A DNA stretch of 64,000 nt from positions 13,950,001 through 14,014,000 of the forward strand of contig OZ210885.1 of assembly GCA_964658305.1 (NCBI GenBank). Direction: 5' to 3'. The translations under genes and the position numbers were made by a program. The notes under the pieces were generated by a model. That model did not search any database, was not told where the DNA came from, and saw only the letters and a program-made list of their open reading frames with translations. Positions 1 to 64,000 of the stretch are shown piece after piece. Origin of the DNA: Leptogorgia sarmentosa (lineage: Eukaryota). Numbering within the stretch: position 1 is the stretch's first letter; each line of letters begins with the position of its first letter.

Positions 1-2687
1 AATAGTAGCCAAATTAACGTCAATTCAGGCACAGAGTTGCGAAGGGGAGCTCTCGTTAGAGGAATGTAAGAAGGCACTAGACGGTATGGCACCTTCAAAA
101 TCGCCAGGAATTGATGGCTTTCCAGCTGAATTTTACCAGCGTTTTTGGCCACTCATTGGACACGACTACGTTCAGGTCATGAACGGCTGTTACCAGGCCG
201 GCATGCTGTCTGCCTCTCAGAGACAAGGCGTAATCACTCTACTGTATAAACGTGGTGATAGACTGGAAATGAAAAATTGGCGCCCTATTACACTACTGTG
301 TGTAGATTACAAAATCGCTGCAAAGGCAATTGCCAATCGTCTTTTGAGGGTATTAGACACGCTGGTCCACACAGATCAGACGTGCGGCATTCCAGGTCGG
401 AGCCCGGTTGTCAACAATCGCCTGCTTTGTGACATTGTACAGGATGTCAACAAGAGGAAAGTAGGGGGGGCGATCCTCTCATTAGACCAAGAAAAAGCTT
501 TCGACCGGGTCGAGTGGTCATATCTCCAGCGGGTGCTGGAAAGCATGCAGTTTGGCGTATCCTTTAGGGGTTGGATACAGCTCTTTTATAATCATATTTT
601 CTCCTGTGTTCTGGTTAACGGAACACCATCTAACTTTTTTTCTGTGAGTCGAGGAGTGCGTCAAGGCTGTCCTCTGTCGCCTTTATTGTATGTTTTAATG
701 GCAGAAACATTGGCATGTGCAATTCGAGCGCACCCATCGATAGACGGGATTCCCTTACCCCGAACTCGGAGAGCGAAGATCTGCCAGTATGCTGACGATA
801 CGTCCATCATAGTGATGTCTGACGCTGCCTTAACGGCGGTATTTTCAGTGTTTGCACGATATGAAAAGGCCTCAGGGGCGAAATTGAATGTTGCAAAGTC
901 ACACGGCTTGCTCATGGGAACATGGATTGACCGCACCAACTTACCTGTTGCCCTTGATTGGTCATCAACCAGTATCACCATCATGGGATCAACAATTTCG
1001 AACCAGTCGGAGGAGAAAGACTGGGAGGCGAGAGTTTGCAAACTCACAGAGCTGCTTGCCTCATGGCAGAATAGGCAACTTTCTTTTCATGGGAGGGCTC
1101 TCGTGGTCAATATGCTCGGGCTCAGCAAATTCTGGTACCATGCGTCGTTTTTGTGTTTGCCAGACCAAGTGGCGACTGACATAGAGAAGCTTGTGTTTCC
1201 CTACGTGTGGAGGAAGAAGAGAGAAGGGATAGTTAGATCTTCGGTGAAGCAACGTTTTGGGCAGGGGGGACTGGGATTGGTAGATGTAAGGAGAAAGGCC
1301 GCCTCACTGCATGCAATGTGGATCCGTAGGCTAGTTGAAAATCCAGAGGCTATGTGGAATTTCTTTTTCTTGTATCATTTGCGCATAGCATTTACTGGGC
1401 GAAAGTTGGAAGACATCCTTCTGATGTCTTCACCCCCTCCACTGGATACTCTCCCTCCTTTCTACCAGTCGGTCATGAAAGCGTGGTTCCGTCTGGATCG
1501 TGGAAAGGTAGATGACGTAATTGTCGTGAAAACTCGCGGAGGTAGCATTCTTCCATTGACAGACTTGACTGCCAGTTTTGTTTATAGGGCTCTCTCTAGT
1601 ATAGATCGGGAAGAGCACAAATGTGTAAAGAAATTTCAAACATGGGGACTAGAAGTAGAGTGGCGGACAGTTTGGGCCAACCTCCACCTCTGGCGATTTA
1701 TCAGACCAGTGCGCGACACGGCATGGTCAGTGACGCATGGCATCTTGCCAACAGCAGACCGCTTGACTCGGTTTGGCATGTCGGTGGATCCTCTGTGCCA
1801 TTGCGGACAAGTCGAAACATTGATTCACCTCTTTGTGGATTGTCCGGTGGCAAAACACATGCTGAGATGGTACGTCTCCCTGACACAAAGATCGGTACCT
1901 TGGGTTGGTATGCCTACACCATCACAGGTGATGGTAGGTTACAAACAAGTGGTCAAGATTCCACCAGTTTTTCCGTGCCTTCTCGGGATAATCAGGCACC
2001 GCATATGGGTAGCCAGGAATGGTTGGAGATTTGACCAGGTCCCCGTAAGAAATGAGAGAGTTCTGTCAGCCATCAAATCTACGCTGCGCTTTACGTTGCG
2101 CATGCAGAGGCGACACTGCCCAGTTGAGAGGTTCTCGGAACTATGGTTAGCTGGTGGGCTGTTTGGAGTGGTGTCTCGGGAAGGAGATGAAATAATATTT
2201 CCAGATGAGATCTGGTAGTCTTTAGATGTAATGTAGTAACGGCGGGGGGTCGCCTTTGCTGGTAGCACTGCCCACAGTTGTGTCCCATGAAGATCTGGTG
2301 GTCGCCTTCACTGGTTGTACTGCCTGTATTGGATTGGGCTGTCTGTATGTTCAATTTTTGTCCTGTGGTTTGCTCGGATTTCATTCGGGTAGGCTGCACA
2401 GGTTTTCAATGTTTTAGATCTTGGGGTCGCTGCACATGTTGCATCCGTCTAGCTCAACATCACACTCCGACCATTTCACCATCATAGGTTAGGGATCCCT
2501 GGGCGTGAAGGTGGGTAGCACCGGACCGTCCAGGCCATGCACGGTTGTTTCATGGCACGGGGGAGGGGTTCATGACCTCTGTCGATCCGCGTCACCTGTA
2601 GTGACCCCCCTGAATGCGGCGATTGCACCGGGTTCAGGCTCCATTGCACCGTCGGAGTCGAGAAGCCCGTCGTCGTACAATTCAAAA
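1..2687 (+). mobile_element. Tx1-clade non-LTR retrotransposon family A (subfamily A1), U2-inserted; 5' part outside window
   Basis: RT ORF followed by a ~470-nt 3' UTR ending ...CAATTCAAAA directly before U2 nt 22 (TAAGATCAAGTGTAGTATC); no poly(A) tail. Confidence 0.9.
2..2218 (+). CDS. ORF2 C-terminal part: reverse transcriptase plus C-terminal CCHC motif (partial, open from window edge)
   Basis: KSPGIDG, WRPITLL, SLDQEKAFDRV, GVRQGCPLSPLLY, QYADD, C-x-C...ETLIHLFVDC; frame open from position 2. Confidence 0.9.
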   Translation: MVAKLTSIQAQSCEGELSLEECKKALDGMAPSKSPGIDGFPAEFYQRFWPLIGHDYVQVMNGCYQAGMLSASQRQGVITLLYKRGDRLEMKNWRPITLLCVDYKIAAKAIANRLLRVLDTLVHTDQTCGIPGRSPVVNNRLLCDIVQDVNKRKVGGAILSLDQEKAFDRVEWSYLQRVLESMQFGVSFRGWIQLFYNHIFSCVLVNGTPSNFFSVSRGVRQGCPLSPLLYVLMAETLACAIRAHPSIDGIPLPRTRRAKICQYADDTSIIVMSDAALTAVFSVFARYEKASGAKLNVAKSHGLLMGTWIDRTNLPVALDWSSTSITIMGSTISNQSEEKDWEARVCKLTELLASWQNRQLSFHGRALVVNMLGLSKFWYHASFLCLPDQVATDIEKLVFPYVWRKKREGIVRSSVKQRFGQGGLGLVDVRRKAASLHAMWIRRLVENPEAMWNFFFLYHLRIAFTGRKLEDILLMSSPPPLDTLPPFYQSVMKAWFRLDRGKVDDVIVVKTRGGSILPLTDLTASFVYRALSSIDREEHKCVKKFQTWGLEVEWRTVWANLHLWRFIRPVRDTAWSVTHGILPTADRLTRFGMSVDPLCHCGQVETLIHLFVDCPVAKHMLRWYVSLTQRSVPWVGMPTPSQVMVGYKQVVKIPPVFPCLLGIIRHRIWVARNGWRFDQVPVRNERVLSAIKSTLRFTLRMQRRHCPVERFSELWLAGGLFGVVSREGDEIIFPDEIW

Positions 2688-2854
2688 TAAGATCAAGTGT
2701 AGTATCTGTTCTTATCAGCTTAATATCTGATATGTTAGGCAATGTCCTAACTCATATATTAAACTGATTTTTGGACCTCGGCCATGGGATTGAAGCTTGC
2801 TTCGCCCTGGCCACGGGTTGTCTCGGTATTGCACTACCTCCGAGTACGGCCCAC
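2688..2854 (+). ncRNA. U2: U2 snRNA, 3' portion (nt 22 to ~188) of an interrupted gene
   Basis: TAAGATCAAGTGTAGTATCTGTTCTTATCAGCTTAATATCTGAT, Sm site GATTTTTGG, stem-loop IV CTCGGTATTGCACTACCTCCGAG. Confidence 0.95.
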
Positions 2855-3244
2855 TACCCCCAATTTCATTATTGGGGGAAGATTTCTCACTCATTATCAG
2901 TTCAAAAAAATTCTAACAAATTATTCTTGACTTTACAGATAGCTAGATCCTCGCCGCCGCGAACCGGCATTTGGCAAGAGATACGTATATAATGACATCA
3001 TTATTCAGTGCGGATGACCGACGACGAACGAATTATGGTAAGCAGTCTAACACATTCATGTTATAATAGTCTTGGGTAGCTACTCGTTGGCCAACAAAGC
3101 TTAAGCAGCATCGCTGTTCGTGAGATTTACATACTTTGACTTTTTTTGTTAATTCGTATTGAATATGCGGGTCGAGAATTGTCGGAACGTGCAAACACGG
3201 TGCAGTCCGAGAGATCGATCGATCCATCTATCCACAGACAAACT

Positions 3245-3320
3245 CATCCCCATGCATTCGTTCCACAAGCATTCCTCGCGGTTGAAGCGTATAAAAGGTA
3301 ATCGTATGCGCCATGAAGTC
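3245..3320 (+). promoter_or_regulatory. Putative U1 snRNA proximal promoter (candidate PSE TCCACAAGCATTCCTCGC at about -59)
   Basis: Similar sequence recurs upstream of the other U1 starts; resembles TCACCATGCTTTTCTCGC at about -49 of U2. PSE assignment is inference. Confidence 0.4.
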
Positions 3321-3337
3321 ATACTTACCTGACGCGA
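3321..3337 (+). ncRNA. U1: U1 snRNA 5' fragment (nt 1-17)
   Basis: ATACTTACCTGACGCGA, containing the universal U1 5' splice-site-binding sequence ATACTTACCTG. Confidence 0.9.
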
Positions 3338-3965
3338 CCGTCTTTCTCGTGTCAGGTTCTTCACCCTTGCAGTAGAGGATCTATGCTCAGGAACACGGAC
3401 CTGTAACTCTGCTCGCAAGGTTTACAACTAGCTGCAGTTCTTTTTGCAGACACGCCTTCTTCTTTGTTCTGTCTTCCCGCTGTCTGGCCGGCCTACTAGG
3501 TGTCAAGGTAGCAGTTAGTCCATTCTTTTTTCTTTTGGACTGCTTTTCTTGTTCTTCGGAACTCGATTGGTAGTCCTTCCTGCTGTTTGTTGCGCGGTTA
3601 GCACGCGACACAGCATAGGGCCGCCCATTACAGTGTTTTTTATTGTTTTTATTAGGTAGTGGGTAATAGCTCTTCTTGTGTGTGACCTGTCGAGGAGTCT
3701 GTTTGGGGACTACTCAAAGGTCGGTGGTCTATTTAGGTTCTTTTTTTGCATTCGGTGTTGCGGATTGCGGTCGGTGGGCCAACACATCCGTTCCCTGCCT
3801 CTTCTTCTTTAAAAAGGACCTTTCTTTCCACTTAGTTTTTTTTTATGTGTGGGTCTTAATTTGTGTTACTTTTCAAGACTCAATTTTCTTTGCCACTCGG
3901 GTTTTACCTGTTTTGGCATTTTGTTTAGGATCAATTTGCTTTAGTTAATCATAATTTATAATAGT

Positions 3966-5703
3966 ATGTCTGCCCCAGCCGTGTTTAGTCAAGAGGACTT
4001 TGCGAAGTGGAACCAGACCACGTCTGTGTTTCTCTTGCCAAAGAAACTGGTTGGCAAATCCAAAGTCCCTCAGCTACGGGGAGAATTAGTTAAGGCCATT
4101 GGGGAGAAGAGTGTGTCTTGTGTTCAGGCCTTGCCTGGCATGAAATTTCGTGTGTGTTTTTCTTCTCCCTCCGTTCGAAGTCAGTTTGACATCAACGGTC
4201 TTAACTTTCGGGGCCTTACCATCACGCCCTTCCCGGCCTATGAGGAGGTCAAATCCGTTTTTGTGGATCGTGCACCTCCCCAGATGCCGGATCAATACAT
4301 CTACGACGCCCTGGGACCATACGGTCGTGTGATCGCGGTGAAGCACTTAACCATTAAGGGCTTCCCGTCTGTTAAATCTGGCACACGTATGGTGCAAATC
4401 GTCATCTCGAAGGCCATCCCAGCTGAAATTCGCGTGGTTGGATTTCAGCTGTCGTTCCGTTACCGCGGGCAGCCTCCAACTTGCTTTGCGTGCCAAGAGG
4501 TGGGGCACACTGCAAAGGCCTGCCCAAAGTCATCAAAACGGCATGGCCGTCCTCATCGAAATAGTGCTGGTAAACCACAGCCTACAGAGGCAGAGGATCG
4601 TAACAACCTGCCGGCTTCGTCCGGCCTTTCTGAATCGTCCTCTGGCTCTCGCACTGGAGACCTTCGCGAGAAATTAACTCCGAAGGCCACTAACTCGGCA
4701 GTGCCCAAGGCTACCCAGCAAGTCTAAACCTACAGGGGGTTCGGCCAACAATCATAACAAACCCTCCTCTTCTTCTTCTTCTCGCAAGGGTGACCTGCGT
4801 GAGAAGTTAACGAAGAAGACTAGCAAGCCAGAACTGCCATCTGTTCCGGGTGTAGCAGCTAAGGCCAATGCTCCTCAGGCTAAGGGGGTTAATCCCCTAT
4901 TAGCTTCGGCTAAGGAGAGCACCTTCTTGCCGGCCTCGTCCGGCCCTTCTAAATCGACCTCTTCTTCTCGCCCCAGAGACCTTCGGGAGAAGCTGAGGAA
5001 GAAGGTTCCCAAGGCCACCGAGCCGTCGGATGACACCACAGTGACACCTCCGACAGCGGAGCATTTGAAGTGCAAATCCTTCGATTTTGCGCTTCCAATA
5101 CCCTACGCAAGCCCACGTCCCCTTGGCAAGTCATCATCCAAGGCACCTAAGGGTGTTAGGGCCAACTCCACCAGGGATGCTCCTTTTTCCTCTTCCTCCT
5201 CGAGTAGTGAGGATGAAGAGGGTATAGTGTCCAAGAGGGTATGCCAGTCCGCTCCTGCTCCTTCGACTCCGACCAATGTTAGCGTGTGGCCAGGGTTCAC
5301 GAGCCCTCCTAGTCTAACTGCCACTCCTGAGGTCATGGAGGCCGAGGCTGACGTGGACAAATGTTTGAGTGGTGATACGGTCGTTGATCCGATCATCGCT
5401 CAAGAATCTGCGCCTGCTCTTGACTCTATTGAGCCAGTCGGATCCCCGGAGCGTATGGAGGATGCTCCAGTGCTTCCTCAGGCTGATGTGGACGATGACG
5501 ACAATGCTGCTTCGCAGGATCCTCCTGCAGTGGATGTCTCGTCCCAACAGTCTGAGTTATCCCTTGATCTTTTCGAGGCACTGGCATCGATCCATGAAGC
5601 CTCACTGTCTAGTCTCCGCGATGATGTCAGTGAGGTTGGTGCATCTTCCACATGCACGACTTTCAGTGACGACCGTATTAAACAAACCGCCCTGGTGGAT
5701 TGA
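3966..5703 (+). pseudogene. Family B ORF1 (RRM-like region + CCHC zinc knuckle), frameshifted
   Basis: CFACQEVGHTAKAC; split into ORFs 3966-4727 and 4927-5703; homologous to intact 32031-33836. Confidence 0.85.
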
Positions 5704-5724
5704 ACGACCGCCCTGGTGGAGTAA

Positions 5725-8700
5725 ACGACCGTATTAAACGAACCGCCCTGGTGGATTGGTTAAAATGTATGAAGGTAGATGTTGCATGTTTTCAAGAAAC
5801 GCATGCTCCTTCGCACGAATCCATTAGCAAGTGGTTCGCTAATTCTGGCTATCGAGTTGTCTCGGCGTCAGTTTCTAATAAGCGTTGTGGTACGGCCATT
5901 CTTATTAAAGATTGCCACAAAGTCAAGCAGGTGATTCGAGACGATGATGGACGGTTTGTCCAAGTCTTGGTTGATTTTGGGGAAGATCAGCTGAGTTTCG
6001 TCTCATTATATGCCCCAAATAAGAATCCGGCTCGCAACGCTTTTTTCTCCTCAATTCCTGGTTTAATTGATCTTACCAGGCCCACATTTGTTTGTGGTGA
6101 TTTTAATTCTGTTCTAGACGATGATCGGGATAGGCTTCGGCGTGCTTCTTACACTGGTGCTGCCTCTTCGCGCGCCCAGGAAAGTGGCCCAGCCTTGCAG
6201 GCCCTACTATCTCATACCCAGACATATCCGGTGTGGCGTACGTTACATCCCACGCAGACGGCTTATTCCTGGACCCATGGGTCCGGAACCTTTGGCTCGC
6301 GCATCGATACGGTCTGGGCCCCGACTTGTCTGGAACAGTCTATTAGGGAATGTGAAGATCATCCCTCCTTTTTATCCGATCATCAGTACTTGCTGGTCAA
6401 GTTCGACTTTTGATCGCATCGTTAGTGGTCCTGGAGTGTCGAAGTTTAATACTTCCCTCCTGGACGACGAGAATTATTGCTCGCTTGTCACTTCTTTTCG
6501 GTCCTTCTGGCAGGCCCATTATACGCCTGAGGCCTTTCCCTCCATTTTGGATTAGTGGGACCAAGGGAAGTTCTACCTTAGAGAAGTGACACGCACTTTT
6601 TGTCGGTCAAAGGAGCTGGACCGGCGAGAACATAAATCCTTCCTGACCAAGCAGATGCACAGACTGCAGCGTCTTTTCGAAGCAGGGGATACCTCTGCAT
6701 TTGCTAAGCTTTGCGAGGTTCAGGAAGAGCTCCGCGGCATTGCTTTGCATGAAGCGAGAGGGGCACAAGTTCGTGCTCGTTGTCAGTGGGCTGAGGAGGG
6801 GGAAACTTCCTCCTCCTTTTTTCTCAATTTAGCCACTAAGCGACATGCAAAGCAAGAGATGCACTCCATTCGAGACCCCGACACCGGTTCCGTGCGCCAC
6901 GACCCTTTTGAGATCTTGGACGTCTGGCGGCGGTATTACACCGAACTCTTTACTGCGGCACCCTGCGATACACCTGCTCAGGATGAGATGCTGTCAAAGC
7001 TGTCTCGCCGCCTTAGTAAGGAGGAACGTGCGTGTTGTGAGGGTCTTCTGTCTATAGAGGAGTGTTTTACTGCCCTGTCGGGTATGGCTTGGGGAAAGAC
7101 TCCGGGTTCCGATGGCTTTCCCATGGAGTTTTTCCTCAAGTTTTGGTCATGCCTTGGCGCTGATCTGGTTCGTGTCCTCAACGTTGCTTACGAGGCCGGC
7201 CAGCTTTCCACCTCTCAGCGTCGAGGTTTGATCATTGTGCTCTATAAAAAGAATGACCGCTTGGAGACAAAGAACTGGCGGCCGATTAGTCTGCTCAATG
7301 CAGACTACAAAATAGCTACTTGCGCCATTTCGGGTCGTCTCCTAGCCGTCATTGGGTCTGTTGTAGGGCCAGATCAAACGTGCGGTGTTCCAGGCCGTAC
7401 TCAGAGAACCTCTTTCTGATCTGTGATCTAATTGAGTATGCGGAGAATGAGGACATTCCCCTCGCTCTGCTCTCTTTGGATCAAGAAAAAGCATTTGATC
7501 GGGTCGATTGGGGTTTTTTTTTACGGACTCTGGACACCATGAATTTTGGTCCGGATTTCTGCCGATGGGTAAAGTTGTTTTACTCCGACGTAGAATCGGC
7601 GGTAGTCATCAATGGCTGGACCTCCTCCTTTTTTCGCCCCTCACGGGGTATGCGGCAAGGTTGTCCGCTTTCTCCTTTATTATACGTTCTATCGATTGAG
7701 GTGTTAGCAGCTAACATCCGCTCTGCCCCAGGTATAACTGGGGTTTTCTCCCTCAATCGCTGGAACAGTTTAAATGCTCTGGGTATGCCGATGATACGAC
7801 GATTGCGCCTACCACGGATGAATCCATAGAGGCCACCTTCGAGGTGTATTCTCAGTTTGAGAAAGCCTCAGGCGCTCGTTTGAATCGTGGCAAATCTAAG
7901 GGCATGTGGCTGGGCTCCTGGAAGCACCGTACCGATACCCCTCATGGTATCCAGTGGGTTAAAGAGCTCCCATTACTAGGTGCAACTTTCAGTGCCGCTG
8001 ACTATAGTCAGCAGACCTTCGAGCCAGCCGTTTCAAAATTGGAGAAGCGTTTGTCAGACTGGTCTGGACGCAAACTGTCCTTTCAGGGCAAGGCCACAAT
8101 TATCAACACCTTGGCCTTGTCCCAGATATGGCATTTGTGTCACGTCTTCCCTGTTCCGAAGTGGGCGGTTCAGAGAATACACAAGGCAGTTTGGAAGTTC
8201 TTCTGGTCTGGCAAGCGGGATCTTGTTGCCCGCAAAGTAGTCTGCCTTCCCAAATCCAAGGGTGGATTTGGAGTCATCGATTTCCAACTCAAGGCAGACG
8301 CTTTTGCCCTTCAATGGGTAAAACGATTCTTCGCCGAAGATCGCGGCAAATGGAAGGACTTTTTTATCCATTTTGTTTCTGCCTCACTTGGTTGCGAGCC
8401 TCGTGAGGCCCTTTTATCTTCCTTTTCCCAACGTCGTTTGAGAGCCTTGCCCGAGTTCTATCGTATGTCTTCCGGGTGTGGCAATTTCTCGACGGTGGTC
8501 TTACCGGCAATGACTTGTGCATTGCTGCCTCGTCTGCCTCTCCACTACCTGTGGATAACATATCCAGTAGGAATGTATACCAAATCAGCCAAAGCAATTT
8601 GAACAGTCAGCCACATTGTATTGCCAAATTCACGCCGCAGTATGGACCTCTACACTGTCCCCAAACTTGGAGTCAGCTCCATCTATGTCCATTTGACCGG

Positions 8701-9168
8701 CTTGTGATCGATCTAAACTGGCAAATAGCGCACGGCATTCTTTACACAGGCTCTCGCTTGGGAACCCGCTTTAACATGCCGAACATCGATACGCGCTGTT
8801 TCTGTCGAGCAGATGAAGAAACTTTAGAACATCTGTTCTTCGAATGTGAGCTGGCACGCCTTTTGGTGGCTTGGGTACATTACAATTTATGGCAGATATG
8901 TCCTAATGCCGCACCATTTACCGTCACGAAACTCCTGTTCGGCTTCTCGTCCGAACGACGGCGCATCATGCCCCCAATCATTGTGTGGATGCTCCAAGTG
9001 ATGAAACATACCATCTGGGTGGCGCGCTGTGATTTCCGTTTCCGAGGTAAGCGGCCAATCGCCTCCGATTGCCAAGCGAAAGCCATCGCTAAGATCAAGT
9101 TTGTCCTTGGTCTTTTTGGTCGTAGGTGCAAGCTCCCTGCTCAAGTGCGATCTTTTGCGTGCCAGTAG
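5725..9168 (+). pseudogene. Family B ORF2 (APE endonuclease + RT), disrupted
   Basis: QETH, GDFN, SDH, DQEKAFDRV, QGCPLSP spread over several frames; homologous to 33808-37353. Confidence 0.85.
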
Positions 9169-9239
9169 CACCTTCCTCGATTTAGGGAAATCCATTGCAC
9201 GCCCCCCAGTGGGGGTGGATTTGCCTATATCCAACATAA

Positions 9240-9268
9240 ACTTACCTGACGCGAGAGGCACCTTGATC
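9240..9268 (+). pseudogene. U1: U1 snRNA nt 3-31, remainder deleted
   Basis: ACTTACCTGACGCGAGAGGCACCTTGATC then jumps to spacer GGCATCCTAG (compare 37707-37940). Confidence 0.8.
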
Positions 9269-9507
9269 GGCATCCTAGTTTATTGAAGGGACAACAATTC
9301 TATGTGCTCTTCACACTGCGGGCCGCGTGTTTCACAAACACGTGTAACTCGATACTACAACGCGGTCATTCGAAACGAACATATAACCATGCAATCAATA
9401 TTCGATTACTCACACCTTGTTGTAGGCACGTCACGTGGAATGAATGAATGAGTCAATCCATACACGCGCTGCCAACCGATCATGCATTTTATACTAGACT
9501 TATGTTA

Positions 9508-11996
9508 CAGCCTCGTACCCAGGCTCTTCGCAGGGACGCAAGGGCAGGCGCGCAAGGGGTCTTGGGGAGGTCGCAATTGGGAAGCGAAGAGCCTGGCAGA
9601 AAATGGCGTCAAAGTGGTAAATCGTGACAGAAATGTGGAAAATGGAAGATGTATTGATTTTGAAGGAATTTTCGTGGCTATTTATACTTGGTAATGTTTA
9701 GTTGGGATGCAATGGATGATAAAGAAGACTCTCTGCGGCCAGAAAGTCCCGAAGGTAAATATATTTCGAATTCATGAACTGAGTAAAACGGCATTTTAGA
9801 CAGTAGACAGATCAGGACAACATTCATATATGTTTTGATATCAAGGATCACAACAAGGGGTTTTAATTTGTAACATAATTTAATAATTAGACTGTCACTG
9901 TGTATTGAGTAGATCTTACGAGCTAGTTTCTAAAGCCCTGTTTTTGAAAGACATTTTTGAGTGGATTACTAGTCACTTATATGAATTAAATGCGAATTAT
10001 TGGTTGTGTTAAAAATTTAAATGAGTGAGTCTTTGTTTTATTTCCATACAGATATGGCTGACGAGTTCAATACCGGTATTGACGGTATTTAAACAAAGTA
10101 ATGTATTTGCATGCTAACTATAGACTGTTATTACTTACATACACTAAAAGTAAAATGTATTCAATTTTATTGAAATTTTTTCGTTGTTTTGACAAATTTG
10201 TAGATGATGACAATGAAAGTGCTAGTATAATGGGTAGTAGTAACCCACCGCAATCTCACCATCTACATGCTCAAGGAGAAAAACATGGCTTAACACCAGA
10301 ATCAAAAGCTGCTGTTGAATCCAAACCCAAACGATCTGCAGGTCTGTTATCATTATGTTGTGACTATATGGCGATAGCTGGTCACGGTTGATGAGATGCT
10401 AAATGACTGCCACTAATTGCTTATATTTTCTAGGCATAAAAATTTTTATATAGTATATTGCTTTGCATATGCATACCCGGAAACAAGTATTACTAGCCAA
10501 TATCATTTAGTATTTCATAAAATGTGACCATGGATTGCTGGTAATTATTATGCCTGTAGTCATTGTCTTTGTAGTTTTATTAAATTATTTCTACATAATT
10601 TTCCCAATAATAATTAGTTCAAAATATGTTCTTCTGATACAGGCTATAACCCATCAAGTCGCCAATGTCATGTAAGACGACAACCATTGGAAGATGACTT
10701 GAAAAGGATTGTGGCATACAAACATGGTTCAGATAATTATGTTCAACAATCAGCATTGCTGATTTTGTTAAACTTGGAGGCACATGAAAAGAACTTGCTT
10801 ACAAGAAGTGTTACATCCATCTTTCCAGACAGCATCAAGAAGCCTATAATGGTTGATGGCCAGACAAAGTATCCTTAAAAAATAAACTGTGACCATAGTC
10901 TGGTCTGTTTCCATAAGAAAAGAGCAGCCTACAGTATGTCCGGTTGTTCAAACCTAGGTTAGCTTAACCCTGGGTTAGTGAAAAGTTGAAAAGCAAAATT
11001 CTGGGCGCCTGATTGTTGAGCCGTTGTAGTTTCTTAACATACTGTAACTGTTGTGAATTGGTTGAAGTGTTGTGAAGTGAATTTTAAACAAAAACAACAT
11101 ACTGGTAAAATAGAACAGTGGGTTAACTTTTAACCCTAGGTTAGTGCTAACCCATCTTTGAACAACTCAGCCCTGTTATTTTGTACAAAATGATTGACAG
11201 TTTCAATAGTCTTTTGGAAGAGAAAAATACACATGCTATGGGAATTGAACTCTTATATCCAGGATGACAAACCAGTTATGCAACCATGGTACACTAACTT
11301 GTTGCTGTCAAGTTTGTCTACATAAAAAATGTTTACATATTGTTATAAATCTAAATACAAACTCAAAGTTTATCATTAACAAAAAGTTTACTTAAAGTGA
11401 CACAATATGGTGATCTATGGCCATGGGTCAATATACCGTACTGTATGTAATTCTACATCACATATTCGATGTCGATATGTTTTGCTTTAATAACCTCACC
11501 ATGGTATAAATATTATTAGCCATGAAATGATGAATCGTGATTCATAAAATTGAATTTTGTGCCTTATCTATTGATAACAATCATAGAAACTCTACCTTAT
11601 TTCTACGGTACTCGAATAGCTTTTCAAAACACTCCACCGTTTCTTGCGCATGAAGTTCTCTCGTCATTCGTGCACACTCTTTTCTATAATCCATGGTGAG
11701 ACGTTCCTTATGTTTGACACGAAAATGATGTTCAATTCCTGTTTCTTCGAAGAATGCCTTCTGGTCAATGCACTCGCGTTTAAAACAAACGATCCTTCCA
11801 ACGGAGCGTTTTTGTGGATAGGTCTTTCGATCTCACGTAACGCTTCATTGATTTCGTAAACATCTTGAACATTTGCATATGTGTGGTCGGCCATTTTGAA
11901 TTCACTTTCTGCCAGGCTCTTCGCACCTTGCGATCTCCCCAAGACCCCTTGCACGCCCGCCCTTGCGTCCCTGCGAAGAGCCTGGGTACGAGGCTG
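9508..11996. mobile_element. Non-autonomous TIR DNA transposon with 9-bp TSD (AcademH- or MuDR-like; superfamily uncertain)
   Basis: Long imperfect TIRs starting CAGCCTCGTACCCAGGCTCTTCGCAGGGACGCAAGGGC; TSD CTTATGTTA at 9499-9507 and 11997-12005; empty site with a single CTTATGTTA at 38158-38166; no transposase ORF. Confidence 0.88.
10936..11173. mobile_element. Nested MITE
   Basis: Terminal inverted motifs GTTGTTCAAA / TTTGAACAAC and internal palindromes TAACCCTGGGTTA and TAACCCTAGGTTA. Confidence 0.55.
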
Positions 11997-12339
11997 CTTA
12001 TGTTAAACAACCATTTCCAATTCAAATGCACTCGTCATTTCTCCAACCGAAGCGCAACCGGACGCGCTTCGTTCAACTCAATGCATGTCGGTCATTTGCC
12101 ATTCGCGAATCGGTCGCGGAGCCAGCGAATGGGAAAAAGCGCCACGTGCGCCCGCCAAAAAATCGCCAGAAATTCGTGGAGAACACACATGCGTCACGAG
12201 CAGTTTCGCGCGTGCAGCCGAATTAATTAGCAGCGCACAAACGATTGATTGTACGCGTCATCATCACCGCGTGCCACAACGTTTGCGGCTCGTTTCGCTT
12301 GCGATTTCGCGGCGGCCGCGGCTTCTCATGGCGGCGCGA

Positions 12340-12405
12340 AGGAAGACCGCATTTTTTCACCATGCTTTTCTCGCTTAAAAGATGGCGTGGAACGGCGAAG
12401 AAGGC
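12340..12405 (+). promoter_or_regulatory. Putative U2 snRNA proximal promoter
   Basis: GACCGCATTTTTTCACCWTGCTTTTCTYGCTTAAAAGATGGCGTGRAACGGCGAAGAAGGC conserved before all three U2 starts. Confidence 0.5.
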
Positions 12406-12432
12406 ATCGCTTCTCGGCCTTTTGGCTAAGAT
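12406..12432 (+). ncRNA. U2: U2 snRNA 5' fragment (nt 1-27)
   Basis: ATCGCTTCTCGGCCTTTTGGCTAAGAT, the canonical metazoan U2 5' end. Confidence 0.95.
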
Positions 12433-12770
12433 ATTCTGGCTGTTGGTGAAGAAGATCAAGCTAAAAGAAGAAGAAGAAGACAGAAGAAGAAGACAAGAAG
12501 AACGAAGATCAAGCCTGGTGAAGAAGATCGCTCCCTGCTGGTCTTGGTGTCCAGTCGTGTCCAGTCGTGGGTTTCTTGTAGTTGTGCCTGTTTGAGGAGC
12601 CCTCTAAGGGGTAACTCTAAGGCGGCGGACTTGTTTCCACCTTGCGTTGTTTCATCTGGACAGGTGGAAGTGCTTGACTGAAGCCTGTCACTCTCTGTTT
12701 CCTTTCTCTGTATCTGTCCACGGGGGTTGGAAACCCTCCGTTATTTTTCTCCACATTTTATTTTTGATTG

Positions 12771-13048
12771 AGAGGCATTTTGTCCTCTGTTAGAAATTAA
12801 TTTTTTGGTTTTTGTCCTCATTTAGAAATTAATTTTTGTTTTTGTTTTGAGGCTGTTGGTCCTCGTTTAGGGTTTTTTTCTTCGAGGCATCTAGTCCTCG
12901 ATTAGGTATAGTATTTTTTGTTTCGAGGCTGTTGGTCCTCGTTTTGGATTTATTATTACTAGGTTTTTCTAATTACGTTCTCTCGAAGCTTTAGGTCTTC
13001 GTGGAACAATTTAGGCCATTCATTTTGTTGCGAGGCTGTTAGTCCTCG
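12771..13048 (+). repeat. Array of ~6 short hairpins (CGAGG-N8-CCTCG) in family A 5' UTR
   Basis: Copies at ~12771, 12849, 12883, 12924, 12984 (compensatory CGAAG/CTTCG), 13031, separated by T-rich spacers. Confidence 0.75.
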
Positions 13049-13240
13049 TTTCAAAATACTTGGTTAATTTTTTTTCTTCTTTCGAGTGTTAAATTAAGTT
13101 CCCTACATTACTAGTTACTCTAGGTGAGACAATGGTTCTCATCTTTTTCTTTCCATCTGTAGTGGCTTAACTAGTTAAGACACATTACAGCTTTTTCTTC
13201 CTTTCTAAAAAGAGTTTAAAAGTTTATAAAAAGTATTAAA

Positions 13241-14626
13241 ATGCGAATACCATTCGCCAATCGTACGGCAGATGTAGATCTGCCCTTAGGAGAAGGCCAG
13301 GCCAAAGTCAACATCAAGGCCATAGTTGATTCTTTCCGGGACCAAGTCCCAAGTAATTTTGAGGCTTTGTTTGAAGCCTTCGTGCTACTATCACCTAGGA
13401 AGGTGAGAGTAACATGCCAAACCGAACGAGCCCTAGAAGAAGTATCCCATTTAGGTCTCTCTTTCCACAACACCCCGGTCAAGTTTAATCCATGCCGATC
13501 TGCCAAGTGGGTGACCATCACCCGACTTAGCTATGGAATACCGAATGAAGCCATTGAAGAGGCCCTTAAGCCATATGGTAAAATAATTAATATAAAGGCA
13601 GACACATACAAAGGTGTGCATATAGGTATCAGGCATGCATTAATTGAGATTAAAATGCCAATTCCGTCATCCATTCGGGTGGCAGATCATTGGTGCAACA
13701 TCTTCTACCCGGGGCAAATTCCCACTTGCTTTAGGTGTAATAAAACGGGTCATACGAGGGCGCAATGCCCACAGGTCACTCGAGGTCAGACAACCACCTC
13801 TACTGAAAATGCTGGAAAGGCAAGTGAACAGCAACCTGAACGAAGAGAGGCTGTACCTCCTCCTCGTCCAATTCCGACTTCATTCGCTGAAGCAGTTCAG
13901 CAAGGGCTACAGGGCCCTAATACTGATGAAAGTATCACCCCAACTGCAGGTACTGTGACGGCTTCTGATGTGACAGGTACGGCTACAGAGGTTAGAGAGC
14001 AACCGATTAATGAGCCAGTTGAAGGTGAGATTACAGTAATAGAGCAGCAGTTAGTAAAGGCTGCCACCTTGGCAAATAAACAAGACAAGCCTGCAGAGAG
14101 AGAGGATAATGTTGATGGAAAGGCACCATCAAAAGCGTCCACCTCTTCTAACAAAAGACCCCGGTGTGAAGTGAGTAGCACCGACAGTTCTGACAGTTCG
14201 GACAGCTCAGAAGAGCAGGAAGACAGGGGGGAAGTGGCAGGCAGTGTTAAGTCCACCAGGCTCGACCCTTCCCAAGACCTATTTAAAACTCCCGCTGAAT
14301 TACTCCCTTTACCCCCAGACAATGAAAATGAAGAGTCAAGCAAGCTTGACACCAATGACGACCACATGCAAACGACCTTAGAAACCCCCCAGGATCCCGA
14401 CAATGATGGAAAACATATGCAAACGTCCCAGGCTACTGATTCTATGGAATTCCCTTTGACCCATCGCACTCAGGTGAAGTTGTCTTCCGTAAAACAAGTC
14501 TCTCCGACTTCTTCCGCTGATTTCGATTTGTTCTCCTCTAAAAAGACACGGCCGCGACCAGTATTTGGCTCTGGCCGCACAACTCGTTCTCGTAAACTTT
14601 TGTTGAGGAGGGATTCCGTTGCTTGA
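13241..14626 (+). CDS. Family A ORF1, Tx1-type nucleic-acid-binding protein with CCHC knuckle
   Basis: 461 aa; ITRLSYGIP, YPGQIPTCFRCNKTGHTRAQC, low-complexity C-terminus. Confidence 0.88.
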   Translation: MRIPFANRTADVDLPLGEGQAKVNIKAIVDSFRDQVPSNFEALFEAFVLLSPRKVRVTCQTERALEEVSHLGLSFHNTPVKFNPCRSAKWVTITRLSYGIPNEAIEEALKPYGKIINIKADTYKGVHIGIRHALIEIKMPIPSSIRVADHWCNIFYPGQIPTCFRCNKTGHTRAQCPQVTRGQTTTSTENAGKASEQQPERREAVPPPRPIPTSFAEAVQQGLQGPNTDESITPTAGTVTASDVTGTATEVREQPINEPVEGEITVIEQQLVKAATLANKQDKPAEREDNVDGKAPSKASTSSNKRPRCEVSSTDSSDSSDSSEEQEDRGEVAGSVKSTRLDPSQDLFKTPAELLPLPPDNENEESSKLDTNDDHMQTTLETPQDPDNDGKHMQTSQATDSMEFPLTHRTQVKLSSVKQVSPTSSADFDLFSSKKTRPRPVFGSGRTTRSRKLLLRRDSVA

Positions 14627-14633
14627 GTTTTCA

Positions 14634-17600
14634 ATGGAAAGCGTTGAAATAATAATTTCTTTAAATTGTCAGGGTTTACGTTCCGTAGACAATCGGGACA
14701 CGTTATTTTCTTGGTTAAATTGCTGGAAAGCAGATTTTTTGTGCCTCCAAGAGACGCATGCAGTTTCGGAGGAAGAGATGTCATCATGGCTAAAATCCGC
14801 AAAGGATATGGTATTCTCCGCCAGAAGTATAATTGTATTTCGTCTCCTGGTTCTAATAGAAGTTGTGGGGTGGCAATTCTTTATAGAACAAAATTTGAAC
14901 TGTCGTCGTGTAGTAGAGACACACAGGGGAGGATGGTTTCTGCCCAGTTTGCAAGTGGGACCCTTGACTTCCAACTGTGCAATGTTTATGGCCCGAATAA
15001 AGCCAAGGAGGGGGGGGGGTTGAATCTCTGTATGCCATTTTACAGCCTGAGCTTCCCATGGTGGTATGTGGAGATTACAACACTGTTGTAGATCCCATTA
15101 AAGACCATAGAGGTTGTAATCCCTTTTCAGTTTGGGCATACAACTGGTCCAACACATTATCGCAGCTAATGTCCACATATGATTTACAGGACGCTTGGCG
15201 TGCCAAACATCCAGACGCAATGGAATTTACATGGCAACGTCCCAACAATAGTCAAGCGAGACGACTAGATATGTTTTGGGTGTCCACCTTTTTTCTCCAA
15301 TTGATAGTTTCAGTTGGCATTTGCTGGGCCGAGCTGGAGGAGATGCATCGTCAGCGGGCACGCGGAGCACGAATAAGATCAAAGGTACAATAGGCGGAAG
15401 AAGGTGAAGTTTCCTCTGCCTACTTTTTCCGTCTGGAGCAGAAACGAGGGGAGCAACGCCTGTTCACGGCAATTAAAGATCTGTCCGGAAAGATTGTTTA
15501 TTCCGCAATGGCCATTGCAGGTGCATGGGTCTCCTTTTATGCCAAGTTGTATACATCGTTAAGGCTCGATGAGAGAGAACAGGATTTCTTCCTAGACCAG
15601 ATAGTGCTGAAGTTATCTCTAGCACAGGCGCAATCGTGTGAAGGAGAGCTTACATCAGCAGAGTGCAAAGCTGCTCTAGACGGGATGGCATCATCCAAAT
15701 CTCCGGGGATAGATGGATTTCCAGCAGAATTTTTCCAGCGCTTTTGGCCTGTGATAGGAAATGACTATGTGCAAGTTATGAATCACTGTTACAGGGTGGG
15801 TAGGTTATCAGCATCGCAGAGGCAGGGATTAATCACATTACTATATAAACGGGGGGATAGGCTGGAAATGAAGAACTGGCGCCCAATAACACTTCTTTGT
15901 GTTGATTATAAGATAGCAGCTAAAGCAATAGCCAACCGTCTTCTACAGGTATTGGGTCATCTCATTCACTCTGACCAAACCTGTGGCATTCCTGGAGGTA
16001 ATCCTGTCGTCAATAATCGTTTGTTGCGTGATATTGTACAAGATGTCAATCGTAGGGGATTGGGTGGAGCCATTTTGTCACTAGACCAAGAAAAAGCTTT
16101 TGATCGTGTCGAGTGGCAATATCTGCAGCGAGTGTTGGAAAATATGAATTTTCAAGACTCTTTTAGGCGTTGGATCAAACTTTTTTACACCGACATCTTC
16201 TCCTGTGTCCTAGTTAATGGCACACCATCTGCTTGGTTTTCTGTCAGCCGTGGAGTACGCCAGGGATGTCCATTGTCACCCCTGCTGTATGTATTAATGG
16301 CTGAGACGCTTGCATGTGCGATTCGAGCACACCCTTTGATAGACGGCATTCCACTGCCCCGTACACGTCGGGCAAAAATTTGTCAGTACGCAGACGACAC
16401 CTCACTAATTGTAATGTCGGATACAGCTCTAAAAGCTGTCTTTTCAGTTTTTGGGCGATACGAAAAGGCATCCGGAGCAAAATTGAATGTGACAAAGTCA
16501 CATGGGTTGCTTATAGGCACATGGGTCAGACGTACCGACTTACCTGTACACCTAGATTGGTCGTCTGCCAACATAAAAATTATGGGTTCCACACTTTCCA
16601 ACCAGTCGGAAGAGGAGGATTGGGATTCCAAAGTGGGGGAGCTCACCAAAGTGATTGCCTCTTGGCAGTCTAGGCAGCTTTCCTTCCACGGGCGTGCCCT
16701 TGTAGCCAACATGCTCGGGTATAGTAGATTTTGGTACCTCCTGTCTTTCCTGGCTTTGCCTGGACAGGTGGCGACTGCTATGGAAAAGGTAGTGTTCCCC
16801 TTTGTCTGGGGGAAGCGCTGAGAATGGCTGGCTCGGACCTCAGCAACGCAACGCTTTGGACAAGGGGGTCTAGGGTTAGTTGACATACAAAGGAAGGTCG
16901 CCTCACTGCATGCAGTTTGGGTACGTAGGTTGGTTGAAAACCCCGATGCTCCAGGGATGTTCTTTTTTAGATACCATCTCCGTATAGCGTTCAGCGGGCG
17001 AAGTATAGAAGACATACTTATGCTGCCGTCGCCTCCTCCATACGCAATAGATCTTCTTCTTCCTTTTTACAAATCAATAATGAAGGCCTGGTTCCGACTC
17101 CATCGCGAAAGGGCAGATGGGGTTATTGTAATAAAAGGAATTGGTACACAAGTCAGTCCTTTGACTGAATTGTCTGCCAAATTTGTTTACCGGGTTCTCT
17201 CTAAACTTGACCAAGAAGAGCACAAGTGTGTGCAGAGGTACCGGTCTTGGGGCCTAGACATTGAATGGCGTATGGTGTGGATGAACCTCCATCTTTGGCG
17301 GTTCATCATACCAGTGCGTGACACGGTTTGGTTGATAGCCAATGGCATCTTGCCGACTGCAGACCGCTTGATGCGATTTAGAATGTCAGTGGATCCTGAG
17401 TGCCACTGCGGGCAAGCAGAATCCCTCATTCATCTTTTTGTAGAATGTTCCGTGGCACGGCAGCTTCTTAGCGGTACTCCTCGCTGGTACATCGTGCGAG
17501 GCTTCATGTCACTGCCCCCACTCCAGCGCAGATTTTAACCGGGTACAAACAGGCAGAGAAACTTCCACCAGTTTTTCCTTGCCTCTTGGGTATCATCAAA

Positions 17601-17845
17601 CATAGAATATGGGTATCATCAAACATAGAATATGGGTAGAACGCAACGGATGGCGATTCAATCAGATCCCAGTAGAACATGCGGATCTACTTTCTTCCAC
17701 CAAATCCACGTTGCATTTTACGCTACGTATGCAGCGCAGACTTTGTCCCAGGGACCGGTATTTGGAATTATGGTTAGCAGGAGGGTTGTTTGGTGTTGTT
17801 TCTCCCGAAAATGATGATGTTATATTCACAGATGAGCTGTGGTAG
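14634..17845 (+). pseudogene. Family A ORF2 (APE + RT + CCHC), disrupted
   Basis: MESVEIIISLNCQGLR, LQETH, GDYN, QYADD; frameshifts, stops at ~15391 and ~16819, internal deletion near 15318, tandem duplication 17588-17637. Confidence 0.87.
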
Positions 17846-18340
17846 TGGTCATAACATTTTTATTTGCATGTAATGTGTCACCATGACGATTGGGCGGTCG
17901 CCTTTGCTGGTGGTACTGCTTGTATTGGATTGGTGTGTATGGTTTTGTCTCCCATGAAGTTCTGGTGGTCGCCTTTACTGGTTGTACTGCCTGTAACGGA
18001 TTGGGCTGTCTGTATGTTCAATTTTTGTCCTGTGGTTTACTCGGATTTCGTTCGGGTAGGCTGCACAGGTTTTCAATGTTTTAGATCTTGGGGTCGCTGC
18101 TCATGTTGCATCCGTCTAGCTCAACATCATACTCCGACCATTTCACCATCATAGGTTAGGGATCCCTGGGCGTGAAGGTGGGTAGCACCGGATCGTCCAG
18201 GCCATTCACGGTTGTTTCATGGCACGGGGGAGGGGTTCATGACCTCTGTCGAACCGCGTCACCTGTAGCGACCCCCCTGAAAGGGTTCAGGCTCCATTGC
18301 ACCGTCGGAGTCGAGAAGCCCGTCGTCGTACAATTCAAAA

Positions 18341-18507
18341 TAAGATCAAGTGTAGTATCTGTTCTTATCAGCTTAATATCTGATATGTTAGGCAATGTCC
18401 TAACTCATATATTAAACTGATTTTTGGACCTCGGCCATGGGATTGAAGCTTGCTTCGCCCTGGCCACGGGTTGTCTCGGTATTGCACTACCTCCGAGTAC
18501 GGCCCAC
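18341..18507 (+). ncRNA. U2: U2 snRNA 3' portion (nt 22 to ~188)
   Basis: Essentially identical to 2688-2854. Confidence 0.95.
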
Positions 18508-18961
18508 TTCCCCCAATTTCATTATTGGGGGAAGATTTCTCACTCACTATCAGTTCAAAATCAGTCTAACAAATTATTCTTGACTTTACAGATAGATCCT
18601 TGCCGCGAACCGGCATTTGGCAAGAGATACGTATACAATGACATATTCAGTGCGGATGACCGACGACGAAGGAATTATGGTAAGCAGCCTAACACATTCA
18701 TGTTATAATAGTCTTGGGTAGCTGCTCGTTGGCCAACAAAGCTTAAGCAGCATCGCTGTTCATGAGATTTACATTCTTTGGTTTTTTTGTAAACTCGTAT
18801 TGAATATGCGGGTCGAGAATTGTCGGAACGTGCAAACATGGTGCAGTCCGAGAGATTGATCGATCCATCTATCGACAGACAAACTCATCCCCATGCATTC
18901 GTTCCACAAGCATTCCTCGAGGTTGAAGCGTATCAAAGGTAATCGTATGCGCCATGAAGTC

Positions 18962-18978
18962 ATACTTACCTGACGCGA
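18962..18978 (+). ncRNA. U1: U1 snRNA 5' fragment (nt 1-17)
   Basis: ATACTTACCTGACGCGA after the conserved U1 upstream region. Confidence 0.9.
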
Positions 18979-21900
18979 CCGTCTTTGTCGTGTCAGGTTC
19001 TTCATACTTGCAGTAGAGGATCTATGCTCAGGAACACGGACCTGTAACTCTGCTCGCAAGGTTTACAACTAGCTGCAGTTCTTTTTGCAGACACGCCTTC
19101 TTCTTTGTTCTGTCTTCCCGCTGTCTGGCCGGCCTACTAGGTGTCAAGGTAGCAGTTAGTCCATTTTTTTTTTCTTTTGGACAGCTTTTCTTGTTCTTCG
19201 GAACTCGATTGGTAGTCTTTCCTGCTGTTTGTTGCGCGGTTAGTACGCGACACAGCATAGGGCCGCCCATTAGTGTTTTTTATTGTTTTTATTAGGTAGT
19301 GGGTAATAGCTCTTGTGTGTGACCTGTCGAGCAGTCTGTTTGGGGACAACTCAAAGGTCGGTGGTCTTTTTAGGTTCTTTTTTGCATTTGGTGTTGCGGA
19401 TTGAGGTCGGTGGACCAACATATCCGTTCCCCGGCTCTTTTTCTTTTTGAAGGACCTTTCCACTTAGTTTTTTTTTGTGGATTGTGCGCCTCCCCAGATG
19501 CCGGATCAATACCTCTACGACGCCTTGGCACCATACGGCCGTGTTATTTCGGTGAAGCATTTAACCATCAAGGGCTTCCCGACCGTTAAATCTGGCACAC
19601 GTATGGTGCAAATAGTCATTTCAAAGGCTATTCCAGCTGAAATTCGCATAGTTGGATTTCAGCTGTCGTTTCGTTACCGCGGGCAGCCTCCTAATTGCTT
19701 TGCGTGCCAAGAGGTGGAGCACACTGTAAAGGAGTGCCCAAAGTCATCGAAACAGAGGAATCAGGGCCGTCAAACTAGAAATAAAAATAGTACTGGTAAA
19801 TCTACGCCTACAGAGGCTGAGGATAGTAATAACTCGCCGGGTTTGTCCGGCCTTTTTAAATCGTCCTCTGCCTCTCGCACTGGAGACCTTCGCGAGAAGA
19901 TAACGCCAAAGGCTAGTAAGTCGGCAGTGCCCCAACCTACCAGTACAACTAAGCCGGCAAAAGGTTCGCTCAAGGACAAGTCATCCTCTTCTTCTTCTTC
20001 TTCTTGCACGGGTGACCTTCGGGAGAAGTTAACGAAGAAGAAGACTAGCGAGCCAGCACTGCCATCTGTTCCGGCTGTAGCGGCTAAGGAGAATGCTCCT
20101 CAGGCTAAGGGGGTTAATCCCCTATTAGTTTCGGCTAAGGAGAGCACCTTCCTGCCGGCTTCGTCTGGCCCTGCTACATCGACCTCTTCTTCTCGCCCTA
20201 GAGACCTTAGGGAGAAGCTGAGGAAGAAGGCTCCTAAGCCCACAGGTCAGTCTGAGCAGACTACTTTGACGCCTCCGACAGCTGAACATCTGAAGAGCAA
20301 ATCCTTTGATTTTGCACTGTTGCTTTCTCAGTGTCGCCTTGGCAAGTCACCCAGGCATGATCCTTTTTCTTCTTCCTCCTCCAGAAGTGAGGATGAAGCT
20401 GGTAAAGTTGGCAAGAGAGTATGCACGTCTGCTCCTGCGCCTCCGAGTCCATCCAACGTTAGCGTGTGGCCAGGGTTCCCGAGCCCTCCGACTAAAACTG
20501 CCACTCCTGAGGCCATGGAGGCGGAGGCTGACGTGGACAAGTGCTTGAGTGGTGAACGGTAGTGGACCCTATCGTCGCTCACGAATCTGCACCTGCTCTT
20601 GCCTCTACTTAGCCAGCCGGATCCCTGGAGCGTATGGATGATGCTCCTGTGCCTCCTCAGGCGGATGTGGACGATGATCATGCTGCTTCGCAGGATCCTC
20701 CTGCAGTGGATGTCTCGCCCCAACAGTCTGAGTCATCCCTCGATCTTTTCCAGGCACTAGCAGCCATCCATGAAGACTCACTGACTCGTCTTCGTGACGA
20801 TGTCAGTGAGGTTGGTGCATCTTCAACATGCACGACTTTTAGTGATCAGCTTCATGCTGATCAACTCGAGGAGGTCCTTCTTGGTGAGACGCCCACTTCT
20901 GGGACATCAGATTCCGATAGCGAGTCTGATGTCCATTAACATCAACGGTCTTAACGACTGTGTTAAACGAACCGCCCTGGTGGATTGTTTAAAGTGTATG
21001 AAGGTGGATGTAGCATGTTTGCAAGAAACGCATGCTCCTTCGCACGAATCCATTAGGAAGTGGTTCGCTAACTCTGGCTTTCGAGTTGTCTCGTCGTCAG
21101 TGTCAAATAAGCGTTGTGGGACGGCTATTCTTATTAAAGATTGCCACAAGGTCAAACAGGTGATCCGAGACGATGATGGACGGTTTGTCCAAGTCTTGGT
21201 TGATTTTGGGGAAGATCAGCTAAGTTTCGTCTCATTATATGCCCCAAATAAGAATCCGGCTTGTAACGCTTTTTTCGCTTCAATTCCTGGTTTAATTGAT
21301 CTTACCAGGCCCACATTTGTTTGTGGTGATTTTAATTCTGTTCTAGATGATGATCGGCATAGGCTTCGGCGTGCTTCTTACACTGGTGCTGCCTCTTCGC
21401 GCGCCCAGGAAAGTGGCCCGGCTTTGCAGGCCCTACTATCTCATACCCAGACATATCCGGTGTGGCGTACATTACATCGCACGCAGACGGCTTATTCCTG
21501 GACCCATGGGTCTGGAACAGTCTATTAGGGAATGTGAATATCATCCCTCCTTTTTATCCGATCATCAGTACTTGCTGGTCAAGTTCGATTTTGGTGATCG
21601 CATCATTAGTGGTCCTGGAGTGTGGAAGTTTAATACTTCCCTCCTGGACGACGAAACCTATTGCTCGCTTGTCACTTCTTTTTGGTCCTTCTGGCAGGTC
21701 CATTATACACCTGAGGCCTTTCCCTCCATTTTGGATTGGTGGGACCAAGGGAAGTTCTACCTTAGAGAAGTGACATGCACTTTTAGTCGGTCAAAGGAGC
21801 TGGACCGGCGTGAACATAAATCGTTCCTGACCAAGCAAATGCACAGATTGCAACGTCTTTTTGAAGCAGGGGATACCTCTGCATTCGCTAAGCTTTGCGA

Positions 21901-22400
21901 GGTACAGGAAGAGTTCTGAGGCATTGCTTTGCATAAAGCTAGAGGGGCACAAGTTCGTGCTCGTTGTCAGTGGGCTGAGGAGGGGGAAACTTCCTCCTCC
22001 TTTTTTCTCAATTTAGCCACTAAGCGACATGCAAAGCAGGAGATGCACTCCATTCGAGACCCCGACACCGGAAAGACTCCGGGTTTCGATGGCTTTCCCA
22101 TGGAGTTTTACTCTGGCGGCCGATTAGTCTGCTCAATGCAGACTATAAAATAGCTACTCGCGCTATTTCGGGTCGTCTCCTAGCCGTCATCGGGTCTGTT
22201 GTAGGGCCAGATCAGACATGCGGTGTTCCAGGCCGTACTATCTGGGAGAACCTCTTTCTGATCCGTGATCTAATTGAGTATGCGGAGCATGAGGACATTC
22301 CCCTTGCTCTGCTCTCTTTGGATCAAGAAAAAGCATTTGATCGGGTCGATTGGGGTTTTCTGTTACGGACTCTGGACACCATGAATTTTGGTCCGGATTT
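18979..22400 (+). mobile_element. Family B copy 2, internally deleted and 3' truncated
   Basis: Same 5' end as copy 1; ORF1 and ORF2 fragments; ends at GGTCCGGATTT where an L2/CR1-type LINE begins. Confidence 0.85.
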
Positions 22401-24859
22401 GTATAGCCAAGTTCACGCCGCAGTATTATTATGCAAAACTCTGTATTCTTTGTTGCAACTATTTACCACCCACCTGACTATGAGTACAATGAGCAAGACC
22501 TTATCGAATTCCTTATTGACTCGTGCGAACAAGTATTGTTATCCAAACCGAATTCAAATATAATAATTGCTGGTGACATTAACAATTTAAATATTCGATC
22601 TGTTCTTAATCAACTTCCATTTACCCAAATCGTTAAGACCCCTACGAGAGGGCTTAAAATATTAGATGTCTTTATTACAAATGTCCCAAACTATTGGAAT
22701 TCTGTTAAAGTTGTAAAAAGCTTGGTGAGATCCGACCATGATATGGTTATCACATACCCCCGAAACACAGTTAAAGCAATAAGGACAAATTCCTATTTCA
22801 GAGATGTGAGACAATATCATCAATTGAATATGCTTTGTGAACTTGAATCTATTGATTGGAACACCGTAATTATGAATAGTCACAATCTAGACGAGATAAC
22901 CCTAAAATTTTATGAGATAATATGGCCAAAATTCGATAAAAGCTTTCCATTAATTAAGGTAAGAACGTCATCACGAGATCCTCCATTCATGTCTCCTCTT
23001 GTGAACCACCTTCTCAATCAAAGGAAAAGAGCCATACAAAACGGAAACTGAAGCAAATACACGATTGCAAGAAAAAATCAACAAGCTAATTCGGGAAAAT
23101 CAATTAAGCGCAGTCAAACAAGAGTTTGGAAATCAGAAAACTGGATCGAAAAGTTGGTGGTCTAACGTAAATAGCATTACCTCGAGAAAAAAGAAACATG
23201 ATGTATCTGTAAGTGCCTCTCTCAACCCTCGTGAAATTAACAAATATTTTCAAAGTGTGAACACAGATCCAAATTATACGACTCCCGAGCCTCTCCAAAT
23301 CTCCGAAGGAACAAGAATTCCTTCGTTGTCAATTCATGAAGTTCGACATTTTCTACTGAATCAAAAACGCTCTTCATCGGGTCCGGACAATCTGCCACAT
23401 TGGTTTTGGAAATCGTTTGCTATTGAATTAGCTCCCATTGTCACAGAAATTTTTAACATGTCACTAAAAACCAGCAAGGTACCCCAGAAATGGAAATCCG
23501 CTAATTTATTACCACTCCCTAAAGAATCACCATTAAATTCGTGCAACCAATTAAGACCAATCTCTCCAACTGACATCATCATGAGACTATTCGAGAAGTG
23601 CGTGTATAAATCTGAAATCGCACCCGCCACAAGAAATAACATTGGTCCTGACCAATTCGCTTATAAAAAGGGTCACAACTCGACTATGGCCCTGATTAAA
23701 TCCCAACATCAATGGCTAGAGTGGCTGGATAAAAACGCTAATTATGTTAGAGTGCTATCCTTCGATTTCAGCAAAGCATTTGACAGTGTGCCCCACAATC
23801 TTTTGTTTGAAAAAGTTAAAAAGCTACCCATTAATCCGTATGTGGTGAACTGGTTAATTAGCTTTCTAGAAAACAGAACACAAAGAGTAATGGTTGATGG
23901 AATTGCCACAGAATACTTACATATTAATCGTGGTGTGCCTCAAGGCACCGTTTTAGGTCCAGTTCTTTTCTCAATAATGGTCGATGATATTAAAACTGCT
24001 GATCCTAGTAACGCGTTAGTCAAATTTGCTGATGATTTGACGTTAGGAGTGCCTGGTAACGATAGTGGTGACACATCTCGATCTGAAGCTGCCTGCTTAC
24101 AGGATTGGGCGGAAGAGAATAGAATGCCCCTAAACTTGGAAAAAACGTACGAAATGGTTGTTCGCAGAGACACCTCTGTAGTTTTGCCTGAGCATATTCC
24201 TTCAATTAAGCGAAAAACATGGTTAAAGCTTTTAGGAGTTACTCTACAAGATAATCCGTGCAACTGGGATTTGCACTTCAAAGAAATCCTAAAAAAAGCA
24301 AACGGACGAATGTACATTATGAGAGTCTGCAAATACTATGGACTATCAATTAAACAATCAGATCTGCTGTTTGATAGCCTAATTATGTCGGTATTTACTT
24401 TTGCTATAGAACTGTGAGGTTGTGCATATGACGGTAAATATTTGAATCAAATAGACAAATTCATTAAACGTGCACATAGGAATGGTTATATCTCAAAACG
24501 AACACACATTAAAGAAATACGTGATAAGAGAGATAAGAAAATGTGGAACAAAATAACATCAACTGAAGACAATGCATTGCGTGAACTGCTGCCGGAAAAA
24601 AGAAATAGGTTACTTAGGCCTAGAGGGCATGAGTACGAACTCCCCCTAGTGAGAACAGAAAGATTCAAAAGGTCGTTTATAAATCGCTGTCTGTATAACT
24701 TTGTTTAAACTTTAATGTATCAAAACTTTTTATAACTTTTTACGATTCTTAACATACATTGTAAATATAACTATCTAGATCAATTATCTCTTGATTGTAA
24801 ACTCAGACGGATGTATCTGAGTATTTTAATAGACTATTATTATTATTATTATTATTATT
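22401..24859 (+). mobile_element. 5'-truncated L2/CR1-group LINE (APE + RT) with (ATT)n tail
   Basis: IAGDIN, SDH (ORF 22431-23051); DFSKAFD, GVPQGTVLGP, KFADD (ORF 23065-24417); tail (TAT)n 24835-24859. Confidence 0.85.
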
Positions 24860-25171
24860 GTCATTCGCGAATCGGTCGCGGAGCCTGCGAACCAAGGTAG
24901 GTCGGGGAAAAGCGCCACGTGCGCCCTCCAAAAAATCACCGCAAATGCGTGGAGAACACGCGTGCGTCGCGAGAAGTTTCGCGCGTGCAGCCGAGTTAAT
25001 TAGCAGCGCACAAAGAATTGATTGTACGCGTCATCACACATGCCACAACGTTTGCGGCTCGTTTCGCTTGCGATTTCGCGGCCGCGGCTGCTGATGGCGG
25101 CGCGAAGGAGGACCGCATTTTTTCACCTTGCTTTTCTCGCTTAAAAGATGGCGTGAAACGGCGAAGAAGGC

Positions 25172-25198
25172 ATCGCTTCTCGGCCTTTTGGCTAAGTT
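25172..25198 (+). ncRNA. U2: U2 snRNA 5' fragment (nt 1-27, A26T)
   Basis: ATCGCTTCTCGGCCTTTTGGCTAAGTT. Confidence 0.92.
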
Positions 25199-25267
25199 GT
25201 TTTGACAGTTGGTGGTCTTGCTGCCGAAGTCTGATTGCTGCTGAAGAAGATTTCCTTGCTGTGGCGC

Positions 25268-25490
25268 TGTCCAGTTTCGTGGTCCTGTCCAGTTTCGTGG
25301 TCCTGTCCTGTTGGTCGTTCCTGTGCTGTTCAGTCCGTTCCTGTGCTGTTCAGTCCGTTCCTGTGCTGTTCAGTCCGTTCCTGTGCTGTTTTCCTGTGCT
25401 GTTCCCTTCCTGTGCTGTGTGCTGTCCAGTCCGTTCCTGTGTTGTCTTCCTGTGGTGTCCATCCCTGTGCTGTCCAGTCCGTTCCTTTGG
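25268..25490 (+). repeat. ~20-bp tandem repeat (CAGTCCGTTCCTGTGCTGTT) in family C 5' UTR
   Basis: Direct repeats; fewer units in the second C copy (~38460-38560). Confidence 0.8.
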
Positions 25491-25650
25491 TTCGTGTCGG
25501 TCAGTTCAGGCCTCCTTGGCTTCGGCCTTGGTGGTACACCGCCTGGCTGTGCCTTTCTGCGAGGCCCTCTAGGGGGAATCGTTAGGACAGGCTCCTTTTT
25601 CCTTTCCTTTTCAGAGGGATTCGTTCCTCTTTTCTGCTTCCCTTCCTGTT

Positions 25651-26081
25651 CGAGACTGGGTTCCCGTTTTAGTTAGTTTTCGAGACTCGGTTCTCGGTTT
25701 AATTAAGTGTGTGTTCGAGACTTGGTTCTCGGTTTAGTTAGTTTTCGAGACTCGGTTCTCGGTTAAGCTAATTTAGTCTGCGAGACTTGGTTCTCGCTTA
25801 AGTTAAGTGTGTGTTCGAGACTCGGTTCTCGGTTTAGCTAGTTTTCGAGACTTGGTTCTCGGGTTAAGCCAACTTGGTAGTCGAGACTTGGTTCTCGAGT
25901 TAACTACAGTGTGTTTTCGAGAGTTGGTTCTCGGCCTAGTTAATTTAGTATTTTCGAGACTTGGTTCTCGGCCTAGTTAATTTAGTATTTTCGAGACTTG
26001 GTTCTCGGTCTATAGCTTGCGAGACTTGGTTCTCGTCTTAAGCCTTTTTTTCTCTTCCCTTTTTCGAGACTTTGGTTCTCG
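25651..26081 (+). repeat. 13 spaced hairpin repeats CGAGACTYGGTTCTCG in family C 5' UTR
   Basis: Units start at 25651, 25681, 25716, 25746, 25781, 25816, 25846, 25882, 25918, 25955, 25992, 26020, 26065. Confidence 0.9.
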
Positions 26082-26139
26082 AATGAAATTTAGTATATAA
26101 AATAATAATAGTATAGTATAGTAATATTGTGTGGTGAGG

Positions 26140-27345
26140 ATGATTCCTCACGTCAATCGCACCTGCGATGTCACCATTTCTTCCAACATCGAGGCGCATA
26201 GAGTCAACGCAAAGGAGGTCATCGATGAGTTCAGAGGGCAAGTCGATGATTATACTTCTGTGTTTGAGGCTATCGTAATGATGGCCCCTGGCCGCTTCCG
26301 TGTTACCTTTAAGGGTGCATGGAAGATGGAAGCTGCCGAGCACTCGAGTTTAACCGTGCGGGGCTTCCCTGTTGCATCCTGGCCTGTGTCCAGATACACC
26401 TGGGTCAATATTACCCGCCTGTCCTACGGGGTCCCGGATGAAGAGATCTCCAAAGTCCTCAGTGGTTTTGGAGAAATCTGCAAAATAACATCCGAGGTAT
26501 ATTCTCATATTTATACTGGCGTCAGGCATGCGCTAATGGAGATAAAAAATCCCATTCCTTTTCGCATGCGAATTGCCAGCCACTGGTGCTTTGTGCATCA
26601 TAAGGGCCAAAAACGCCTCTGTTTCGGGTGCGGACAGGAAGGCCACAATCGGTCGTCTTGCCCCACTCTTTCTCGGCCTGCTGTTGAGGGGTCAGCACAG
26701 GCTCGAAATGAACCACCGGGTAGTGAGGTACGGCCCATGGTGGGCCAAGAGAATGTGCAGGTTCGGGAGACCATGGCCAAATTGTTGGATACGGTGTCCT
26801 CTGAGCCTCGCACGACCTCCGGAAGTTCGGGCAGCGCCCCTTCTTCGGATTTGCCTCTTGCTCCATCTGGAGCTAGTGAGTCCCCGACACCAGAGGCAAG
26901 TGGTTCTTTACCCAATGAACGTTCACGTTCTCCTCTCCGCAAAAATTCTCACGTGGAGAGTGAAGATGCATCTTCGTGCAAAGTGCCCCCTGCGACCATC
27001 CAACCAGAGGTCGAGCATTCTGAAGGTCTATTACCTGAGAATGTTCCCCTGCCGGAGGATGAGGGACCATATATCCCCTTCTTAACGGTCGGCACTCCCT
27101 CTCTTGAGGGAATGTCCGACTTTGATGTAATTGTTGATGGCTCGATTTCAGACATCGGAAACGAATTATCGGACTCCCTTTTAACTCCTTTTGCCCAGGC
27201 TGGTGCTAGCTCTTCTACTGCAGCTCGCCCCTTGAATCTTTTCGGACCAGAAGTAAATGACGCTTCTGAAGAAACTCTTTTTCCACAGCGCCCTTTTCCA
27301 AAAAGCGGTGCCCCTTCCGATGATGGGTTGGATAGTTGCTTTTAG
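26140..27345 (+). CDS. Family C ORF1 with CCHC knuckle
   Basis: MIPHVNRT, ITRLSYGVP, CFGCGQEGHNRSSC; ATG at 26140 preferred over upstream GTG. Confidence 0.85.
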   Translation: MIPHVNRTCDVTISSNIEAHRVNAKEVIDEFRGQVDDYTSVFEAIVMMAPGRFRVTFKGAWKMEAAEHSSLTVRGFPVASWPVSRYTWVNITRLSYGVPDEEISKVLSGFGEICKITSEVYSHIYTGVRHALMEIKNPIPFRMRIASHWCFVHHKGQKRLCFGCGQEGHNRSSCPTLSRPAVEGSAQARNEPPGSEVRPMVGQENVQVRETMAKLLDTVSSEPRTTSGSSGSAPSSDLPLAPSGASESPTPEASGSLPNERSRSPLRKNSHVESEDASSCKVPPATIQPEVEHSEGLLPENVPLPEDEGPYIPFLTVGTPSLEGMSDFDVIVDGSISDIGNELSDSLLTPFAQAGASSSTAARPLNLFGPEVNDASEETLFPQRPFPKSGAPSDDGLDSCF

Positions 27346-27461
27346 CAAGCTTCTTGCTAACATCGTAACATAGTAAAATAGTAATATAGTAAAATAGTAA
27401 AATAATAACATAGTAATAATAGAAAAGTAATAGAATTGTATAGTTCATCTCCCAAACAATT

Positions 27462-30260
27462 ATGATGGATAAGCAACAATTATCTCTCATAACGTTAAAT
27501 ATTCAGGGATTGCGTAATCCCCGAAATTGGAAAACCTTTTTCTCCTGGCTTAATTGTGCCAAGCCAGATATCATAGCACTTCAAGAGACACATTGTCGAT
27601 CGGTTGAAGAGTTTCAATCCTGGCTAGCTACTGAGTCACGTGAAAATAATAATCTGCAACATTATCTCGTAGAATCTTCTCCAGGCTCTATATGTAGTGC
27701 CGGGGTTGCATTACTTTATAAGCCTAGTTTTAAAATTGAGAAAGTCGCCAAAGACTCCGACGGCCTACTTATAGTAGCCTGCTTTAAGCACATCAACCTG
27801 GAATCTGTGTTTCCGGTTGTAAATATCTACGGTCCAAACCAAAAAAATGCAGGTATAGATTTTTTTGCTTCCTTACAACAGAAGATCGATCCAGCCCTTC
27901 CCACGATTTTGTGTGGGGATTTCAATGTCGCGGTTGATCCGCAGGTCGACCGTTTGGGATGCAATCCAGATTCTTCCTGGGCCTATAGCTGGCCTGCACC
28001 TCTTTCGTCTTTAACTAATAGGTGTGATCTAGTTGACACCTGGCGTTTACACCATCCAAATGAGCGAGCATATACATGGCGACGAGCCAATGGATCCCAG
28101 GCATCCAGATTGGATATGTTTTGGATTTCTTCTTCCTTGCACGAGGATGTTTCCAAGGTGTCTATCCTTCCTTTTTTCTGTTCAGATCATTCGTACGTTT
28201 TTCTCCGAGTGGCCTTTCCGGCTTTGCCTGAACGAGGTCCGGGGGTGTGGAAACTGAATACCTCATTGTTGCGCGATGAAACTCTGTACACAGAGGTCCG
28301 TTATTTTTGGGTTTCGTGGCGGTCTGAAAAAGCTTCCTTTCCGTCCTTGGCCGTTTGGTGGGATGCGGGCAAGGCTCGTTTGAAGGATAAGATTCGTCAT
28401 TTTTCTCGTGGCAAGGCTAAGTCACGGCGGTCAAACGTATATAATTTAGAAACAACCCTAGAACATCTTCACCGGCGGAAAGCCAACGGTGATGATGTAG
28501 CTCACCTTATAAAAGATACTAAGGATAAACTCGAACTCAAACATCTACATGCAGCGGAAGGCGCGCGCATTCGAAGCAAAGAGCAGTGGGCAGAGGAAGG
28601 TGAAACTTCTTCTGCCTTTTTCTTCCGACAGGAGAAAGCGAGGGCATCACGCCGTTTATTTACAGGCATTCGTGACGCACGCGGCACTATAGTAAGATCT
28701 GTTTCCGCGATTTTACGGGTTTGGTGCCTTTTATATGTTCAACTTTTTTCTGCTTCTCTTTTATTTCTCCCCCCAGATGAGTCTTTTTACATCAATAGTT
28801 TAGATAAATCTCTTTCTTCTCAGGAAGCCCAGCTTTGTGAAGGAGAGGTCACATTAACTGAATGCCAACGAGCTTTGAATTCCTTCAAGCGCAATAAGTC
28901 TCCGGGTCTTGATGGTTTGCCATACGAGTTTTACCAGTTCTTCTGGGACATATTAGGACCTGATCTAGTTGCAGTATATAATAATTGCATGGCACGGGGT
29001 GCCCTTTCTTTTTCACAGAGAACTGGGTTAATCTCGCTTCTCTTTAAGAAAAATGACCGCTTGGACGTCAAGAATTGGCAGCCTATTTCCATTTTATGTA
29101 CAGATTATAAAATTCTATCTAAGGTGCTCACCAATCGCCTTAAAGTAGTACTATCTTCTGTTATCTCAGAATCACAAGCTTGTGGTGTTTCTGGCCGGTT
29201 TTCCGGGCTGAATGTCAGGACATTGCAAGATGTAGTTAATTTTTGTAATCGGAACAATACTGGAAAGGCTATTATTTCTTTAGATCAAGAGAAGGCTTTT
29301 GATCGGGTTGACTGGGGGTTTATGTTACACACTTTGGAAAAGATGCATTTTGGTCCATGCTTTTGTGCATGGGTTAAACTCCTGTTTCCAAATGTTCAAT
29401 GGAGAGACCATTAAAATTTTCCAATATGCCGACGACACTTCAATTATTGTTCACTCTGAGCAGGCCCTGCAGTCGCTCTTTTCTCTTTTTGGAAAATACG
29501 AACGAGCGTCTGGTGCAAAATTAAATATAGCTAAAAGCCATGGTCTTCTTTTTGGATCCTGGAAGAATAGAGTTGACCTACCTGTACAGCTCAATTGGTC
29601 CAGTGACACCATAACTGTGTTGGGGTGTCGGGTTGCCAATGTAGAATCTGCCGACTGGGCCTCTCTAGTAGCGAAATTAGAACAGCAATTGTCGATATGG
29701 AAACAGCGTCAGTTGTCCTTTAGGGACCGAGTGCTAATTGTAAATACCCTCTTGGCTCTTCAGGTACCAAGCGACAATTTTTGATCTGCCAAAAATGACC
29801 ATAGCCAAAATCAACAAAATAATTTTTCCTTTTGTTTGGGGGAAAAAGCGCGAATGGATGGCACGTACATCCGTGGTCCAGCCCATCGGAGACGGTAGAT
29901 TAAACATTGTAGACATATCAAATAAGATCTTGTCCATTCGTGCCGCTTGGCTCCGTCGCTTTTTTGCCAACCACATTTTGTGGTGCGCATGAGAGTTTGC
30001 TTCACCTTTTTACCTCTTGCCCCTTTTCGAACTCCGTCCTTGACTGGTTACAGTCAATCCTCAAGAAATATCAACCGAATGCTCCTCCGATACCAGTAAA
30101 CAACATCCTATTTGGATTCGTGTCCCTGACCCGTGTCCGTTTTTCAGCCCTGCTGGGTGTGCTTCGACACCATATTTGGTTAAGTCATATTTAGTTAAGC
30201 CAGCGTTTCGACCATAAAGCCCCATATGTCAACTCCTCACTGAAGAAAGCAAAAACCACC
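27462..30260 (+). pseudogene. Family C ORF2, deleted within and after RT
   Basis: Open 27462-29414 (APE + RT N-half), then deletions relative to 40542-44093. Confidence 0.85.
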
Positions 30261-30759
30261 TTTACTGGTTGTACTGTCGTCGCCTTCTGGACGCTTTTGT
30301 TTTTTGTCTCGTTGTCTTGGACTGGACAGCACATTTGTTTTTATGTTTAATGTTGATTTGTATTGTCCTCCCTTGAAGATCTGGCGGTCGCCTTTATTGG
30401 TTGTACTGCCTGTATCGGATTGGGTTGTTTGTTTGTTTCAATTTTTGTGGTTCGCTTGGATTTGTTCCGAGCGGGTTGCACAGGTGTTGATCTAGGGGTT
30501 GCTGCTCATGTTGTAATCGCCTAGCTTAACATCATCATCTGACCATTTCACCATCATTAGGTTAGGGATCCCTGGGCGTGAAGGTGGATAGCACCAGATC
30601 GTTGAGGCCACTCACGGTTGCATCATGGCACGGGGAGGGGCTCACGACCCCTGTCGATCCGCGTCACCTGTAGTGAATCCCCTGGGTGCGGCGATTTGTT
30701 TGGATCCAGGCTCCATTGCACCGTCGGAGACGACAAGCCCATCGTCGTTCAACTCAAAA

Positions 30760-30926
30760 TAAGATCAAGTGTAGTATCTGTTCTTATCAGCTTAATATCT
30801 GATATGTTAGGCAATGTCCTAACTCATATATTAAACTGATTTTTGGACCTCGGCCATGGGATTGAAGCCTGCTTCGCCCTGGCCATGGGTTGTCTCGGTA
30901 TTGCACTACCTCCGAGTACGGCCCAC
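30760..30926 (+). ncRNA. U2: U2 snRNA 3' portion (nt 22 to ~188)
   Basis: Near-identical to the other U2 3' portions. Confidence 0.95.
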
Positions 30927-31376
30927 TTTCCCCAATTTCATTATTGGGGGAAGATTTCTCTCACTATCAGTTCAAAATTCTAACAAACTATTCTTGTCTT
31001 ACAGATCATCGCCGGGATCCGGCATTTCGTGGCAGGAGATACGTATACATGGCGTATTCAGTGCCATATTCAGTGCGGATGACGGACCACGAATTATACT
31101 TGCATGGTAAGCAGCCTAACACATTCATGTTATAATAGTCTTGGGTAGCTCGCTCGTTGGCCAACAAAGCAGCATCGCTGTTCATGAGATTTACATTCTC
31201 TGATTTTTTTGTAAACTCGTATTGAATATGCAGGTTGAGAATTGTCGGAACGTGCAAACACGGTGCAGTCCGAGAGATCGATCGATCCATACATCGACAG
31301 ACAAACTCATCCCCATGCATTTGTTCCACAAGCATTCCACAAGCGTATAAAAGGTAATCGTATGCGCCATGAAGTC

Positions 31377-31393
31377 ATACTTACCTGACGCAA
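31377..31393 (+). ncRNA. U1: U1 snRNA 5' fragment (nt 1-17)
   Basis: ATACTTACCTGACGCAA. Confidence 0.9.
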
Positions 31394-32030
31394 CCGTCTT
31401 TGTCGTGTCAGGTTCTTCACCCTTGCAGTAGAGGATCTATGCTCAGGAACACGGACCTGTAACTCTGCTCGCAAGGTTTACTACTAGCTGCAGTTCTTTT
31501 TTGCAGACACGCCTTTTTCTTTGTTCTGTCTTCCCGCTGTCTGGCCGGCCTACTAGGTGTCAAGGTAGCAGTTAGTCCTTTCTTTTTCTCTTGGGCTGCT
31601 TCTCTTGTTCTTCGGAACTCGAGTGGTAGCCTTTCCTGCTGTTTGTTGCGCGGTTAGCACGCGACACAGCATAGGGCCGCCCATTACAGTGTTTTTACTT
31701 GTTTATTAGGTAGTGGGTAATAGCTCTTCTTGTGTGTGACCTGTCGAGGAGTCTGTTTGGGGACTACTCAAAGGTCGGTGGTCTTTTTAGGTTCTTTTTT
31801 GCATTCGGTGTTGCGTATTGAGGTCGGTGGACCAACATATCCGTTCCCTGGCTCTTCTTCTTTAAAAAGGACCTTTCCACTTAGTTTTTTGATCCTTAGT
31901 GTGTGTGGGTCTTAATTTGTAGTACTTTTTAAGGCTCAATTTTCTTTGCCACTCGGGTCTTACCTGTTTTGGCAGTATTGATTAGGATCAATTTGGTTTG
32001 TTTAAGTAATTAATAGTAATTTATTATAGT

Positions 32031-33836
32031 ATGTCTGTCCCAACTGTATTTAGTCAGGAGGACTTTGCGAAATGGAACCAGACCACGTCTGTGTTTCTCT
32101 TGCCAAAGAAACTGGTTGGCAAATCCAAAGTCCCCCAGTTGCGGGCAGAACTAGTTAAGGCCATTGGGGAGAAGAGTGTGACTTGTGTTCAGGCTTTGCC
32201 TGGCATGAAATTTCGTGTGTGCTTTTCTTCTCCCGCCGTTCGAAGTAAGTTTGACATCAACGGCCTTAACTTTAGGGGCCTTACCATCACGCCCTTCCCG
32301 GCCTATGAGGAGGTCAAATCCGTTTTTGTGGATCGTGCGCCTCCCCAGATGCCGGACCAATATATTTATGACGCCTTGGCACCATACGGACGTGTTATCT
32401 CGGTGAAGCATTTAACCATCAAGGGCTTCCCGACCGTTCAATCTGGCACACGTATGGTGCAAATAGTTATCGCAAAGGCCATCCCAGCTGAAATTCGCGT
32501 GGTTGGATTTCAGCTGTCGTTCCGTTACCGCGGGCAGCCTCCAACTTGCTTTGCGTGCCAAGAGGTGGGGCACACTGCAAAGGACTGCCCAAAGTCATCA
32601 AAACGGCATGGCCGTAATCAACACCGAAATAGTGCTGGTAAACCACAGCCTACAGAGGCGGAGGACCGTAACAACCGGCCGGCTACGTCCGGCCTTTCTA
32701 AATCGTCCTCTGGCTCTCGCACTGGAGACCTTCGCGAGAAATTAACTCCGCAGGCCACTAACTCGGCAGTGCCCAAGGCCACCAGCAAGTCTAAGCCTAC
32801 AGAGGGTACGGCCAAAGACACAAACAAACCCTCCTCTTCTTCTTCTTCTCGCAAGGGTGACCTGCGTGAGAGGTTAACGAAGAAGACTAGCAAGCCGGTA
32901 CTGCCATCTGTTCCGGCTGTAGCGGATAAGGCCAAGGCTCCTCAGGCCAAGGGGGTTAATCCCCTATTAGTTTCGGCTAAGGAGAGCACCTTCTTGCCGG
33001 CCTCGTCCGGCCCTTCTAAATCGACCTCTTCTTCTCGCCCTAGAGACCTTCGGGAGAAGCTGAGGAAGAAGGTTCCCAAGGCCACCGAGCCGTCGGATGA
33101 CACCACAGTGACGCCTCCGACAGCGGAGCATTTGAAGCGCAAATCCTTTTATTTTGCGCTTCCAATACCCTACGCAAGCCCACGTCCCCTTGGCAAGTCA
33201 TCATCCAAGGCACCTAAGGGTGTTAGGGCCAACTCCACCAGGGATGCTCCTTTTTCCTCTTCCTCCTCGAGTAGTGAGGATGAAGAGGGTATCGTGTCCA
33301 AGAGGGTTTGCCAGTCCGCTCCTGCTCCTTCGACTCCGACCAATGTTAGTGTGTGGCCAGGGTTCACGAGCCCTTCTAGTCCAACTGCCACTCCAGAGGC
33401 CATGGAGGCAGAGGCTGACGTGGACAAATGTTTGAGCGGTGATACGGTCGTTGATCCGCTCATCGCTCAAGAATCTGCGCCTGCTCTTGACTCTGCTGAG
33501 CCAGTCGGATCCTCGGAGCATATGGATGATGCTCCCGTGCCTCCTCAGGCTGATGTGGAAGATGACGATAATGCTGCTTCGCAGGATCCTCCTGCAGTGG
33601 ATATCTTGTCTCAGCAGTCTGAGTCATCCCTCGATCTCTTCGAGGCACTGGCCGCCATTCATGAAGACTCACTGTCTCGTCTTCGCGATGATGTCAGTGA
33701 GGTTGGTGCATCGTCCACATGCACGACCTTCAGTGATCAGCTTCGTGCTGATCAACTCGAGGAGCTCCTTATTGGTGAGCTGCCCACATCTGGGACATCA
33801 GATTCTGATGGCGAGTCTGTTGTCCATCAATATTAA
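32031..33836 (+). CDS. Family B ORF1 (601 aa): RRM-like region, CCHC knuckle, long S/P/K-rich tail
   Basis: YRGQPPTCFACQEVGHTAKDC; uninterrupted. Confidence 0.9.
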   Translation: MSVPTVFSQEDFAKWNQTTSVFLLPKKLVGKSKVPQLRAELVKAIGEKSVTCVQALPGMKFRVCFSSPAVRSKFDINGLNFRGLTITPFPAYEEVKSVFVDRAPPQMPDQYIYDALAPYGRVISVKHLTIKGFPTVQSGTRMVQIVIAKAIPAEIRVVGFQLSFRYRGQPPTCFACQEVGHTAKDCPKSSKRHGRNQHRNSAGKPQPTEAEDRNNRPATSGLSKSSSGSRTGDLREKLTPQATNSAVPKATSKSKPTEGTAKDTNKPSSSSSSRKGDLRERLTKKTSKPVLPSVPAVADKAKAPQAKGVNPLLVSAKESTFLPASSGPSKSTSSSRPRDLREKLRKKVPKATEPSDDTTVTPPTAEHLKRKSFYFALPIPYASPRPLGKSSSKAPKGVRANSTRDAPFSSSSSSSEDEEGIVSKRVCQSAPAPSTPTNVSVWPGFTSPSSPTATPEAMEAEADVDKCLSGDTVVDPLIAQESAPALDSAEPVGSSEHMDDAPVPPQADVEDDDNAASQDPPAVDILSQQSESSLDLFEALAAIHEDSLSRLRDDVSEVGASSTCTTFSDQLRADQLEELLIGELPTSGTSDSDGESVVHQY

Positions 33837-36800
33837 TGGTCTCAACGACCGCATTAAACGAACCGCCCTGGTGGATTGGTTAAAATGTATGAAGGTGGAT
33901 GTTGCATGTTTGCAAGAAACACATGCTCCTTCGCACGAATCCATTAGGAAGTGGTTCGCTAACTCTGGCTTTCGAGTTGTCTCGTCGTCAGTGTCAAATA
34001 AGCGTTGTGGGACGGCTATTCTTATTAAAGATTGCCATAAGATCAAGCAGGTGATCCGAGACGATGATGGACGGTTTGTCCAAGTCTTGGTTGATTTTGG
34101 GGAAGATCAGCTAAGTTTCGTCTCATTATATGCCCCAAATAAGAATCCGGCTCGTAACGCTTTTTTCTCCTCCATTCCTGGTTTAATCGACCTTACCAGG
34201 CCCACATTTGTTTGTGGTGATTTTAATTCTGTTCTAGACGATGATCGGGATAGGCTTCGGCGTGCTTCTTACACTGGTGCTGCCTCTTTGCGCGCCCAGG
34301 AAAGTGGCCCGGCCTTGCAGGCCCTACTATCTCATACCCAGACATATCCGGTGTGGCGTACGTTACATCCCACGCAGACGGCTTATTCCTGGACCCATGG
34401 GTCCGGAACCTTTGGCTCGCGCATCGATATGGTCTGGGCCCCGACTTGTCTGGAACAGTCTATTAGGGAATGTGAATATCATCCCTCCTTTTTATCCGAT
34501 CATCAGTACTTGCTGGTCAAGTTCGATTTTGGTGATCGTATCGTTAGTGGTCCTGGAGTGTGGAAGTTTAACACTTCCCTCCTGGACGACGAGAATTATT
34601 GCACCCTTGTCACTTCTTTTTGGTCCTTCTGGCAGGCCCATTATACACCTGAGGCCTTTCCCTCCATTTTGGATTGGTGGGACCAAGGGAAGTTCTACCT
34701 TAGAGAAGTGACACGCACTTTTTGTCGGTCAAAGGAGCTGGACCGGCGAGAACATAAAGCCTTCCTGACCAAGCAGATGCACAGACTGCAGCGTCTTTTC
34801 GAAGCAGGGGATGCCTCTGCATTCGCTAAGCTTTGCGAGGTACAGGAAGAGCTCCGAGGCATTGCTTTGCATGAAGCGAGAGGGGCACAAGTTCGTGCTC
34901 GTTGTCAGTGGGCTGAGGAGGGGGAAACTTCCTCCTCCTTTTTTCTCAATTTGGCCACTAAGCGACATGCAAAGCAAGAGATGCACTCCATTCGAGACCC
35001 CGACACCGGTACCGTGCGCCACGACCCTTTTGAGATCTTGGACGTCTGGCGGCGGTATTACACCGAACTCTTTACTGCGGCACCCTGCGATACATCTGCT
35101 CAGGATGAGATGCTGTCAAAGCTGTCTCGCCGCCTTAGTAGGGAGGAACGTGCGTGTTGTGAGGGTCTTCTGTCTATAGAGGAGTGTTTCACTGCCCTGT
35201 CGGGTATGGCTAGGGGAAAGACTCCGGGTTCCGATGGCTTTCCCATGGAGTTTTTCCTCAAGTTTTGGTCATGCCTTGGCGCTGATCTGGTTCGCGTCCT
35301 CAACGTTGCTTACGAGGCCGGCCAGCTTTCCACCTCTCAGCGTCGAGGTCTGATCATAGTATTGTACAAGAAGAATGACCGCTTGGAGACAAAGAACTGG
35401 CGGCCGATTAGTCTGCTCAATGCAGACTATAAAATAGCTGCTCGAGCTATTTCGGGTCGTCTCTTAGCTGTCATTGCCTCTGTTGTGGGGCCAGATCAAA
35501 CGTGCGGTGTTCCAGGCCGTACCATCTCCGAGAACCTCTTTCTGATCCGCGATCTAATTGAGTATGCGGAGCACGAGGACATTCCCCTCGCTCTGCTCTC
35601 TTTGGATCAAGAAAAAGCATTTGATCGGGTCGATTGGGGCTTTCTCTTGCGGACTCTGGACACCATGAATTTTGGTCCGGATTTCTGCCGATGGGTAAAG
35701 TTGTTTTACTCGGACGTAGAATCGGCCGTAGTCATCAATGGCTGGACCTCCTCCTTTTTTCGCCCTTCACGGGGTGTGCGGCAAGGTTGTCCGCTTTCTC
35801 CTTTATTATACGTTCTATCGATTGAGGTGTTAGCAGCTAACATCCGCTCTGCCCCAGGTATAACTGGGGTTTTTCTCCCTCAATCGCTGGAACAGTTTAA
35901 ATGCTCTGGGTATGCCGATGATACGACGATTGCGCCTACCACGGATGAATCCATAGAGGCCACCTTCGAGGTGTATTCTCAGTTTGAGAAAGCCTCGGGT
36001 GCTCGTTTGAATCGTGGCAAATCGAAGGGCATGTGGCTGGGCTCCTGGAAGCACCGTACCGATACCCCTCATGGTATCCAGTGGGTTAAAGAGCTCCCAT
36101 TACTCGGTGCAACTTTCAGTGCCGCTGACTATAGTCAGCAGACCTTCGAGCCAGCCGTTTCAAAATTGGAGAAGCGTTTGTCAGACTGGTCTGGACGCAA
36201 ACTGTCCTTTCAGGGCAAGGCCACAATTATCAACACCTTGGCCTTGTCCCAGATATGGCATTTGTGTCACATCTTCCCTGTTCCGAAGTGGGCGGTTCAG
36301 AGAATTCACAAGGCCGTTTGGAAGTTCTTCTGGTCTGGCAAGCGGGATCTTGTTGCCCGCAAAGTCGTCTGCCTTCCCAAATCCAAGGGTGGATTTGGAG
36401 TTATCGACTTCCAACTGAAGGCAGATGCTTTTGCGCTTCAATGGGTAAAACGTTTCTTCGCCGAAGACCGCGGCAAATGGAAGGACTTCTTTATCCATTT
36501 TATTTCTACCTCACTTGGTTGCGAGCCTCGTGAGGCACTTTTAACCTCTTTTTCCCAACGTCGTTTGAGAGCCTTGCCCGAGTTCTACCGTATCATCTTC
36601 CGGGTGTGGCAATCTCTCGACGGTGGTCTTACCGGCAATGACTTGTGCATTGCTGCCTCGTCTGCCTCTCCACTACCTGTGGACAACATATCCAGTAGGA
36701 ATGTATACCAAATCAGCCAAAGCAATTTGAACAGTCAGCCACATTGTATTGCCAAATTCACGCCGCAGTATGGACCTCTACACTGGCCCCAAACTTGGAG

Positions 36801-37353
36801 TCAGCTTCATCTATGTCCATATGACCGGCTCGTGATCGACCTGAATTGGCAAATAGCGCACGGCATTCTATACACGGGCTCTCGCTTGGAAACCCGCTTT
36901 AACATGCCCAACATCGATACGCGCTGTTTCTGTCGAGCAGATGAAGAAACGTTAGAACATCTGTTCTTCGAATGTGAGCTGGCCCGCCTTTTGGTGGCTT
37001 GGGTACATTACAATTTATGGCAGATATGTCCTACTGCCGCACCATTTACCGTCACGGAACTCCTGTTCGGCTTCTCGTCTGAGCGACGGCGCATCGTGCC
37101 CCCAATCATCGTGTGGATGCTCCACGTGATGAAACATACCATCTGGGTGGCGCGCTGTGATTTCCGTTTCCGAGGTAAGCGGCCAATCGCCTCCGATTGC
37201 CAAGCGAAAGCCATCGCTAAAATCAAGTTTGTCCTTGGTCTTTTTGGCCGTAGGTGCAGGCTCCCTGCTCAAGTGCGATCTTTTGAGCGGGATTGGCTCG
37301 CTCGGGGTATTTTAGGACATTTCGAGGGGGAGGAGCTGGTCTTCTCCTTTTAG
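33808..37353 (+). CDS. Family B ORF2: APE endonuclease - reverse transcriptase - CCHC
   Basis: MASLLSININGL, LQETH, GDFN, SDH, KTPGSDG, DQEKAFDRV, QGCPLSP, YADD, CFC...ETLEHLFFEC; likely ATG at 33808, overlapping ORF1 by 29 nt. Confidence 0.93.
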   Translation: MASLLSININGLNDRIKRTALVDWLKCMKVDVACLQETHAPSHESIRKWFANSGFRVVSSSVSNKRCGTAILIKDCHKIKQVIRDDDGRFVQVLVDFGEDQLSFVSLYAPNKNPARNAFFSSIPGLIDLTRPTFVCGDFNSVLDDDRDRLRRASYTGAASLRAQESGPALQALLSHTQTYPVWRTLHPTQTAYSWTHGSGTFGSRIDMVWAPTCLEQSIRECEYHPSFLSDHQYLLVKFDFGDRIVSGPGVWKFNTSLLDDENYCTLVTSFWSFWQAHYTPEAFPSILDWWDQGKFYLREVTRTFCRSKELDRREHKAFLTKQMHRLQRLFEAGDASAFAKLCEVQEELRGIALHEARGAQVRARCQWAEEGETSSSFFLNLATKRHAKQEMHSIRDPDTGTVRHDPFEILDVWRRYYTELFTAAPCDTSAQDEMLSKLSRRLSREERACCEGLLSIEECFTALSGMARGKTPGSDGFPMEFFLKFWSCLGADLVRVLNVAYEAGQLSTSQRRGLIIVLYKKNDRLETKNWRPISLLNADYKIAARAISGRLLAVIASVVGPDQTCGVPGRTISENLFLIRDLIEYAEHEDIPLALLSLDQEKAFDRVDWGFLLRTLDTMNFGPDFCRWVKLFYSDVESAVVINGWTSSFFRPSRGVRQGCPLSPLLYVLSIEVLAANIRSAPGITGVFLPQSLEQFKCSGYADDTTIAPTTDESIEATFEVYSQFEKASGARLNRGKSKGMWLGSWKHRTDTPHGIQWVKELPLLGATFSAADYSQQTFEPAVSKLEKRLSDWSGRKLSFQGKATIINTLALSQIWHLCHIFPVPKWAVQRIHKAVWKFFWSGKRDLVARKVVCLPKSKGGFGVIDFQLKADAFALQWVKRFFAEDRGKWKDFFIHFISTSLGCEPREALLTSFSQRRLRALPEFYRIIFRVWQSLDGGLTGNDLCIAASSASPLPVDNISSRNVYQISQSNLNSQPHCIAKFTPQYGPLHWPQTWSQLHLCPYDRLVIDLNWQIAHGILYTGSRLETRFNMPNIDTRCFCRADEETLEHLFFECELARLLVAWVHYNLWQICPTAAPFTVTELLFGFSSERRRIVPPIIVWMLHVMKHTIWVARCDFRFRGKRPIASDCQAKAIAKIKFVLGLFGRRCRLPAQVRSFERDWLARGILGHFEGEELVFSF

Positions 37354-37706
37354 TCTTTTAGGTTTTTTAATCTTTCTTTCTTCCTCTGCCGTTCCGTGAA
37401 GGGGGGTCGCCTTCGTTGGTTGTACTGCCCAGATCGGTTCGGTAGGGTCTTTTCTCTTTTTAAATCCCCGTTGCTGCCTGTATCAGGCATGCATCGGTCC
37501 ATGTACCGTCCTAGTATGTGTAGTTTTTAATATAGAGTTAAATGCACTAATCGAGGCGTCAGAAAAATAAATATTCTCGGGGTGCATTTAATGAGGAGGT
37601 AGGGATCGTCCCCCTAGTCGTTTGCGTGCCGGTAGCACCCTCCTCGATTTAGGGAAATCCATTGCACGCCCCCCAGTGGGGGTGGATTTGCCTATATCCA
37701 ACATAA

Positions 37707-37867
37707 ACTTACCTGACACGAGAGGCACCTTGATCAACTAGGAGGTCCTCTCAGGACGAGGCCCTTTCATTGCACTTCGACTGGGTTGACTCCTGTGATT
37801 ACCCCTAACGTGAGTAACTCGAGCTCATAATTTCTGGTAGTGGGGACCTGGGTTCACGCTCGTCCCT
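37707..37867 (+). ncRNA. U1: U1 snRNA 3' portion (nt 3 to ~163)
   Basis: ACTTACCTG, SL I loop TGATCAAC, SL II loop CATTGCACTTC, Sm site ATAATTTCTGG, SL IV GGGGACCTGGGTTCACGCTCGTCCC. Confidence 0.93.
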
Positions 37868-38358
37868 TTTATCCTCATCTTATTATTGTGATTTCCCATA
37901 CTCAAAACTGATATTATAAGTGTCGTCGGGCATCCTAGTTTATTGAAGCAACAACAATTCTATGTGTTCTTCACACTGCAGGCCGCGTGTTTCACGAACA
38001 CACGCAACTCGATACTACATCGCGGTCATTCGAAATCTAATATATAACCATGCAATCAATATTCGATTACTCACACCTTGTTGTAGGCACGTAACATGGA
38101 ATGAATACATGAGTCAATCGATACGCGTTGCCAACCGATAATGCATTTTATACTAGACTTATGTTAAACAACCATTTCCAAGTTTCCACTCGTCATTTCT
38201 CCAACCGAAGCGCAACCGGACGCGCTTCGTTCGTGCCATAAGGTTTGCAGCTCATTTCGCTTGCAATTTCGCGGCCGCTAATGGTGGCGCAAAGGAGGAC
38301 CGCATTTTTTCACCTTGCTTTTCTTGCTTAAAAGATGGCGTGGAACGGCGAAGAAGGC

Positions 38359-38385
38359 ATCGCTTCTCGGCTTTTTGGCTAAGAT
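38359..38385 (+). ncRNA. U2: U2 snRNA 5' fragment (nt 1-27)
   Basis: ATCGCTTCTCGGCTTTTTGGCTAAGAT. Confidence 0.92.
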
Positions 38386-38720
38386 GTTTTGACAGTTGGT
38401 GGTCTTCCTGCCGAAGTCTGGTTCCTGTTGAAGAAGCTATCCTTGCTGTGGCGCTGCTCAGTTTCGTGGTCCTGTCCTGTTGGTCGTTCCTGTGCTGTCC
38501 AGTCCGTTCCTGTGTTGTCTTCCTGTGGTGTCCATCCCTGTGCTGTCCAGTCCGTTCCTTTGGTTCGTGTCGGTCGGTTCAGGCCTCCTTGGCTTCGGCC
38601 TTGGTGGTACACCGCGTGGCTGTGCCTTTCTGCGAGGCCCTCTAGGGGGAATCGTTTGGATAGGCTCCTTTTCCTTTCTTTTTAGAGGGATTCGTTCCTC
38701 TTTCTTCTTCCTGTTCTTTT

Positions 38721-39104
38721 CGAGACTCGGTTCTCGGTTTAGGTAGTTTTTCGAGACTTAGTTCTCGTTTTAAGTCCCCTGGTTAGTCGAGACTTGGTTC
38801 TCGTCCCCCTTTTTTCGTGACTTAACTACAGTGTGCTTTCGAGACTCGGTTCTCGATTTAGTGTATTTTCGAGACTTGGTTCTCGTTTAATTTAGTTTGC
38901 GAGACTTGGTTCTCGCCTTAGTGTATTTCCGAGACTTGGTTCTCGTTTAATTTAGTTCGCGAGACTCGGTTCTCGTTTTAATTAGTTTTCGGGACTCGGT
39001 TCCCGGTTAGTAACGTGTGTTTTCGAGACTTGGTTCTCGAACTTAAGTACCCCTGGTTAGTCGAGACTTGGTTCTCGTCCCCTTTTTTCGTGACTTGGTT
39101 CTCG
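38721..39104 (+). repeat. ~12 spaced hairpin repeats CGAGACTYGGTTCTCG
   Basis: Includes compensatory variant CGGGACTCGGTTCCCG at 38990. Confidence 0.9.
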
Positions 39105-39143
39105 AGTCATTAATACAATAGTAAATACTATCGTGTGGTGAGG

Positions 39144-40400
39144 ATGATTCCTCACGTAAATCGAACCTGTGATGTGGTCCTCTCGGACCACATAGAGGCT
39201 AATAAGGTTAATGTCAAGGAGGTAATCGACGACTTTCGGGGTCAGGTGGATGATTACACCTCCGTTTTTGAGGCTATCGTTTTGATGGCCCCTGGCCGAT
39301 TCCGTGTCACCTTTAAGGGTGCACGGAAGATCGAGGCAGCCGAGCACTCTGGTTTGCTTGTGCGAGGCCACCCCGTAACTTTTCGGCCCATCTCGAAGTA
39401 CACCTGGGTCAACGTTACCCGTTTGTCATATGGTGTGCCTGATGCCGAAATCACAAAGGCGTTGAGTGGTTTCGGTGACATTAAAAAGATCTCGTCAGAG
39501 ATCTACTCACACATCTACACCGGTGTGAGGCATGTGTTGATGGAAATCCGACAACCTATCCCATTCCGCATGCGCATCGCTGGCCATTGGTGTTTTGTTC
39601 ATCATAAAGGCCAGAAACGCCTTTGCTTTGGTTGTGGCCAAGAAGGTCACAATCGGTCGTCTTGCCCTGCTGTTTCTCGGCCGCCTGCGGTTGTCGACGC
39701 AACACAGGGTGAAAATGATCCACCAGATAGTGGGCCCATGGAGGGTCAGGAGAATACCCAGGTCGAAGAAACCATGTCCAGCCTGTTGGACACGGTGTCC
39801 TCGGAGCCCAGTGCGACTTCCGGAAGTTCGGGCAGCGCCCTTACTTCAGTTTTGCCTCTTGCTCCATCTGGAGCTCGGGAGTCCCCAGTGGCCAGTGGTT
39901 CCTTACCCAATCAACGCCCCCCTATCGCACCACCACGTCGTAAGCGCCGTCGGTCCTCCAAATCATCTGGGAAGGACCGCTCACGTTCCCCTCTCCGCAA
40001 GGATACCCGCGTGGAGAGCGATGATGCATCTTCATGTGAGGTGCCCCCTGCGACTGTCCGACCAGAGGTTGAACTCCCAGAAGGCCTACGTCCTGAGGAT
40101 GTTCCCCTACCGGAGGAGGGACCTTACATCCCCTCCTTAACGATTGGCAATCCTTCTATTGAAGGTTTGTCAGATTTAGATATTACTGTTGATGGCTCAA
40201 TTTCAGATATAGGCAATGAATTATCGGACTCCCTATTAACTCCGCTCGCCCAGGCTGGTGCTAGCTCCACTTCTGCAGCTGGCCCCTTAAATCTTTTCCG
40301 ACCAGAAGCAAATGTCGCTTCTGAAGAAACTTCCTTTTCTCAGCGCCCTTTTCCAGAAAGCGGTGCCCTTTCCGATGATGGATCGGATAGTTGCTTTTAG
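39144..40400 (+). CDS. Family C ORF1
   Basis: CFGCGQEGHNRSSC knuckle; basic/RS-like patch RRKRRRSSKSSGKDRSRSP. Confidence 0.88.
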   Translation: MIPHVNRTCDVVLSDHIEANKVNVKEVIDDFRGQVDDYTSVFEAIVLMAPGRFRVTFKGARKIEAAEHSGLLVRGHPVTFRPISKYTWVNVTRLSYGVPDAEITKALSGFGDIKKISSEIYSHIYTGVRHVLMEIRQPIPFRMRIAGHWCFVHHKGQKRLCFGCGQEGHNRSSCPAVSRPPAVVDATQGENDPPDSGPMEGQENTQVEETMSSLLDTVSSEPSATSGSSGSALTSVLPLAPSGARESPVASGSLPNQRPPIAPPRRKRRRSSKSSGKDRSRSPLRKDTRVESDDASSCEVPPATVRPEVELPEGLRPEDVPLPEEGPYIPSLTIGNPSIEGLSDLDITVDGSISDIGNELSDSLLTPLAQAGASSTSAAGPLNLFRPEANVASEETSFSQRPFPESGALSDDGSDSCF

Positions 40401-40541
40401 CAAGTTTCTTGCTAACCTAGTAGTAATAAATAGTAAAATAGTAATATAGTAGTATAGTAAAATAGTATCATAGTAAAATAGTAAGATAATATAACCATAT
40501 AGTAAATTAATAGCATAATATAGTATACCTCCCACACATTT

Positions 40542-43500
40542 ATGATGGATAACCAACAGCTATCTCTCATCACCTTAAATATTCAGGGATTGCGTAATCC
40601 CCGAAATCGGAAAACCTTTTTCTCCTGGCTTAATTGTGCCAAGCCCGACATCATAGCTCTCCAAGAAACCCATTGTAGATCGGTTGAAGAGTTTCAATCC
40701 TGGCTCGATACTGAATCTCATGAGAATAATAACTTACAACATTACAAAGTAGAATCTTCTCCCGGTTCTATACGTAGTGCCGGCGTTGCACTACTTTACA
40801 AACCTATTTTTAAGATTGAGAAGGTCACCAAAGATTCTGATGGCCGTCTTATAGTAGCCTGCTTCAAACATATTAACCTGGAATCTGTGTTTCAGGTCGT
40901 TAATATATACGGTCCAAATCAAAAAAACCCTGGCATCGAATTTTTCTCATCCTTACATCAGAAGATCGATCCAGCCCTTCCCACGATTTTGTGTGGGGAC
41001 TTTAACGTCGCTGTTGACCCTCGGGTCGACCGGTTAGGGTGTAATCCAGATTCTCACTGGGCTTATAACTGGCCTGCATCCCTTTCCTCCTTAACAAATA
41101 GGTGTGATCTCGTCGATACGTGGCGTCTACACCACCCAAATGAACGTGCCTACACATGGCGGCGAGCCAATGGATCCCAAGCATCAAGATTGGATATGTT
41201 TTGGATCTCTTCTTCCCTACATGAACATGTCTCCGAGGTGTCTATCCTCCCTTTTTTTCGTTCGGATCATTCGTACGTTTTTCTTCGAGTGGCCTTTCCG
41301 ACTCTGCCTGAACGGGGCCCGGGGGTGTGGAAATTAAATACCTCGCTGTTGCGTGATGAAACTCTGTGCGCAGAGGTCCGTTCTTTTTGGGTTTCGTGGC
41401 GGTCCGAAAAAGAGACTTTTCCGTCCTTGGCCGTCTGGTGGGATGCGGGCAAGGCTCGTCTAAAGGATAAAATCCGACAATTTTCTCGTGGCAAAGCCAA
41501 GTCACGGCGGTCATCCACACACAACTTAGAAGCTACCCTAGAACAACTTCACCGGCGGGAAACCAATGGCGAAGACGTAGCCCATCTTATAAAAGAGACC
41601 AAAGACATGCTCGAATTAGAACATCTACATGCGGCGGAGGGCGCACGCATTCGCAGTAAAGAACAGTGGGCCGAGGAAGGTGAAACCTCTTCTGCCTTTT
41701 TTTTCCGCCAAGAGAAAGCGAGAGCATCACGCCGTTTATTCACTGGCATTCGCGATGCACACGGCACCATAGTTAGATCCGTTTCCGCCATCCTGCGAGT
41801 TTGGTGTCTTTTTTATGTTCAGCTTTTTTCGGCTTCTCTTTTATCTCCCTCGGATGCGTCCTTTTTTATCAATAGTTTAGACAAATCTCTCTCTTCTGAT
41901 GAAGCTCAGCTTTGCGAAGGAGAGGTAACATTACCTGAATGCCAGCGAGCTCTGAACTCCTTTAAAAATAATAAATCACCGGGTCTTGATGGTTTGCCAT
42001 ACGAGTTCTACCAGTCCTTTTGGGACATATTAGGACCTGATCTAGTAAATGTGTATAACGATTGCTTGGCACGCGGTGCTCTTTCCTTTTCTCAGAGAAC
42101 TGGATTAATCTCGCTCCTTTTTAAGAAAAATGATCGTTTAGACGTGAAGAATTGGCGACCCATTTCCCTTTTATGCACCGATTATAAAATCTTATCCAAG
42201 GTGCTCACTAATCGGCTCAAAATAGTTCTATCTTCCGTTATCTCGGATTCCCAAGCTTGTGGTGTCCCTGGCCGGTTTTCCGGGCTAAACGTACGGACAT
42301 TGCAAGATGTAGTCAATTTTTGTAATCGAAGCAAGATCGGTGGTGCCATAATATCCTTAGATCAAGAGAAGGCTTTTGACCGTGTTGATTGGGGGTTCAT
42401 GTTACGCACCTTAGAAAAGATGAATTTTGGTCCGTCCTTTTGTGCATGGGTCAAACTCCTATACACTAACATTTTTTCTCGCGTCCTCGTTAATGGTTTT
42501 GTGAGCGATGCTTTTACCATCACTCGGGGCGTTCGTCAAGGGTGTCCTCTTTCTCCACTAATGTATATCATTGTGGCGGAGACCATCTCCAGCGCAATTA
42601 AAAAAGACCTCAATATTGACGGTTTCGCAATGTTCAATGGGGAGACCATTAAAATTTTTCAATATGCTGACGATACGTCAGTCATCGTTCACTGTGAGCG
42701 GGCCTTACAGTCGCTCTTTTCTCTTTTTGAGCAATACGAACAAGCGTCAGGGGCAAAACTAAACATCACTAAAAGTCACGGTCTTCTTTTTGGCTCTTGG
42801 AAAAATAGAGTTGACCTCCCTGTCCAGCTCAATTGGTCGAGTGACGCCATTACGGTTTTGGGGTGCCGGGTTGCTAACGTAGAGTCTGCGGATTGGGACA
42901 CCTTAGTCACAAAATTAGAGCAACAATTGTCTCTATGGAAGCAGCGCCAGCTGTCGTTTAGAGGCCGAGCGCTTATTGTTAACACCTTGGGGCTGTCGCT
43001 ATTTTGGTACCAGGCGACAATTTTCGATATGCCCAAAATGACCGTTGCTAAAATTAACAAAATAATTTTTCCGTTTGTTTGGAGCAAAAAGCGAGAATGG
43101 ATGGCGCGTACGTCTGTGGTCCAACCCATCGGGGAAGGTGGCTTGAATATCGTGGACATCTCAAATAAGATTTTGTCCATTCGTGCTGTTTGGCTCCGTC
43201 GTTTCCTTCTTAACAACACACACCCATGGTCCTGCTTCTTCTCACACCATATCGAGGCAGCCTTTGGTCACCCGGTTGCTGATGTTCTGGCTCGTGATCC
43301 GATCCCGGCCTATTTAATTAAAAAACTCCCTCCCTGTTACAGGGGTGTTCTTTCATCATGGGTCCTTTTGAAGGGCAGGATCGAGCAGGGCGAATGGGTC
43401 ATCCCTCGTCCTTCAGGGCAACTACTTCCGCTCTCCGAGCTGACTGCTCATACAGGGTATTCCTTGCTCCGGCGCTCCTCCACCGTAGAGCATCGTTCAG

Positions 43501-44093
43501 TAGCCAAATTTAGAGACTGGGGCATTAACGTGGCTTGGCCCGCTGCGTGGGCCTCTTTACACCTGTGGCGCTTTGTGCGGTCAGTGCAAGATACTTCCTG
43601 GCTGTCTTTTCATGGGATCCTACCCACAGCTGACCGTTTGGTCCGCTTTGGCATGAGGGTTGATCCGCTGTGCTATTGTGGAGAGCAAGAGAATCTACTC
43701 CACCTATTCACCTCTTGCCCATTCACTACCTCCATCCTCGACTGGTTCCAGTCAGTTTTCTGTAAATTTCGGCCAAATGCGCCCTCACTGCCAGTGAGTG
43801 CTATTTTATTTGGGTTCCCTCCCACTAGCCATGTGCCCGCTGTCTTTACTGCATTGCTGGGTGTTCTTCGCCACAGCATTTGGCTCAATCGCAACGCCCA
43901 ACGTTTTGACCACGTTGCACCTGACGTTACCACCACCCTGAAGAAAGCAAAAACCTCCTTCCGCTTTCTCGTGCGTATGCACAAGCGGCATTGTCCTCGC
44001 GATCAATTTATTCACGAGTGGCTGGCAGACGGTGTGATTGGCTCATTAACAGAGCAAGATTGGATCCGATTTACCAGGGATTTTATCACCTGA
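40542..44093 (+). CDS. Family C ORF2 (1183 aa): APE - RT - CCHC, intact
   Basis: ITLNIQGLR, LQETH, GDFN, SDH, KSPGLDG, QGCPLSP, QYADD, CYC...HLFTSC. Confidence 0.95.
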   Translation: MMDNQQLSLITLNIQGLRNPRNRKTFFSWLNCAKPDIIALQETHCRSVEEFQSWLDTESHENNNLQHYKVESSPGSIRSAGVALLYKPIFKIEKVTKDSDGRLIVACFKHINLESVFQVVNIYGPNQKNPGIEFFSSLHQKIDPALPTILCGDFNVAVDPRVDRLGCNPDSHWAYNWPASLSSLTNRCDLVDTWRLHHPNERAYTWRRANGSQASRLDMFWISSSLHEHVSEVSILPFFRSDHSYVFLRVAFPTLPERGPGVWKLNTSLLRDETLCAEVRSFWVSWRSEKETFPSLAVWWDAGKARLKDKIRQFSRGKAKSRRSSTHNLEATLEQLHRRETNGEDVAHLIKETKDMLELEHLHAAEGARIRSKEQWAEEGETSSAFFFRQEKARASRRLFTGIRDAHGTIVRSVSAILRVWCLFYVQLFSASLLSPSDASFFINSLDKSLSSDEAQLCEGEVTLPECQRALNSFKNNKSPGLDGLPYEFYQSFWDILGPDLVNVYNDCLARGALSFSQRTGLISLLFKKNDRLDVKNWRPISLLCTDYKILSKVLTNRLKIVLSSVISDSQACGVPGRFSGLNVRTLQDVVNFCNRSKIGGAIISLDQEKAFDRVDWGFMLRTLEKMNFGPSFCAWVKLLYTNIFSRVLVNGFVSDAFTITRGVRQGCPLSPLMYIIVAETISSAIKKDLNIDGFAMFNGETIKIFQYADDTSVIVHCERALQSLFSLFEQYEQASGAKLNITKSHGLLFGSWKNRVDLPVQLNWSSDAITVLGCRVANVESADWDTLVTKLEQQLSLWKQRQLSFRGRALIVNTLGLSLFWYQATIFDMPKMTVAKINKIIFPFVWSKKREWMARTSVVQPIGEGGLNIVDISNKILSIRAVWLRRFLLNNTHPWSCFFSHHIEAAFGHPVADVLARDPIPAYLIKKLPPCYRGVLSSWVLLKGRIEQGEWVIPRPSGQLLPLSELTAHTGYSLLRRSSTVEHRSVAKFRDWGINVAWPAAWASLHLWRFVRSVQDTSWLSFHGILPTADRLVRFGMRVDPLCYCGEQENLLHLFTSCPFTTSILDWFQSVFCKFRPNAPSLPVSAILFGFPPTSHVPAVFTALLGVLRHSIWLNRNAQRFDHVAPDVTTTLKKAKTSFRFLVRMHKRHCPRDQFIHEWLADGVIGSLTEQDWIRFTRDFIT

Positions 44094-44896
44094 TCCCTTT
44101 CCTTTCCTCTTTTCCTCTTTTCGTTCCTTATGTTCTATGTAGTGGTCTAGGGGCACGATGGTCGCCTTCACTGGTTGTACTGTCGTCGCCTTCTGGACTC
44201 GTTTGTCCTTTTGTTTCGTTGTCTTGGACTGGACAGCACAATTGTTTTATGTTAAATGTTGGTCGTCCGGCCCTTCTACATCGGCCTCTTCTTCTCGCCC
44301 TAGAGACCTTCGGGAGAAGTTGAGGAAGAAGGCTCCTAAGCCCACAGGGCAGCCTGCTGAGACCACTGTGACGTCTCCGACTGTGGAGCATTTGAAGCGC
44401 AAATCCTTTGATTTTGCGCTTCCAATACCCTATGCCCGCCCACGTCCCCTTGGGAAGTCATCATCCAAGTCACCTAAGGGTGTTAGGGCCAACTCCGCCA
44501 GGGATGTTCCTTTTTCCTATTCCTCCTCGAGTAGTGAGGATGAAGAGGGTATAGTGTGCAAGAGTGTATCCCTAACCCCAACCCGAGCCCTCCTAGTCCA
44601 ACTGCCACTCCTGAGGCCATGGAGGCGGAGGCTGACGTGAACAAGTGTTTGAGTGGTGATACGGTAGTTCATCCGATCATCGCTCAAGAATCTGGGTCTG
44701 CTCCTGCCGCTCCTGAGCCAGCCGGTTCCCCGGAGCGTATGGACAATGCTCCCGTGCCTCCTCTGGCTGAGGTGGACGATGATAATGCTGCCTCGCAGGA
44801 TCCTCCTGCAGTGGATGTCTCGTCTCAACAGTCTGAGTCACCCCCTGATCTTTTCGAGGCACTGGCATCGATCCGTGAAGCCTCACTGTCTAGTCT

Positions 44897-47800
44897 AGTT
44901 TTATCTTATTGGACGGTGACGAATGTCAAATGAAGAAAATAGCAGCTATAGTAATACAGCCAACTAATAACCGACATCATCCTTTTCGGTATCACCCCAA
45001 GAACAGACCACCACGAAGAAAACCACAACAATCAAAGTATCCTGGAGACCACTGGCACAGCTACCTAGACCTGGTCTCGAGAATAACCAGGGAATAAATG
45101 TCAAAAATCGTAATCGTGCACCCATTCCTAATCTCAACAACAATATTCCTGTAAGAATAACTCATCGACCAGAGCTGACTAAAGAAGTCTATCGTAGTCT
45201 AACTAATCATAGAGTACTAAGAAAGGTCCCTTATCGTAAATTTTACAGCATACCAGCGATCTTATCAGCAAATGTTAGGGGAATTGTAAAGAAAGTTGAC
45301 GAGATTCAACAAGTTGCTGAACCTAATAACATCAATGTAATATGTATAACCGAGACATGGTTGTCTCCAAATGTGCCAGATTCTTCTGTCGCTATCCCGG
45401 GATACAATCTATTTCGGAAGGACCGACTGAATACAATAGGAGGAGGAGCGTGCATTTATTTAAATAATACAATTCCCTGTAAGAGGCTAGAGCAATGTAA
45501 CGAAGAAGGAGTTGAATCTGTATGGATTTCAATTAGACCCTATTGTTTACCAAGGAATATAACATCCATAACACTGTCAGTAATATACCATACGACTTCT
45601 AATCGCGAATCTGAGAATATTATTCTCCGACAACATATTCGGCGTAACCTTGACAACCTATTAACTAATCAGCCTAATGCGCTTGTAATACTTACTGGCG
45701 ACTTTAATCCAACGTCAACTGGATTGAAATCGAAAGATCTGACTCAAACAAATCATCTCAAACAACTTGTCACCTTTAAGACAAGGGATTCTGGTATCCT
45801 GGATTGGTTCCTGACAAATCGGACTGGATTATTTGAATTGTCTCAGTTACCTAAAATTGCATCTTCCGATCATTTCACAATACTGGCGAAACCACTTCTA
45901 GGACCTAAGAAGAACAATGTAACCAAAAAAATTATTTCTCGTGATATGAGGGATAGTGCCTGGCGTGAGTTTGGTCGATGGATAACCCAGAAAGATTGGA
46001 GCCCAGTTCTTAATACTTCCTCCTGCGAAGACAAATTCCAACTATTCATCACAGAGCTAAAGCAAGGTGTCGATCGCTATCTCCCACAAAGGACAGTAAA
46101 AGTTCACCAAACAGATCGTCCATGGATGACAAATAAACTCAAGATATGGATCAGAAAACGCCAAACCGCATTCCAAAGACATGGTAAAAACTCGTCCATT
46201 TATAAACACTGGAGGAATAAAATTCAAAGGGAAATTAAAGAGGCCAAGTCACATTATTATAAACATAAAGTTGCAGAATTGGGACAGACTAACCCCCGGA
46301 AAAGGTGGAAACAAATAAAAAGTCTTATGGGACAAGACATTCAACAGGAGTGGCATTATCAATTTCTTGGTGACAATGGGAATGTTAAGATACTCGCAGA
46401 TATAATCAATGACTTCTTCTTGAGCATAACTGAGAACTTTTCACCGTTATCGCCTCTCAATCCAATTCAGCATGCCCCCAATGAGTTCCTTGTCTCGGAA
46501 GCAGAGGTTTATCGATCACTGTCATCTCTACAAGTAGCCAAATCTGTTGGACCGGATGAACTCCCAAATAAAGTACTAAAGGAATTTGCTATGGAGCTCT
46601 CTCCTGTCATTCAAGATATTTACAATCAGTCCATTAAGGAATCATATATCCCAGATTTACTTAAATCTTCAATTATATCTCCTATACCGAAAGTAACTCC
46701 ACCACAATCAATGGACCAATTGCATAATAGACAAAATTTTTAAAAAGTTCGAAATAGTACAATTCATAACAATAGCGTGAAAGAGTATCCCAAAATTAGT
46801 AAAATGGCAAAGTTTGGGTGCGAAATGTTGTAAAATACGGAAAATATAACCGTGCGAAATTGGCAAATTTGTATACATTTGTATTACGTGCGAAATGAAC
46901 TAACTAATTTAGTTAGCAATTCACGCACGTAATAGAAAAGTATACAAATTTTCCCTACTTTGCACGGTTATATTTTCCGTATTTTACAACATTTTGCACC
47001 CAAACTTTGCAATTTTAGTAATTTTGGGATGGTCTTTCACGCTATTGTTATGAATTGTACTATTTCGAACTTTTTATGAATTTTGCCTATTATGCAATTG
47101 GTCCATTGAGAGTGACTTACGTCCAATATCCCTAACATGCAATTTGACTAAAATTATGGAAGGATTTTTCTGTAGGAGACTTCTATCACAGTTGACAAGA
47201 AAAATTGACCCCCGTCAGTTTGCTCGTAAGGGTCACTCCACTACGGATGCACTACTATTTTTGCTTCAGCCCGTCTACGAGGCCCTCGATAGCGGAAATG
47301 CCTGTGCTCGGTTCTTTTTTGCCGACTTTAGCAAAGGGTTCGACCGTATTGACCACCACATTCTCATGCAGAAGCTGATGGAATTGGATATCCATCCTGT
47401 CTTATATAATTGGATTAATGCTTTTCTTTGTAAAAGAAAACAGGCTGTTAGAATAGGGGGGACTTTGTCAGACTGGAAATCCCCAAATGGTGGTATACCT
47501 CAGGGAACTAAACTTGGTGTTATTCTTTTCTCGGTTATGACAAATAAGCTAATAACTGACTGGCATTTAAGGACAAAGTTTGTCGATGACACAGCTGCGC
47601 TAGAGATTATTCCCAGGAACTCAATTAGTTATCTCAACCATACGGTAGATGAACTACATCAATTCTCTGTCAATCATAACATGAGTCTCAACCCACTTAA
47701 ATGCAAGGAAATGGTAATCAATTTTATGAATAATAACAACTCCATAATAAGGCCTTTTGTAATAGGCAGCAACGTAGTAGAAAGAGTAACCAATTATAAA

Positions 47801-48564
47801 TTACTTGGAGTTCAATTGAGTGAGGATCTCAAGTGGAATAAACACGTTGATTATATCTACAAAAAAGCTTGCAAGAAGTTATATTCCCTCCGCGTACTTT
47901 GTAGAGCTGGCGTTGAGCAAAGAAATATACTAAAAGTGTACCTAACTACTATCAGACCCGTATTGGAATATGCAGTCCCAATATGGCAAGCGATCACTGA
48001 CTATTTAAGTGAAAGAATAGAATCAATACAGACAAGGGCACTTCGAATCATCTTCCCCTCCATAGACAATTATAATGAGGCGATGATAATGGCACAGATA
48101 CCAACATTGGAGAGCAGACGCGACCTGTTATGTAAAAAATACATGACTAAAATGAAGAAGGAGGATCATCCCCTGCATTTCATGCTCCCAAAACATATGA
48201 TAAGCGAATGCAGGTATAGCCTATGAAATGGGCAAGACAATACTATTTTATTTAAGGACACAATTAAATGTAGAACTTTAAGATCCGAACAATTTTTTAC
48301 TTTTAAATACTTTTGAATATTCTTAAATATCCCTAATTATACTTAGTTTTATAATTTTATCTACTATGTAAATATAACTCTAGTAATACTCTGAGCCTAT
48401 AAATATTGTGATTATGTAAATACATATAGCCATAAATATAGTCAATGTTGTAAATATAGTAATTTAACATAGCCTTAGTAATACCATGCATGGACTCGTT
48501 AATTCAGTGTAATTACTGCAAGAGAGTTCCAATAAACATCAAATCAAATCAAATCAAATCAAAT
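44897..48564 (+). mobile_element. L2/CR1-group LINE with (CAAAT)n tail
   Basis: ITETWL, GDFN, SDH (to 46743); DFSKGFD, GIPQGTKLG, KFVDD (47144-48226); AATAAA then (CAAAT)5. Confidence 0.85.
46713..47104. mobile_element. Fold-back MITE (392 bp), 2-bp AT duplication
   Basis: Whole element is an imperfect palindrome GGACCAATTGCATAATAG...CTATTATGCAATTGGTCC; its removal restores LINE codons PQSIESDLRPISLT. Confidence 0.9.
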
Positions 48565-50187
48565 AAGAATCCGGCTCGCAACACTTTTTTCTCTTCAATT
48601 CCTGGACTCATAGCTCTTACCAGGCCCACATTTGTTTGTGGTGATTTTAATTCTGTGCTGGACGATGATCGGGATAGGCTTCGGCGTGCTTGTTACACTG
48701 GTGCTGCCTCTTCGCGCGCCCAGGAAAGTGGCCCGGCTTTGCAGGCCCTACTATCTCATACACAGACATATCCGGTGTGGCGTACATTACATCCCACGCA
48801 GAAGGCTTATTCCTGGACCCATGGGTCCGGAACCTTTGCATCGCGCATCGATATTGTCTGGGCCCCGACTTGTCTGGAACAGTCTATTAGGGAATGTGAA
48901 TATCATCCCTCCTTTTTATCCGATCATCAGTACTTGCTGGTCAAGTTCGAATTTGGTGATCGCATTGTTAGTGGTCCTGGAGTGTGGAAGTTCAATACTT
49001 CCCTCCTGGACGACGAAACCTATTGCTCCCTTGTCACTTCATTTTGGTCCTTCTGGCAGGCCCATTATACACCTGAGGCCTGTCCCTCCATTTTGGATTG
49101 GTGGGACCAAGGGAAATTCTACCTTCATGAAGTGACACGCACTTTTAGTCGGTCAAAGGAGCTGGACCGGCGCGAACATAAATCCTTCCTGACCAAGCAA
49201 ATGCACAGACTGCAACGCCTTTTTGAAGCAGGGAATACCTCTGCATTCGCTAAGCTTTGCGAGGTACAGGAAGAGCTCCGAGGCATTGCTTTGCATGAAG
49301 CAAGAGGGGCACAAGTTCGTGCTCGCTGTCAGTGGGCTGAGGAGGGGGAAACTTCCTCCTCCTTCTTTCTCAATTTAGCCACTAAGCATCATGCAAAGCA
49401 GGAGATGCACTCCATTCGAGACCCCAACACCGGTTCCGTGCGCCACGACCCTTTTGAGATATTGGACGCCTGGCGACGGTATTACACCGGACTCTTTACT
49501 GTGGCACCCTGCGATACATCTGCTCAGGATGAGATGCTGTCAAAGCTGTCTCGCCGTCTTAGTAAGGAGGAACGTGCATGTTGTGAGGGTCTTCTCTCTT
49601 TAGAGGAGTGCTTTACTGCCCTGTCGGGTATGGCCAGGGGAAAGACTCTGGGTTCCGATGGCTTTACCATGGAGTTTTTCCTCAAGTTTTGGTCATGCCT
49701 TGGCGCTGATCTGGTTCGTGTCCTCAATGTTGCTTACGTGGCCAGCCAGCTTTCCACCTCTCAGCGTCGAGGTTTGATCATTGTATTATACAAAAAGAAT
49801 GACCGCTTGGAGACAAAGAACTGGCGGCCGATTAGTCTGCTTAATGCAGACTATAAAATAGCTACTCACGCTATTTCGGGTCGTCTTCTAGCCGTCATCG
49901 GGTCTGTTGTAGGGCCAGATCAGATATGCAGTGTTCCAGGGCGTACTATCTCAGAGAACCTCTTTCTGATCCGTGATCTATTTGAGTATGCGGAGCATGA
50001 GGACATTCCCCTCGCTCTGCTCTCTATGGATCAAGAAAAAGCATTTGATCGGGTCGATTGGGGTTTTCTTTTACGGACTCTGGACACCATGAATTTTGGT
50101 TCGGATTTCTGCTGATGGGTAAAATTGTTTTACTCCGACATAGAATTGGTTGTTGTCATCAATGGCTGGACCTCCTCCTTTTTCCAG

Positions 50188-50975
50188 TGAGTGTGTGTGG
50201 CCAGGACTTCTAGCATGAGGCAAAGACCAAAGGGTAACCTGCGGAACCCTTCCGAAGGCCGAATCGCCGAGACCACTCGCCAGGATGGAAACAAGTGAAC
50301 TGCGCATGTGCAGTGTCACAACAACAGCTCGAAGGCCACGATCCCTGCGAATTGACATTCGCTATATTCATGAAAACAACGAGAACGATACGAGCTTCCT
50401 AACACGCGAAGCTACTAAAAGCTGTGCATGATGAAGGAATTAAAAAAGAAGACCTTCAGGGTCTCGAAATCCAAGGGAAACACACCGCCTACGTGGTTTT
50501 TAAAACCTTCGGAACACGTAACAAGTTCCTCAACAAAAAGATTACCGCACAAGGACAACGACTTACCCTCGATCACCTGAACCCGACCTTCAACCGTTAA
50601 CACACCACACTGGTGCATGTTTACAATTACCCTATTGACAGTGAGACACACGACCTAACCACGGTATTGGGCCAATACGGCAAACCCGCCGGCCACGTCA
50701 CAATTGTAAATGACAGCTACGGACTGGGCACAGGGGAATGAACAATAGTAATGGAAATCAAAAAGGACATCCCATCATACGTTTTTGTCAGCAAACACCA
50801 GGTACACATACGGTACTACCAACAACCGCAAACATGCCGAAAATGCTACAAAACGGGCCACATTGCATGAGACTGCATTGAAGATGCAACATGCAGAGAG
50901 TGCAGAGCCACTGACCATACACGGCGCGAATGCCCTCAGAAGATCTGCTTCCACTGTGGGGAAAAATATAAAAAA
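50188..50975 (+). pseudogene. Decayed ORF1 of an unrelated L1/Tx1-like element with three zinc knuckles
   Basis: Manual translation: TLVHVYNYP...MEIKKDIPSY...YYQQPQTCRKCYKTGHIA*DC...CRECRATDHTRREC...CFHCG. Confidence 0.7.
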
Positions 50976-51615
50976 AGATTGACGGTTTCGCCTTGCCTGG
51001 AGGTGAGGCAGTGAAAATCTTCCAGTATGCGGATGACACCAGTATACTCGTTCAATCTGATCGTGCTTCACAGGCCTTGTTTTCTTTGTTTGAGAGGTAT
51101 GAACGGGCATCTGGTGCCAGACTGAATGTTGCAAAGAGTCATGGCCTTTTAGTTGGGTCTTGGAAGCAGCGGGTCAATTTGCCGATTGAGCTGAATTGGT
51201 CCAATGATTTTATTACTGTTTTGGGGTGCCGGATCAGTAATGATGAGGTTGACTGGACATCATTGCTCGGCCGGTTTCAAGGCCAATTGGCTTTGTGGAA
51301 ACAGCGCCAGTTGTCGTTCCGGGGGCGTGCGTTAATCGCAAATGTACTGGGACTTTCCATTTTTTGGTATCAGGCCACCATTTTTGATGTACCCAAGTCC
51401 GTTGTTAATGCCATCAATAAGATCCTTTTTCCCTTTGTGTGGGGGAATAAATGTGAATGGATTGCTCGTTCTTCTGACACACGGCCCACATCCCACGGTG
51501 GGTTGGGTGTGATCGACGTGGCACGTAAAATCTCCTCATTGAGGGCTGTCTGGTTCCGACGATACTTGTCGGCCTGTCCTCATCCTTGGTCGGTATTTTT
51601 TACTCATCATGTGAC
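50976..51615 (+). pseudogene. Tx1 RT fragment, C-related subfamily
   Basis: KIFQYADDTS, SGARLNVAKS, LSFRGRALIAN; fused to U2-U1 spacer sequence. Confidence 0.8.
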
Positions 51616-51891
51616 CACGAATTATACTTGCATGGTAAGAAGCAGCCTGACACATTCATGTTATAATAGTCTTGGGTAGCTCGCTGGCCAACAAAGCAGC
51701 ATCACTGTTCATGAGATTTACATTCCTGGATTTTTTTCTAAACTTGTATTGAATATGGTCGAGAATTGTTGGAACATGCAAACATGGTGCAGTCCGAGAG
51801 ATTGACAGACAAACTCATCCCCATGTATTCGTTTCACAAGAATTCCTCGCGGTTGCAGCGTATAAAAGGTAATCATATGTGCCATGAAGTC

Positions 51892-51973
51892 ATACTTAAG
51901 GTACCACCCCTAAGGTGGGTAACTCGAGCATATAATTTCTGGTAGTGGGGACCTGTGTTCGCGCTCGTCCCCT
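51892..51973 (+). pseudogene. U1: U1 snRNA pseudogene with internal deletion
   Basis: U1 upstream region + ATACTTA joined to SL III, Sm site TAATTTCTGG and SL IV. Confidence 0.85.
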
Positions 51974-52053
51974 TAATCCTTATCCTCATCTTATTATTCC
52001 CATTTAAATACTCAAAACTGACTCAACATCCTAGTATGTTGAAGGGACAACAA

Positions 52054-52619
52054 CAAATCAAATCAAATCAAATCGCTTTATATCTACAGTATCGCTTTAA
52101 ATCTACAGTATTTACACATATATAATAAGAATAAGAGTGACAAGTGACAATAATACAAATCAGTTACAATTAACGTTATCTATACAATGACAATTAACAC
52201 TTAGACTTTACAGTTACTAAGACACTACATACTAGCTACTGATTTACAAGATTGTCGTGCGGGAGACCGTTCATACAGAAAATAAATTGTCAATTTCTCT
52301 CTGAAATTGATTAAGAGAGCCTATTGCTCGAATATTTTGAGGTAACTCATTCCACAACAATGCTCCGCTTTAGCTAAAACATTGTTTGCCATAGTTCGTA
52401 CGCGGTTTTGGCACAAATAAACTGTTTTCTGAGTTTCTCAAATTGTATCCTGTGCTGCGGGATTCAAACAATTCGCGGAGATAATATGAAGTTAAATCAT
52501 TAATTGTTTTAAACATCAATATAGCTTTGTGCTTTTTTCTTCGTATTAGAAGATTATCCCATCCCAGTCTACCAAACAGTTCGCTGGAGCTAGTATCATG
52601 TCGAGATTTGGTGATGACC
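52054..52619 (-). mobile_element. 3' fragment of L2/CR1-group LINE
   Basis: LGWDNL...YNLRNS...PKPRTNYGK on minus strand; (ATTTG)n tail near 52054-52074. Confidence 0.75.
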
Positions 52620-55600
52620 AACAGCTTCAATCCAGCCGAAACCCGCCCCATTCAAGGAATGTACCGCCACTCCAAGAAGCGTGCTGCACAGAAAATCCTT
52701 TCCACCAACTCCATATCCTATTCTGGCACTACGGACGATGCCCTAACCTTCTTCGGCAACGTCTTTGCCGCCCGACCCTGTGCAAGATCCTTGCTCTCGT
52801 GTTTAACCGTTGCATGACGGAATCCAACATACCCAAGGCCTGGAAGGACGCCTGTACAATCCTCATACACAAAAAACACGACCCCTCCGACCCGGCAAAT
52901 TTCCAACCCATCCCCCTCATGTCCTGCATTTATAAACTGTTCATGGGAACCCTGGGCAATCCACGACGGCATACTTTCACAAGAACAAAAAAGTGCCCGC
53001 CCATCCGATGGCTGCTACGAGCACACATGCCTTCTCAAATCCATCATCAGCGATACTCATGTGAATAAGAGGACAACGTACCTGGCCTGGCTCGACTTGC
53101 ATAACGCCTTTTGGAAGGATCCCCCACCCGGCTATTCGAACCACCCTCCAACACATCGGTGTTCCAGAGCGAGCCCCTCGTAGCCCTTATAACGAACGTG
53201 TACAATGAGGCCAGCACCACCATGCGCACTTCCACCGACTCGACTGAACCCATTCCCATTCGCTCCGGAGTGAAACAAGGTTGCCCTCTCAGCGCCATAC
53301 TTTTCAACCTATGCATCGAGCTCATTATCCGGTCCATCAAAATGAAAGCCACCACCCTCCCATGCAACCAGTCCTTGTCCTTCCACAACACACCAGTATC
53401 CTGCCTCGCCTACGCTGATGACCTGGTACTCCTGGGACGAAGTAAAGAAACCCTACAAACCTACCTCGACATTGCCTCCAATACTGCCTCCATCCTTGGA
53501 CTCGAATTTCGCCCTGACAAGTGTGCCACCCTAGTCTTTGTCAATTGCAAAGGTGAACCTGTCCGTATCGACCCACATGTGTTCATTAAATAATCTTTAT
53601 TATTAAATAATCTTTATACAGGATAAAAACATCAGTATTTACAAATATATACAAAATAGGTACACAACGTGTACATGTATCTGCGTGTAAACGTGAAACA
53701 TATTCAATACTTGATATAAGCTTTCATGACTATCTCGCATTCAGGAATTCGCGCGATCATATGAAATTGCATAATGAATTTAAACTTGACGAAATATGAT
53801 ATCGCATTTTATGCTATTGCGTCTTTAAAATAGAGACAGCGCTTTGCGATTGTTTGTGAAGAATGTGGCTTTCTAAAAACCAAATTTACTCTTTTCAAAA
53901 CCATATTATAATATATTTATATACACTATATTCTATCCATTGGTTCATGCAGCATTTGCCTAGACGCTCAAGTGCATGATCGGTATGCGCGTAGGTTCAA
54001 AACAGAATACTTGAAACTATATATTATGATTTGCTTTGTTTTGTCTCATTACAAGCTACAAAATCTATTTTCCTGGGATTGAATGTTTCAACCATTCAGT
54101 ATAGCGAAGCGGCAAAATATAGTAGATATTCCGTGATCACAATGACACCGCGTGCAGCCCAAACATGTACAAATGTGTCAGTGCCGACACGCTAAAGTAT
54201 TGTAGGGAAAATATACGCGCAATTTTGTCAAGACATAAACCTCTTTCATAACCTTAAATATATTCCCTGTGTGTGTTCAAGGTAATACAATGTATAATTG
54301 CGTCCATAGTAAACCTCTTTAATATCTTTAAAAGCAATGCCAATGTATGATTTGCGTTGTGATAATTTTGCGTATCTGGGTATAAATCTGCGGCACGCAG
54401 TGTCTCATTTCTATCCTACTTTTGATATCCAAATGACCCGTAAAACCTGCTGTAATTCTGTCATGTTTACACTTACCAGATCAAGATAGGTCTCCGTATA
54501 AAATGGCGACAAAAGTAGGATAGAAATGAGAAACAAGTACAATATTTTAAGCGATTTACCAACTTGCTCTTGCTTCGAAGTTCGAAGTATTTGCAAATGG
54601 CGGGACATCAGAATCGACATGCGAAAAGCTCTGCTCTGATTGGGTACAAGCTAACAGCACGAAGCTCTGATTGGCTAGAAGCTAACAGCACGAAGCTCTG
54701 GTTGGCTGCAAGCACGGTTACGGTTACAGTTACAGTTAGTTACAAGACGATAGCAATATATGATTGGCTAGAAGCTAACAGCACGAAGCTCTGGTTGGCT
54801 GCAAGCACGGTTACGGTTACAGTTACAGTTACAGTTAGTTAGAGATGCTAATCGATCTGTCTGAGTTTTGGTATGAGTAAGCTTGACTGGACCAGCATAG
54901 GTTAAAATTGGGAGTATCATCATGGTGTAGATCTTTGTTGCTGCATGACTATTCAGATAGTTTCTAACATTCTGTAGTAGTCTCATACGACTGCTTGCTC
55001 GTTTATAGGCTCGTTCAAAATTACTGTTCAGAGTGAGTGTACTCTCCAGGACATTTCCAAGGTACACATATTCTTTAACAAAAGAAATAAGTGTGCCGTT
55101 GTAATAGATTTTAAGTTCTCTTCCATTTTGACTCAATCTCAAAAAACAATTGCTTGAATCGTACCACCGTGCCCTCGTCCAAACCCTCCGTAACATCTGT
55201 GACATACCCAAACGATCGACACAGGCCTATTTCTTTGCCTCGAAGTGCTCCAGTGGCCTTGCACTGCAAGATCCAATGTCCGAGATTGACGCCCAATGCA
55301 TCGTCCAAGCTGTTCGAATCCTGTCCTCGTCTGACCCCACTACCGCCTCCATCGCTCGGGCTGACCTCCATGCCGTCGTCCGACGCACCACAAGCTCCAA
55401 CCCCTCACCAAACCTCATATCGAAACGCCTTATTTGCAGCACCGAAAACCCACTCGGCAACCTCAATTACACAAACTCGTCCTTGTGGTCCAGATGTCGC
55501 AAAGCCTGTCGACGCCTCAACATCCGTTTCGTGTTCTCGGATACCGAAGAACCCGCAATCTCCACCACAGATTCTGATCGCATCAAATCCAAGAATGTAA

Positions 55601-56497
55601 CCAGCTTCCTCCACCGCTACATCCAACAAAAACATTCCCAAAAACTCCTCGACCTACCTGACCAAGGCAAAGTAGCTCAATGTCTCTCCAACGACCGTTA
55701 TGCCAATGGCTCCACCTGGCACAGTACTGGATCGAACCTCCGATTCAAAGACTGGTGCTTCATTCATAAAGCCTGCCTGAATTGTCTGCCAACCAATTCT
55801 GTGAAAGCTCGATGGTCCAACACCTCCCCCACCTGTCGCCACTCTACCGACGCTGAGACTCTACGGCACATCATCAACCACTGCCGTCCAGATCTCGTGC
55901 ACATACGTACCCGACACAACAAATTAGTCACCCGCATCACAGATGCCATCCGCTTTGGCACCATTACCTCAGACCGCACCAATGCCTCATCTGATCTCCT
56001 CCTATGCCCAGACATCATCTTAGAAGAAGACGATCACACCTTAATTATTGACGTTACATGTCCCTTCGACAATGGTCCCGATGCCCTTGAGGAAGCTGCA
56101 CAGGCAAAGATCACCAAATACCTCCCGCTCAAAGAACATTGTCAGTCCAATGGAAAACCCTGTGAAATTCTCCCTTCTGTTGTTGGTTCCCTTGGATCCT
56201 GGCACCCTTCTAACAAACTCCTCCTGTCCAAACTCGGAATGACCCAACGCTGCCGAACGCTATTTTGCAAACTATGTTGTACGGATGCTATCCAAGGCTC
56301 GTGTGATGTCTATCGACTCCATATGGGATAGGATCACACAGCTGGGCTCTTAGGTCTTTTACACAGTGCACGTGACACGCATGCCTTTTATTTTTTCCAT
56401 TTAGACTCCACCTTTTATGTTTTCATTCCCCCTTATATACCTGCACACACGTAAGCCACTCGGGCACATGAACACTAGATACTCAGACTTGAGTCTA
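52620..56497 (+). mobile_element. Decayed RLE-type non-LTR retrotransposon (NeSL/Utopia-like), interrupted
   Basis: RT GVKQGCPLS, LAYADDL (53111-53590); C-terminal RFKDWCFIHKACLN, ETLRHIINHC, RHN, PDII, IIDVTCPFDNG, KY, VGSLGSW (to 56331); 3' end abuts U1 upstream region. Confidence 0.85.
53591..55155 (-). mobile_element. Composite insertion: minus-strand L2/CR1-like fragment plus unclassified AT-rich repeat
   Basis: YVYLGNVL...KRASSRMRLL...MILPILTY at 54841-55150; duplicated ~75-bp block with (GTTACA)n at 54670-54840. Confidence 0.6.
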
Positions 56498-56527
56498 ATA
56501 AAAGGTAATCGTATGCGCCATGAAGTC

Positions 56528-56544
56528 ATACTTACCTGACGCGA
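56528..56544 (+). ncRNA. U1: U1 snRNA 5' fragment (nt 1-17)
   Basis: ATACTTACCTGACGCGA. Confidence 0.9.
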
Positions 56545-59500
56545 CGTCTTTGTCGTGTCAGGTTCTTCACCCTTGCAGTAGAGGATCTATGCTCAGGAAC
56601 ACGGACCTGTAAGTCTGCACGCAAGGTTTACAACCAGCTGCAGTTCTTTTTGCAGAACCGCCTTCTTCTTTATTCTGTCTTCCCACTGTTTGGCCGGCCT
56701 ACTTGGATAGGTGTCAAGGTAGCAGTTTGTCCATTCTTTTTCTTTTGGACTGCTTTTCTTGTTCTTCGGAACTCGATTGGTAGTCTTTCCTGCTGTTTGT
56801 TGCGCGGTTAGCACGCGACACAGCATAGGGCCGTCCATTACAGTGTTTTTATTGTTTTTATTAGGTAGTGGGTACTAGCTCTTCTTGTGTGTGACCTGTC
56901 GAGGAGTCTGTTTGGGGACAACTCAAAGGTTGGTGGTCTTTTAGGTTATTTTTTGCTTTCGGTGTTGCGGATTGAGGTCGGTGGGCCAACATATCCGTTC
57001 CCTGGCTCTTGTTCTTTCAAGGACCTTTCTTTCCACTTAGTTTTTTGATCCTTAGTGTGTGTGGGTCTTAATTTGTAGTACTTTTTAAGGCTCAATTTTT
57101 TGTCACTCGGGTTTTACCTGTTTTGGCAGTGTGTTAGGATCAATTTGGTTTAGTTAACGCTTAAATAGTAATTTATAATAGTATGTCTGCCCCAGCTGTA
57201 TTTAGTCAGGAGGACTTTGCGAAGTGGAACCAGACCATGTCTGTGTTTCTCTTGCCAAAGAAACTAGTTGGCAAATCCAAAGTCCCTCAGCTGCAGGGAA
57301 GAATTAGTTAAGGCCATTGGGGAGAAGCGTGTGTCTTGTGTTCAGGCCTTGCCTGGCATGAAATTTCGTGTTTGTTTTTCTTCTCCCTCCATTCGAAGTC
57401 AGTTTGACATCAACGGCCTTAACTTTCGGGTCCTTACCATCACGCCCTTCCCGGCCTATGAGGAGGTCAAATCCGAGTTTGTCGATCGTACGCCCCCTCA
57501 GATGATATTTATGACGCCTTGGCACCATATGGTCGTGTTATCTCGGTGAAGCACTTAACCATCAAGGGCTTCCCGTCTGTTAAATCTGGCACACATATGG
57601 TGCCAATAGTAATTTCGAAGGTCATCCCAGCTGAAATCCGCATGTTTGGATTTCAGCTGTCGTTTCGTTACCGTGGGCAGCCTCCAACTTGCTTTGCGTG
57701 CCAGGAGGTGGGGCACACTGCAAAGGACTGCTCAAAGTCTTCAAAACGACGTAACCCAGCCAAAAATAAAAATAATGCTGGTAAACCTAAGCCTACAGCG
57801 GCTAAGGCAAAGGAATGCAATAACCAGCCGGCTTTGTCCAGTAAAACTGCATCCTCCTCTTCTTCTCACACTGGAGATCTACGTGAGAAGTTAGCTAAGA
57901 AGGCTACTACACCAGCAGTGCCGTCTGTTCAGGCTGTAGAGGGTAAAACCAGTAAATCTAAGCCTACAGTGGCTTCGGCCAAGAATGGCAATAACCAGCA
58001 AGCTTCCTCTTCTCGCAAGGGAGACCTTGAGAATAATAAAGAAAGCTAGAAGGACAGCTGTGCCGTCTGGTCAGGCTGGCAAGACTAATTCTACTGCATC
58101 TCAGGCTAAGGTGGTAAAGGATCTCTTAGTTTCGGCTGAGGAGAGCACCTACCTGCCAGGGATGTTCCTTTATCCTCCTCCTCCTTGAGTAGTGAGGATG
58201 AGGAAGTTATAGTGTGCAAGAGGGTATGCCAGTCCGCTCCTGCTCCTCCTCCGAGTCCAATGTTAGCGTGTGGTCGGAGTTCCCGAGCCCTCCTCAAACT
58301 GCCACTCCTGAGGGGATGGAGGCAGAGGCTGACGTTGACAAGTGTTTGAGTGGTGATACGGTAGTTGATCCTATCGTCGCTCATGAATCTGCGCCTGCTC
58401 TTGCCTCTACTGAGCCAGTCGGATCCCCGGAGCGTATGGATGATGCTCCCGTGCATCCTCAGGCTGCTGTGGACGATGATAATGCTGCTTTGCAGGACCC
58501 TCAGTCTGAGTCATCTGTGCCAGGACGCAACAGTCTGAGTCATCCCTTGATCTTTTCGAGGCACTGGCATCGATCCATGAAGCCTCACTGTCTGGTCTCA
58601 GCGATGATGTCAGCGAGGTTGGTGCATCTTCGACATGCACGATGTGCATGTGATCAGCTTCGTGCTGATCAACTCGAGGCGCTCCTTCTTGGTGAGCTGG
58701 CCACATCTGGGACATCAGATTCCGATGGCGAGTCTGTTGTCCATTAACATCAGTGGTCTTAACCACCGTATTAAACAAACCACCCTGGTGGATTGGTTAA
58801 AGTGTATGAAGGTGGATGTAGCATGTTTGCAAGAAATGCATGCTCCGCATGAATCATTAGGAAGTGGTTTGCTAATTCTGGCTTTCGAGTTGTCTCGTCG
58901 TCAGTTTCAAATAAACGTTGTGGTACGGCTATTCTTATTAAAGATTGTCACAAGGTTAAACATGTGATTTGAGACGATGATGGGCGGTTTGTCCAAGTCT
59001 TGGTTGATTTTGGGGAAGATCAGCTAAGTTTCGTCTCACTATATGCCCCAAATAAGAATCTGTTGCCGTATCTGCCTCTCCACTTCCTGTGGATAACGAA
59101 CTTAGTCAAACCAATTTAAATAGTCAGCCACATTGTATTGCCAAATTCACGCCTCAGTATGGACCTCTACACTGGCCCCAAACTTGGAGTCAGCTCCATC
59201 CATGTCCATTTGACCAGCTGGTGATCGAGCTGAACTGGCAAATAGCGCATGGCATTCTCTACACGGGCTCCAGCTTGGGAACCTGCTTAAACATGCCCAA
59301 CATGTGCAAGTGCATAACTCCCGAATGTGACCTGGCCCGTCTTTTGGTGGCATGGGTACATTAAAATTTATGGCAGATATGTCCTACTGCCGCACCATTT
59401 ACCGTCACGGAACTCTTGTTCGGCTTCTCGTCCGAAAGGCGCCGCATCATGATTCCCATACCATACCATCTGGGTGGCTCGCTGTGATTTCTGTTTCCGT

Positions 59501-59898
59501 GGTAAGCTGCCAGTCACCTCCAATTACCAGGCGAAAGCCATCGTGAAAATCAAGTTTGTCCTTCGCCTCTTTCGTCGTCGGTGCAAGTCTCCTGCTCAAG
59601 TGCGATCTTATGAGAGGGATTGGCTCGGTGGAGCGTGTCTTCTCCTTTTAGGTTTTTTAATCCTTTTTTCTTCCTCTGCCGTTCCGTGAAGGGGGGTCGC
59701 CTTCGTTGGTTGTACTGCCCGGATCGGTTCGGTGAGGTTGTTCTCTTTTTAAATCCCTGTTGCTGCCTGTATCAGGTGAGCATCGGTGCATGTACCATCC
59801 TAGTATGTGTTGTTTTTTATATAGAATTAAATGCACTAATCGAGGCATCGGAATAATAAATACTCTCAGGGTGCATTTAATGAGGAGGTAGGGATCGT
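56545..59898 (+). mobile_element. Family B copy 5, decayed, RT deleted
   Basis: Same 5' junction; fragmented ORF1; ORF2 jumps from APE to C-terminus near 59060; partial 3' UTR. Confidence 0.85.
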
Positions 59899-61102
59899 GA
59901 TTATACGTCTGTGTTTGAGGCTGTCGTCATGATAGCCCCTGGTCGGTGCCGCGTGACCTTCAAGGGAGCTCGGAAGATGAAGGTAGCTGAACATACGAGT
60001 TTGACCGTCCAGGGCCTCCCTGTCGAATTCCGGCCGGTATCCAAATACACCTGGATCAATGTTACCCACTTGTCTTACGGAGTCCCGGATGAAGAAATCT
60101 CCAAGGTTCTAAGTGGCTTTGGCGAGATTCGCAAGATCTCATCCGAGGTGTATTCACGCATCTACACTGGGGTCAGGCATGTGTTCATGGAAATTAAACA
60201 ACTCATTCCTTTCCGCATGCAGATTGCTGGTCACTGGTGCTTTGTGCATCATTAGGGCCAGAAACGTCTTTGTTTCGGGTGTGGGCAGGAAGGCCATAAT
60301 CGGTCGGCTTGTCCAGCTCTATCTCGGCCTGCTGTTGAGGGGTAAACGCAGGCTAGCCGTGAGACACCTAATAGTGCGGCACAGCCCATTGTGGACCAAG
60401 AGATCGAGCAGGTACGGGAGACCATGGCCAATTTGTTGGACACGGTGCTCTCTGAGCCTGGCGAGAACTCTGCAAGTTTGGGCAGTGCCCTTTCTTTGGC
60501 TTTTCCTCTTGTTCCGTCAGGGGCTACTGAGACCCAAACATCAAGGGCAAGTGGTTCCCTGCCCCAAGAACGCCGCCTATTCCACCGCCTCATTGTAAGC
60601 GTCGTCGGGCATCTAAGTCAGCGGAAAAGGACCGTTCGCGTTCTCCCCTCCGCAAAAACTCTCATCTGGAGAGTGAAGAGCCATCTTCGTGTGAAGAGCC
60701 CTATTATACCGTGCAATCAGAGGTTGACCATTCCAACCCGGATATCGAGCTCCCATCTGAAGAGAGACTATTGCCAGAGAATATCCCCCTGCCGGAAGAT
60801 GAGGGACCAAGTATCCCTTCTCTAATGGTTGGCATTCCTTCTATTGAGGGAATGTTAGATATCGATTTAAATGTTGATGGCTCACTTTCAGACATGGCTA
60901 ATGAATTATCTGACTCCCTCTTAAGTTCTTTCGCCCGGGATGGTGCTAGCTCTTCTGCTGCAGCTAGCCCCTCGAATATTTTTAGACCAGAAGCAACTCA
61001 GGCTTCTAAAGAAAATCTTGCTCTCCGTCGCTTTTTTGCAAATGATGGTGTCACTTCTGACGATGGGTCGGAAGGTAGCTTTTGAGTCTCCCTTGTTTAT
61101 AT

Positions 61103-61143
<41 letters not shown>

Positions 61144-63200
61144 GTAATATGATTTATATAGTACATCTTTCACACACTCATTATGGCTAAACAAGAAGTA
61201 ACCATAATAACCTTAAATGTTCAAGGGTTATGCAACGCACGTAATCGCAAAACTCTTTTTTCCTGGCTGAATTGTGCCAAGCCTGATAATGTTGCCACAC
61301 TCCTAAAGAGGAGTTTCACTATTGGCTACAAACAGAGAACCGAGAGCAAAATAACTTACAACGGTATCTTGTAGAATCTTCCCCGGGTACTACTCGTAGT
61401 GCTGGGGTTGCCATATTATATAAGCCTTGTTATAAAGTGGAAAGCATTTCCAGTGACACAAGTGGTCGGGTCATTGTTATCTGCTTTAAACATCTTGACC
61501 TCGAATCTGTCATTCACATTGTCAACATTTATGGACCGAACCAGAAGCAACAGGGTGACGAATTTTTCGGGTCCCTTCATCAGCACATAGATCCTTCGTT
61601 TTCCACCATCTTGTGTGGTGACTTTAATGTTGTAGCTGATTCCCATGTGGATAGATTCGGATGTAATGCCGATTCTCCATGGGCGTATAACTGGCCTAGT
61701 TCTCTGTCTTCACTAACCCATTCGTAGATAGTTGGTGTTTAATGCACCCAGATCAGCGGGGTTGCATGTGGCGTCGTGCCAATGACTCCCAGGTGTCCGG
61801 GCTCGATATGTTTTGGGTTTCTTCCTTGTTGCAGGAACATGTATCCGAAGTGTCCATTCTTCCATTTTTTCGATCGTTTTCTTCCGTGTGGCCCTTCCCG
61901 CTTTACCACAACGTGGTCCCGGAGTGTGGAAACTGAATGCCTCCTTGTTACACGACGAGACCCTGTGTGCAGAGGTTCGTTTTGGGCTTTGTGGCAGTTG
62001 GACAAATCCACTTTTCCCTCCTTAGCAGTATGGTGGGATGCGGGCAAGGCCCGGCTAAAACAGCTAATGCGGAAGTTTTCTCGGGGTACAGCCCGGAGTA
62101 GGCGTTCACAGGTTCATGATCTAGAAGCTCATTTAGCACAACTGTACCATTGTGAAGTGCTGGGTGACTATAACAACTTGCAGCGGTATCTTGTGGATTC
62201 TTCTCCGGGCCGGGCTGTATAACATTACTATACAAACCCTGCTTTAGGATGGAGCACGTTGACAGAGACGCAGATGGACGTGCTCTCATAGCACAATTGA
62301 AGCATATTGATTTTGAGTCTCTTATTCACGTTGTTAACATATATGGTCCAAATAAGAAGCTGGTGAAGATTTTTTTCCCTCCCTTCATCCAAAAATTGAT
62401 CTTTCTCTTCCCACTATCCTGTGTGGCAATTTTAACGTAGCAGTAGACCCCCATGGTGACCGACTGGGTTGTAATCCTGACTCTCCTTGGGACTACAGTT
62501 GGCCTGCTTCTCTATCTTCTCTGGTCGATTGGTGCGATCTGGTCAATACGTGGCAATTAACTCATCCCAACTAGACATGTTTTGGATTTTGTCTTCATTA
62601 CAAAAACACGTCTCTGAGGTATCCATTCTCCCCTTTTTTCGCTCGGACCATTCTTATGTATTCCTCCGTGTGGCCTTTCCAACACTACCGGAACGAGGTC
62701 CTGGGGTGTGGAAACTCAACACATCCTTGCTGCGCGATGAGACACTGTGCATGGAGGTCTGTAACTTCTGGGTCTCGTGGAAGTCCGAGAAAGATACTTT
62801 CAAAGATACAAGGCTCACTTGAAAGAAATCATCCGTCGTTTTTCTCAAGGCAAGGCTCGATCAAGGTGGTCGAACATGCACGATTTGGAATCCACCCTCA
62901 ATGGGTTGCTAATGGGGATGATGTGGCTCATCTAATAAAGGAACAAGAGATAAATTGGAGGTTGAGCACCACTACGCAGCAGAAGGTGCACGCATTCGGG
63001 GCAGGGAACAGTGGGCTAAGGAAGGTGAAACTTCCTCTGATCTTTTTTTTTCGGCAAGAGAAGGTGCAAGCATCACGGCGTTTGTTCACGGGTATTCGAA
63101 ATGCAAAGGGAACCATAGTGAGATCTATCACCGCAATTTTGCAGCTTTTATTGCATTTTCTATGTGCAACTTTTTACTGCCTCCATTTTATCATCCTCGG
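59899..63200 (+). mobile_element. Decayed family C-related Tx1 subfamily (ORF1 + rearranged ORF2 5' half)
   Basis: DYTSVFE, LSYGVPDEEI, (AAT)n inter-ORF, ITLNVQGL; APE region present twice (second from ~62168). Confidence 0.78.
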
Positions 63201-63669
63201 ATCAGTCGTTTTGTCAAAGTTGAAAGTCGTTTTTTTCGTTTTTTGACATTTTGCCAGAATGTCACATTCACGTTGAGGCTCTAGCTGCCATTCATGCTGC
63301 AAAATCTGCTGAAAACCCTCCTCCAATATTTTTTTGATATATCAAAAAGTTTTTGATTTTTAAAAGTTTCTGCTGCCATGTTAGATAAAAAATTTCTGTT
63401 TACAATTAAAATTTTATCTAACATGGCAAATACCTCTTTGTTCTATTACTTTCATGAGGATCGTTGTAAGCCACCTAGGTATATACAACATTCATACTGA
63501 CTTTCTGACAAATTGGAAATATCATCTCCATATACATCAGTATCAGCCACAACATGCAGGGTCGGATCCAGCCTAGAATCTGACAATATCAATAATATCG
63601 AGCAGCGCAAATGTAGAGTTCCGCAAATGCCATTTCCTGCGATTTGGCACGTCAATTTTAAACAAAAAT

Positions 63670-64000
63670 TGGAGAAAATGTTTGTCGTCAATAATCTTTT
63701 TCTTTATCTTCATACAACAACTTGGAGCAAAAGGAGAAAATGTTCATTGTTAATAATCTTTATGTTTATACAACAACTTGGAGGAAAAGGAGAAAATGTT
63801 CGTTGTTAATAATCTTTATCTTCATACAACAACTTGGAGGAAAAGGAGAAAATGTTCGTTGTTAATAATCTATATCTTTATCTTCATACAACAACTGGAG
63901 GAAAAGGAGAAAATGTTCGTCGTTAATAATCTTTATCTTTATCTTGATACAACAACTTGGAGGAAAAGGATAAAATGTTGGTCGTTAATAATCTTTATCT
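63670..64000. repeat. Minisatellite, ~55-62 bp unit
   Basis: TTCATACAACAACTTGGAGGAAAAGGAGAAAATGTTCGTTGTTAATAATCTTTATC repeated ~5-6 times to the window end. Confidence 0.9.

What the first reader, a model, noticed from the sequence alone, without database searches (positions are those of the whole stretch)
1..59898. Alternating U2/U1 snRNA gene array saturated by three site-specific Tx1 retrotransposon lineages
Seen: subtracting insertions leaves a repeat of [U2 - spacer - U1 - spacer]. The order is A(U2)-B(U1)-A(U2)-B(U1)-C(U2)-B(U1)-C(U2)-B...-B(U1), all co-oriented with the snRNA genes and inserted at fixed nucleotides, and no intact U1 or U2 remains. Known: Tx1-clade elements can be sequence-specific (Keno at U2), and R1/R2 co-occupy rDNA units. 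Inference: this is an rDNA/R1-R2-like niche in a linked U1-U2 array, with one lineage per target and two lineages sharing the U2 site.
Basis: partly seen in the sequence, partly recalled or inferred. Interest (0 to 1): 0.88.

Follow-up and report, generated by a model that had tools for sequence, protein, structure and literature searches.

The report
LINEs targeting U1 and U2 starts
In this animal, likely a soft coral, three lineages of jumping genes sit at fixed bases near the starts of tandem U1 and U2 splicing-RNA genes, where they likely borrow the genes' promoters, and their tails end in a conserved motif predicted to bind the splicing protein U1A.

Summary
Confirmed with corrections. 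The window is a stretch of a tandem U2-spacer-U1-spacer array (unit about 1.3 kb). Eight of nine snRNA positions carry a co-oriented L1-group (Tx1-like) LINE. Lineage B sits in U1 (nt 1-17 before it, nt 3 onward after it). Lineages A and C sit in U2 (nt 1-27 before, nt 22 onward after), which is not the Keno/Utopia site (nt 38/39). U1 targeting holds beyond this genome: 10 of 18 complete 3' ends of relatives in metagenome contigs abut U1 nt 3, 8 lie elsewhere, and these relatives form one clade with B. 'Saturated' is only local: in three public runs B has roughly 5-10% of the spacers' depth, and empty U1 sites exist. New here: tails carry AUUGCAC 39-49 nt from the end, in a hairpin whose stem covaries, like the U1A-binding loop of U1. 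The U2 nt-22 site was seen only in this window. No paper on a U1-targeting LINE was found; Repbase could not be searched. The scan's unchecked notes report similar insertions at U1/U2 starts on other DNA.

The parts
1..2687 (+). Element A1, 3' part (ORF2 2-2218: RT and C-terminal zinc domain; shared 3' tail about 2283-2687; AUUGCAC hairpin at 2643)
2688..2859 (+). U2 snRNA from nt 22 to the 3' end
2860..3320 (+). U2-to-U1 spacer with the U1 upstream region
3321..3337 (+). U1 nt 1-17
3338..9239 (+). Element B1, frameshifted, tail partly deleted
9240..9268 (+). U1 nt 3-31, the rest deleted
9269..12405 (+). U1-to-U2 spacer, split by a 2.5-kb terminal-inverted-repeat element (9508-11996, 9-bp duplication)
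12406..12432 (+). U2 nt 1-27
12433..18340 (+). Element A2 (ORF1 13241-14626 open, zinc knuckle; ORF2 broken; AUUGCAC hairpin at 18296)
18341..18512 (+). U2 from nt 22 to the 3' end
18513..18961 (+). U2-to-U1 spacer
18962..18978 (+). U1 nt 1-17
18979..22437 (+). Element B2, internally deleted and 3'-truncated; followed by an unrelated LINE (22438-24858)
24859..25171 (+). Remainder of the U1-to-U2 spacer with the U2 upstream region
25172..25198 (+). U2 nt 1-27 (one mismatch)
25199..30759 (+). Element C1 (ORF1 26140-27345 open; ORF2 with deletions; A-type tail; AUUGCAC hairpin at 30715)
30760..30931 (+). U2 from nt 22 to the 3' end
30932..31376 (+). U2-to-U1 spacer
31377..31393 (+). U1 nt 1-17 (one mismatch)
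31394..37706 (+). Element B3, full length with both ORFs open (ORF1 32031-33836, 601 aa; ORF2 33808-37353, 1181 aa: APE endonuclease, RT, zinc domain); AUUGCAC at 37661
37707..37868 (+). U1 nt 3 to the 3' end, near-complete but behind the element instead of a promoter
37869..38358 (+). U1-to-U2 spacer, uninterrupted
38359..38385 (+). U2 nt 1-27 (one mismatch)
38386..44261 (+). Element C2 (ORF1 39144-40400 and ORF2 40542-44093 both open); tail cut about 170 nt after the stop
44263..50183 (+). B fragments (44263-44896, 48560-50183) on either side of an unrelated LINE (44897-48559)
50975..51612 (+). Fragment D, ORF2 piece of a further C-clade lineage (64% aa to C2)
51613..51973 (+). Spacer and a U1 copy without an element but deleted from nt 8 to about nt 95 (51892-51973)
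52617..56497 (+). Broken RLE-type (Utopia/NeSL-like) non-LTR element, interrupted at about 53670-55130, ending about 30 nt upstream of a U1 start
56528..56544 (+). U1 nt 1-17
56545..59898 (+). Element B4, internally deleted, 3' end lost
59899..63212 (+).

Best explanation
Three lineages of L1-group (Tx1-like) LINEs sit co-oriented at fixed bases near the starts of tandem U1 and U2 genes, likely because their endonucleases cut there and the elements are then likely transcribed from the snRNA promoters left upstream. Shown: element anatomy, fixed junctions, empty sites, one clade per target, and U1 nt-3 junctions in relatives from other data sets. Inferred: an APE nick on the bottom strand before U1 nt 3 or about U2 nt 22 primes reverse transcription; the repeated snRNA piece (15 nt in U1, up to 6 nt in U2) comes from a staggered second cut or from copying an snRNA leader on the element RNA. 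Most units of the array stay empty and supply the snRNA; this window is a local graveyard, enlarged by copying of already inserted blocks. Predicted: the AUUGCAC motif in the tail binds U1A-family protein and affects 3'-end formation or stability of an RNA that has only a short A-rich end.
For: Two ORFs with zinc knuckle, APE, RT and zinc domain, catalytic motifs present, best solved relative human L1 ORF2p. Same junction in 4 of 4 U1 5' ends, 2 of 2 U1 3' ends, 3 of 3 U2 5' ends and 3 of 3 U2 3' ends. Empty U1: a contig joining 31390 to 37719 at depth 528 in run X5 and a loose end continuing into U1 in run X8; contigs across the 5' junction have the depth of B-internal contigs (X1 1616 against 1619-1732; X4 19.8 against 14-20). 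Of 38 metagenome loci picked by a tail motif, 18 show a complete U1-clade 3' end and 10 of these abut U1 nt 3. B and these relatives form one clade (99/99), A and C another (100/100). Locus L007 is a full-length element that begins with U1 nt 1-12 although neither flank looks like U1. AUUGCAC lies 45-46 nt from the end in 5 of 5 intact window tails and 39-49 nt from the end in 7 of 9 U1-site tails measured, and is absent from 3 of 3 Keno-type ends. In a 14-tail alignment the loop is invariant and 4 of 6 stem pairs change on both sides.
Against: 8 of 18 complete 3' ends of U1-clade relatives are not at U1, so specificity is partial in those families. The 10 U1-site ends come from only three data sets by contig name, and two (L016, L035) are 92% alike downstream. 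The U2 nt-22 site has no support outside this window: the two A/C-type loci (L030, L038) lack a usable 3' junction. A1 and A2 share a recently copied 3' block, so the three U2 3' junctions are not three events. Promoter capture rests on position, orientation and one locus (L007). In B1, B3 and L034 the motif is not in a simple hairpin. Depth of Logan contigs is not a copy number. The protein tree used LG+G4 with long branches.
Confidence: 0.78

Rival explanations
1. The alternating pattern comes mostly from local duplication and unequal exchange of a few founder insertions, not from repeated targeting.
For: A1 and A2 differ by 3.2% in the tail, 0.6% in U2, 4.9% in the spacer and 4.5% in the following B start, against 29% in ORF2. 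B2 is a mosaic (ORF1 region 82-86% but 5' UTR 93% alike to B1/B3).
Against: A and C have unrelated 5' ends yet the same U2 junction; C1 and C2 differ by 15%; B1 and B3 (3.5-3.8%) are closer than their spacers (8.2%). Relatives at about 41-46% ORF2 identity use the same U1 site in other data sets. Duplication probably adds to targeting but cannot replace it.
Confidence: 0.1
2. The endonucleases have only a short sequence preference; the high-copy snRNA array is a hot spot and a safe haven, and there is no true gene specificity.
For: 8 of 18 complete relative ends are off U1, several flanks begin with a few U1-like bases, and one lies in another element. An earlier unchecked note (e1-7883824) reports a similar pattern on other DNA.
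Against: 10 of 18 at one base of one small gene; five of these are head-to-tail stacks at the regenerated site; in runs X1 and X4 the 5'-junction contig of B is as deep as B itself, and no loose end at B's termini is among the 24 listed of 193.
Confidence: 0.1
3. These are chimeric retrocopies made by template switching between snRNA and LINE RNA (as in U6/L1 chimeras or SINEU heads), or an assembly artefact.
For: Each element starts with an snRNA 5' piece; L007 carries U1 nt 1-12 away from a U1 locus.
Against: The snRNA 5' pieces follow the genomic upstream spacer, and the 3' remainder runs into the downstream spacer. Contigs of public runs cross both B junctions and the empty site. Copies differ by 4-29%.
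Confidence: 0.02

Closest known systems
Keno (Tx1 clade, APE-type, U2-specific; PMC4494074, PMC4640811, PMC6136364)
   Same: APE-type LINE inserted at one base of U2. Elements at the Keno site occur in the metagenome loci (L031, L034) and share the upstream 3' UTR motif with A, B and C.
   Different: Keno leaves U2 from nt 38/39 downstream; A and C leave nt 22 onward and repeat up to 6 nt; B targets U1. Keno-type ends lack AUUGCAC and lie on a separate long branch, although a joint clade with A/C is not rejected (p-AU 0.35).
Utopia (NeSL clade, RLE-type, U2-specific; PMC4640811)
   Same: Several families share a U2 array; disrupted and intact genes coexist.
   Different: RLE instead of APE; site at nt 38/39; U2 only. 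The window's RLE element resembles Utopia by domain type and by the hosts of its distant relatives, but its 3' flank is the U1 upstream region.
Dada-U1 (DDE DNA transposon in zebrafish U1 genes; PMC3706591)
   Same: Targets U1; carries the same seven-base motif near its end.
   Different: A DNA transposon with a different site and a 6-bp duplication; its motif is a DNA subterminal inverted repeat, whereas here it is single, on the RNA sense strand, with a covarying stem.
R1 and R2 in rDNA (recalled; R2 also mentioned in PMC4640811 and PMC8869645 passages)
   Same: Several site-specific LINEs share a tandem RNA-gene array, are co-oriented with it, and occupy a minority of units.
   Different: The targets are two different Pol II snRNA genes in one unit, hit within 30 nt of their starts; co-transcription is shown for R2 (recalled) but only inferred here.
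Linked 5S-U1-U2 tandem repeat of Acropora pruinosa (PMC8167085)
   Same: U1 and U2 linked in a tandem array in a cnidarian.
   Different: The unit here has no 5S gene (no Rfam hit); the word 'retrotranspos' does not occur in that paper's main text.

Membership tests
Tx1 clade (L1 group) | ORF1 with zinc knuckle; ORF2 with APE endonuclease, RT and C-terminal zinc domain | tested here: met
   Pfam zf-CCHC in A2 and B3 ORF1 (none found in C ORF1, which is 41-43% identical to A2 ORF1 over 179 aa); Exo_endo_phos, RVT_1 and zf-RVT in B3 and C2 ORF2
Tx1 clade (L1 group) | RT phylogeny inside the Tx1 clade among named reference families | tested here: inconclusive
   No named Tx1 or Keno protein was available. 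Best solved relative is human L1 ORF2p; the elements group beside Keno-site elements and share a UTR motif with them
Tx1 clade (L1 group) | Target-sequence preference with target-site repeats | tested here: met
   Fixed junctions in the window; 10 of 18 relative ends at U1 nt 3; repeats of 10-17 nt at U1 and up to 6 nt at U2
Keno | Insertion leaving U2 from nt 38/39 downstream | tested here: not met
   A and C leave U2 from nt 22 (nt 22-25 allowing for microhomology); B is in U1 (site from PMC4640811 and PMC6136364 passages)
Keno | Monophyly with Keno proteins | tested here: inconclusive
   Only unnamed Keno-type loci were on hand; the free tree separates them, the AU test does not reject A/C plus Keno-type
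Utopia (for A, B, C) | Single ORF with restriction-like endonuclease | tested here: not met
   Two ORFs with APE
Utopia (for the element at 52617-56497) | RT plus C-terminal zinc finger and RLE motif | tested here: met
   RVT_1 hit and a CCHC plus PD..D-type C-terminus read from the translation; relatives in octocorals and, at about 30%, in arthropods including Camponotus floridanus, a listed Utopia host
Utopia (for the element at 52617-56497) | 3' end followed by U2 from nt 39 | tested here: not met
   Followed by the last 30 nt of the U1 upstream region; one broken copy, so a later deletion cannot be excluded
U1A-binding RNA hairpin | AUUGCAC single-stranded in a loop closed by a stem | tested here: met
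   Invariant loop, C-G closing pair in 13 of 14, stem 90% paired with double changes in 4 of 6 pairs; motif from PMC5499560 passages
U1A-binding RNA hairpin | Binding by U1A-family protein | not testable with these tools
   Needs a binding assay

The most novel reading that the evidence does not exclude
These LINEs are snRNA mimics. They are transcribed from the captured U1 or U2 promoter with the snRNA's own leader, and they recruit U1A through a conserved tail hairpin, so the element RNP enters the snRNA 3'-processing or trafficking route and is brought back to snRNA gene arrays. Anthozoan U2-U1 arrays would then be a shared niche of at least four target-specific lineages (U1 nt 3, U2 nt 22, the Keno site and a Utopia-like RLE element).
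Probability: 0.2. Interest if true: 0.85.

Novelty: new variant of a known kind. Interest (0 to 1): 0.62.

Why it matters
A 2015 paper lists only Keno and Utopia (one U2 site) and the DNA transposons Dada-U1 and Dada-U6 as elements targeting snRNA genes (PMC4640811). Here are a LINE clade for U1 and a second U2 site, with two copies whose ORFs are open (B3, C2). Related APE endonucleases with three different targets in one array make target switching testable in vitro. The tail hairpin suggests a host splicing protein as a LINE cofactor, and insertion within 30 nt of an snRNA start raises the question of how a 6-kb RNA is made from an snRNA promoter.

Tried and rejected
No whole genome is held for the window, so copies could not be counted genome-wide. 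No RNA holder was listed; this says nothing on expression. No read or contig evidence was obtained for the U2 sites, so empty U2 sites and off-target A/C copies remain untested. Searches for C relatives in viral and prokaryote contigs found no locus; the one viral hit of the tail motif (L001) has no Tx1 similarity. Fold-back of the snRNA leader onto the element's first 60 nt was beyond shuffles only in B (B1 2 of 500, B3 11 of 500; 7 other cases 44-387 of 500), so it is rejected as a general feature. A replacement promoter in the tails was looked for by eye only and not seen. Hammerhead or other RNA targets at the 8 off-U1 flanks (a lead from earlier notes) were not found: one weak Rfam match at E 0.5 far from the junction and no shared flank family. 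L034's first element first grouped with the U1 clade because it is a chimera of a U1-clade 5' part and a Keno-type 3' part; it was left out of the final tree. L008 fell on a long branch outside the U1 clade in the quick tree (28% of columns filled) and is assigned by its tail only. No Rfam family matches the tails. No Pfam hit in four ORFs of the terminal-inverted-repeat element. The supplements of PMC4494074, which may list more Tx1 targets, could not be read.
Full report
OBSERVATION. Rfam finds three U2 and two U1 matches at E up to 0.1. The alignments show that the U2 matches lack their first 21 nt, and weak matches mark separate U2 5' pieces. A motif scan and the sequence place U2 nt 1-27 at 12406, 25172 and 38359, U2 from nt 22 at 2688, 18341 and 30760, U1 nt 1-17 at 3321, 18962, 31377 and 56528, and U1 from nt 3 at 9240 and 37707. 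With insertions removed, the unit is U2, a 445-461-bp spacer, U1 and a 490-bp spacer, about 1.3 kb. Eight of nine snRNA positions carry an element; the ninth (51892-51973) is a deleted U1 with none. The U1 behind B3 is whole except nt 1-2 but has no promoter in front.

THE ELEMENTS. A, B and C are two-ORF LINEs with APE endonuclease, RT and a C-terminal zinc domain. B3 and C2 have both ORFs open and the catalytic motifs in place. ORF2 identity is 49% between A and C and 37-39% between B and either. The best solved relative is human L1 ORF2p. The closest named relatives of B and C are from the octocoral Paramuricea clavata (59-60%), and those of the RLE element from the octocorals Xenia and Dendronephthya, so the host is likely an octocoral (inference). 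'Tx1' is a likely but untested clade label, since no named reference was on hand.

THE SITES. Passages of PMC4640811 and PMC6136364 put the Keno and Utopia site at U2 nt 38/39. A and C leave U2 from nt 22 (22-25 allowing for microhomology) and keep nt 1-27 upstream, so this is another site. B repeats U1 nt 3-17.

INDEPENDENT LOCI. A 23-nt motif sits in the 3' UTR of all three lineages (8 matches in the window, 0 in 100 shuffles). It found 38 metagenome loci. Eighteen show a complete U1-clade 3' end: 10 abut U1 nt 3 and 8 lie elsewhere. Two more (L025, L031) are Keno-type ends, two (L030, L038) have an A/C-type tail without a usable junction, two (L017, L026) have no Tx1 similarity, and 14 are truncated or rearranged. 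Of the 10, five continue into U1 for 45 nt or more and five continue for 10-17 nt and then into another element's 5' end. They come from three data sets by contig name. L031 and L034 show a Keno-type end, U2, a spacer of about 190 bp, the U1 start and a U1-clade element, so a doubly hit U2-U1 unit exists elsewhere with a different spacer. In a 25-row tree (LG+G4, 728 columns; rows chosen from the 57 for length), B and the U1-clade loci form one clade (99/99), A and C another (100/100), and Keno-type loci a long separate branch; joining A/C with the Keno type is not rejected. Listed contig lengths suggest that these lineages cluster in related genomes: 10 of 16 RLE-bearing contigs of 40 kb or more share their exact length with a contig bearing a B or A/C relative, and three lengths occur for all three (indirect, and the lengths were copied from part of the tables).

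OCCUPANCY. Contigs of four public runs from three studies were laid on 31000-38340. One contig of run X5 joins 31390 to 37719, skipping B, at depth 528, and a loose end in X8 continues into U1. Median summed depth over B is 5%, 7% and 10% of that over the spacers in X1, X4 and X5 (X8 covers B only in part and was not counted). These depths are no copy numbers and the runs need not be the window's species (best share of words 0.37), but they show that most U1 units are empty. Contigs crossing B's 5' junction are as deep as B-internal contigs in X1 and X4, which fits most full-length B copies lying in U1. The U2 sites have no such test.

INDEPENDENCE OF COPIES. A1 and A2 differ by 29% in ORF2 but 3.2% in the tail and 0.6-4.9% in the U2, spacer and B start that follow, so this block was probably copied once. 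The C1 tail differs from both by 15-16%, and a C relative from another data set (L030) has the same tail type at 71%, so the tail is ancestral to the A/C clade. B1 and B3 are closer (3.5-3.8%) than their spacers (8.2%). Targeting and local copying both contributed.

THE TAIL. AUUGCAC lies 45-46 nt before the end in 5 of 5 intact window tails and 39-49 nt before it in 7 of 9 U1-site tails measured (two have deletions; L027 starts too late to measure), in all 8 off-U1 tails, and in none of 3 Keno-type ends. In 14 aligned tails, chosen for having the motif, the loop is invariant, the closing C-G pair is kept in 13, and 4 of 6 stem pairs change on both sides; over a 30-pair structure that I drew from the alignment, 88.8% of cells pair and 0 of 500 shuffles reach this, while slid controls give 47-60% (the shuffles ignore relatedness). 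A strict stem of 4 bp or more closes the motif in 13 of these 14 tails and in A1, A2 and C1, against 0 of 24 other sites, a set that includes B1, L034 and snRNA genes themselves; B3 also lacks a strict stem. AUUGCAC is the U1A-binding sequence, and U1A regulates polyadenylation of its own mRNA (PMC5499560 passages). Binding here is a prediction.

MECHANISM. Target-primed reverse transcription from a nick near the snRNA start follows from established L1-group biology (recalled). Promoter capture is inferred from co-orientation, insertion within 30 nt of +1, and L007, a full-length element that starts with U1 nt 1-12 although its 103 nt of upstream flank do not resemble the U1 upstream region of L031/L034 and its 3' flank is not U1 (one case).

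A FOURTH ELEMENT. 52617-56497 is a broken RLE-type element with relatives in octocorals and arthropods. It ends about 30 nt before a U1 start. A Utopia-like copy whose U2 flank and spacer were deleted, or a different target, both fit.

LITERATURE. Seen: PMC4494074 (abstract, passages, section 15; supplements not readable), PMC4640811 (passages, section 5), PMC8869645, PMC3706591, PMC5499560, PMC6136364, PMC8167085 and PMC9005458 (passages). Ten searches (listings read, not all papers) showed no LINE targeting U1, no U2 nt-22 site and no AUUGCAC hairpin in a retrotransposon. Linked U1-U2 arrays are known in Acropora. The library lacks most subscription papers and Repbase, where such families may be filed. 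Unchecked notes of this scan describe similar insertions at U1 and U2 starts in other genomes; none was found near this window, by B's protein sequence, or for the hairpin.

VERDICT. A real and well-supported new variant of target-specific LINE biology: new targets, a shared niche and a testable RNA motif, but not a saturated array and not a new class of element.

Noticed in passing
window 52617-56497: Broken RLE-type (Utopia/NeSL-like) element ending about 30 nt upstream of a U1 start; three Xenia relatives carry near-consecutive gene numbers on one contig, and Utopia is not listed from cnidarians in PMC4640811 Table 1.
   Followed up: partly
window 9508-11996: 2.5-kb element with about 110-bp terminal inverted repeats and a 9-bp duplication in the U1-to-U2 spacer; AT-rich interior without a Pfam hit in four ORFs tested.
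   Followed up: partly
window 22438-24858 and 44897-48559: Two unrelated LINEs (tails of TAT and AAATC repeats) in B fragments; the second holds a 412-bp palindromic element at 46703-47114.
   Followed up: no
window 3321-3380 and other B starts: The first 20 nt of B can pair with U1 nt 7-17 (11 bp in B1), covering part of the splice-site-binding end; not general among relatives.
   Followed up: yes
L004:1078-1252 and 13 other loci (alignment A1): U1-clade tails hold a conserved multi-helix RNA element with a tRNA T-loop-like hairpin upstream of the AUUGCAC hairpin; no Rfam match.
   Followed up: partly
L034 about 1811-7400: Chimeric element with a U1-clade 5' part and a Keno-type 3' part joined inside ORF2, showing recombination between target lineages.
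   Followed up: partly
L025 and L012: 5S rRNA genes lie near the U2 start (L025) and downstream of a U1 fragment (L012), on the opposite strand, like the 5S-snRNA linkage known in corals.
   Followed up: no
window 25645-26085 and 38717-39105: C 5' UTRs contain many copies of a short repeat of about 17 nt.
   Followed up: no
window 50184-50974 and 52046-52530: A gag-like fragment of another element, and what looks like the 3' end of a LINE on the minus strand.
   Followed up: no
window 63671-64000: AT-rich tandem repeat of about 56-62 nt at the window's end.
   Followed up: no

Follow-up and report, generated by a model that had tools for sequence, protein, structure and literature searches.

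Why should a retrotransposon that interrupts U1 snRNA genes begin with an antisense copy of the very U1 end behind which it sits? The question is posed by a U2/U1 snRNA gene array of an animal, whose genes are split by LINEs and which makes up the window, i.e., the whole 64,000-nucleotide stretch analysed here (the family B features given below lie on its + strand). Rfam models recognise in the window three bodies of U2, a single U1 body, and, near 51870, a damaged U1. Two families of elements alternate along the array: family A elements lie behind the U2 5′ ends at 12406, 25172, and 38359, and family B elements behind the U1 5′ ends at 3321, 18962, 31377, and 56528 (copies 1, 2, 3, and 5). 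The U2–U1 spacer (2860..3320 in front of copy 1) is repeated before each U1 start and, as in snRNA genes generally, is presumed to contain the U1 upstream promoter. All four B junctions are preceded by U1 upstream sequence, with 445 nt of it in three cases and 30 nt in copy 5.

Some further features of the array concern family A and the damaged gene. Family A targets U2 near nt 23–28 with a duplication of 4–6 nt (12406, 25172, 38359; 2691, 18344, 30763), a site that differs from the nt 35–37 site of other U2-inserted loci, and the family falls into two subfamilies in the tree. In the damaged U1 copy (51870–51973), a few bases stand in place of nt 7–96. Behind it come roughly 4.5 kb of other sequence (52021–56497) with an RT fragment, and 30 nt separate the end of this stretch from the U1 start of copy 5.

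Element B is a two-ORF LINE of the Tx1 type with an APE-type endonuclease and an RT, the clade label being taken from anatomy and from general features of the group, as the tree includes no named Tx1 references. Copy 1 is full length with broken frames (3338..9239). It is preceded by U1 nt 1–17 (3321..3337), the 5′ remnant of the interrupted gene, of which nt 3–17 constitute the upstream copy of the target duplication; behind the element, U1 resumes at nt 3 (9240..9268, duplication at 9240–9254), in a remnant shortened by a deletion. The coding regions are best seen in copy 3, where ORF1 (32031..33836, in a frame spanning 32010–33836) encodes a CCHC zinc knuckle matched by PF00098, and ORF2 (33808..37353) is open and encodes an APE-type endonuclease, an RT, and a zf-RVT-like end, with PF03372 and PF00078 recognised in its 1305-residue frame (33436–37353). 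A separate ORF1 with a CCHC zinc knuckle is a feature of Tx1-clade non-LTR retrotransposons, and B combines this knuckle with the two other marks of the clade, APE plus RT in ORF2 and a target preference with duplication. Copy 3 is followed by U1 nt 3–164 (37707..37868), complete with stem-loops and Sm site, whose duplicated part (37707–37721) bears a G14A change. Insertion has thus occurred after U1 nt 17 at 4/4 5′ junctions, and U1 restarts at nt 3 at 2/2 3′ junctions (copies 1 and 3), so that nt 3–17 are duplicated (15 bp). The nearest named protein relative comes from the octocoral Paramuricea clavata (P0021, 59%), which makes a cnidarian host probable. Uninserted U1 runs past the junction point in DNA runs X4 and X8, and the depth of the junction contig against the U1 spacer (23.5 vs about 500 in X4, 19.8 vs 506 in X6) roughly indicates that B occupies a few percent of U1 genes, contig depth not being equal to copy number.

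The antisense sequence itself is as originally described: U1 nt 7–17 (ACCTGACGCGA, 3327–3337) are followed, after the first 9 nt of B (3338..3346), which form the predicted hairpin loop, by the arm TCGTGTCAGGT (3347–3357), giving 11 bp with one G–U pair. The arm was assessed by complementarity, folding, and shuffles. A second leader hairpin, of 13 bp with an inner stem, is predicted at 3365..3421 (140-nt fold, z = −3.9). The original prediction held that the motif is kept at the four 5′ junctions and extends to 12 bp in copies 2 and 5. The arm is indeed identical in all of them (starting at 3347, 18988, 31403, and 56553; 11/11 columns), and the 12-bp stem is found in copy 2 (18962..18998, arm at 18988–18998), while copy 5 (56528..56563, arm at 56553–56563) folds into 13 bp after a 1-nt deletion in the loop. 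The junction of copy 3 (31377..31413, arm at 31403–31413) departs from the pattern, since its U1 nt 16 is an A, which breaks one pair, so it is the arm and not the stem that is intact in all four; G is the main letter at this position in the DNA runs. Three of the four copies have a G before the arm, which makes 12 bp the usual stem.

Such stems are seldom reached by shuffled sequences, as the observed length was attained in 0/300 shuffles for copy 1 (11 bp), 1/300 for copy 2, 8/300 for copy 3 (9 bp), and 3/300 for copy 5. Likewise, the longest stem was 6 bp among chance matches to U1 nt 1–15 in viral contigs (78 matches, 76 of them usable). In the window, 11-bp stems containing no more than one G–U pair start at 35 positions, five of them B junctions, which indicates that hairpins of this size are not rare and that what is rare is a start inside the 17-nt U1 remnant. 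On the other hand, the invariance of the arm across the four copies is by itself no sign of selection, because the next 100 columns are 91/100 invariant, and these copies are close kin. The arm is also unchanged in the main junction contig of three DNA runs, among the differences listed.

A further link, to a variant of the target duplication at 37711–37721, was dropped. The arm is the exact reverse complement of this variant, as had been noted, but the match is probably a meaningless coincidence produced by parallel CpG decay: intact U1 has a G at nt 14 (window positions 3334 and 9251; locus L099), and the U1 copy at 37705 differs from an intact relative by three CpG-type transitions, G14A among them.

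U1 nt 1–11 pair with 5′ splice sites, and nt 12–16 are paired within mature U1. The arm of B covers just nt 7–11 of the splice-site-binding end, and nt 1–6 are left free. The hexamer GGTRAG is absent from B, in which the best splice-site-like match stands at the chance level (6 vs 5.8). At the 5′ end of B, no ribozyme was matched by Rfam (window, E 0.1), and none was matched at 20 relative loci (gathering score) or at eight loci (E 1). A descriptor of the HDV-like fold, run without a positive control, gave 0 matches in 3/3 B copies, in which no hammerhead core was found, and yielded scattered, non-matching occurrences in 4/17 other leaders. A Pol II snRNA start requires no cleavage. As a separate observation, a hammerhead-like core (CTGATGA, stem, GAAA) was recognised by eye 3′ of the element end in L047 (about 4640–4700), with no Rfam match at the gathering score.

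Whether the arm means more than a peculiarity of four related copies depends on other elements. ORF2 searches provided the best 80 of at least 390 metagenome loci and 18 loci from genome bins, to which 48 further stretches were added; the metagenome and bin loci presumably represent animal host DNA. Several genome bins labelled as prokaryotic contain animal snRNA arrays with LINEs (L082–L089, L091, L097, and L098 in G001; L081 in G002; L092, L093, and L095 in G003), presumably through host contamination. In a quick, midpoint-rooted tree of 110 rows without named references, B falls in a clade of 21 rows, its sister is a clade of 44 rows, and family A lies outside both. The only B-clade DNA among the matches listed is L081 (57%), which lacks both ends, and no close relative of B with its 5′ end was obtained from the loci searched. 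No ORF2 relative came from viral contigs, and G002 gave one ORF1 match, cut at the contig end. The U1 start pattern was absent from 178 other genomes of the family of G002, and U1-start matches in G002–G005 mostly represented either intact U1 genes or matches by chance.

In the 44-row clade, insertion in U1 at nt 12–19, with U1 restarting at nt 3, is found in many members. Within this clade, one member is found at U5 (L037), and another lies among tRNA-Gln genes arranged in an array (L091). Joins to U5 snRNA genes, and to a tRNA-Gln gene at its front, are seen at L037:5230, L005:2566, and L091:9604, and they imply that targets change within the group. L093 and L095, which belong to a distant branch (29–30% identity), interrupt U1 further in and with no duplication, U1 resuming near nt 36–41, and U1 targeting may have arisen twice. 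In these two loci (L093:682 and 7270, L095:70 and 6010) the break lies in U1 stem-loop 1, and about 10–15 nt of the target have apparently been lost. L138 is a 5′-truncated copy joined at U1 nt 12, with no leader at all, and L015 holds U1 nt 1–21 within a 15-nt duplication at a non-U1 site, which indicates that elements of this kind can carry U1 5′ sequence along. Elements of about 1.0–1.3 kb, probably non-autonomous, occupy the same U1 site (L088:1915-2956, L083:9958-11237, and L137, minus strand, 10469), and bear both an anti-U1 arm and an AUUGCAC end. Two other leader motifs, neither with an Rfam match, were observed among the relatives. The first, TGGCCGRAGGCCCTA, is predicted to form a small hairpin directly behind the U1 remnant in a 26-row clade (L009:512-528 and 12 others). 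The second, which runs from GTGACCC to CCTGGGGTAAG and may form a pseudoknot, is shared by a subclade whose members have different targets (L091:3945-3995, L082:55-120, L015, L043, L046, L137).

The comparison of leaders comprises 22 distinct U1-junction leaders, one from a B copy and 21 from other elements; it leaves out duplicates, non-junction matches, the leaderless L138, the heads at L015 and L087, and the later-found L229 and L230, both of which have GGTRAG. This hexamer, predicted to pair with U1 nt 4–9, lies at +31 to +83 in 16/22 U1-junction leaders, and is found in 0/18 U2-junction leaders within 85 nt. An apparent absence of the arm from most relatives, obtained with 70-nt windows, was rejected as an artefact of window size, the arm being located at +57 to +83. 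U1 nt 3–11 are predicted to be paired with the leader above shuffles in 20/22 cases (mean 6.2 vs 4.0 of 9; L078, 6.3 vs 4.5), seven of the 22 being individually significant (p < 0.05), and L043, L046, and L088:2957 remain at or near the shuffle level. When the same U1 head is placed on the leaders of U2 elements, pairing exceeds shuffles in 4/18 (2.7 vs 3.4).

Thirteen leaders from one clade, belonging to elements with 56–91% ORF2 identity, could be aligned. The six pairs to U1 nt 4–9 hold in 13/13, every change in the arm keeping a G–U pair, and the arm stays constant while the columns before it diverge. No pair has changed on both sides, U1 being invariant and hence unable to covary. In 17 leaders with GGTRRG, among which L088:2957 was anchored on another motif, predicted cis pairing fell from 0.84 to 0.55 when the enclosed stretch alone was shuffled and both head and arm were left unchanged, with 15/17 above shuffle, in a sample whose rows are not independent, 13/17 coming from one clade. 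By itself, the enclosed stretch is no stabler than shuffles (mean z −0.4, 9/17 below zero).

The register of the pairing varies, from nt 7–17 in B to nt 3–10 in L137:7237 and nt 4–9 plus 14–18 in the short element of L088, L083, and L137. Several of these registers reach nt 12–18, which are paired in mature U1, and this points to pairing in cis. An arm similar in form to that of B is found in 1/21 other U1-junction leaders (L093), where it may stand in for the 3′ strand that U1 stem-loop 1 lacks there and is consequently not counted as covariation. Both L093 and L095 leave U1 nt 1–7 free in the predicted ensemble.

These observations can be accommodated in a model in which the arm masks a borrowed RNA end. 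B RNA, likely produced from the U1 promoter, would start at U1 +1 and run through the element, so that it would begin with U1 nt 1–17, onto which the arm is predicted to fold back. The uniform B junctions and the carried head of L015 are compatible with a start at U1 +1. The U1 piece may stay on the RNA because the cDNA copied from it could pair with the target upstream of the insertion, so that 5′ junctions come out uniform, as has been proposed for R2 with 28S sequence. If capped and exposing its U1 5′ end, such an RNA would pair with splice sites or meet factors that act on the U1 5′ end, at a cost to the element or the host, and leaders able to pair with that end would be retained. The arm of B would probably have originated as a fold-back copy of the junction, and the sister clade would use GGTRAG instead.

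The masking model explains why U1-inserted, and not U2-inserted, elements have arms, and the recurrence of a fold-back onto the U1 end in different registers favours selected masking over a landing pad, a fossil, or a decoy for the primer. Its limits include the read-through RNA, which would carry a second, unmasked copy of nt 3–11 at its 3′ end. On balance, that leaders pairing with the borrowed U1 end have been kept by selection is given an even chance of being right. The original prediction, according to which the hairpin of B hides nt 7–11 so that the chimera cannot act as a rogue U1, is sustained in part, by the relatives and not by the covariation it suggested: anti-U1 arms recur at U1 and not at U2 junctions, but the B form of the arm recurs just once, in the uncounted case of L093, and nt 1–6 stay free.

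Among the alternatives, the one that survives best holds that the arms are 5′ splice-site-like landing pads for the U1 snRNP in trans, cis pairing being a side effect. The pad would prevent the early termination of a 6-kb transcript driven by an snRNA promoter, or would open an intron in the leader. The common arm has indeed the splice-site consensus, with GTRAGT in 12/22 U1 leaders vs 1.4 expected, and its variants fit pairing in trans equally well. Further in, U2-junction leaders are mildly enriched too (6/18 within 150 nt vs 2.0 expected), L227 has GTRAGT directly at a U2 junction, and relatives outside U1 (L015, L091) have GGTAAG within a motif conserved in their leaders. Nevertheless, the arm of B offers a splice site no more than CAG/GT, at chance level, and pairs with nt 12–17, while the arm site is predicted to be buried in cis (mean 0.84). 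U2-inserted elements would share the promoter problem, yet they have no arm within 85 nt, and GT..AG ends were found in 0/5 joints over the leader of B in DNA contigs. A landing pad is thus considered fairly unlikely as the main function of the arms.

A second alternative takes the arm of B as a neutral fossil, in which an ancestral insertion copied the junction backwards by fold-back or template switching and the result was inherited without function; any junction behind a U1 promoter could, according to this proposal, enter the template. The arm is a near-exact inverted copy that starts at the junction and differs by one CpG-type transition, it is conserved no better than the next 100 nt, and R2 has been described to propagate accidents of its junction (in the portion of PMC3774820 available). 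Inheritance without function does not account, however, for arms that recur in other registers and up to 83 nt away, invariant amid diverging columns and absent beside U2 junctions, and it is judged unlikely as the whole explanation. A fold-back fossil may well be the origin of B's arm without explaining the recurrence, and such an origin is plausible and compatible with later selection.

A decoy role has also been contemplated, in which the RT primer is kept by the arm from the duplicated target at its 5′ copy, as the nicked bottom strand would end in the complement of U1 nt 3–17 and could anneal to the 5′ end of the RNA rather than to the 3′ read-through. The arms resemble the predicted primer end, that of B covering 11 of the 15 duplicated nt, and the duplication-less L093 and L095 are the ones that leave nt 1–7 free. 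Against shielding, in U2 elements whose 5′ remnant extends past the start of the 3′ flank, that stretch is paired above shuffle in 0/4 cases (p < 0.05), and abundant free U1 snRNA would be expected to compete alike, beyond the reach of any mask in cis. This role is decidedly unlikely. Finally, the earlier suggestion of an RNA arm that anneals to the nicked top strand in the course of 5′ integration, nt 7–17 of this strand being complementary to the arm, found no support and is very improbable, since extension of such a duplex would carry the loop and the U1 head, copied in reverse, into the junction, which is seen at 0/4 junctions, and the commoner arms target nt 4–9, away from the top-strand end.

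Masking thus remains the preferred reading for the 5′ end, and the 3′ end of the same elements bears a second feature reminiscent of U1. The sequence CATTGCAC is present at six places on the + strand of the window: one lies in U1 stem-loop 2, and the others precede the 3′ ends of B (two) and A (three) by 40–50 nt. In copy 1 of B, AUUGCAC (9194..9200) is predicted to lie in an unpaired 7-nt bulge closed by a C–G pair, 40 nt before the 3′ end; the candidate U1A-type site of copy 3 is at 37661..37667, and those of family A are at 2643–2649, 18296–18302, and 30715–30721. Both B ends are predicted to present the unpaired heptamer with C–G closure that characterises U1A sites. The DNA motif ATTGCAC is exact in 22/28 3′ ends and has one mismatch in six, with anchors picked after viewing the ends, against a background of five occurrences in 330,391 nt of ORF2. 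In 14 hand-picked hairpins, a C–G pair closes 13, and the next pair is A–T in six, G–C in six, and C–G in two. Across the clade, the loop is found 20–50 nt before the 3′ tail on varying stems, sometimes in two copies (L019:4436, L091:9576, L098:10490). It is also found in relatives outside snRNA genes, which makes it a trait of the clade and not of the U1 target, and no AUUGCAC end was seen in the U2-inserted elements of other branches, which have a poly(A) tail, in several cases after AATAAA.

U1A is described to contact AUUGCAC and the closing C–G pair in either a hairpin or an internal-loop form (PMC2203988, as far as its available text goes), and the known sites, in U1 stem-loop 2 and in the internal loop of the U1A pre-mRNA (PMC2203988), share with B the AUUGCAC loop closed by C–G. 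Unlike them, the putative site described here, recognised from its sequence, is located in the 3′ end of a retrotransposon, and no paper listed in the literature searches linked U1A or AUUGCAC to retrotransposons. A broader picture, possible but distinctly tentative, would be that of an animal LINE clade that parasitises U1 genes, in which a repeatedly re-invented 5′ arm disables the U1 end and a 3′ U1A loop either controls the 3′ end or returns the RNA to snRNA loci.

If the masking model is true, it exemplifies a retrotransposon that makes use of the promoter of an snRNA gene and inactivates the functional RNA end acquired along with it. The arm, the U1 remnant, and the U1A loop constitute a short set of RNA parts with which to address two questions on snRNA-targeted elements, namely the way in which they are transcribed, and a possible role of host snRNP proteins in locating the target. 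An element of this kind, a LINE landing at a single site of a multicopy gene, is also relevant to targeted insertion.

Among known systems, specific insertion in U1 genes is shared by B with the Dada-U1 elements, which differ in being DNA transposons with 6–7 bp duplications and no RNA intermediate (PMC4640811, PMC8869645, according to the text available). In 2015, Dada DNA transposons were the sole transposons listed for U1 genes in the accessible part of that survey (PMC4640811). No U1-targeting LINE was found in a literature search whose scope lay outside Repbase, Kojima and Fujiwara 2004, subscription papers, and supplements, where such families could be held, and B is probably an undescribed U1-targeting variant of the target-specific LINEs. 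The closest of these is Keno, a U2 snRNA gene-specific group of the Tx1 clade reported from vertebrates, lancelet, and cnidarians (PMC4494074, PMC4640811, in the sections available). Keno resembles B as an APE-type LINE whose insertion site in a multicopy snRNA gene is fixed, but it resides in U2, an insertion not seen for B, which duplicates nt 3–17 of U1. The U2-inserted elements that resume at U2 nt 35–37 belong to other branches of the tree, have no anti-U1 arm near the junction, and may represent Keno.

Tx1 elements that start with U1-derived sequence, as B does, are also represented by Tx1-Mar and SINEU. The crocodilian Tx1-Mar elements have U1-derived heads, thought to have been gained by template switching, and insert in Mariner transposons, and dependence on flanking promoters has been discussed for SINEU (PMC4494074, in its available text, where a search for the term "secondary structure" returned no mention). 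In contrast, B is found in real U1 genes behind their spacer and with a target duplication, and none of its four junctions has a U1 head moved to a non-U1 target. The R2 elements, which have an HDV-like ribozyme and another type of endonuclease, differ from B in both respects, no ribozyme having been found at the B 5′ end. R2 is nevertheless co-transcribed from its host gene, and the upstream 28S sequence pairs with element RNA in the P1 stem, which has been proposed to give uniform 5′ junctions (PMC3774820, in the part available). Host sequence at the 5′ end of the RNA that pairs with element sequence is precisely the arrangement modelled here for B.

Follow-up and report, generated by a model that had tools for sequence, protein, structure and literature searches.

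The 64,000-nt stretch of DNA analysed here (hereafter, the window) carries a U1/U2 snRNA gene array that is interrupted by three families of Tx1-type LINEs, designated A, B, and C, and the element copies, ORFs, terminal stems, and snRNA remainders placed in it below lie on its forward (+) strand. In an Rfam scan of the window, three U2 remainders and one U1 remainder were detected; every U1 or U2 5' piece located in the window is followed by a retrotransposon, and no intact U1 or U2 gene was seen in it. Family B is represented by a full-length element in U1 (copy B3, 31394–37706), which lies between a U1 5' piece (31377–31393) and a U1 remainder that resumes from nt 3 (37707–37868), with a target duplication of about 15 nt of U1 that contains one mismatch in this copy. 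B3 comprises ORF1 (32010–33836), ORF2 (33436–37353), and a 3' UTR (37354–37706). A second copy, B1 (3338–9239), is flanked by a U1 5' piece (3321–3337) and the 15-nt duplication (9240–9254). Family A is represented by the 3' part of copy A1 (1–2688, with ORF2 ending at 2218), after which U2 resumes at about nt 23 (2689–2859), and by copy A2 (12431–18341), which is placed between a U2 5' piece starting at 12406 and a U2 remainder (18342–18512). Copy C1 of family C (25197–30760) is similarly framed by a U2 5' piece from 25172 and a U2 remainder (30761–30931), and copy C2 (38384–44262) retains an unbroken ORF2 (40524–44093) and has lost its 3' end. A and C therefore join U2 at nt ~23, and B duplicates U1 nt 3–17. 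An internally deleted U1 gene is located at 51890–52020, and the U1 upstream region before it looks intact. Fragments of RT that are ~22–29% like the Tx1 ORF2s, together with a 399-aa frame, are nested in the array among the regions 23005–24417, 44971–48226, 55132–56331, and 63671–64000, and a tandem repeat occupies the end of the window.

Pfam searches identified a zinc knuckle in ORF1 of families A and B, with none scored for ORF1 of C, and an APE endonuclease, a reverse transcriptase, and a C-terminal zf-RVT zinc finger in ORF2. The ORF2 proteins are 49% (A/C), 39% (A/B), and 37% (B/C) identical, and the best-scoring homologues with a name, in Paramuricea clavata (58%) and in Stylophora pistillata ("Transposon TX1 149 kDa protein", 44%), point to an anthozoan host. 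These domains are those of the Tx1 clade, as is sequence-specific insertion with target duplication (15 nt of U1 in B1 and in the relative L030, 3–5 nt in U2), with the qualification that the RT trees contain no named Tx1 reference and that Keno-type elements form the nearest other group in them.

The heptamer ATTGCAC is found at all five visible 3' ends in the window, at 2643, 9194, 18296, 30715, and 37661, and is preceded by C each time. In 5/5 of these ends, the target sequence begins 39 nt after the end of the heptamer; an earlier note on this DNA had given 38–39 nt, which holds for the window, although the distance spreads to 26–43 nt when relatives in all hosts are included, and a fixed 39-nt ruler is thereby ruled out. 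The heptamer occurs 14 times in the window against 9.8 expected, which is no enrichment, and the chance of finding it within a 20-nt window at one independent end is ~8e-4; its above-chance features are position and conservation, not window-wide frequency. In the predicted terminal stem of B3 (37655–37689), AAATCC (37655–37660) pairs with GGATTT (37684–37689), and the heptamer (37661–37667) forms a bulge after the C37660–G37684 pair, followed by a GCCCCC/GGGGGT sub-stem (37668–37683). The corresponding stem of B1 (9188–9222, heptamer 9194–9200) is preserved in a UTR of which only the last ~90 nt are left, the deleted part corresponding to 37286–37617. In families A and C, GCTCC/GGAG closes an 11-nt loop that contains the heptamer, whereas in B the heptamer is bulged between two helices. 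These predicted hairpins are located at 2637–2659 in A1 (heptamer 2643–2649, closed by C-G), 18290–18312 in A2 (18296–18302), and 30709–30729 in C1 (30715–30721), although in longer contexts the C1 heptamer is drawn into a stem and keeping it unpaired costs 3.7 kcal/mol. A second A1 heptamer (2622–2628, a predicted bulge) is not conserved, as it is deleted in A2 and altered in C1 and in other sequencing runs. The upstream ATGGCAC, ~90 nt away in A/C, was considered as a second site and rejected, since it is predicted to be paired where folded (A2).

Sequence variation between runs bears on the same structures. Among the differences listed, contigs of run X11 carry the compensatory pair C37670T/G37681A (C-G to U-A) in the B sub-stem, and contigs of other runs carry a G-U to A-C opening in it. 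No substitution was listed in the A hairpin (2630–2661) in the three runs covering the site, whereas the extra heptamer at 2622 varies. The heptamer is also present in the host snRNA sequences, in stem-loop (SL) IV of U2 (2828, 18481, 30900) and in SL II of U1 (37769), as the earlier note had pointed out; the element loops, however, match U1 SL II, with its C-G closing pair, and in the host U2 SL IV the heptamer is preceded by U and the predicted loop is longer.

The 3' UTRs of A and C are homologous and 85% identical, and therefore two end types are present in the window, not three. A relative of the C lineage from another host (L027) has the A/C UTR as well, so that this UTR is conserved by descent; a recent swap of the C end from A was ruled out, because A (84–85%) is no closer to C1 than L027 is (87%). 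The flanks of B had been described as unrelated to those of A and C, which does not hold, since B shares with them a GGTCGCCTT..TGGTTGTACTGC block (37405, against 2300, 17967, and 30386) and a TAGGGATC..GGTAGCACC block (at about 37600–37639). The two end types of the window thus share an origin, in place of three convergent ones, and the ATTGCAC stem-loop stands at all five ends at the positions first described.

The first of these blocks belongs to a second conserved 3'-UTR motif, GGTCGCCTT-N3-TGGWTGYACT, which is often present in two to three copies between short stems. Its sites are located at 2248, 2300, 17896, 17967, 30386, 37405, 44160, and 59695 in the window and in the relatives L027, L037, L039, L043, L050, and L105. 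Its invariant TCGCCTT resembles the 5' half of U5 snRNA loop 1, and no U5 match was returned by Rfam in the three UTRs scanned (A1, B3, and L039). In the same three UTRs, Rfam returned no U1 or U2 match at E<=10; these three UTRs thus lend no support to a recent, SINEU-like capture of an snRNA fragment, which would have left extended U1- or U2-derived sequence.

Relatives in other hosts were chosen by their ORF2 protein. Metagenome contigs were scanned with a 58-sequence ORF2 alignment, 345 stretches were confirmed, and the best 80 of 345 were analysed, many of which represent one family in several assemblies. A 3' end was visible in 39 of them, and the tallies exclude the remaining 41, along with a chimeric locus (L105), a truncated one (L038), and other loci without a visible end. 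Among these best 80 of 345, seven loci with a visible end group with the window elements in the tree, and all seven carry the motif. Motif-bearing elements are inserted in U1 at the site of B in L028, L030, and L031, and the end of another U1-inserted, motif-bearing element is found at the start of L033; a dispersed family (L039, which equals L040, L043, and L050) carries the motif at three non-snRNA sites, for which no target duplication was found. U1-targeting LINEs with U1 nt 3–17 duplicated were recorded at 3321–9254 and 31377–37721 of the window and in L028, L030, L031, L033, L089, L092, and L102. On the other side of the tree, again among the best 80 of 345, the motif was present in the last 75 nt of 0/32 ends, which comprise 13 Keno-type elements at U2 nt 39, four Keno-like elements elsewhere, and 15 members of a dispersed family. 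An AATAAA precedes the end in 16/17 of the Keno-type and Keno-like elements, the 15 dispersed sister-clade ends being excluded from this tally because they were found via their AATAAA, and in motif-bearing elements it is located upstream of the A run in 0/12. A search for the motif in Keno and in elements that do not target snRNA genes, proposed earlier as a check, weakens the idea of routing to snRNA loci, since U2-targeting Keno-type elements lack the motif and a dispersed non-snRNA family has it.

In a tree of 36 rows, 11 motif rows and 17 non-motif rows are parted by one branch (support 100/100), which amounts to one change, and this split carries a long-branch warning; a quick tree of 51 rows was also built. 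L057 falls inside the motif clade, and in the 673 nt after its ORF2 the motif is absent and no end could be recognised. The dispersed family that bears the motif branches from within U1-flanked families, so that snRNA targeting was probably ancestral in the motif clade and lost in that family, and since this family retains the motif, the motif follows lineage, not snRNA targeting.

Several hairpins and variants were recorded alongside these ends. In L028 (~235–241), the U2 SL IV of that host reads ATAGCAC and its elements keep ATTGCAC, which fits elements tracking the U1 SL II type. A tRNA T-arm-like hairpin, GGGGTTCGAYTCCYC, is located 85–125 nt upstream of the heptamer in L039 (6717–6733) and also in L028, L030, L031, L043, and L050; it gave only a weak match to the mascRNA model (E 2.2). 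The dispersed family of the sister clade (L042, L044–L049, L051, L052, L054–L056, L059, L060, and L098) has a conserved GTGC-TTT-GCAC hairpin, containing a TTGCAC that is predicted to be paired, about 40 nt before AATAAA. In one Keno-type subclade (L065, L071, L079, L084, L093, L095, L103, and G001 C68 4347), a G+C-rich hairpin that follows AATAAA and precedes the A tail is conserved. In viral contigs, 25 matches to a motif-plus-U2 pattern showed no U2 continuation, 53 matches to a motif-plus-U1 pattern showed no U1 or ORF2 similarity, and the ORF2 alignment gave 10 candidates with 0 confirmed.

A search of genome contigs with the motif-plus-U1 pattern returned 10 loci, of which one (L109) is a chance match and nine come from animal U1/U2/5S contigs within a bacterial genome bin (G001). 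The latter (L106–L108 and L110–L115) are animal array contigs present as host contamination. Junctions in G001 were tallied by snRNA patterns alone, in nine regions of five contigs. Among 25 U1 matches, 11 follow an element end, with ATTGCAC in 10/11 and ATCGCAC in 1/11 (some of these are duplicates); among 19 matches to U2 nt 39, four follow an element end, with the motif in 0/4 and AATAAA in 3/4. Five G001 ends have two perfect C-ATTGCAC loops, 48–49 nt apart, and a copy with a mutated terminal site retains a perfect upstream site. Where both borders are visible, the two-site copies are 1.2–1.9 kb long and lack RT, whereas in RT-coding relatives the upstream site is degenerate (C5, C57, L028, L030) or absent (C46:6096, L031); one short element has a single site. 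More generally, short RT-less elements (1.0–1.9 kb) occupy the same U1 site as autonomous copies, some in tandem with them (C46 6046–4766, 21466–20301, and 32359–31079; C68 3973–2200 and 25108–24066; C71 11250–9329). Two U1A-type loops are present in most of them, and a 462-aa ORF1-like frame in one.

The closing pair is C-G at all end types, and the adjacent pairs take three or more forms; AUUGCAC is located directly 3' of the C-G pair in 11/11 ends. In 12 aligned U1-inserted ends, 97.7% of the cells of the terminal stem are paired, two-sided changes occur in 6/8 of its pairs, and the closing pair is C-G in 11/11 ungapped rows. The whole structure has 13 pairs with two-sided changes, compared with 6.3+-1.7 in shuffled alignments (0/500) and a maximum of 6 when slid, values that are favoured by the fact that the tested structure was drawn from these 12 sequences. 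By energy models, exposing the heptamer costs 0–3.7 kcal/mol; it is unpaired in the minimum free energy (MFE) folds of A1, A2, and B, and covariation favours the open form. The exceptions are one copy with ATCGCAC and one in which the 3' stem arm is lost. On its 3' side the loop varies widely, from 3 nt to a 16-nt hairpin, and the heptamer with its C-G pair is invariant across motif-bearing ORF2s that are only 37–49% identical. For recognition, U1A/SNF depends on A1, C7, and a C-G pair that closes the loop, and it does not read the loop's 3' side (PMC4114683, in part). The features conserved in the elements (A1, the heptamer, and the C-G pair) are those that the protein reads, and the varying 3' side is the one that it ignores. 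Conservation and covariation between families and between hosts strongly support mimicry of the U1A/SNF site by the predicted loop, as first suggested in the earlier note. Non-gnathostome metazoans have one SNF, which binds SL II tightly without U2A' (PMC5992148, in part), and the simplest account of the element loop is that RRM1 of the host SNF probably binds it.

As to the function of this binding, the reading that we favour, at a probability of roughly 0.4, is that SNF acts as a positive cofactor of the 3' end or the RNP, replacing the AAUAAA-plus-poly(A) route of the sister clade. The U1 SL II-type AUUGCAC loop, 26–43 nt from the 3' end, would bind the host's free U1A/SNF. More tentatively, the bound SNF may stabilise or mark the short-tailed RNA end, and since SNF is a nuclear protein that shuttles, it may assist re-entry of the RNP into the nucleus for target-primed reverse transcription. 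A positive role is favoured because the motif is located where the sister clade has AATAAA and because RT-less parasites have more sites, not fewer; the RT-less short copies, which must compete in trans, have two perfect sites. In human, not cnidarian, cells, a reporter was expressed more strongly with one SL2 in its 3' UTR, for which mRNA stability or recruitment of CPSF160 was proposed (PMC9136276, in part). U1A can aid CPSF160 (PMC9136276, PMC2874999, both in part), and it shuttles and enters the nucleus on its own (PMC2289521, in part). On the other side, the trade-off between motif and AATAAA is a single split of the tree, that is, one evolutionary event on which all cross-clade contrasts depend; L057 lacks the motif despite its place in the motif clade, the ATCGCAC copy and the copy with the lost 3' arm deviate from it, and MFE folds sometimes hide the heptamer. 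The A-rich termini (AAATAY/AACAT + A4–10) may also be weak L1-style poly(A) signals, so that the RNAs would be polyadenylated after all. The loop likely goes back to an ancestor that targeted snRNA genes and either captured U1 SL II long ago or converged on it. In an extended form of the cofactor reading, snRNP mimicry would have taken the place of the poly(A)-signal route, SNF would be an obligatory RNP cofactor, RT-less parasites would win against the autonomous copies by doubling the site, much as Alu doubled its SRP domain, and the SNF freed when an insertion breaks a U1 or U2 gene would let the loop sense intact snRNA genes and tune the spread of the elements, a scheme that we regard as speculative and improbable. 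The roles considered here need not be mutually exclusive.

The two-site copies also fit repression of the kind exerted by U1A on its own mRNA, in which SNF at one or two sites would block poly(A) addition, as the earlier note had proposed for the window elements; variants would involve read-through into the snRNA remainder, nuclear retention, or silencing feedback when broken U1/U2 genes free SNF. In B and many relatives, the heptamer lies in an internal loop or bulge just upstream of the A-rich end, as in the polyadenylation inhibition element (PIE) of U1A; upstream of the terminal site, the five two-site ends of G001 have a perfect second one and other ends a degenerate one, and the A tails at snRNA junctions are short (2–7 A). 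Two U1A molecules are needed for inhibition, however (PMC5071671, PMC2874999, both in part), and a single site is present in window families B and C, in A2, in L031, and in the dispersed family. Where two sites occur, they sit in separate hairpins; the inhibited tail of poly(A) polymerase (PAP) is conserved in vertebrates, not in flies (PMC9136276, in part); and the A runs vary, from 5 to 10 in the dispersed family and from 4 to 10 across relatives. With one conserved site and no upstream AATAAA, a block to polyadenylation is unlikely for the window elements, although the two perfect sites of some short relatives speak in its favour.

Somewhat less probable is that the loop serves as the template-recognition signal of the elements' own ORF2p, as in stringent LINEs, its identity with the U1A site being a relic of U1 capture. 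LINEs of the L2 clade need a 3' stem-loop, the loop of which is read by their ORF2p (PMC4176376, in part), and the motif sits at the end of the RNA from which reverse transcription begins, and RT-less copies retain it. The loops of L2 LINEs are family-specific, however, whereas the heptamer and the C-G pair are the same across the divergent ORF2s compared above, and the pattern of variation in the loop matches that of U1A. An ORF1 product as a U1A-like reader was also considered and rejected, as the ORF1 fragment of B gave no U1A-like hit among solved structures (17 weak matches, the best, E 0.003, to RBMS1).

A further suggestion of the earlier note was that the RNP is routed to snRNA loci; in this reading, SNF would aid targeting by bringing it to clusters of snRNA genes or to Cajal bodies. 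The idea has lost ground and is now doubtful. Most motif-clade families of known target sit in U1 or U2, the nesting of the dispersed family among U1-targeting ones means that the motif probably arose in an snRNA-targeting ancestor, and Cajal bodies associate with U2 genes (PMC2196410, in part). Keno-type elements, however, target U2 without the motif (0/13, and 0/4 in G001), so that it is not necessary, and the three independent motif-bearing insertions outside snRNA genes (L039/L040, L043, and L050) indicate that it is not sufficient; Tx1 targeting is ascribed to the endonuclease (PMC4494074, in part). Chance or neutral carry-over of ancestral sequence would accommodate the confinement of all motif-bearing ends to one clade and the lack of window-wide enrichment, but it is largely refuted by the covariation and is thus very improbable, as the stems have turned over with compensatory changes around a fixed heptamer and closing pair and, in A, the upstream heptamer varies between runs and the terminal one does not.

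U1A/SNF RRM1 and SL II form one of the best-characterised RNA–protein pairs. The element loops share with U1 SL II the heptamer, the C-G closing pair, and the free 3' side, and those of the dispersed family and of C68:24104 also have a 10-nt loop, but they are located in a retrotransposon 3' UTR on stems unrelated to host U1. Alu RNA is dimeric and bound by SRP9/14, and it is loosely comparable as a retroelement RNA that keeps a site for a host RNP protein. SINEU elements have snRNA-derived (U1/U2) 5' heads and poly(A) tails (PMC4494074, in part). In contrast to both, the window elements belong to an autonomous LINE lineage, the site is at the 3' end, and only the nucleotides read by the protein are kept. 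The PIE of vertebrate U1A mRNA also presents AUUGCAC in a structured loop near the RNA 3' end, and two sites are found in some relatives of the window elements; the PIE itself has its two sites side by side ahead of a poly(A) signal, and its target is the vertebrate PAP, whereas the window families have an invertebrate host, one conserved site (B, C, and A2 have only one, and the second site of A1 is not conserved), and no AATAAA upstream of the A run in 12/12 ends, although the A-rich termini could be weak signals. The stringent L2 LINEs UnaL2 and ZfL2-1/2 (PMC4176376, in part) similarly have a conserved terminal stem-loop near the start of reverse transcription; their loops are family-specific and read by ORF2p, whereas the loop described here is invariant across distant families and matches the site of a host protein.

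Keno is the closest named system, a Tx1-clade element specific to U2 snRNA (Kojima and Fujiwara 2004, via PMC4494074 and PMC4640811, both in part). Like the window elements, it is an APE-RT non-LTR retrotransposon in snRNA genes, occurs in cnidarians, and has a related ORF2. Keno inserts before U2 nt 39 (PMC4640811, in part) and mostly ends in AATAAA plus an A tail without the heptamer, whereas A and C are inserted before U2 nt ~23 and B in U1 with nt 3–17 duplicated, on the other side of the 100/100 split and with a U1A-type loop. Among known snRNA targets, U2 is assigned to Keno and Utopia and U1/U6 to Dada (PMC4640811, PMC8869645, both in part), and the targets of Tx1 elements include U2, U5, and 5S (PMC4494074, in part). 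A U1-targeting LINE, the U2 nt ~23 site, and this motif are not named in the available parts of PMC4640811, PMC8869645, and PMC4494074, and no description of a U1A site in a retrotransposon 3' end was found in a literature search outside Repbase, where these families may be catalogued, and most subscription journals. The U1A/SNF-site-like 3' end of these Tx1 elements is real, conserved, and covarying, and it appears to be undescribed. The mimicry is directly testable, with the Keno clade in the same hosts as a ready negative control, and site-specific LINEs, such as those found here in U1 and at U2 nt ~23, are of interest for targeted insertion. LINE RNAs are known to define and protect their 3' ends and to re-enter the nucleus by means of either a poly(A) tail or a loop that their own protein recognises; a docking site for a spliceosomal protein of the host, kept throughout a lineage, would, if true, add a third route.
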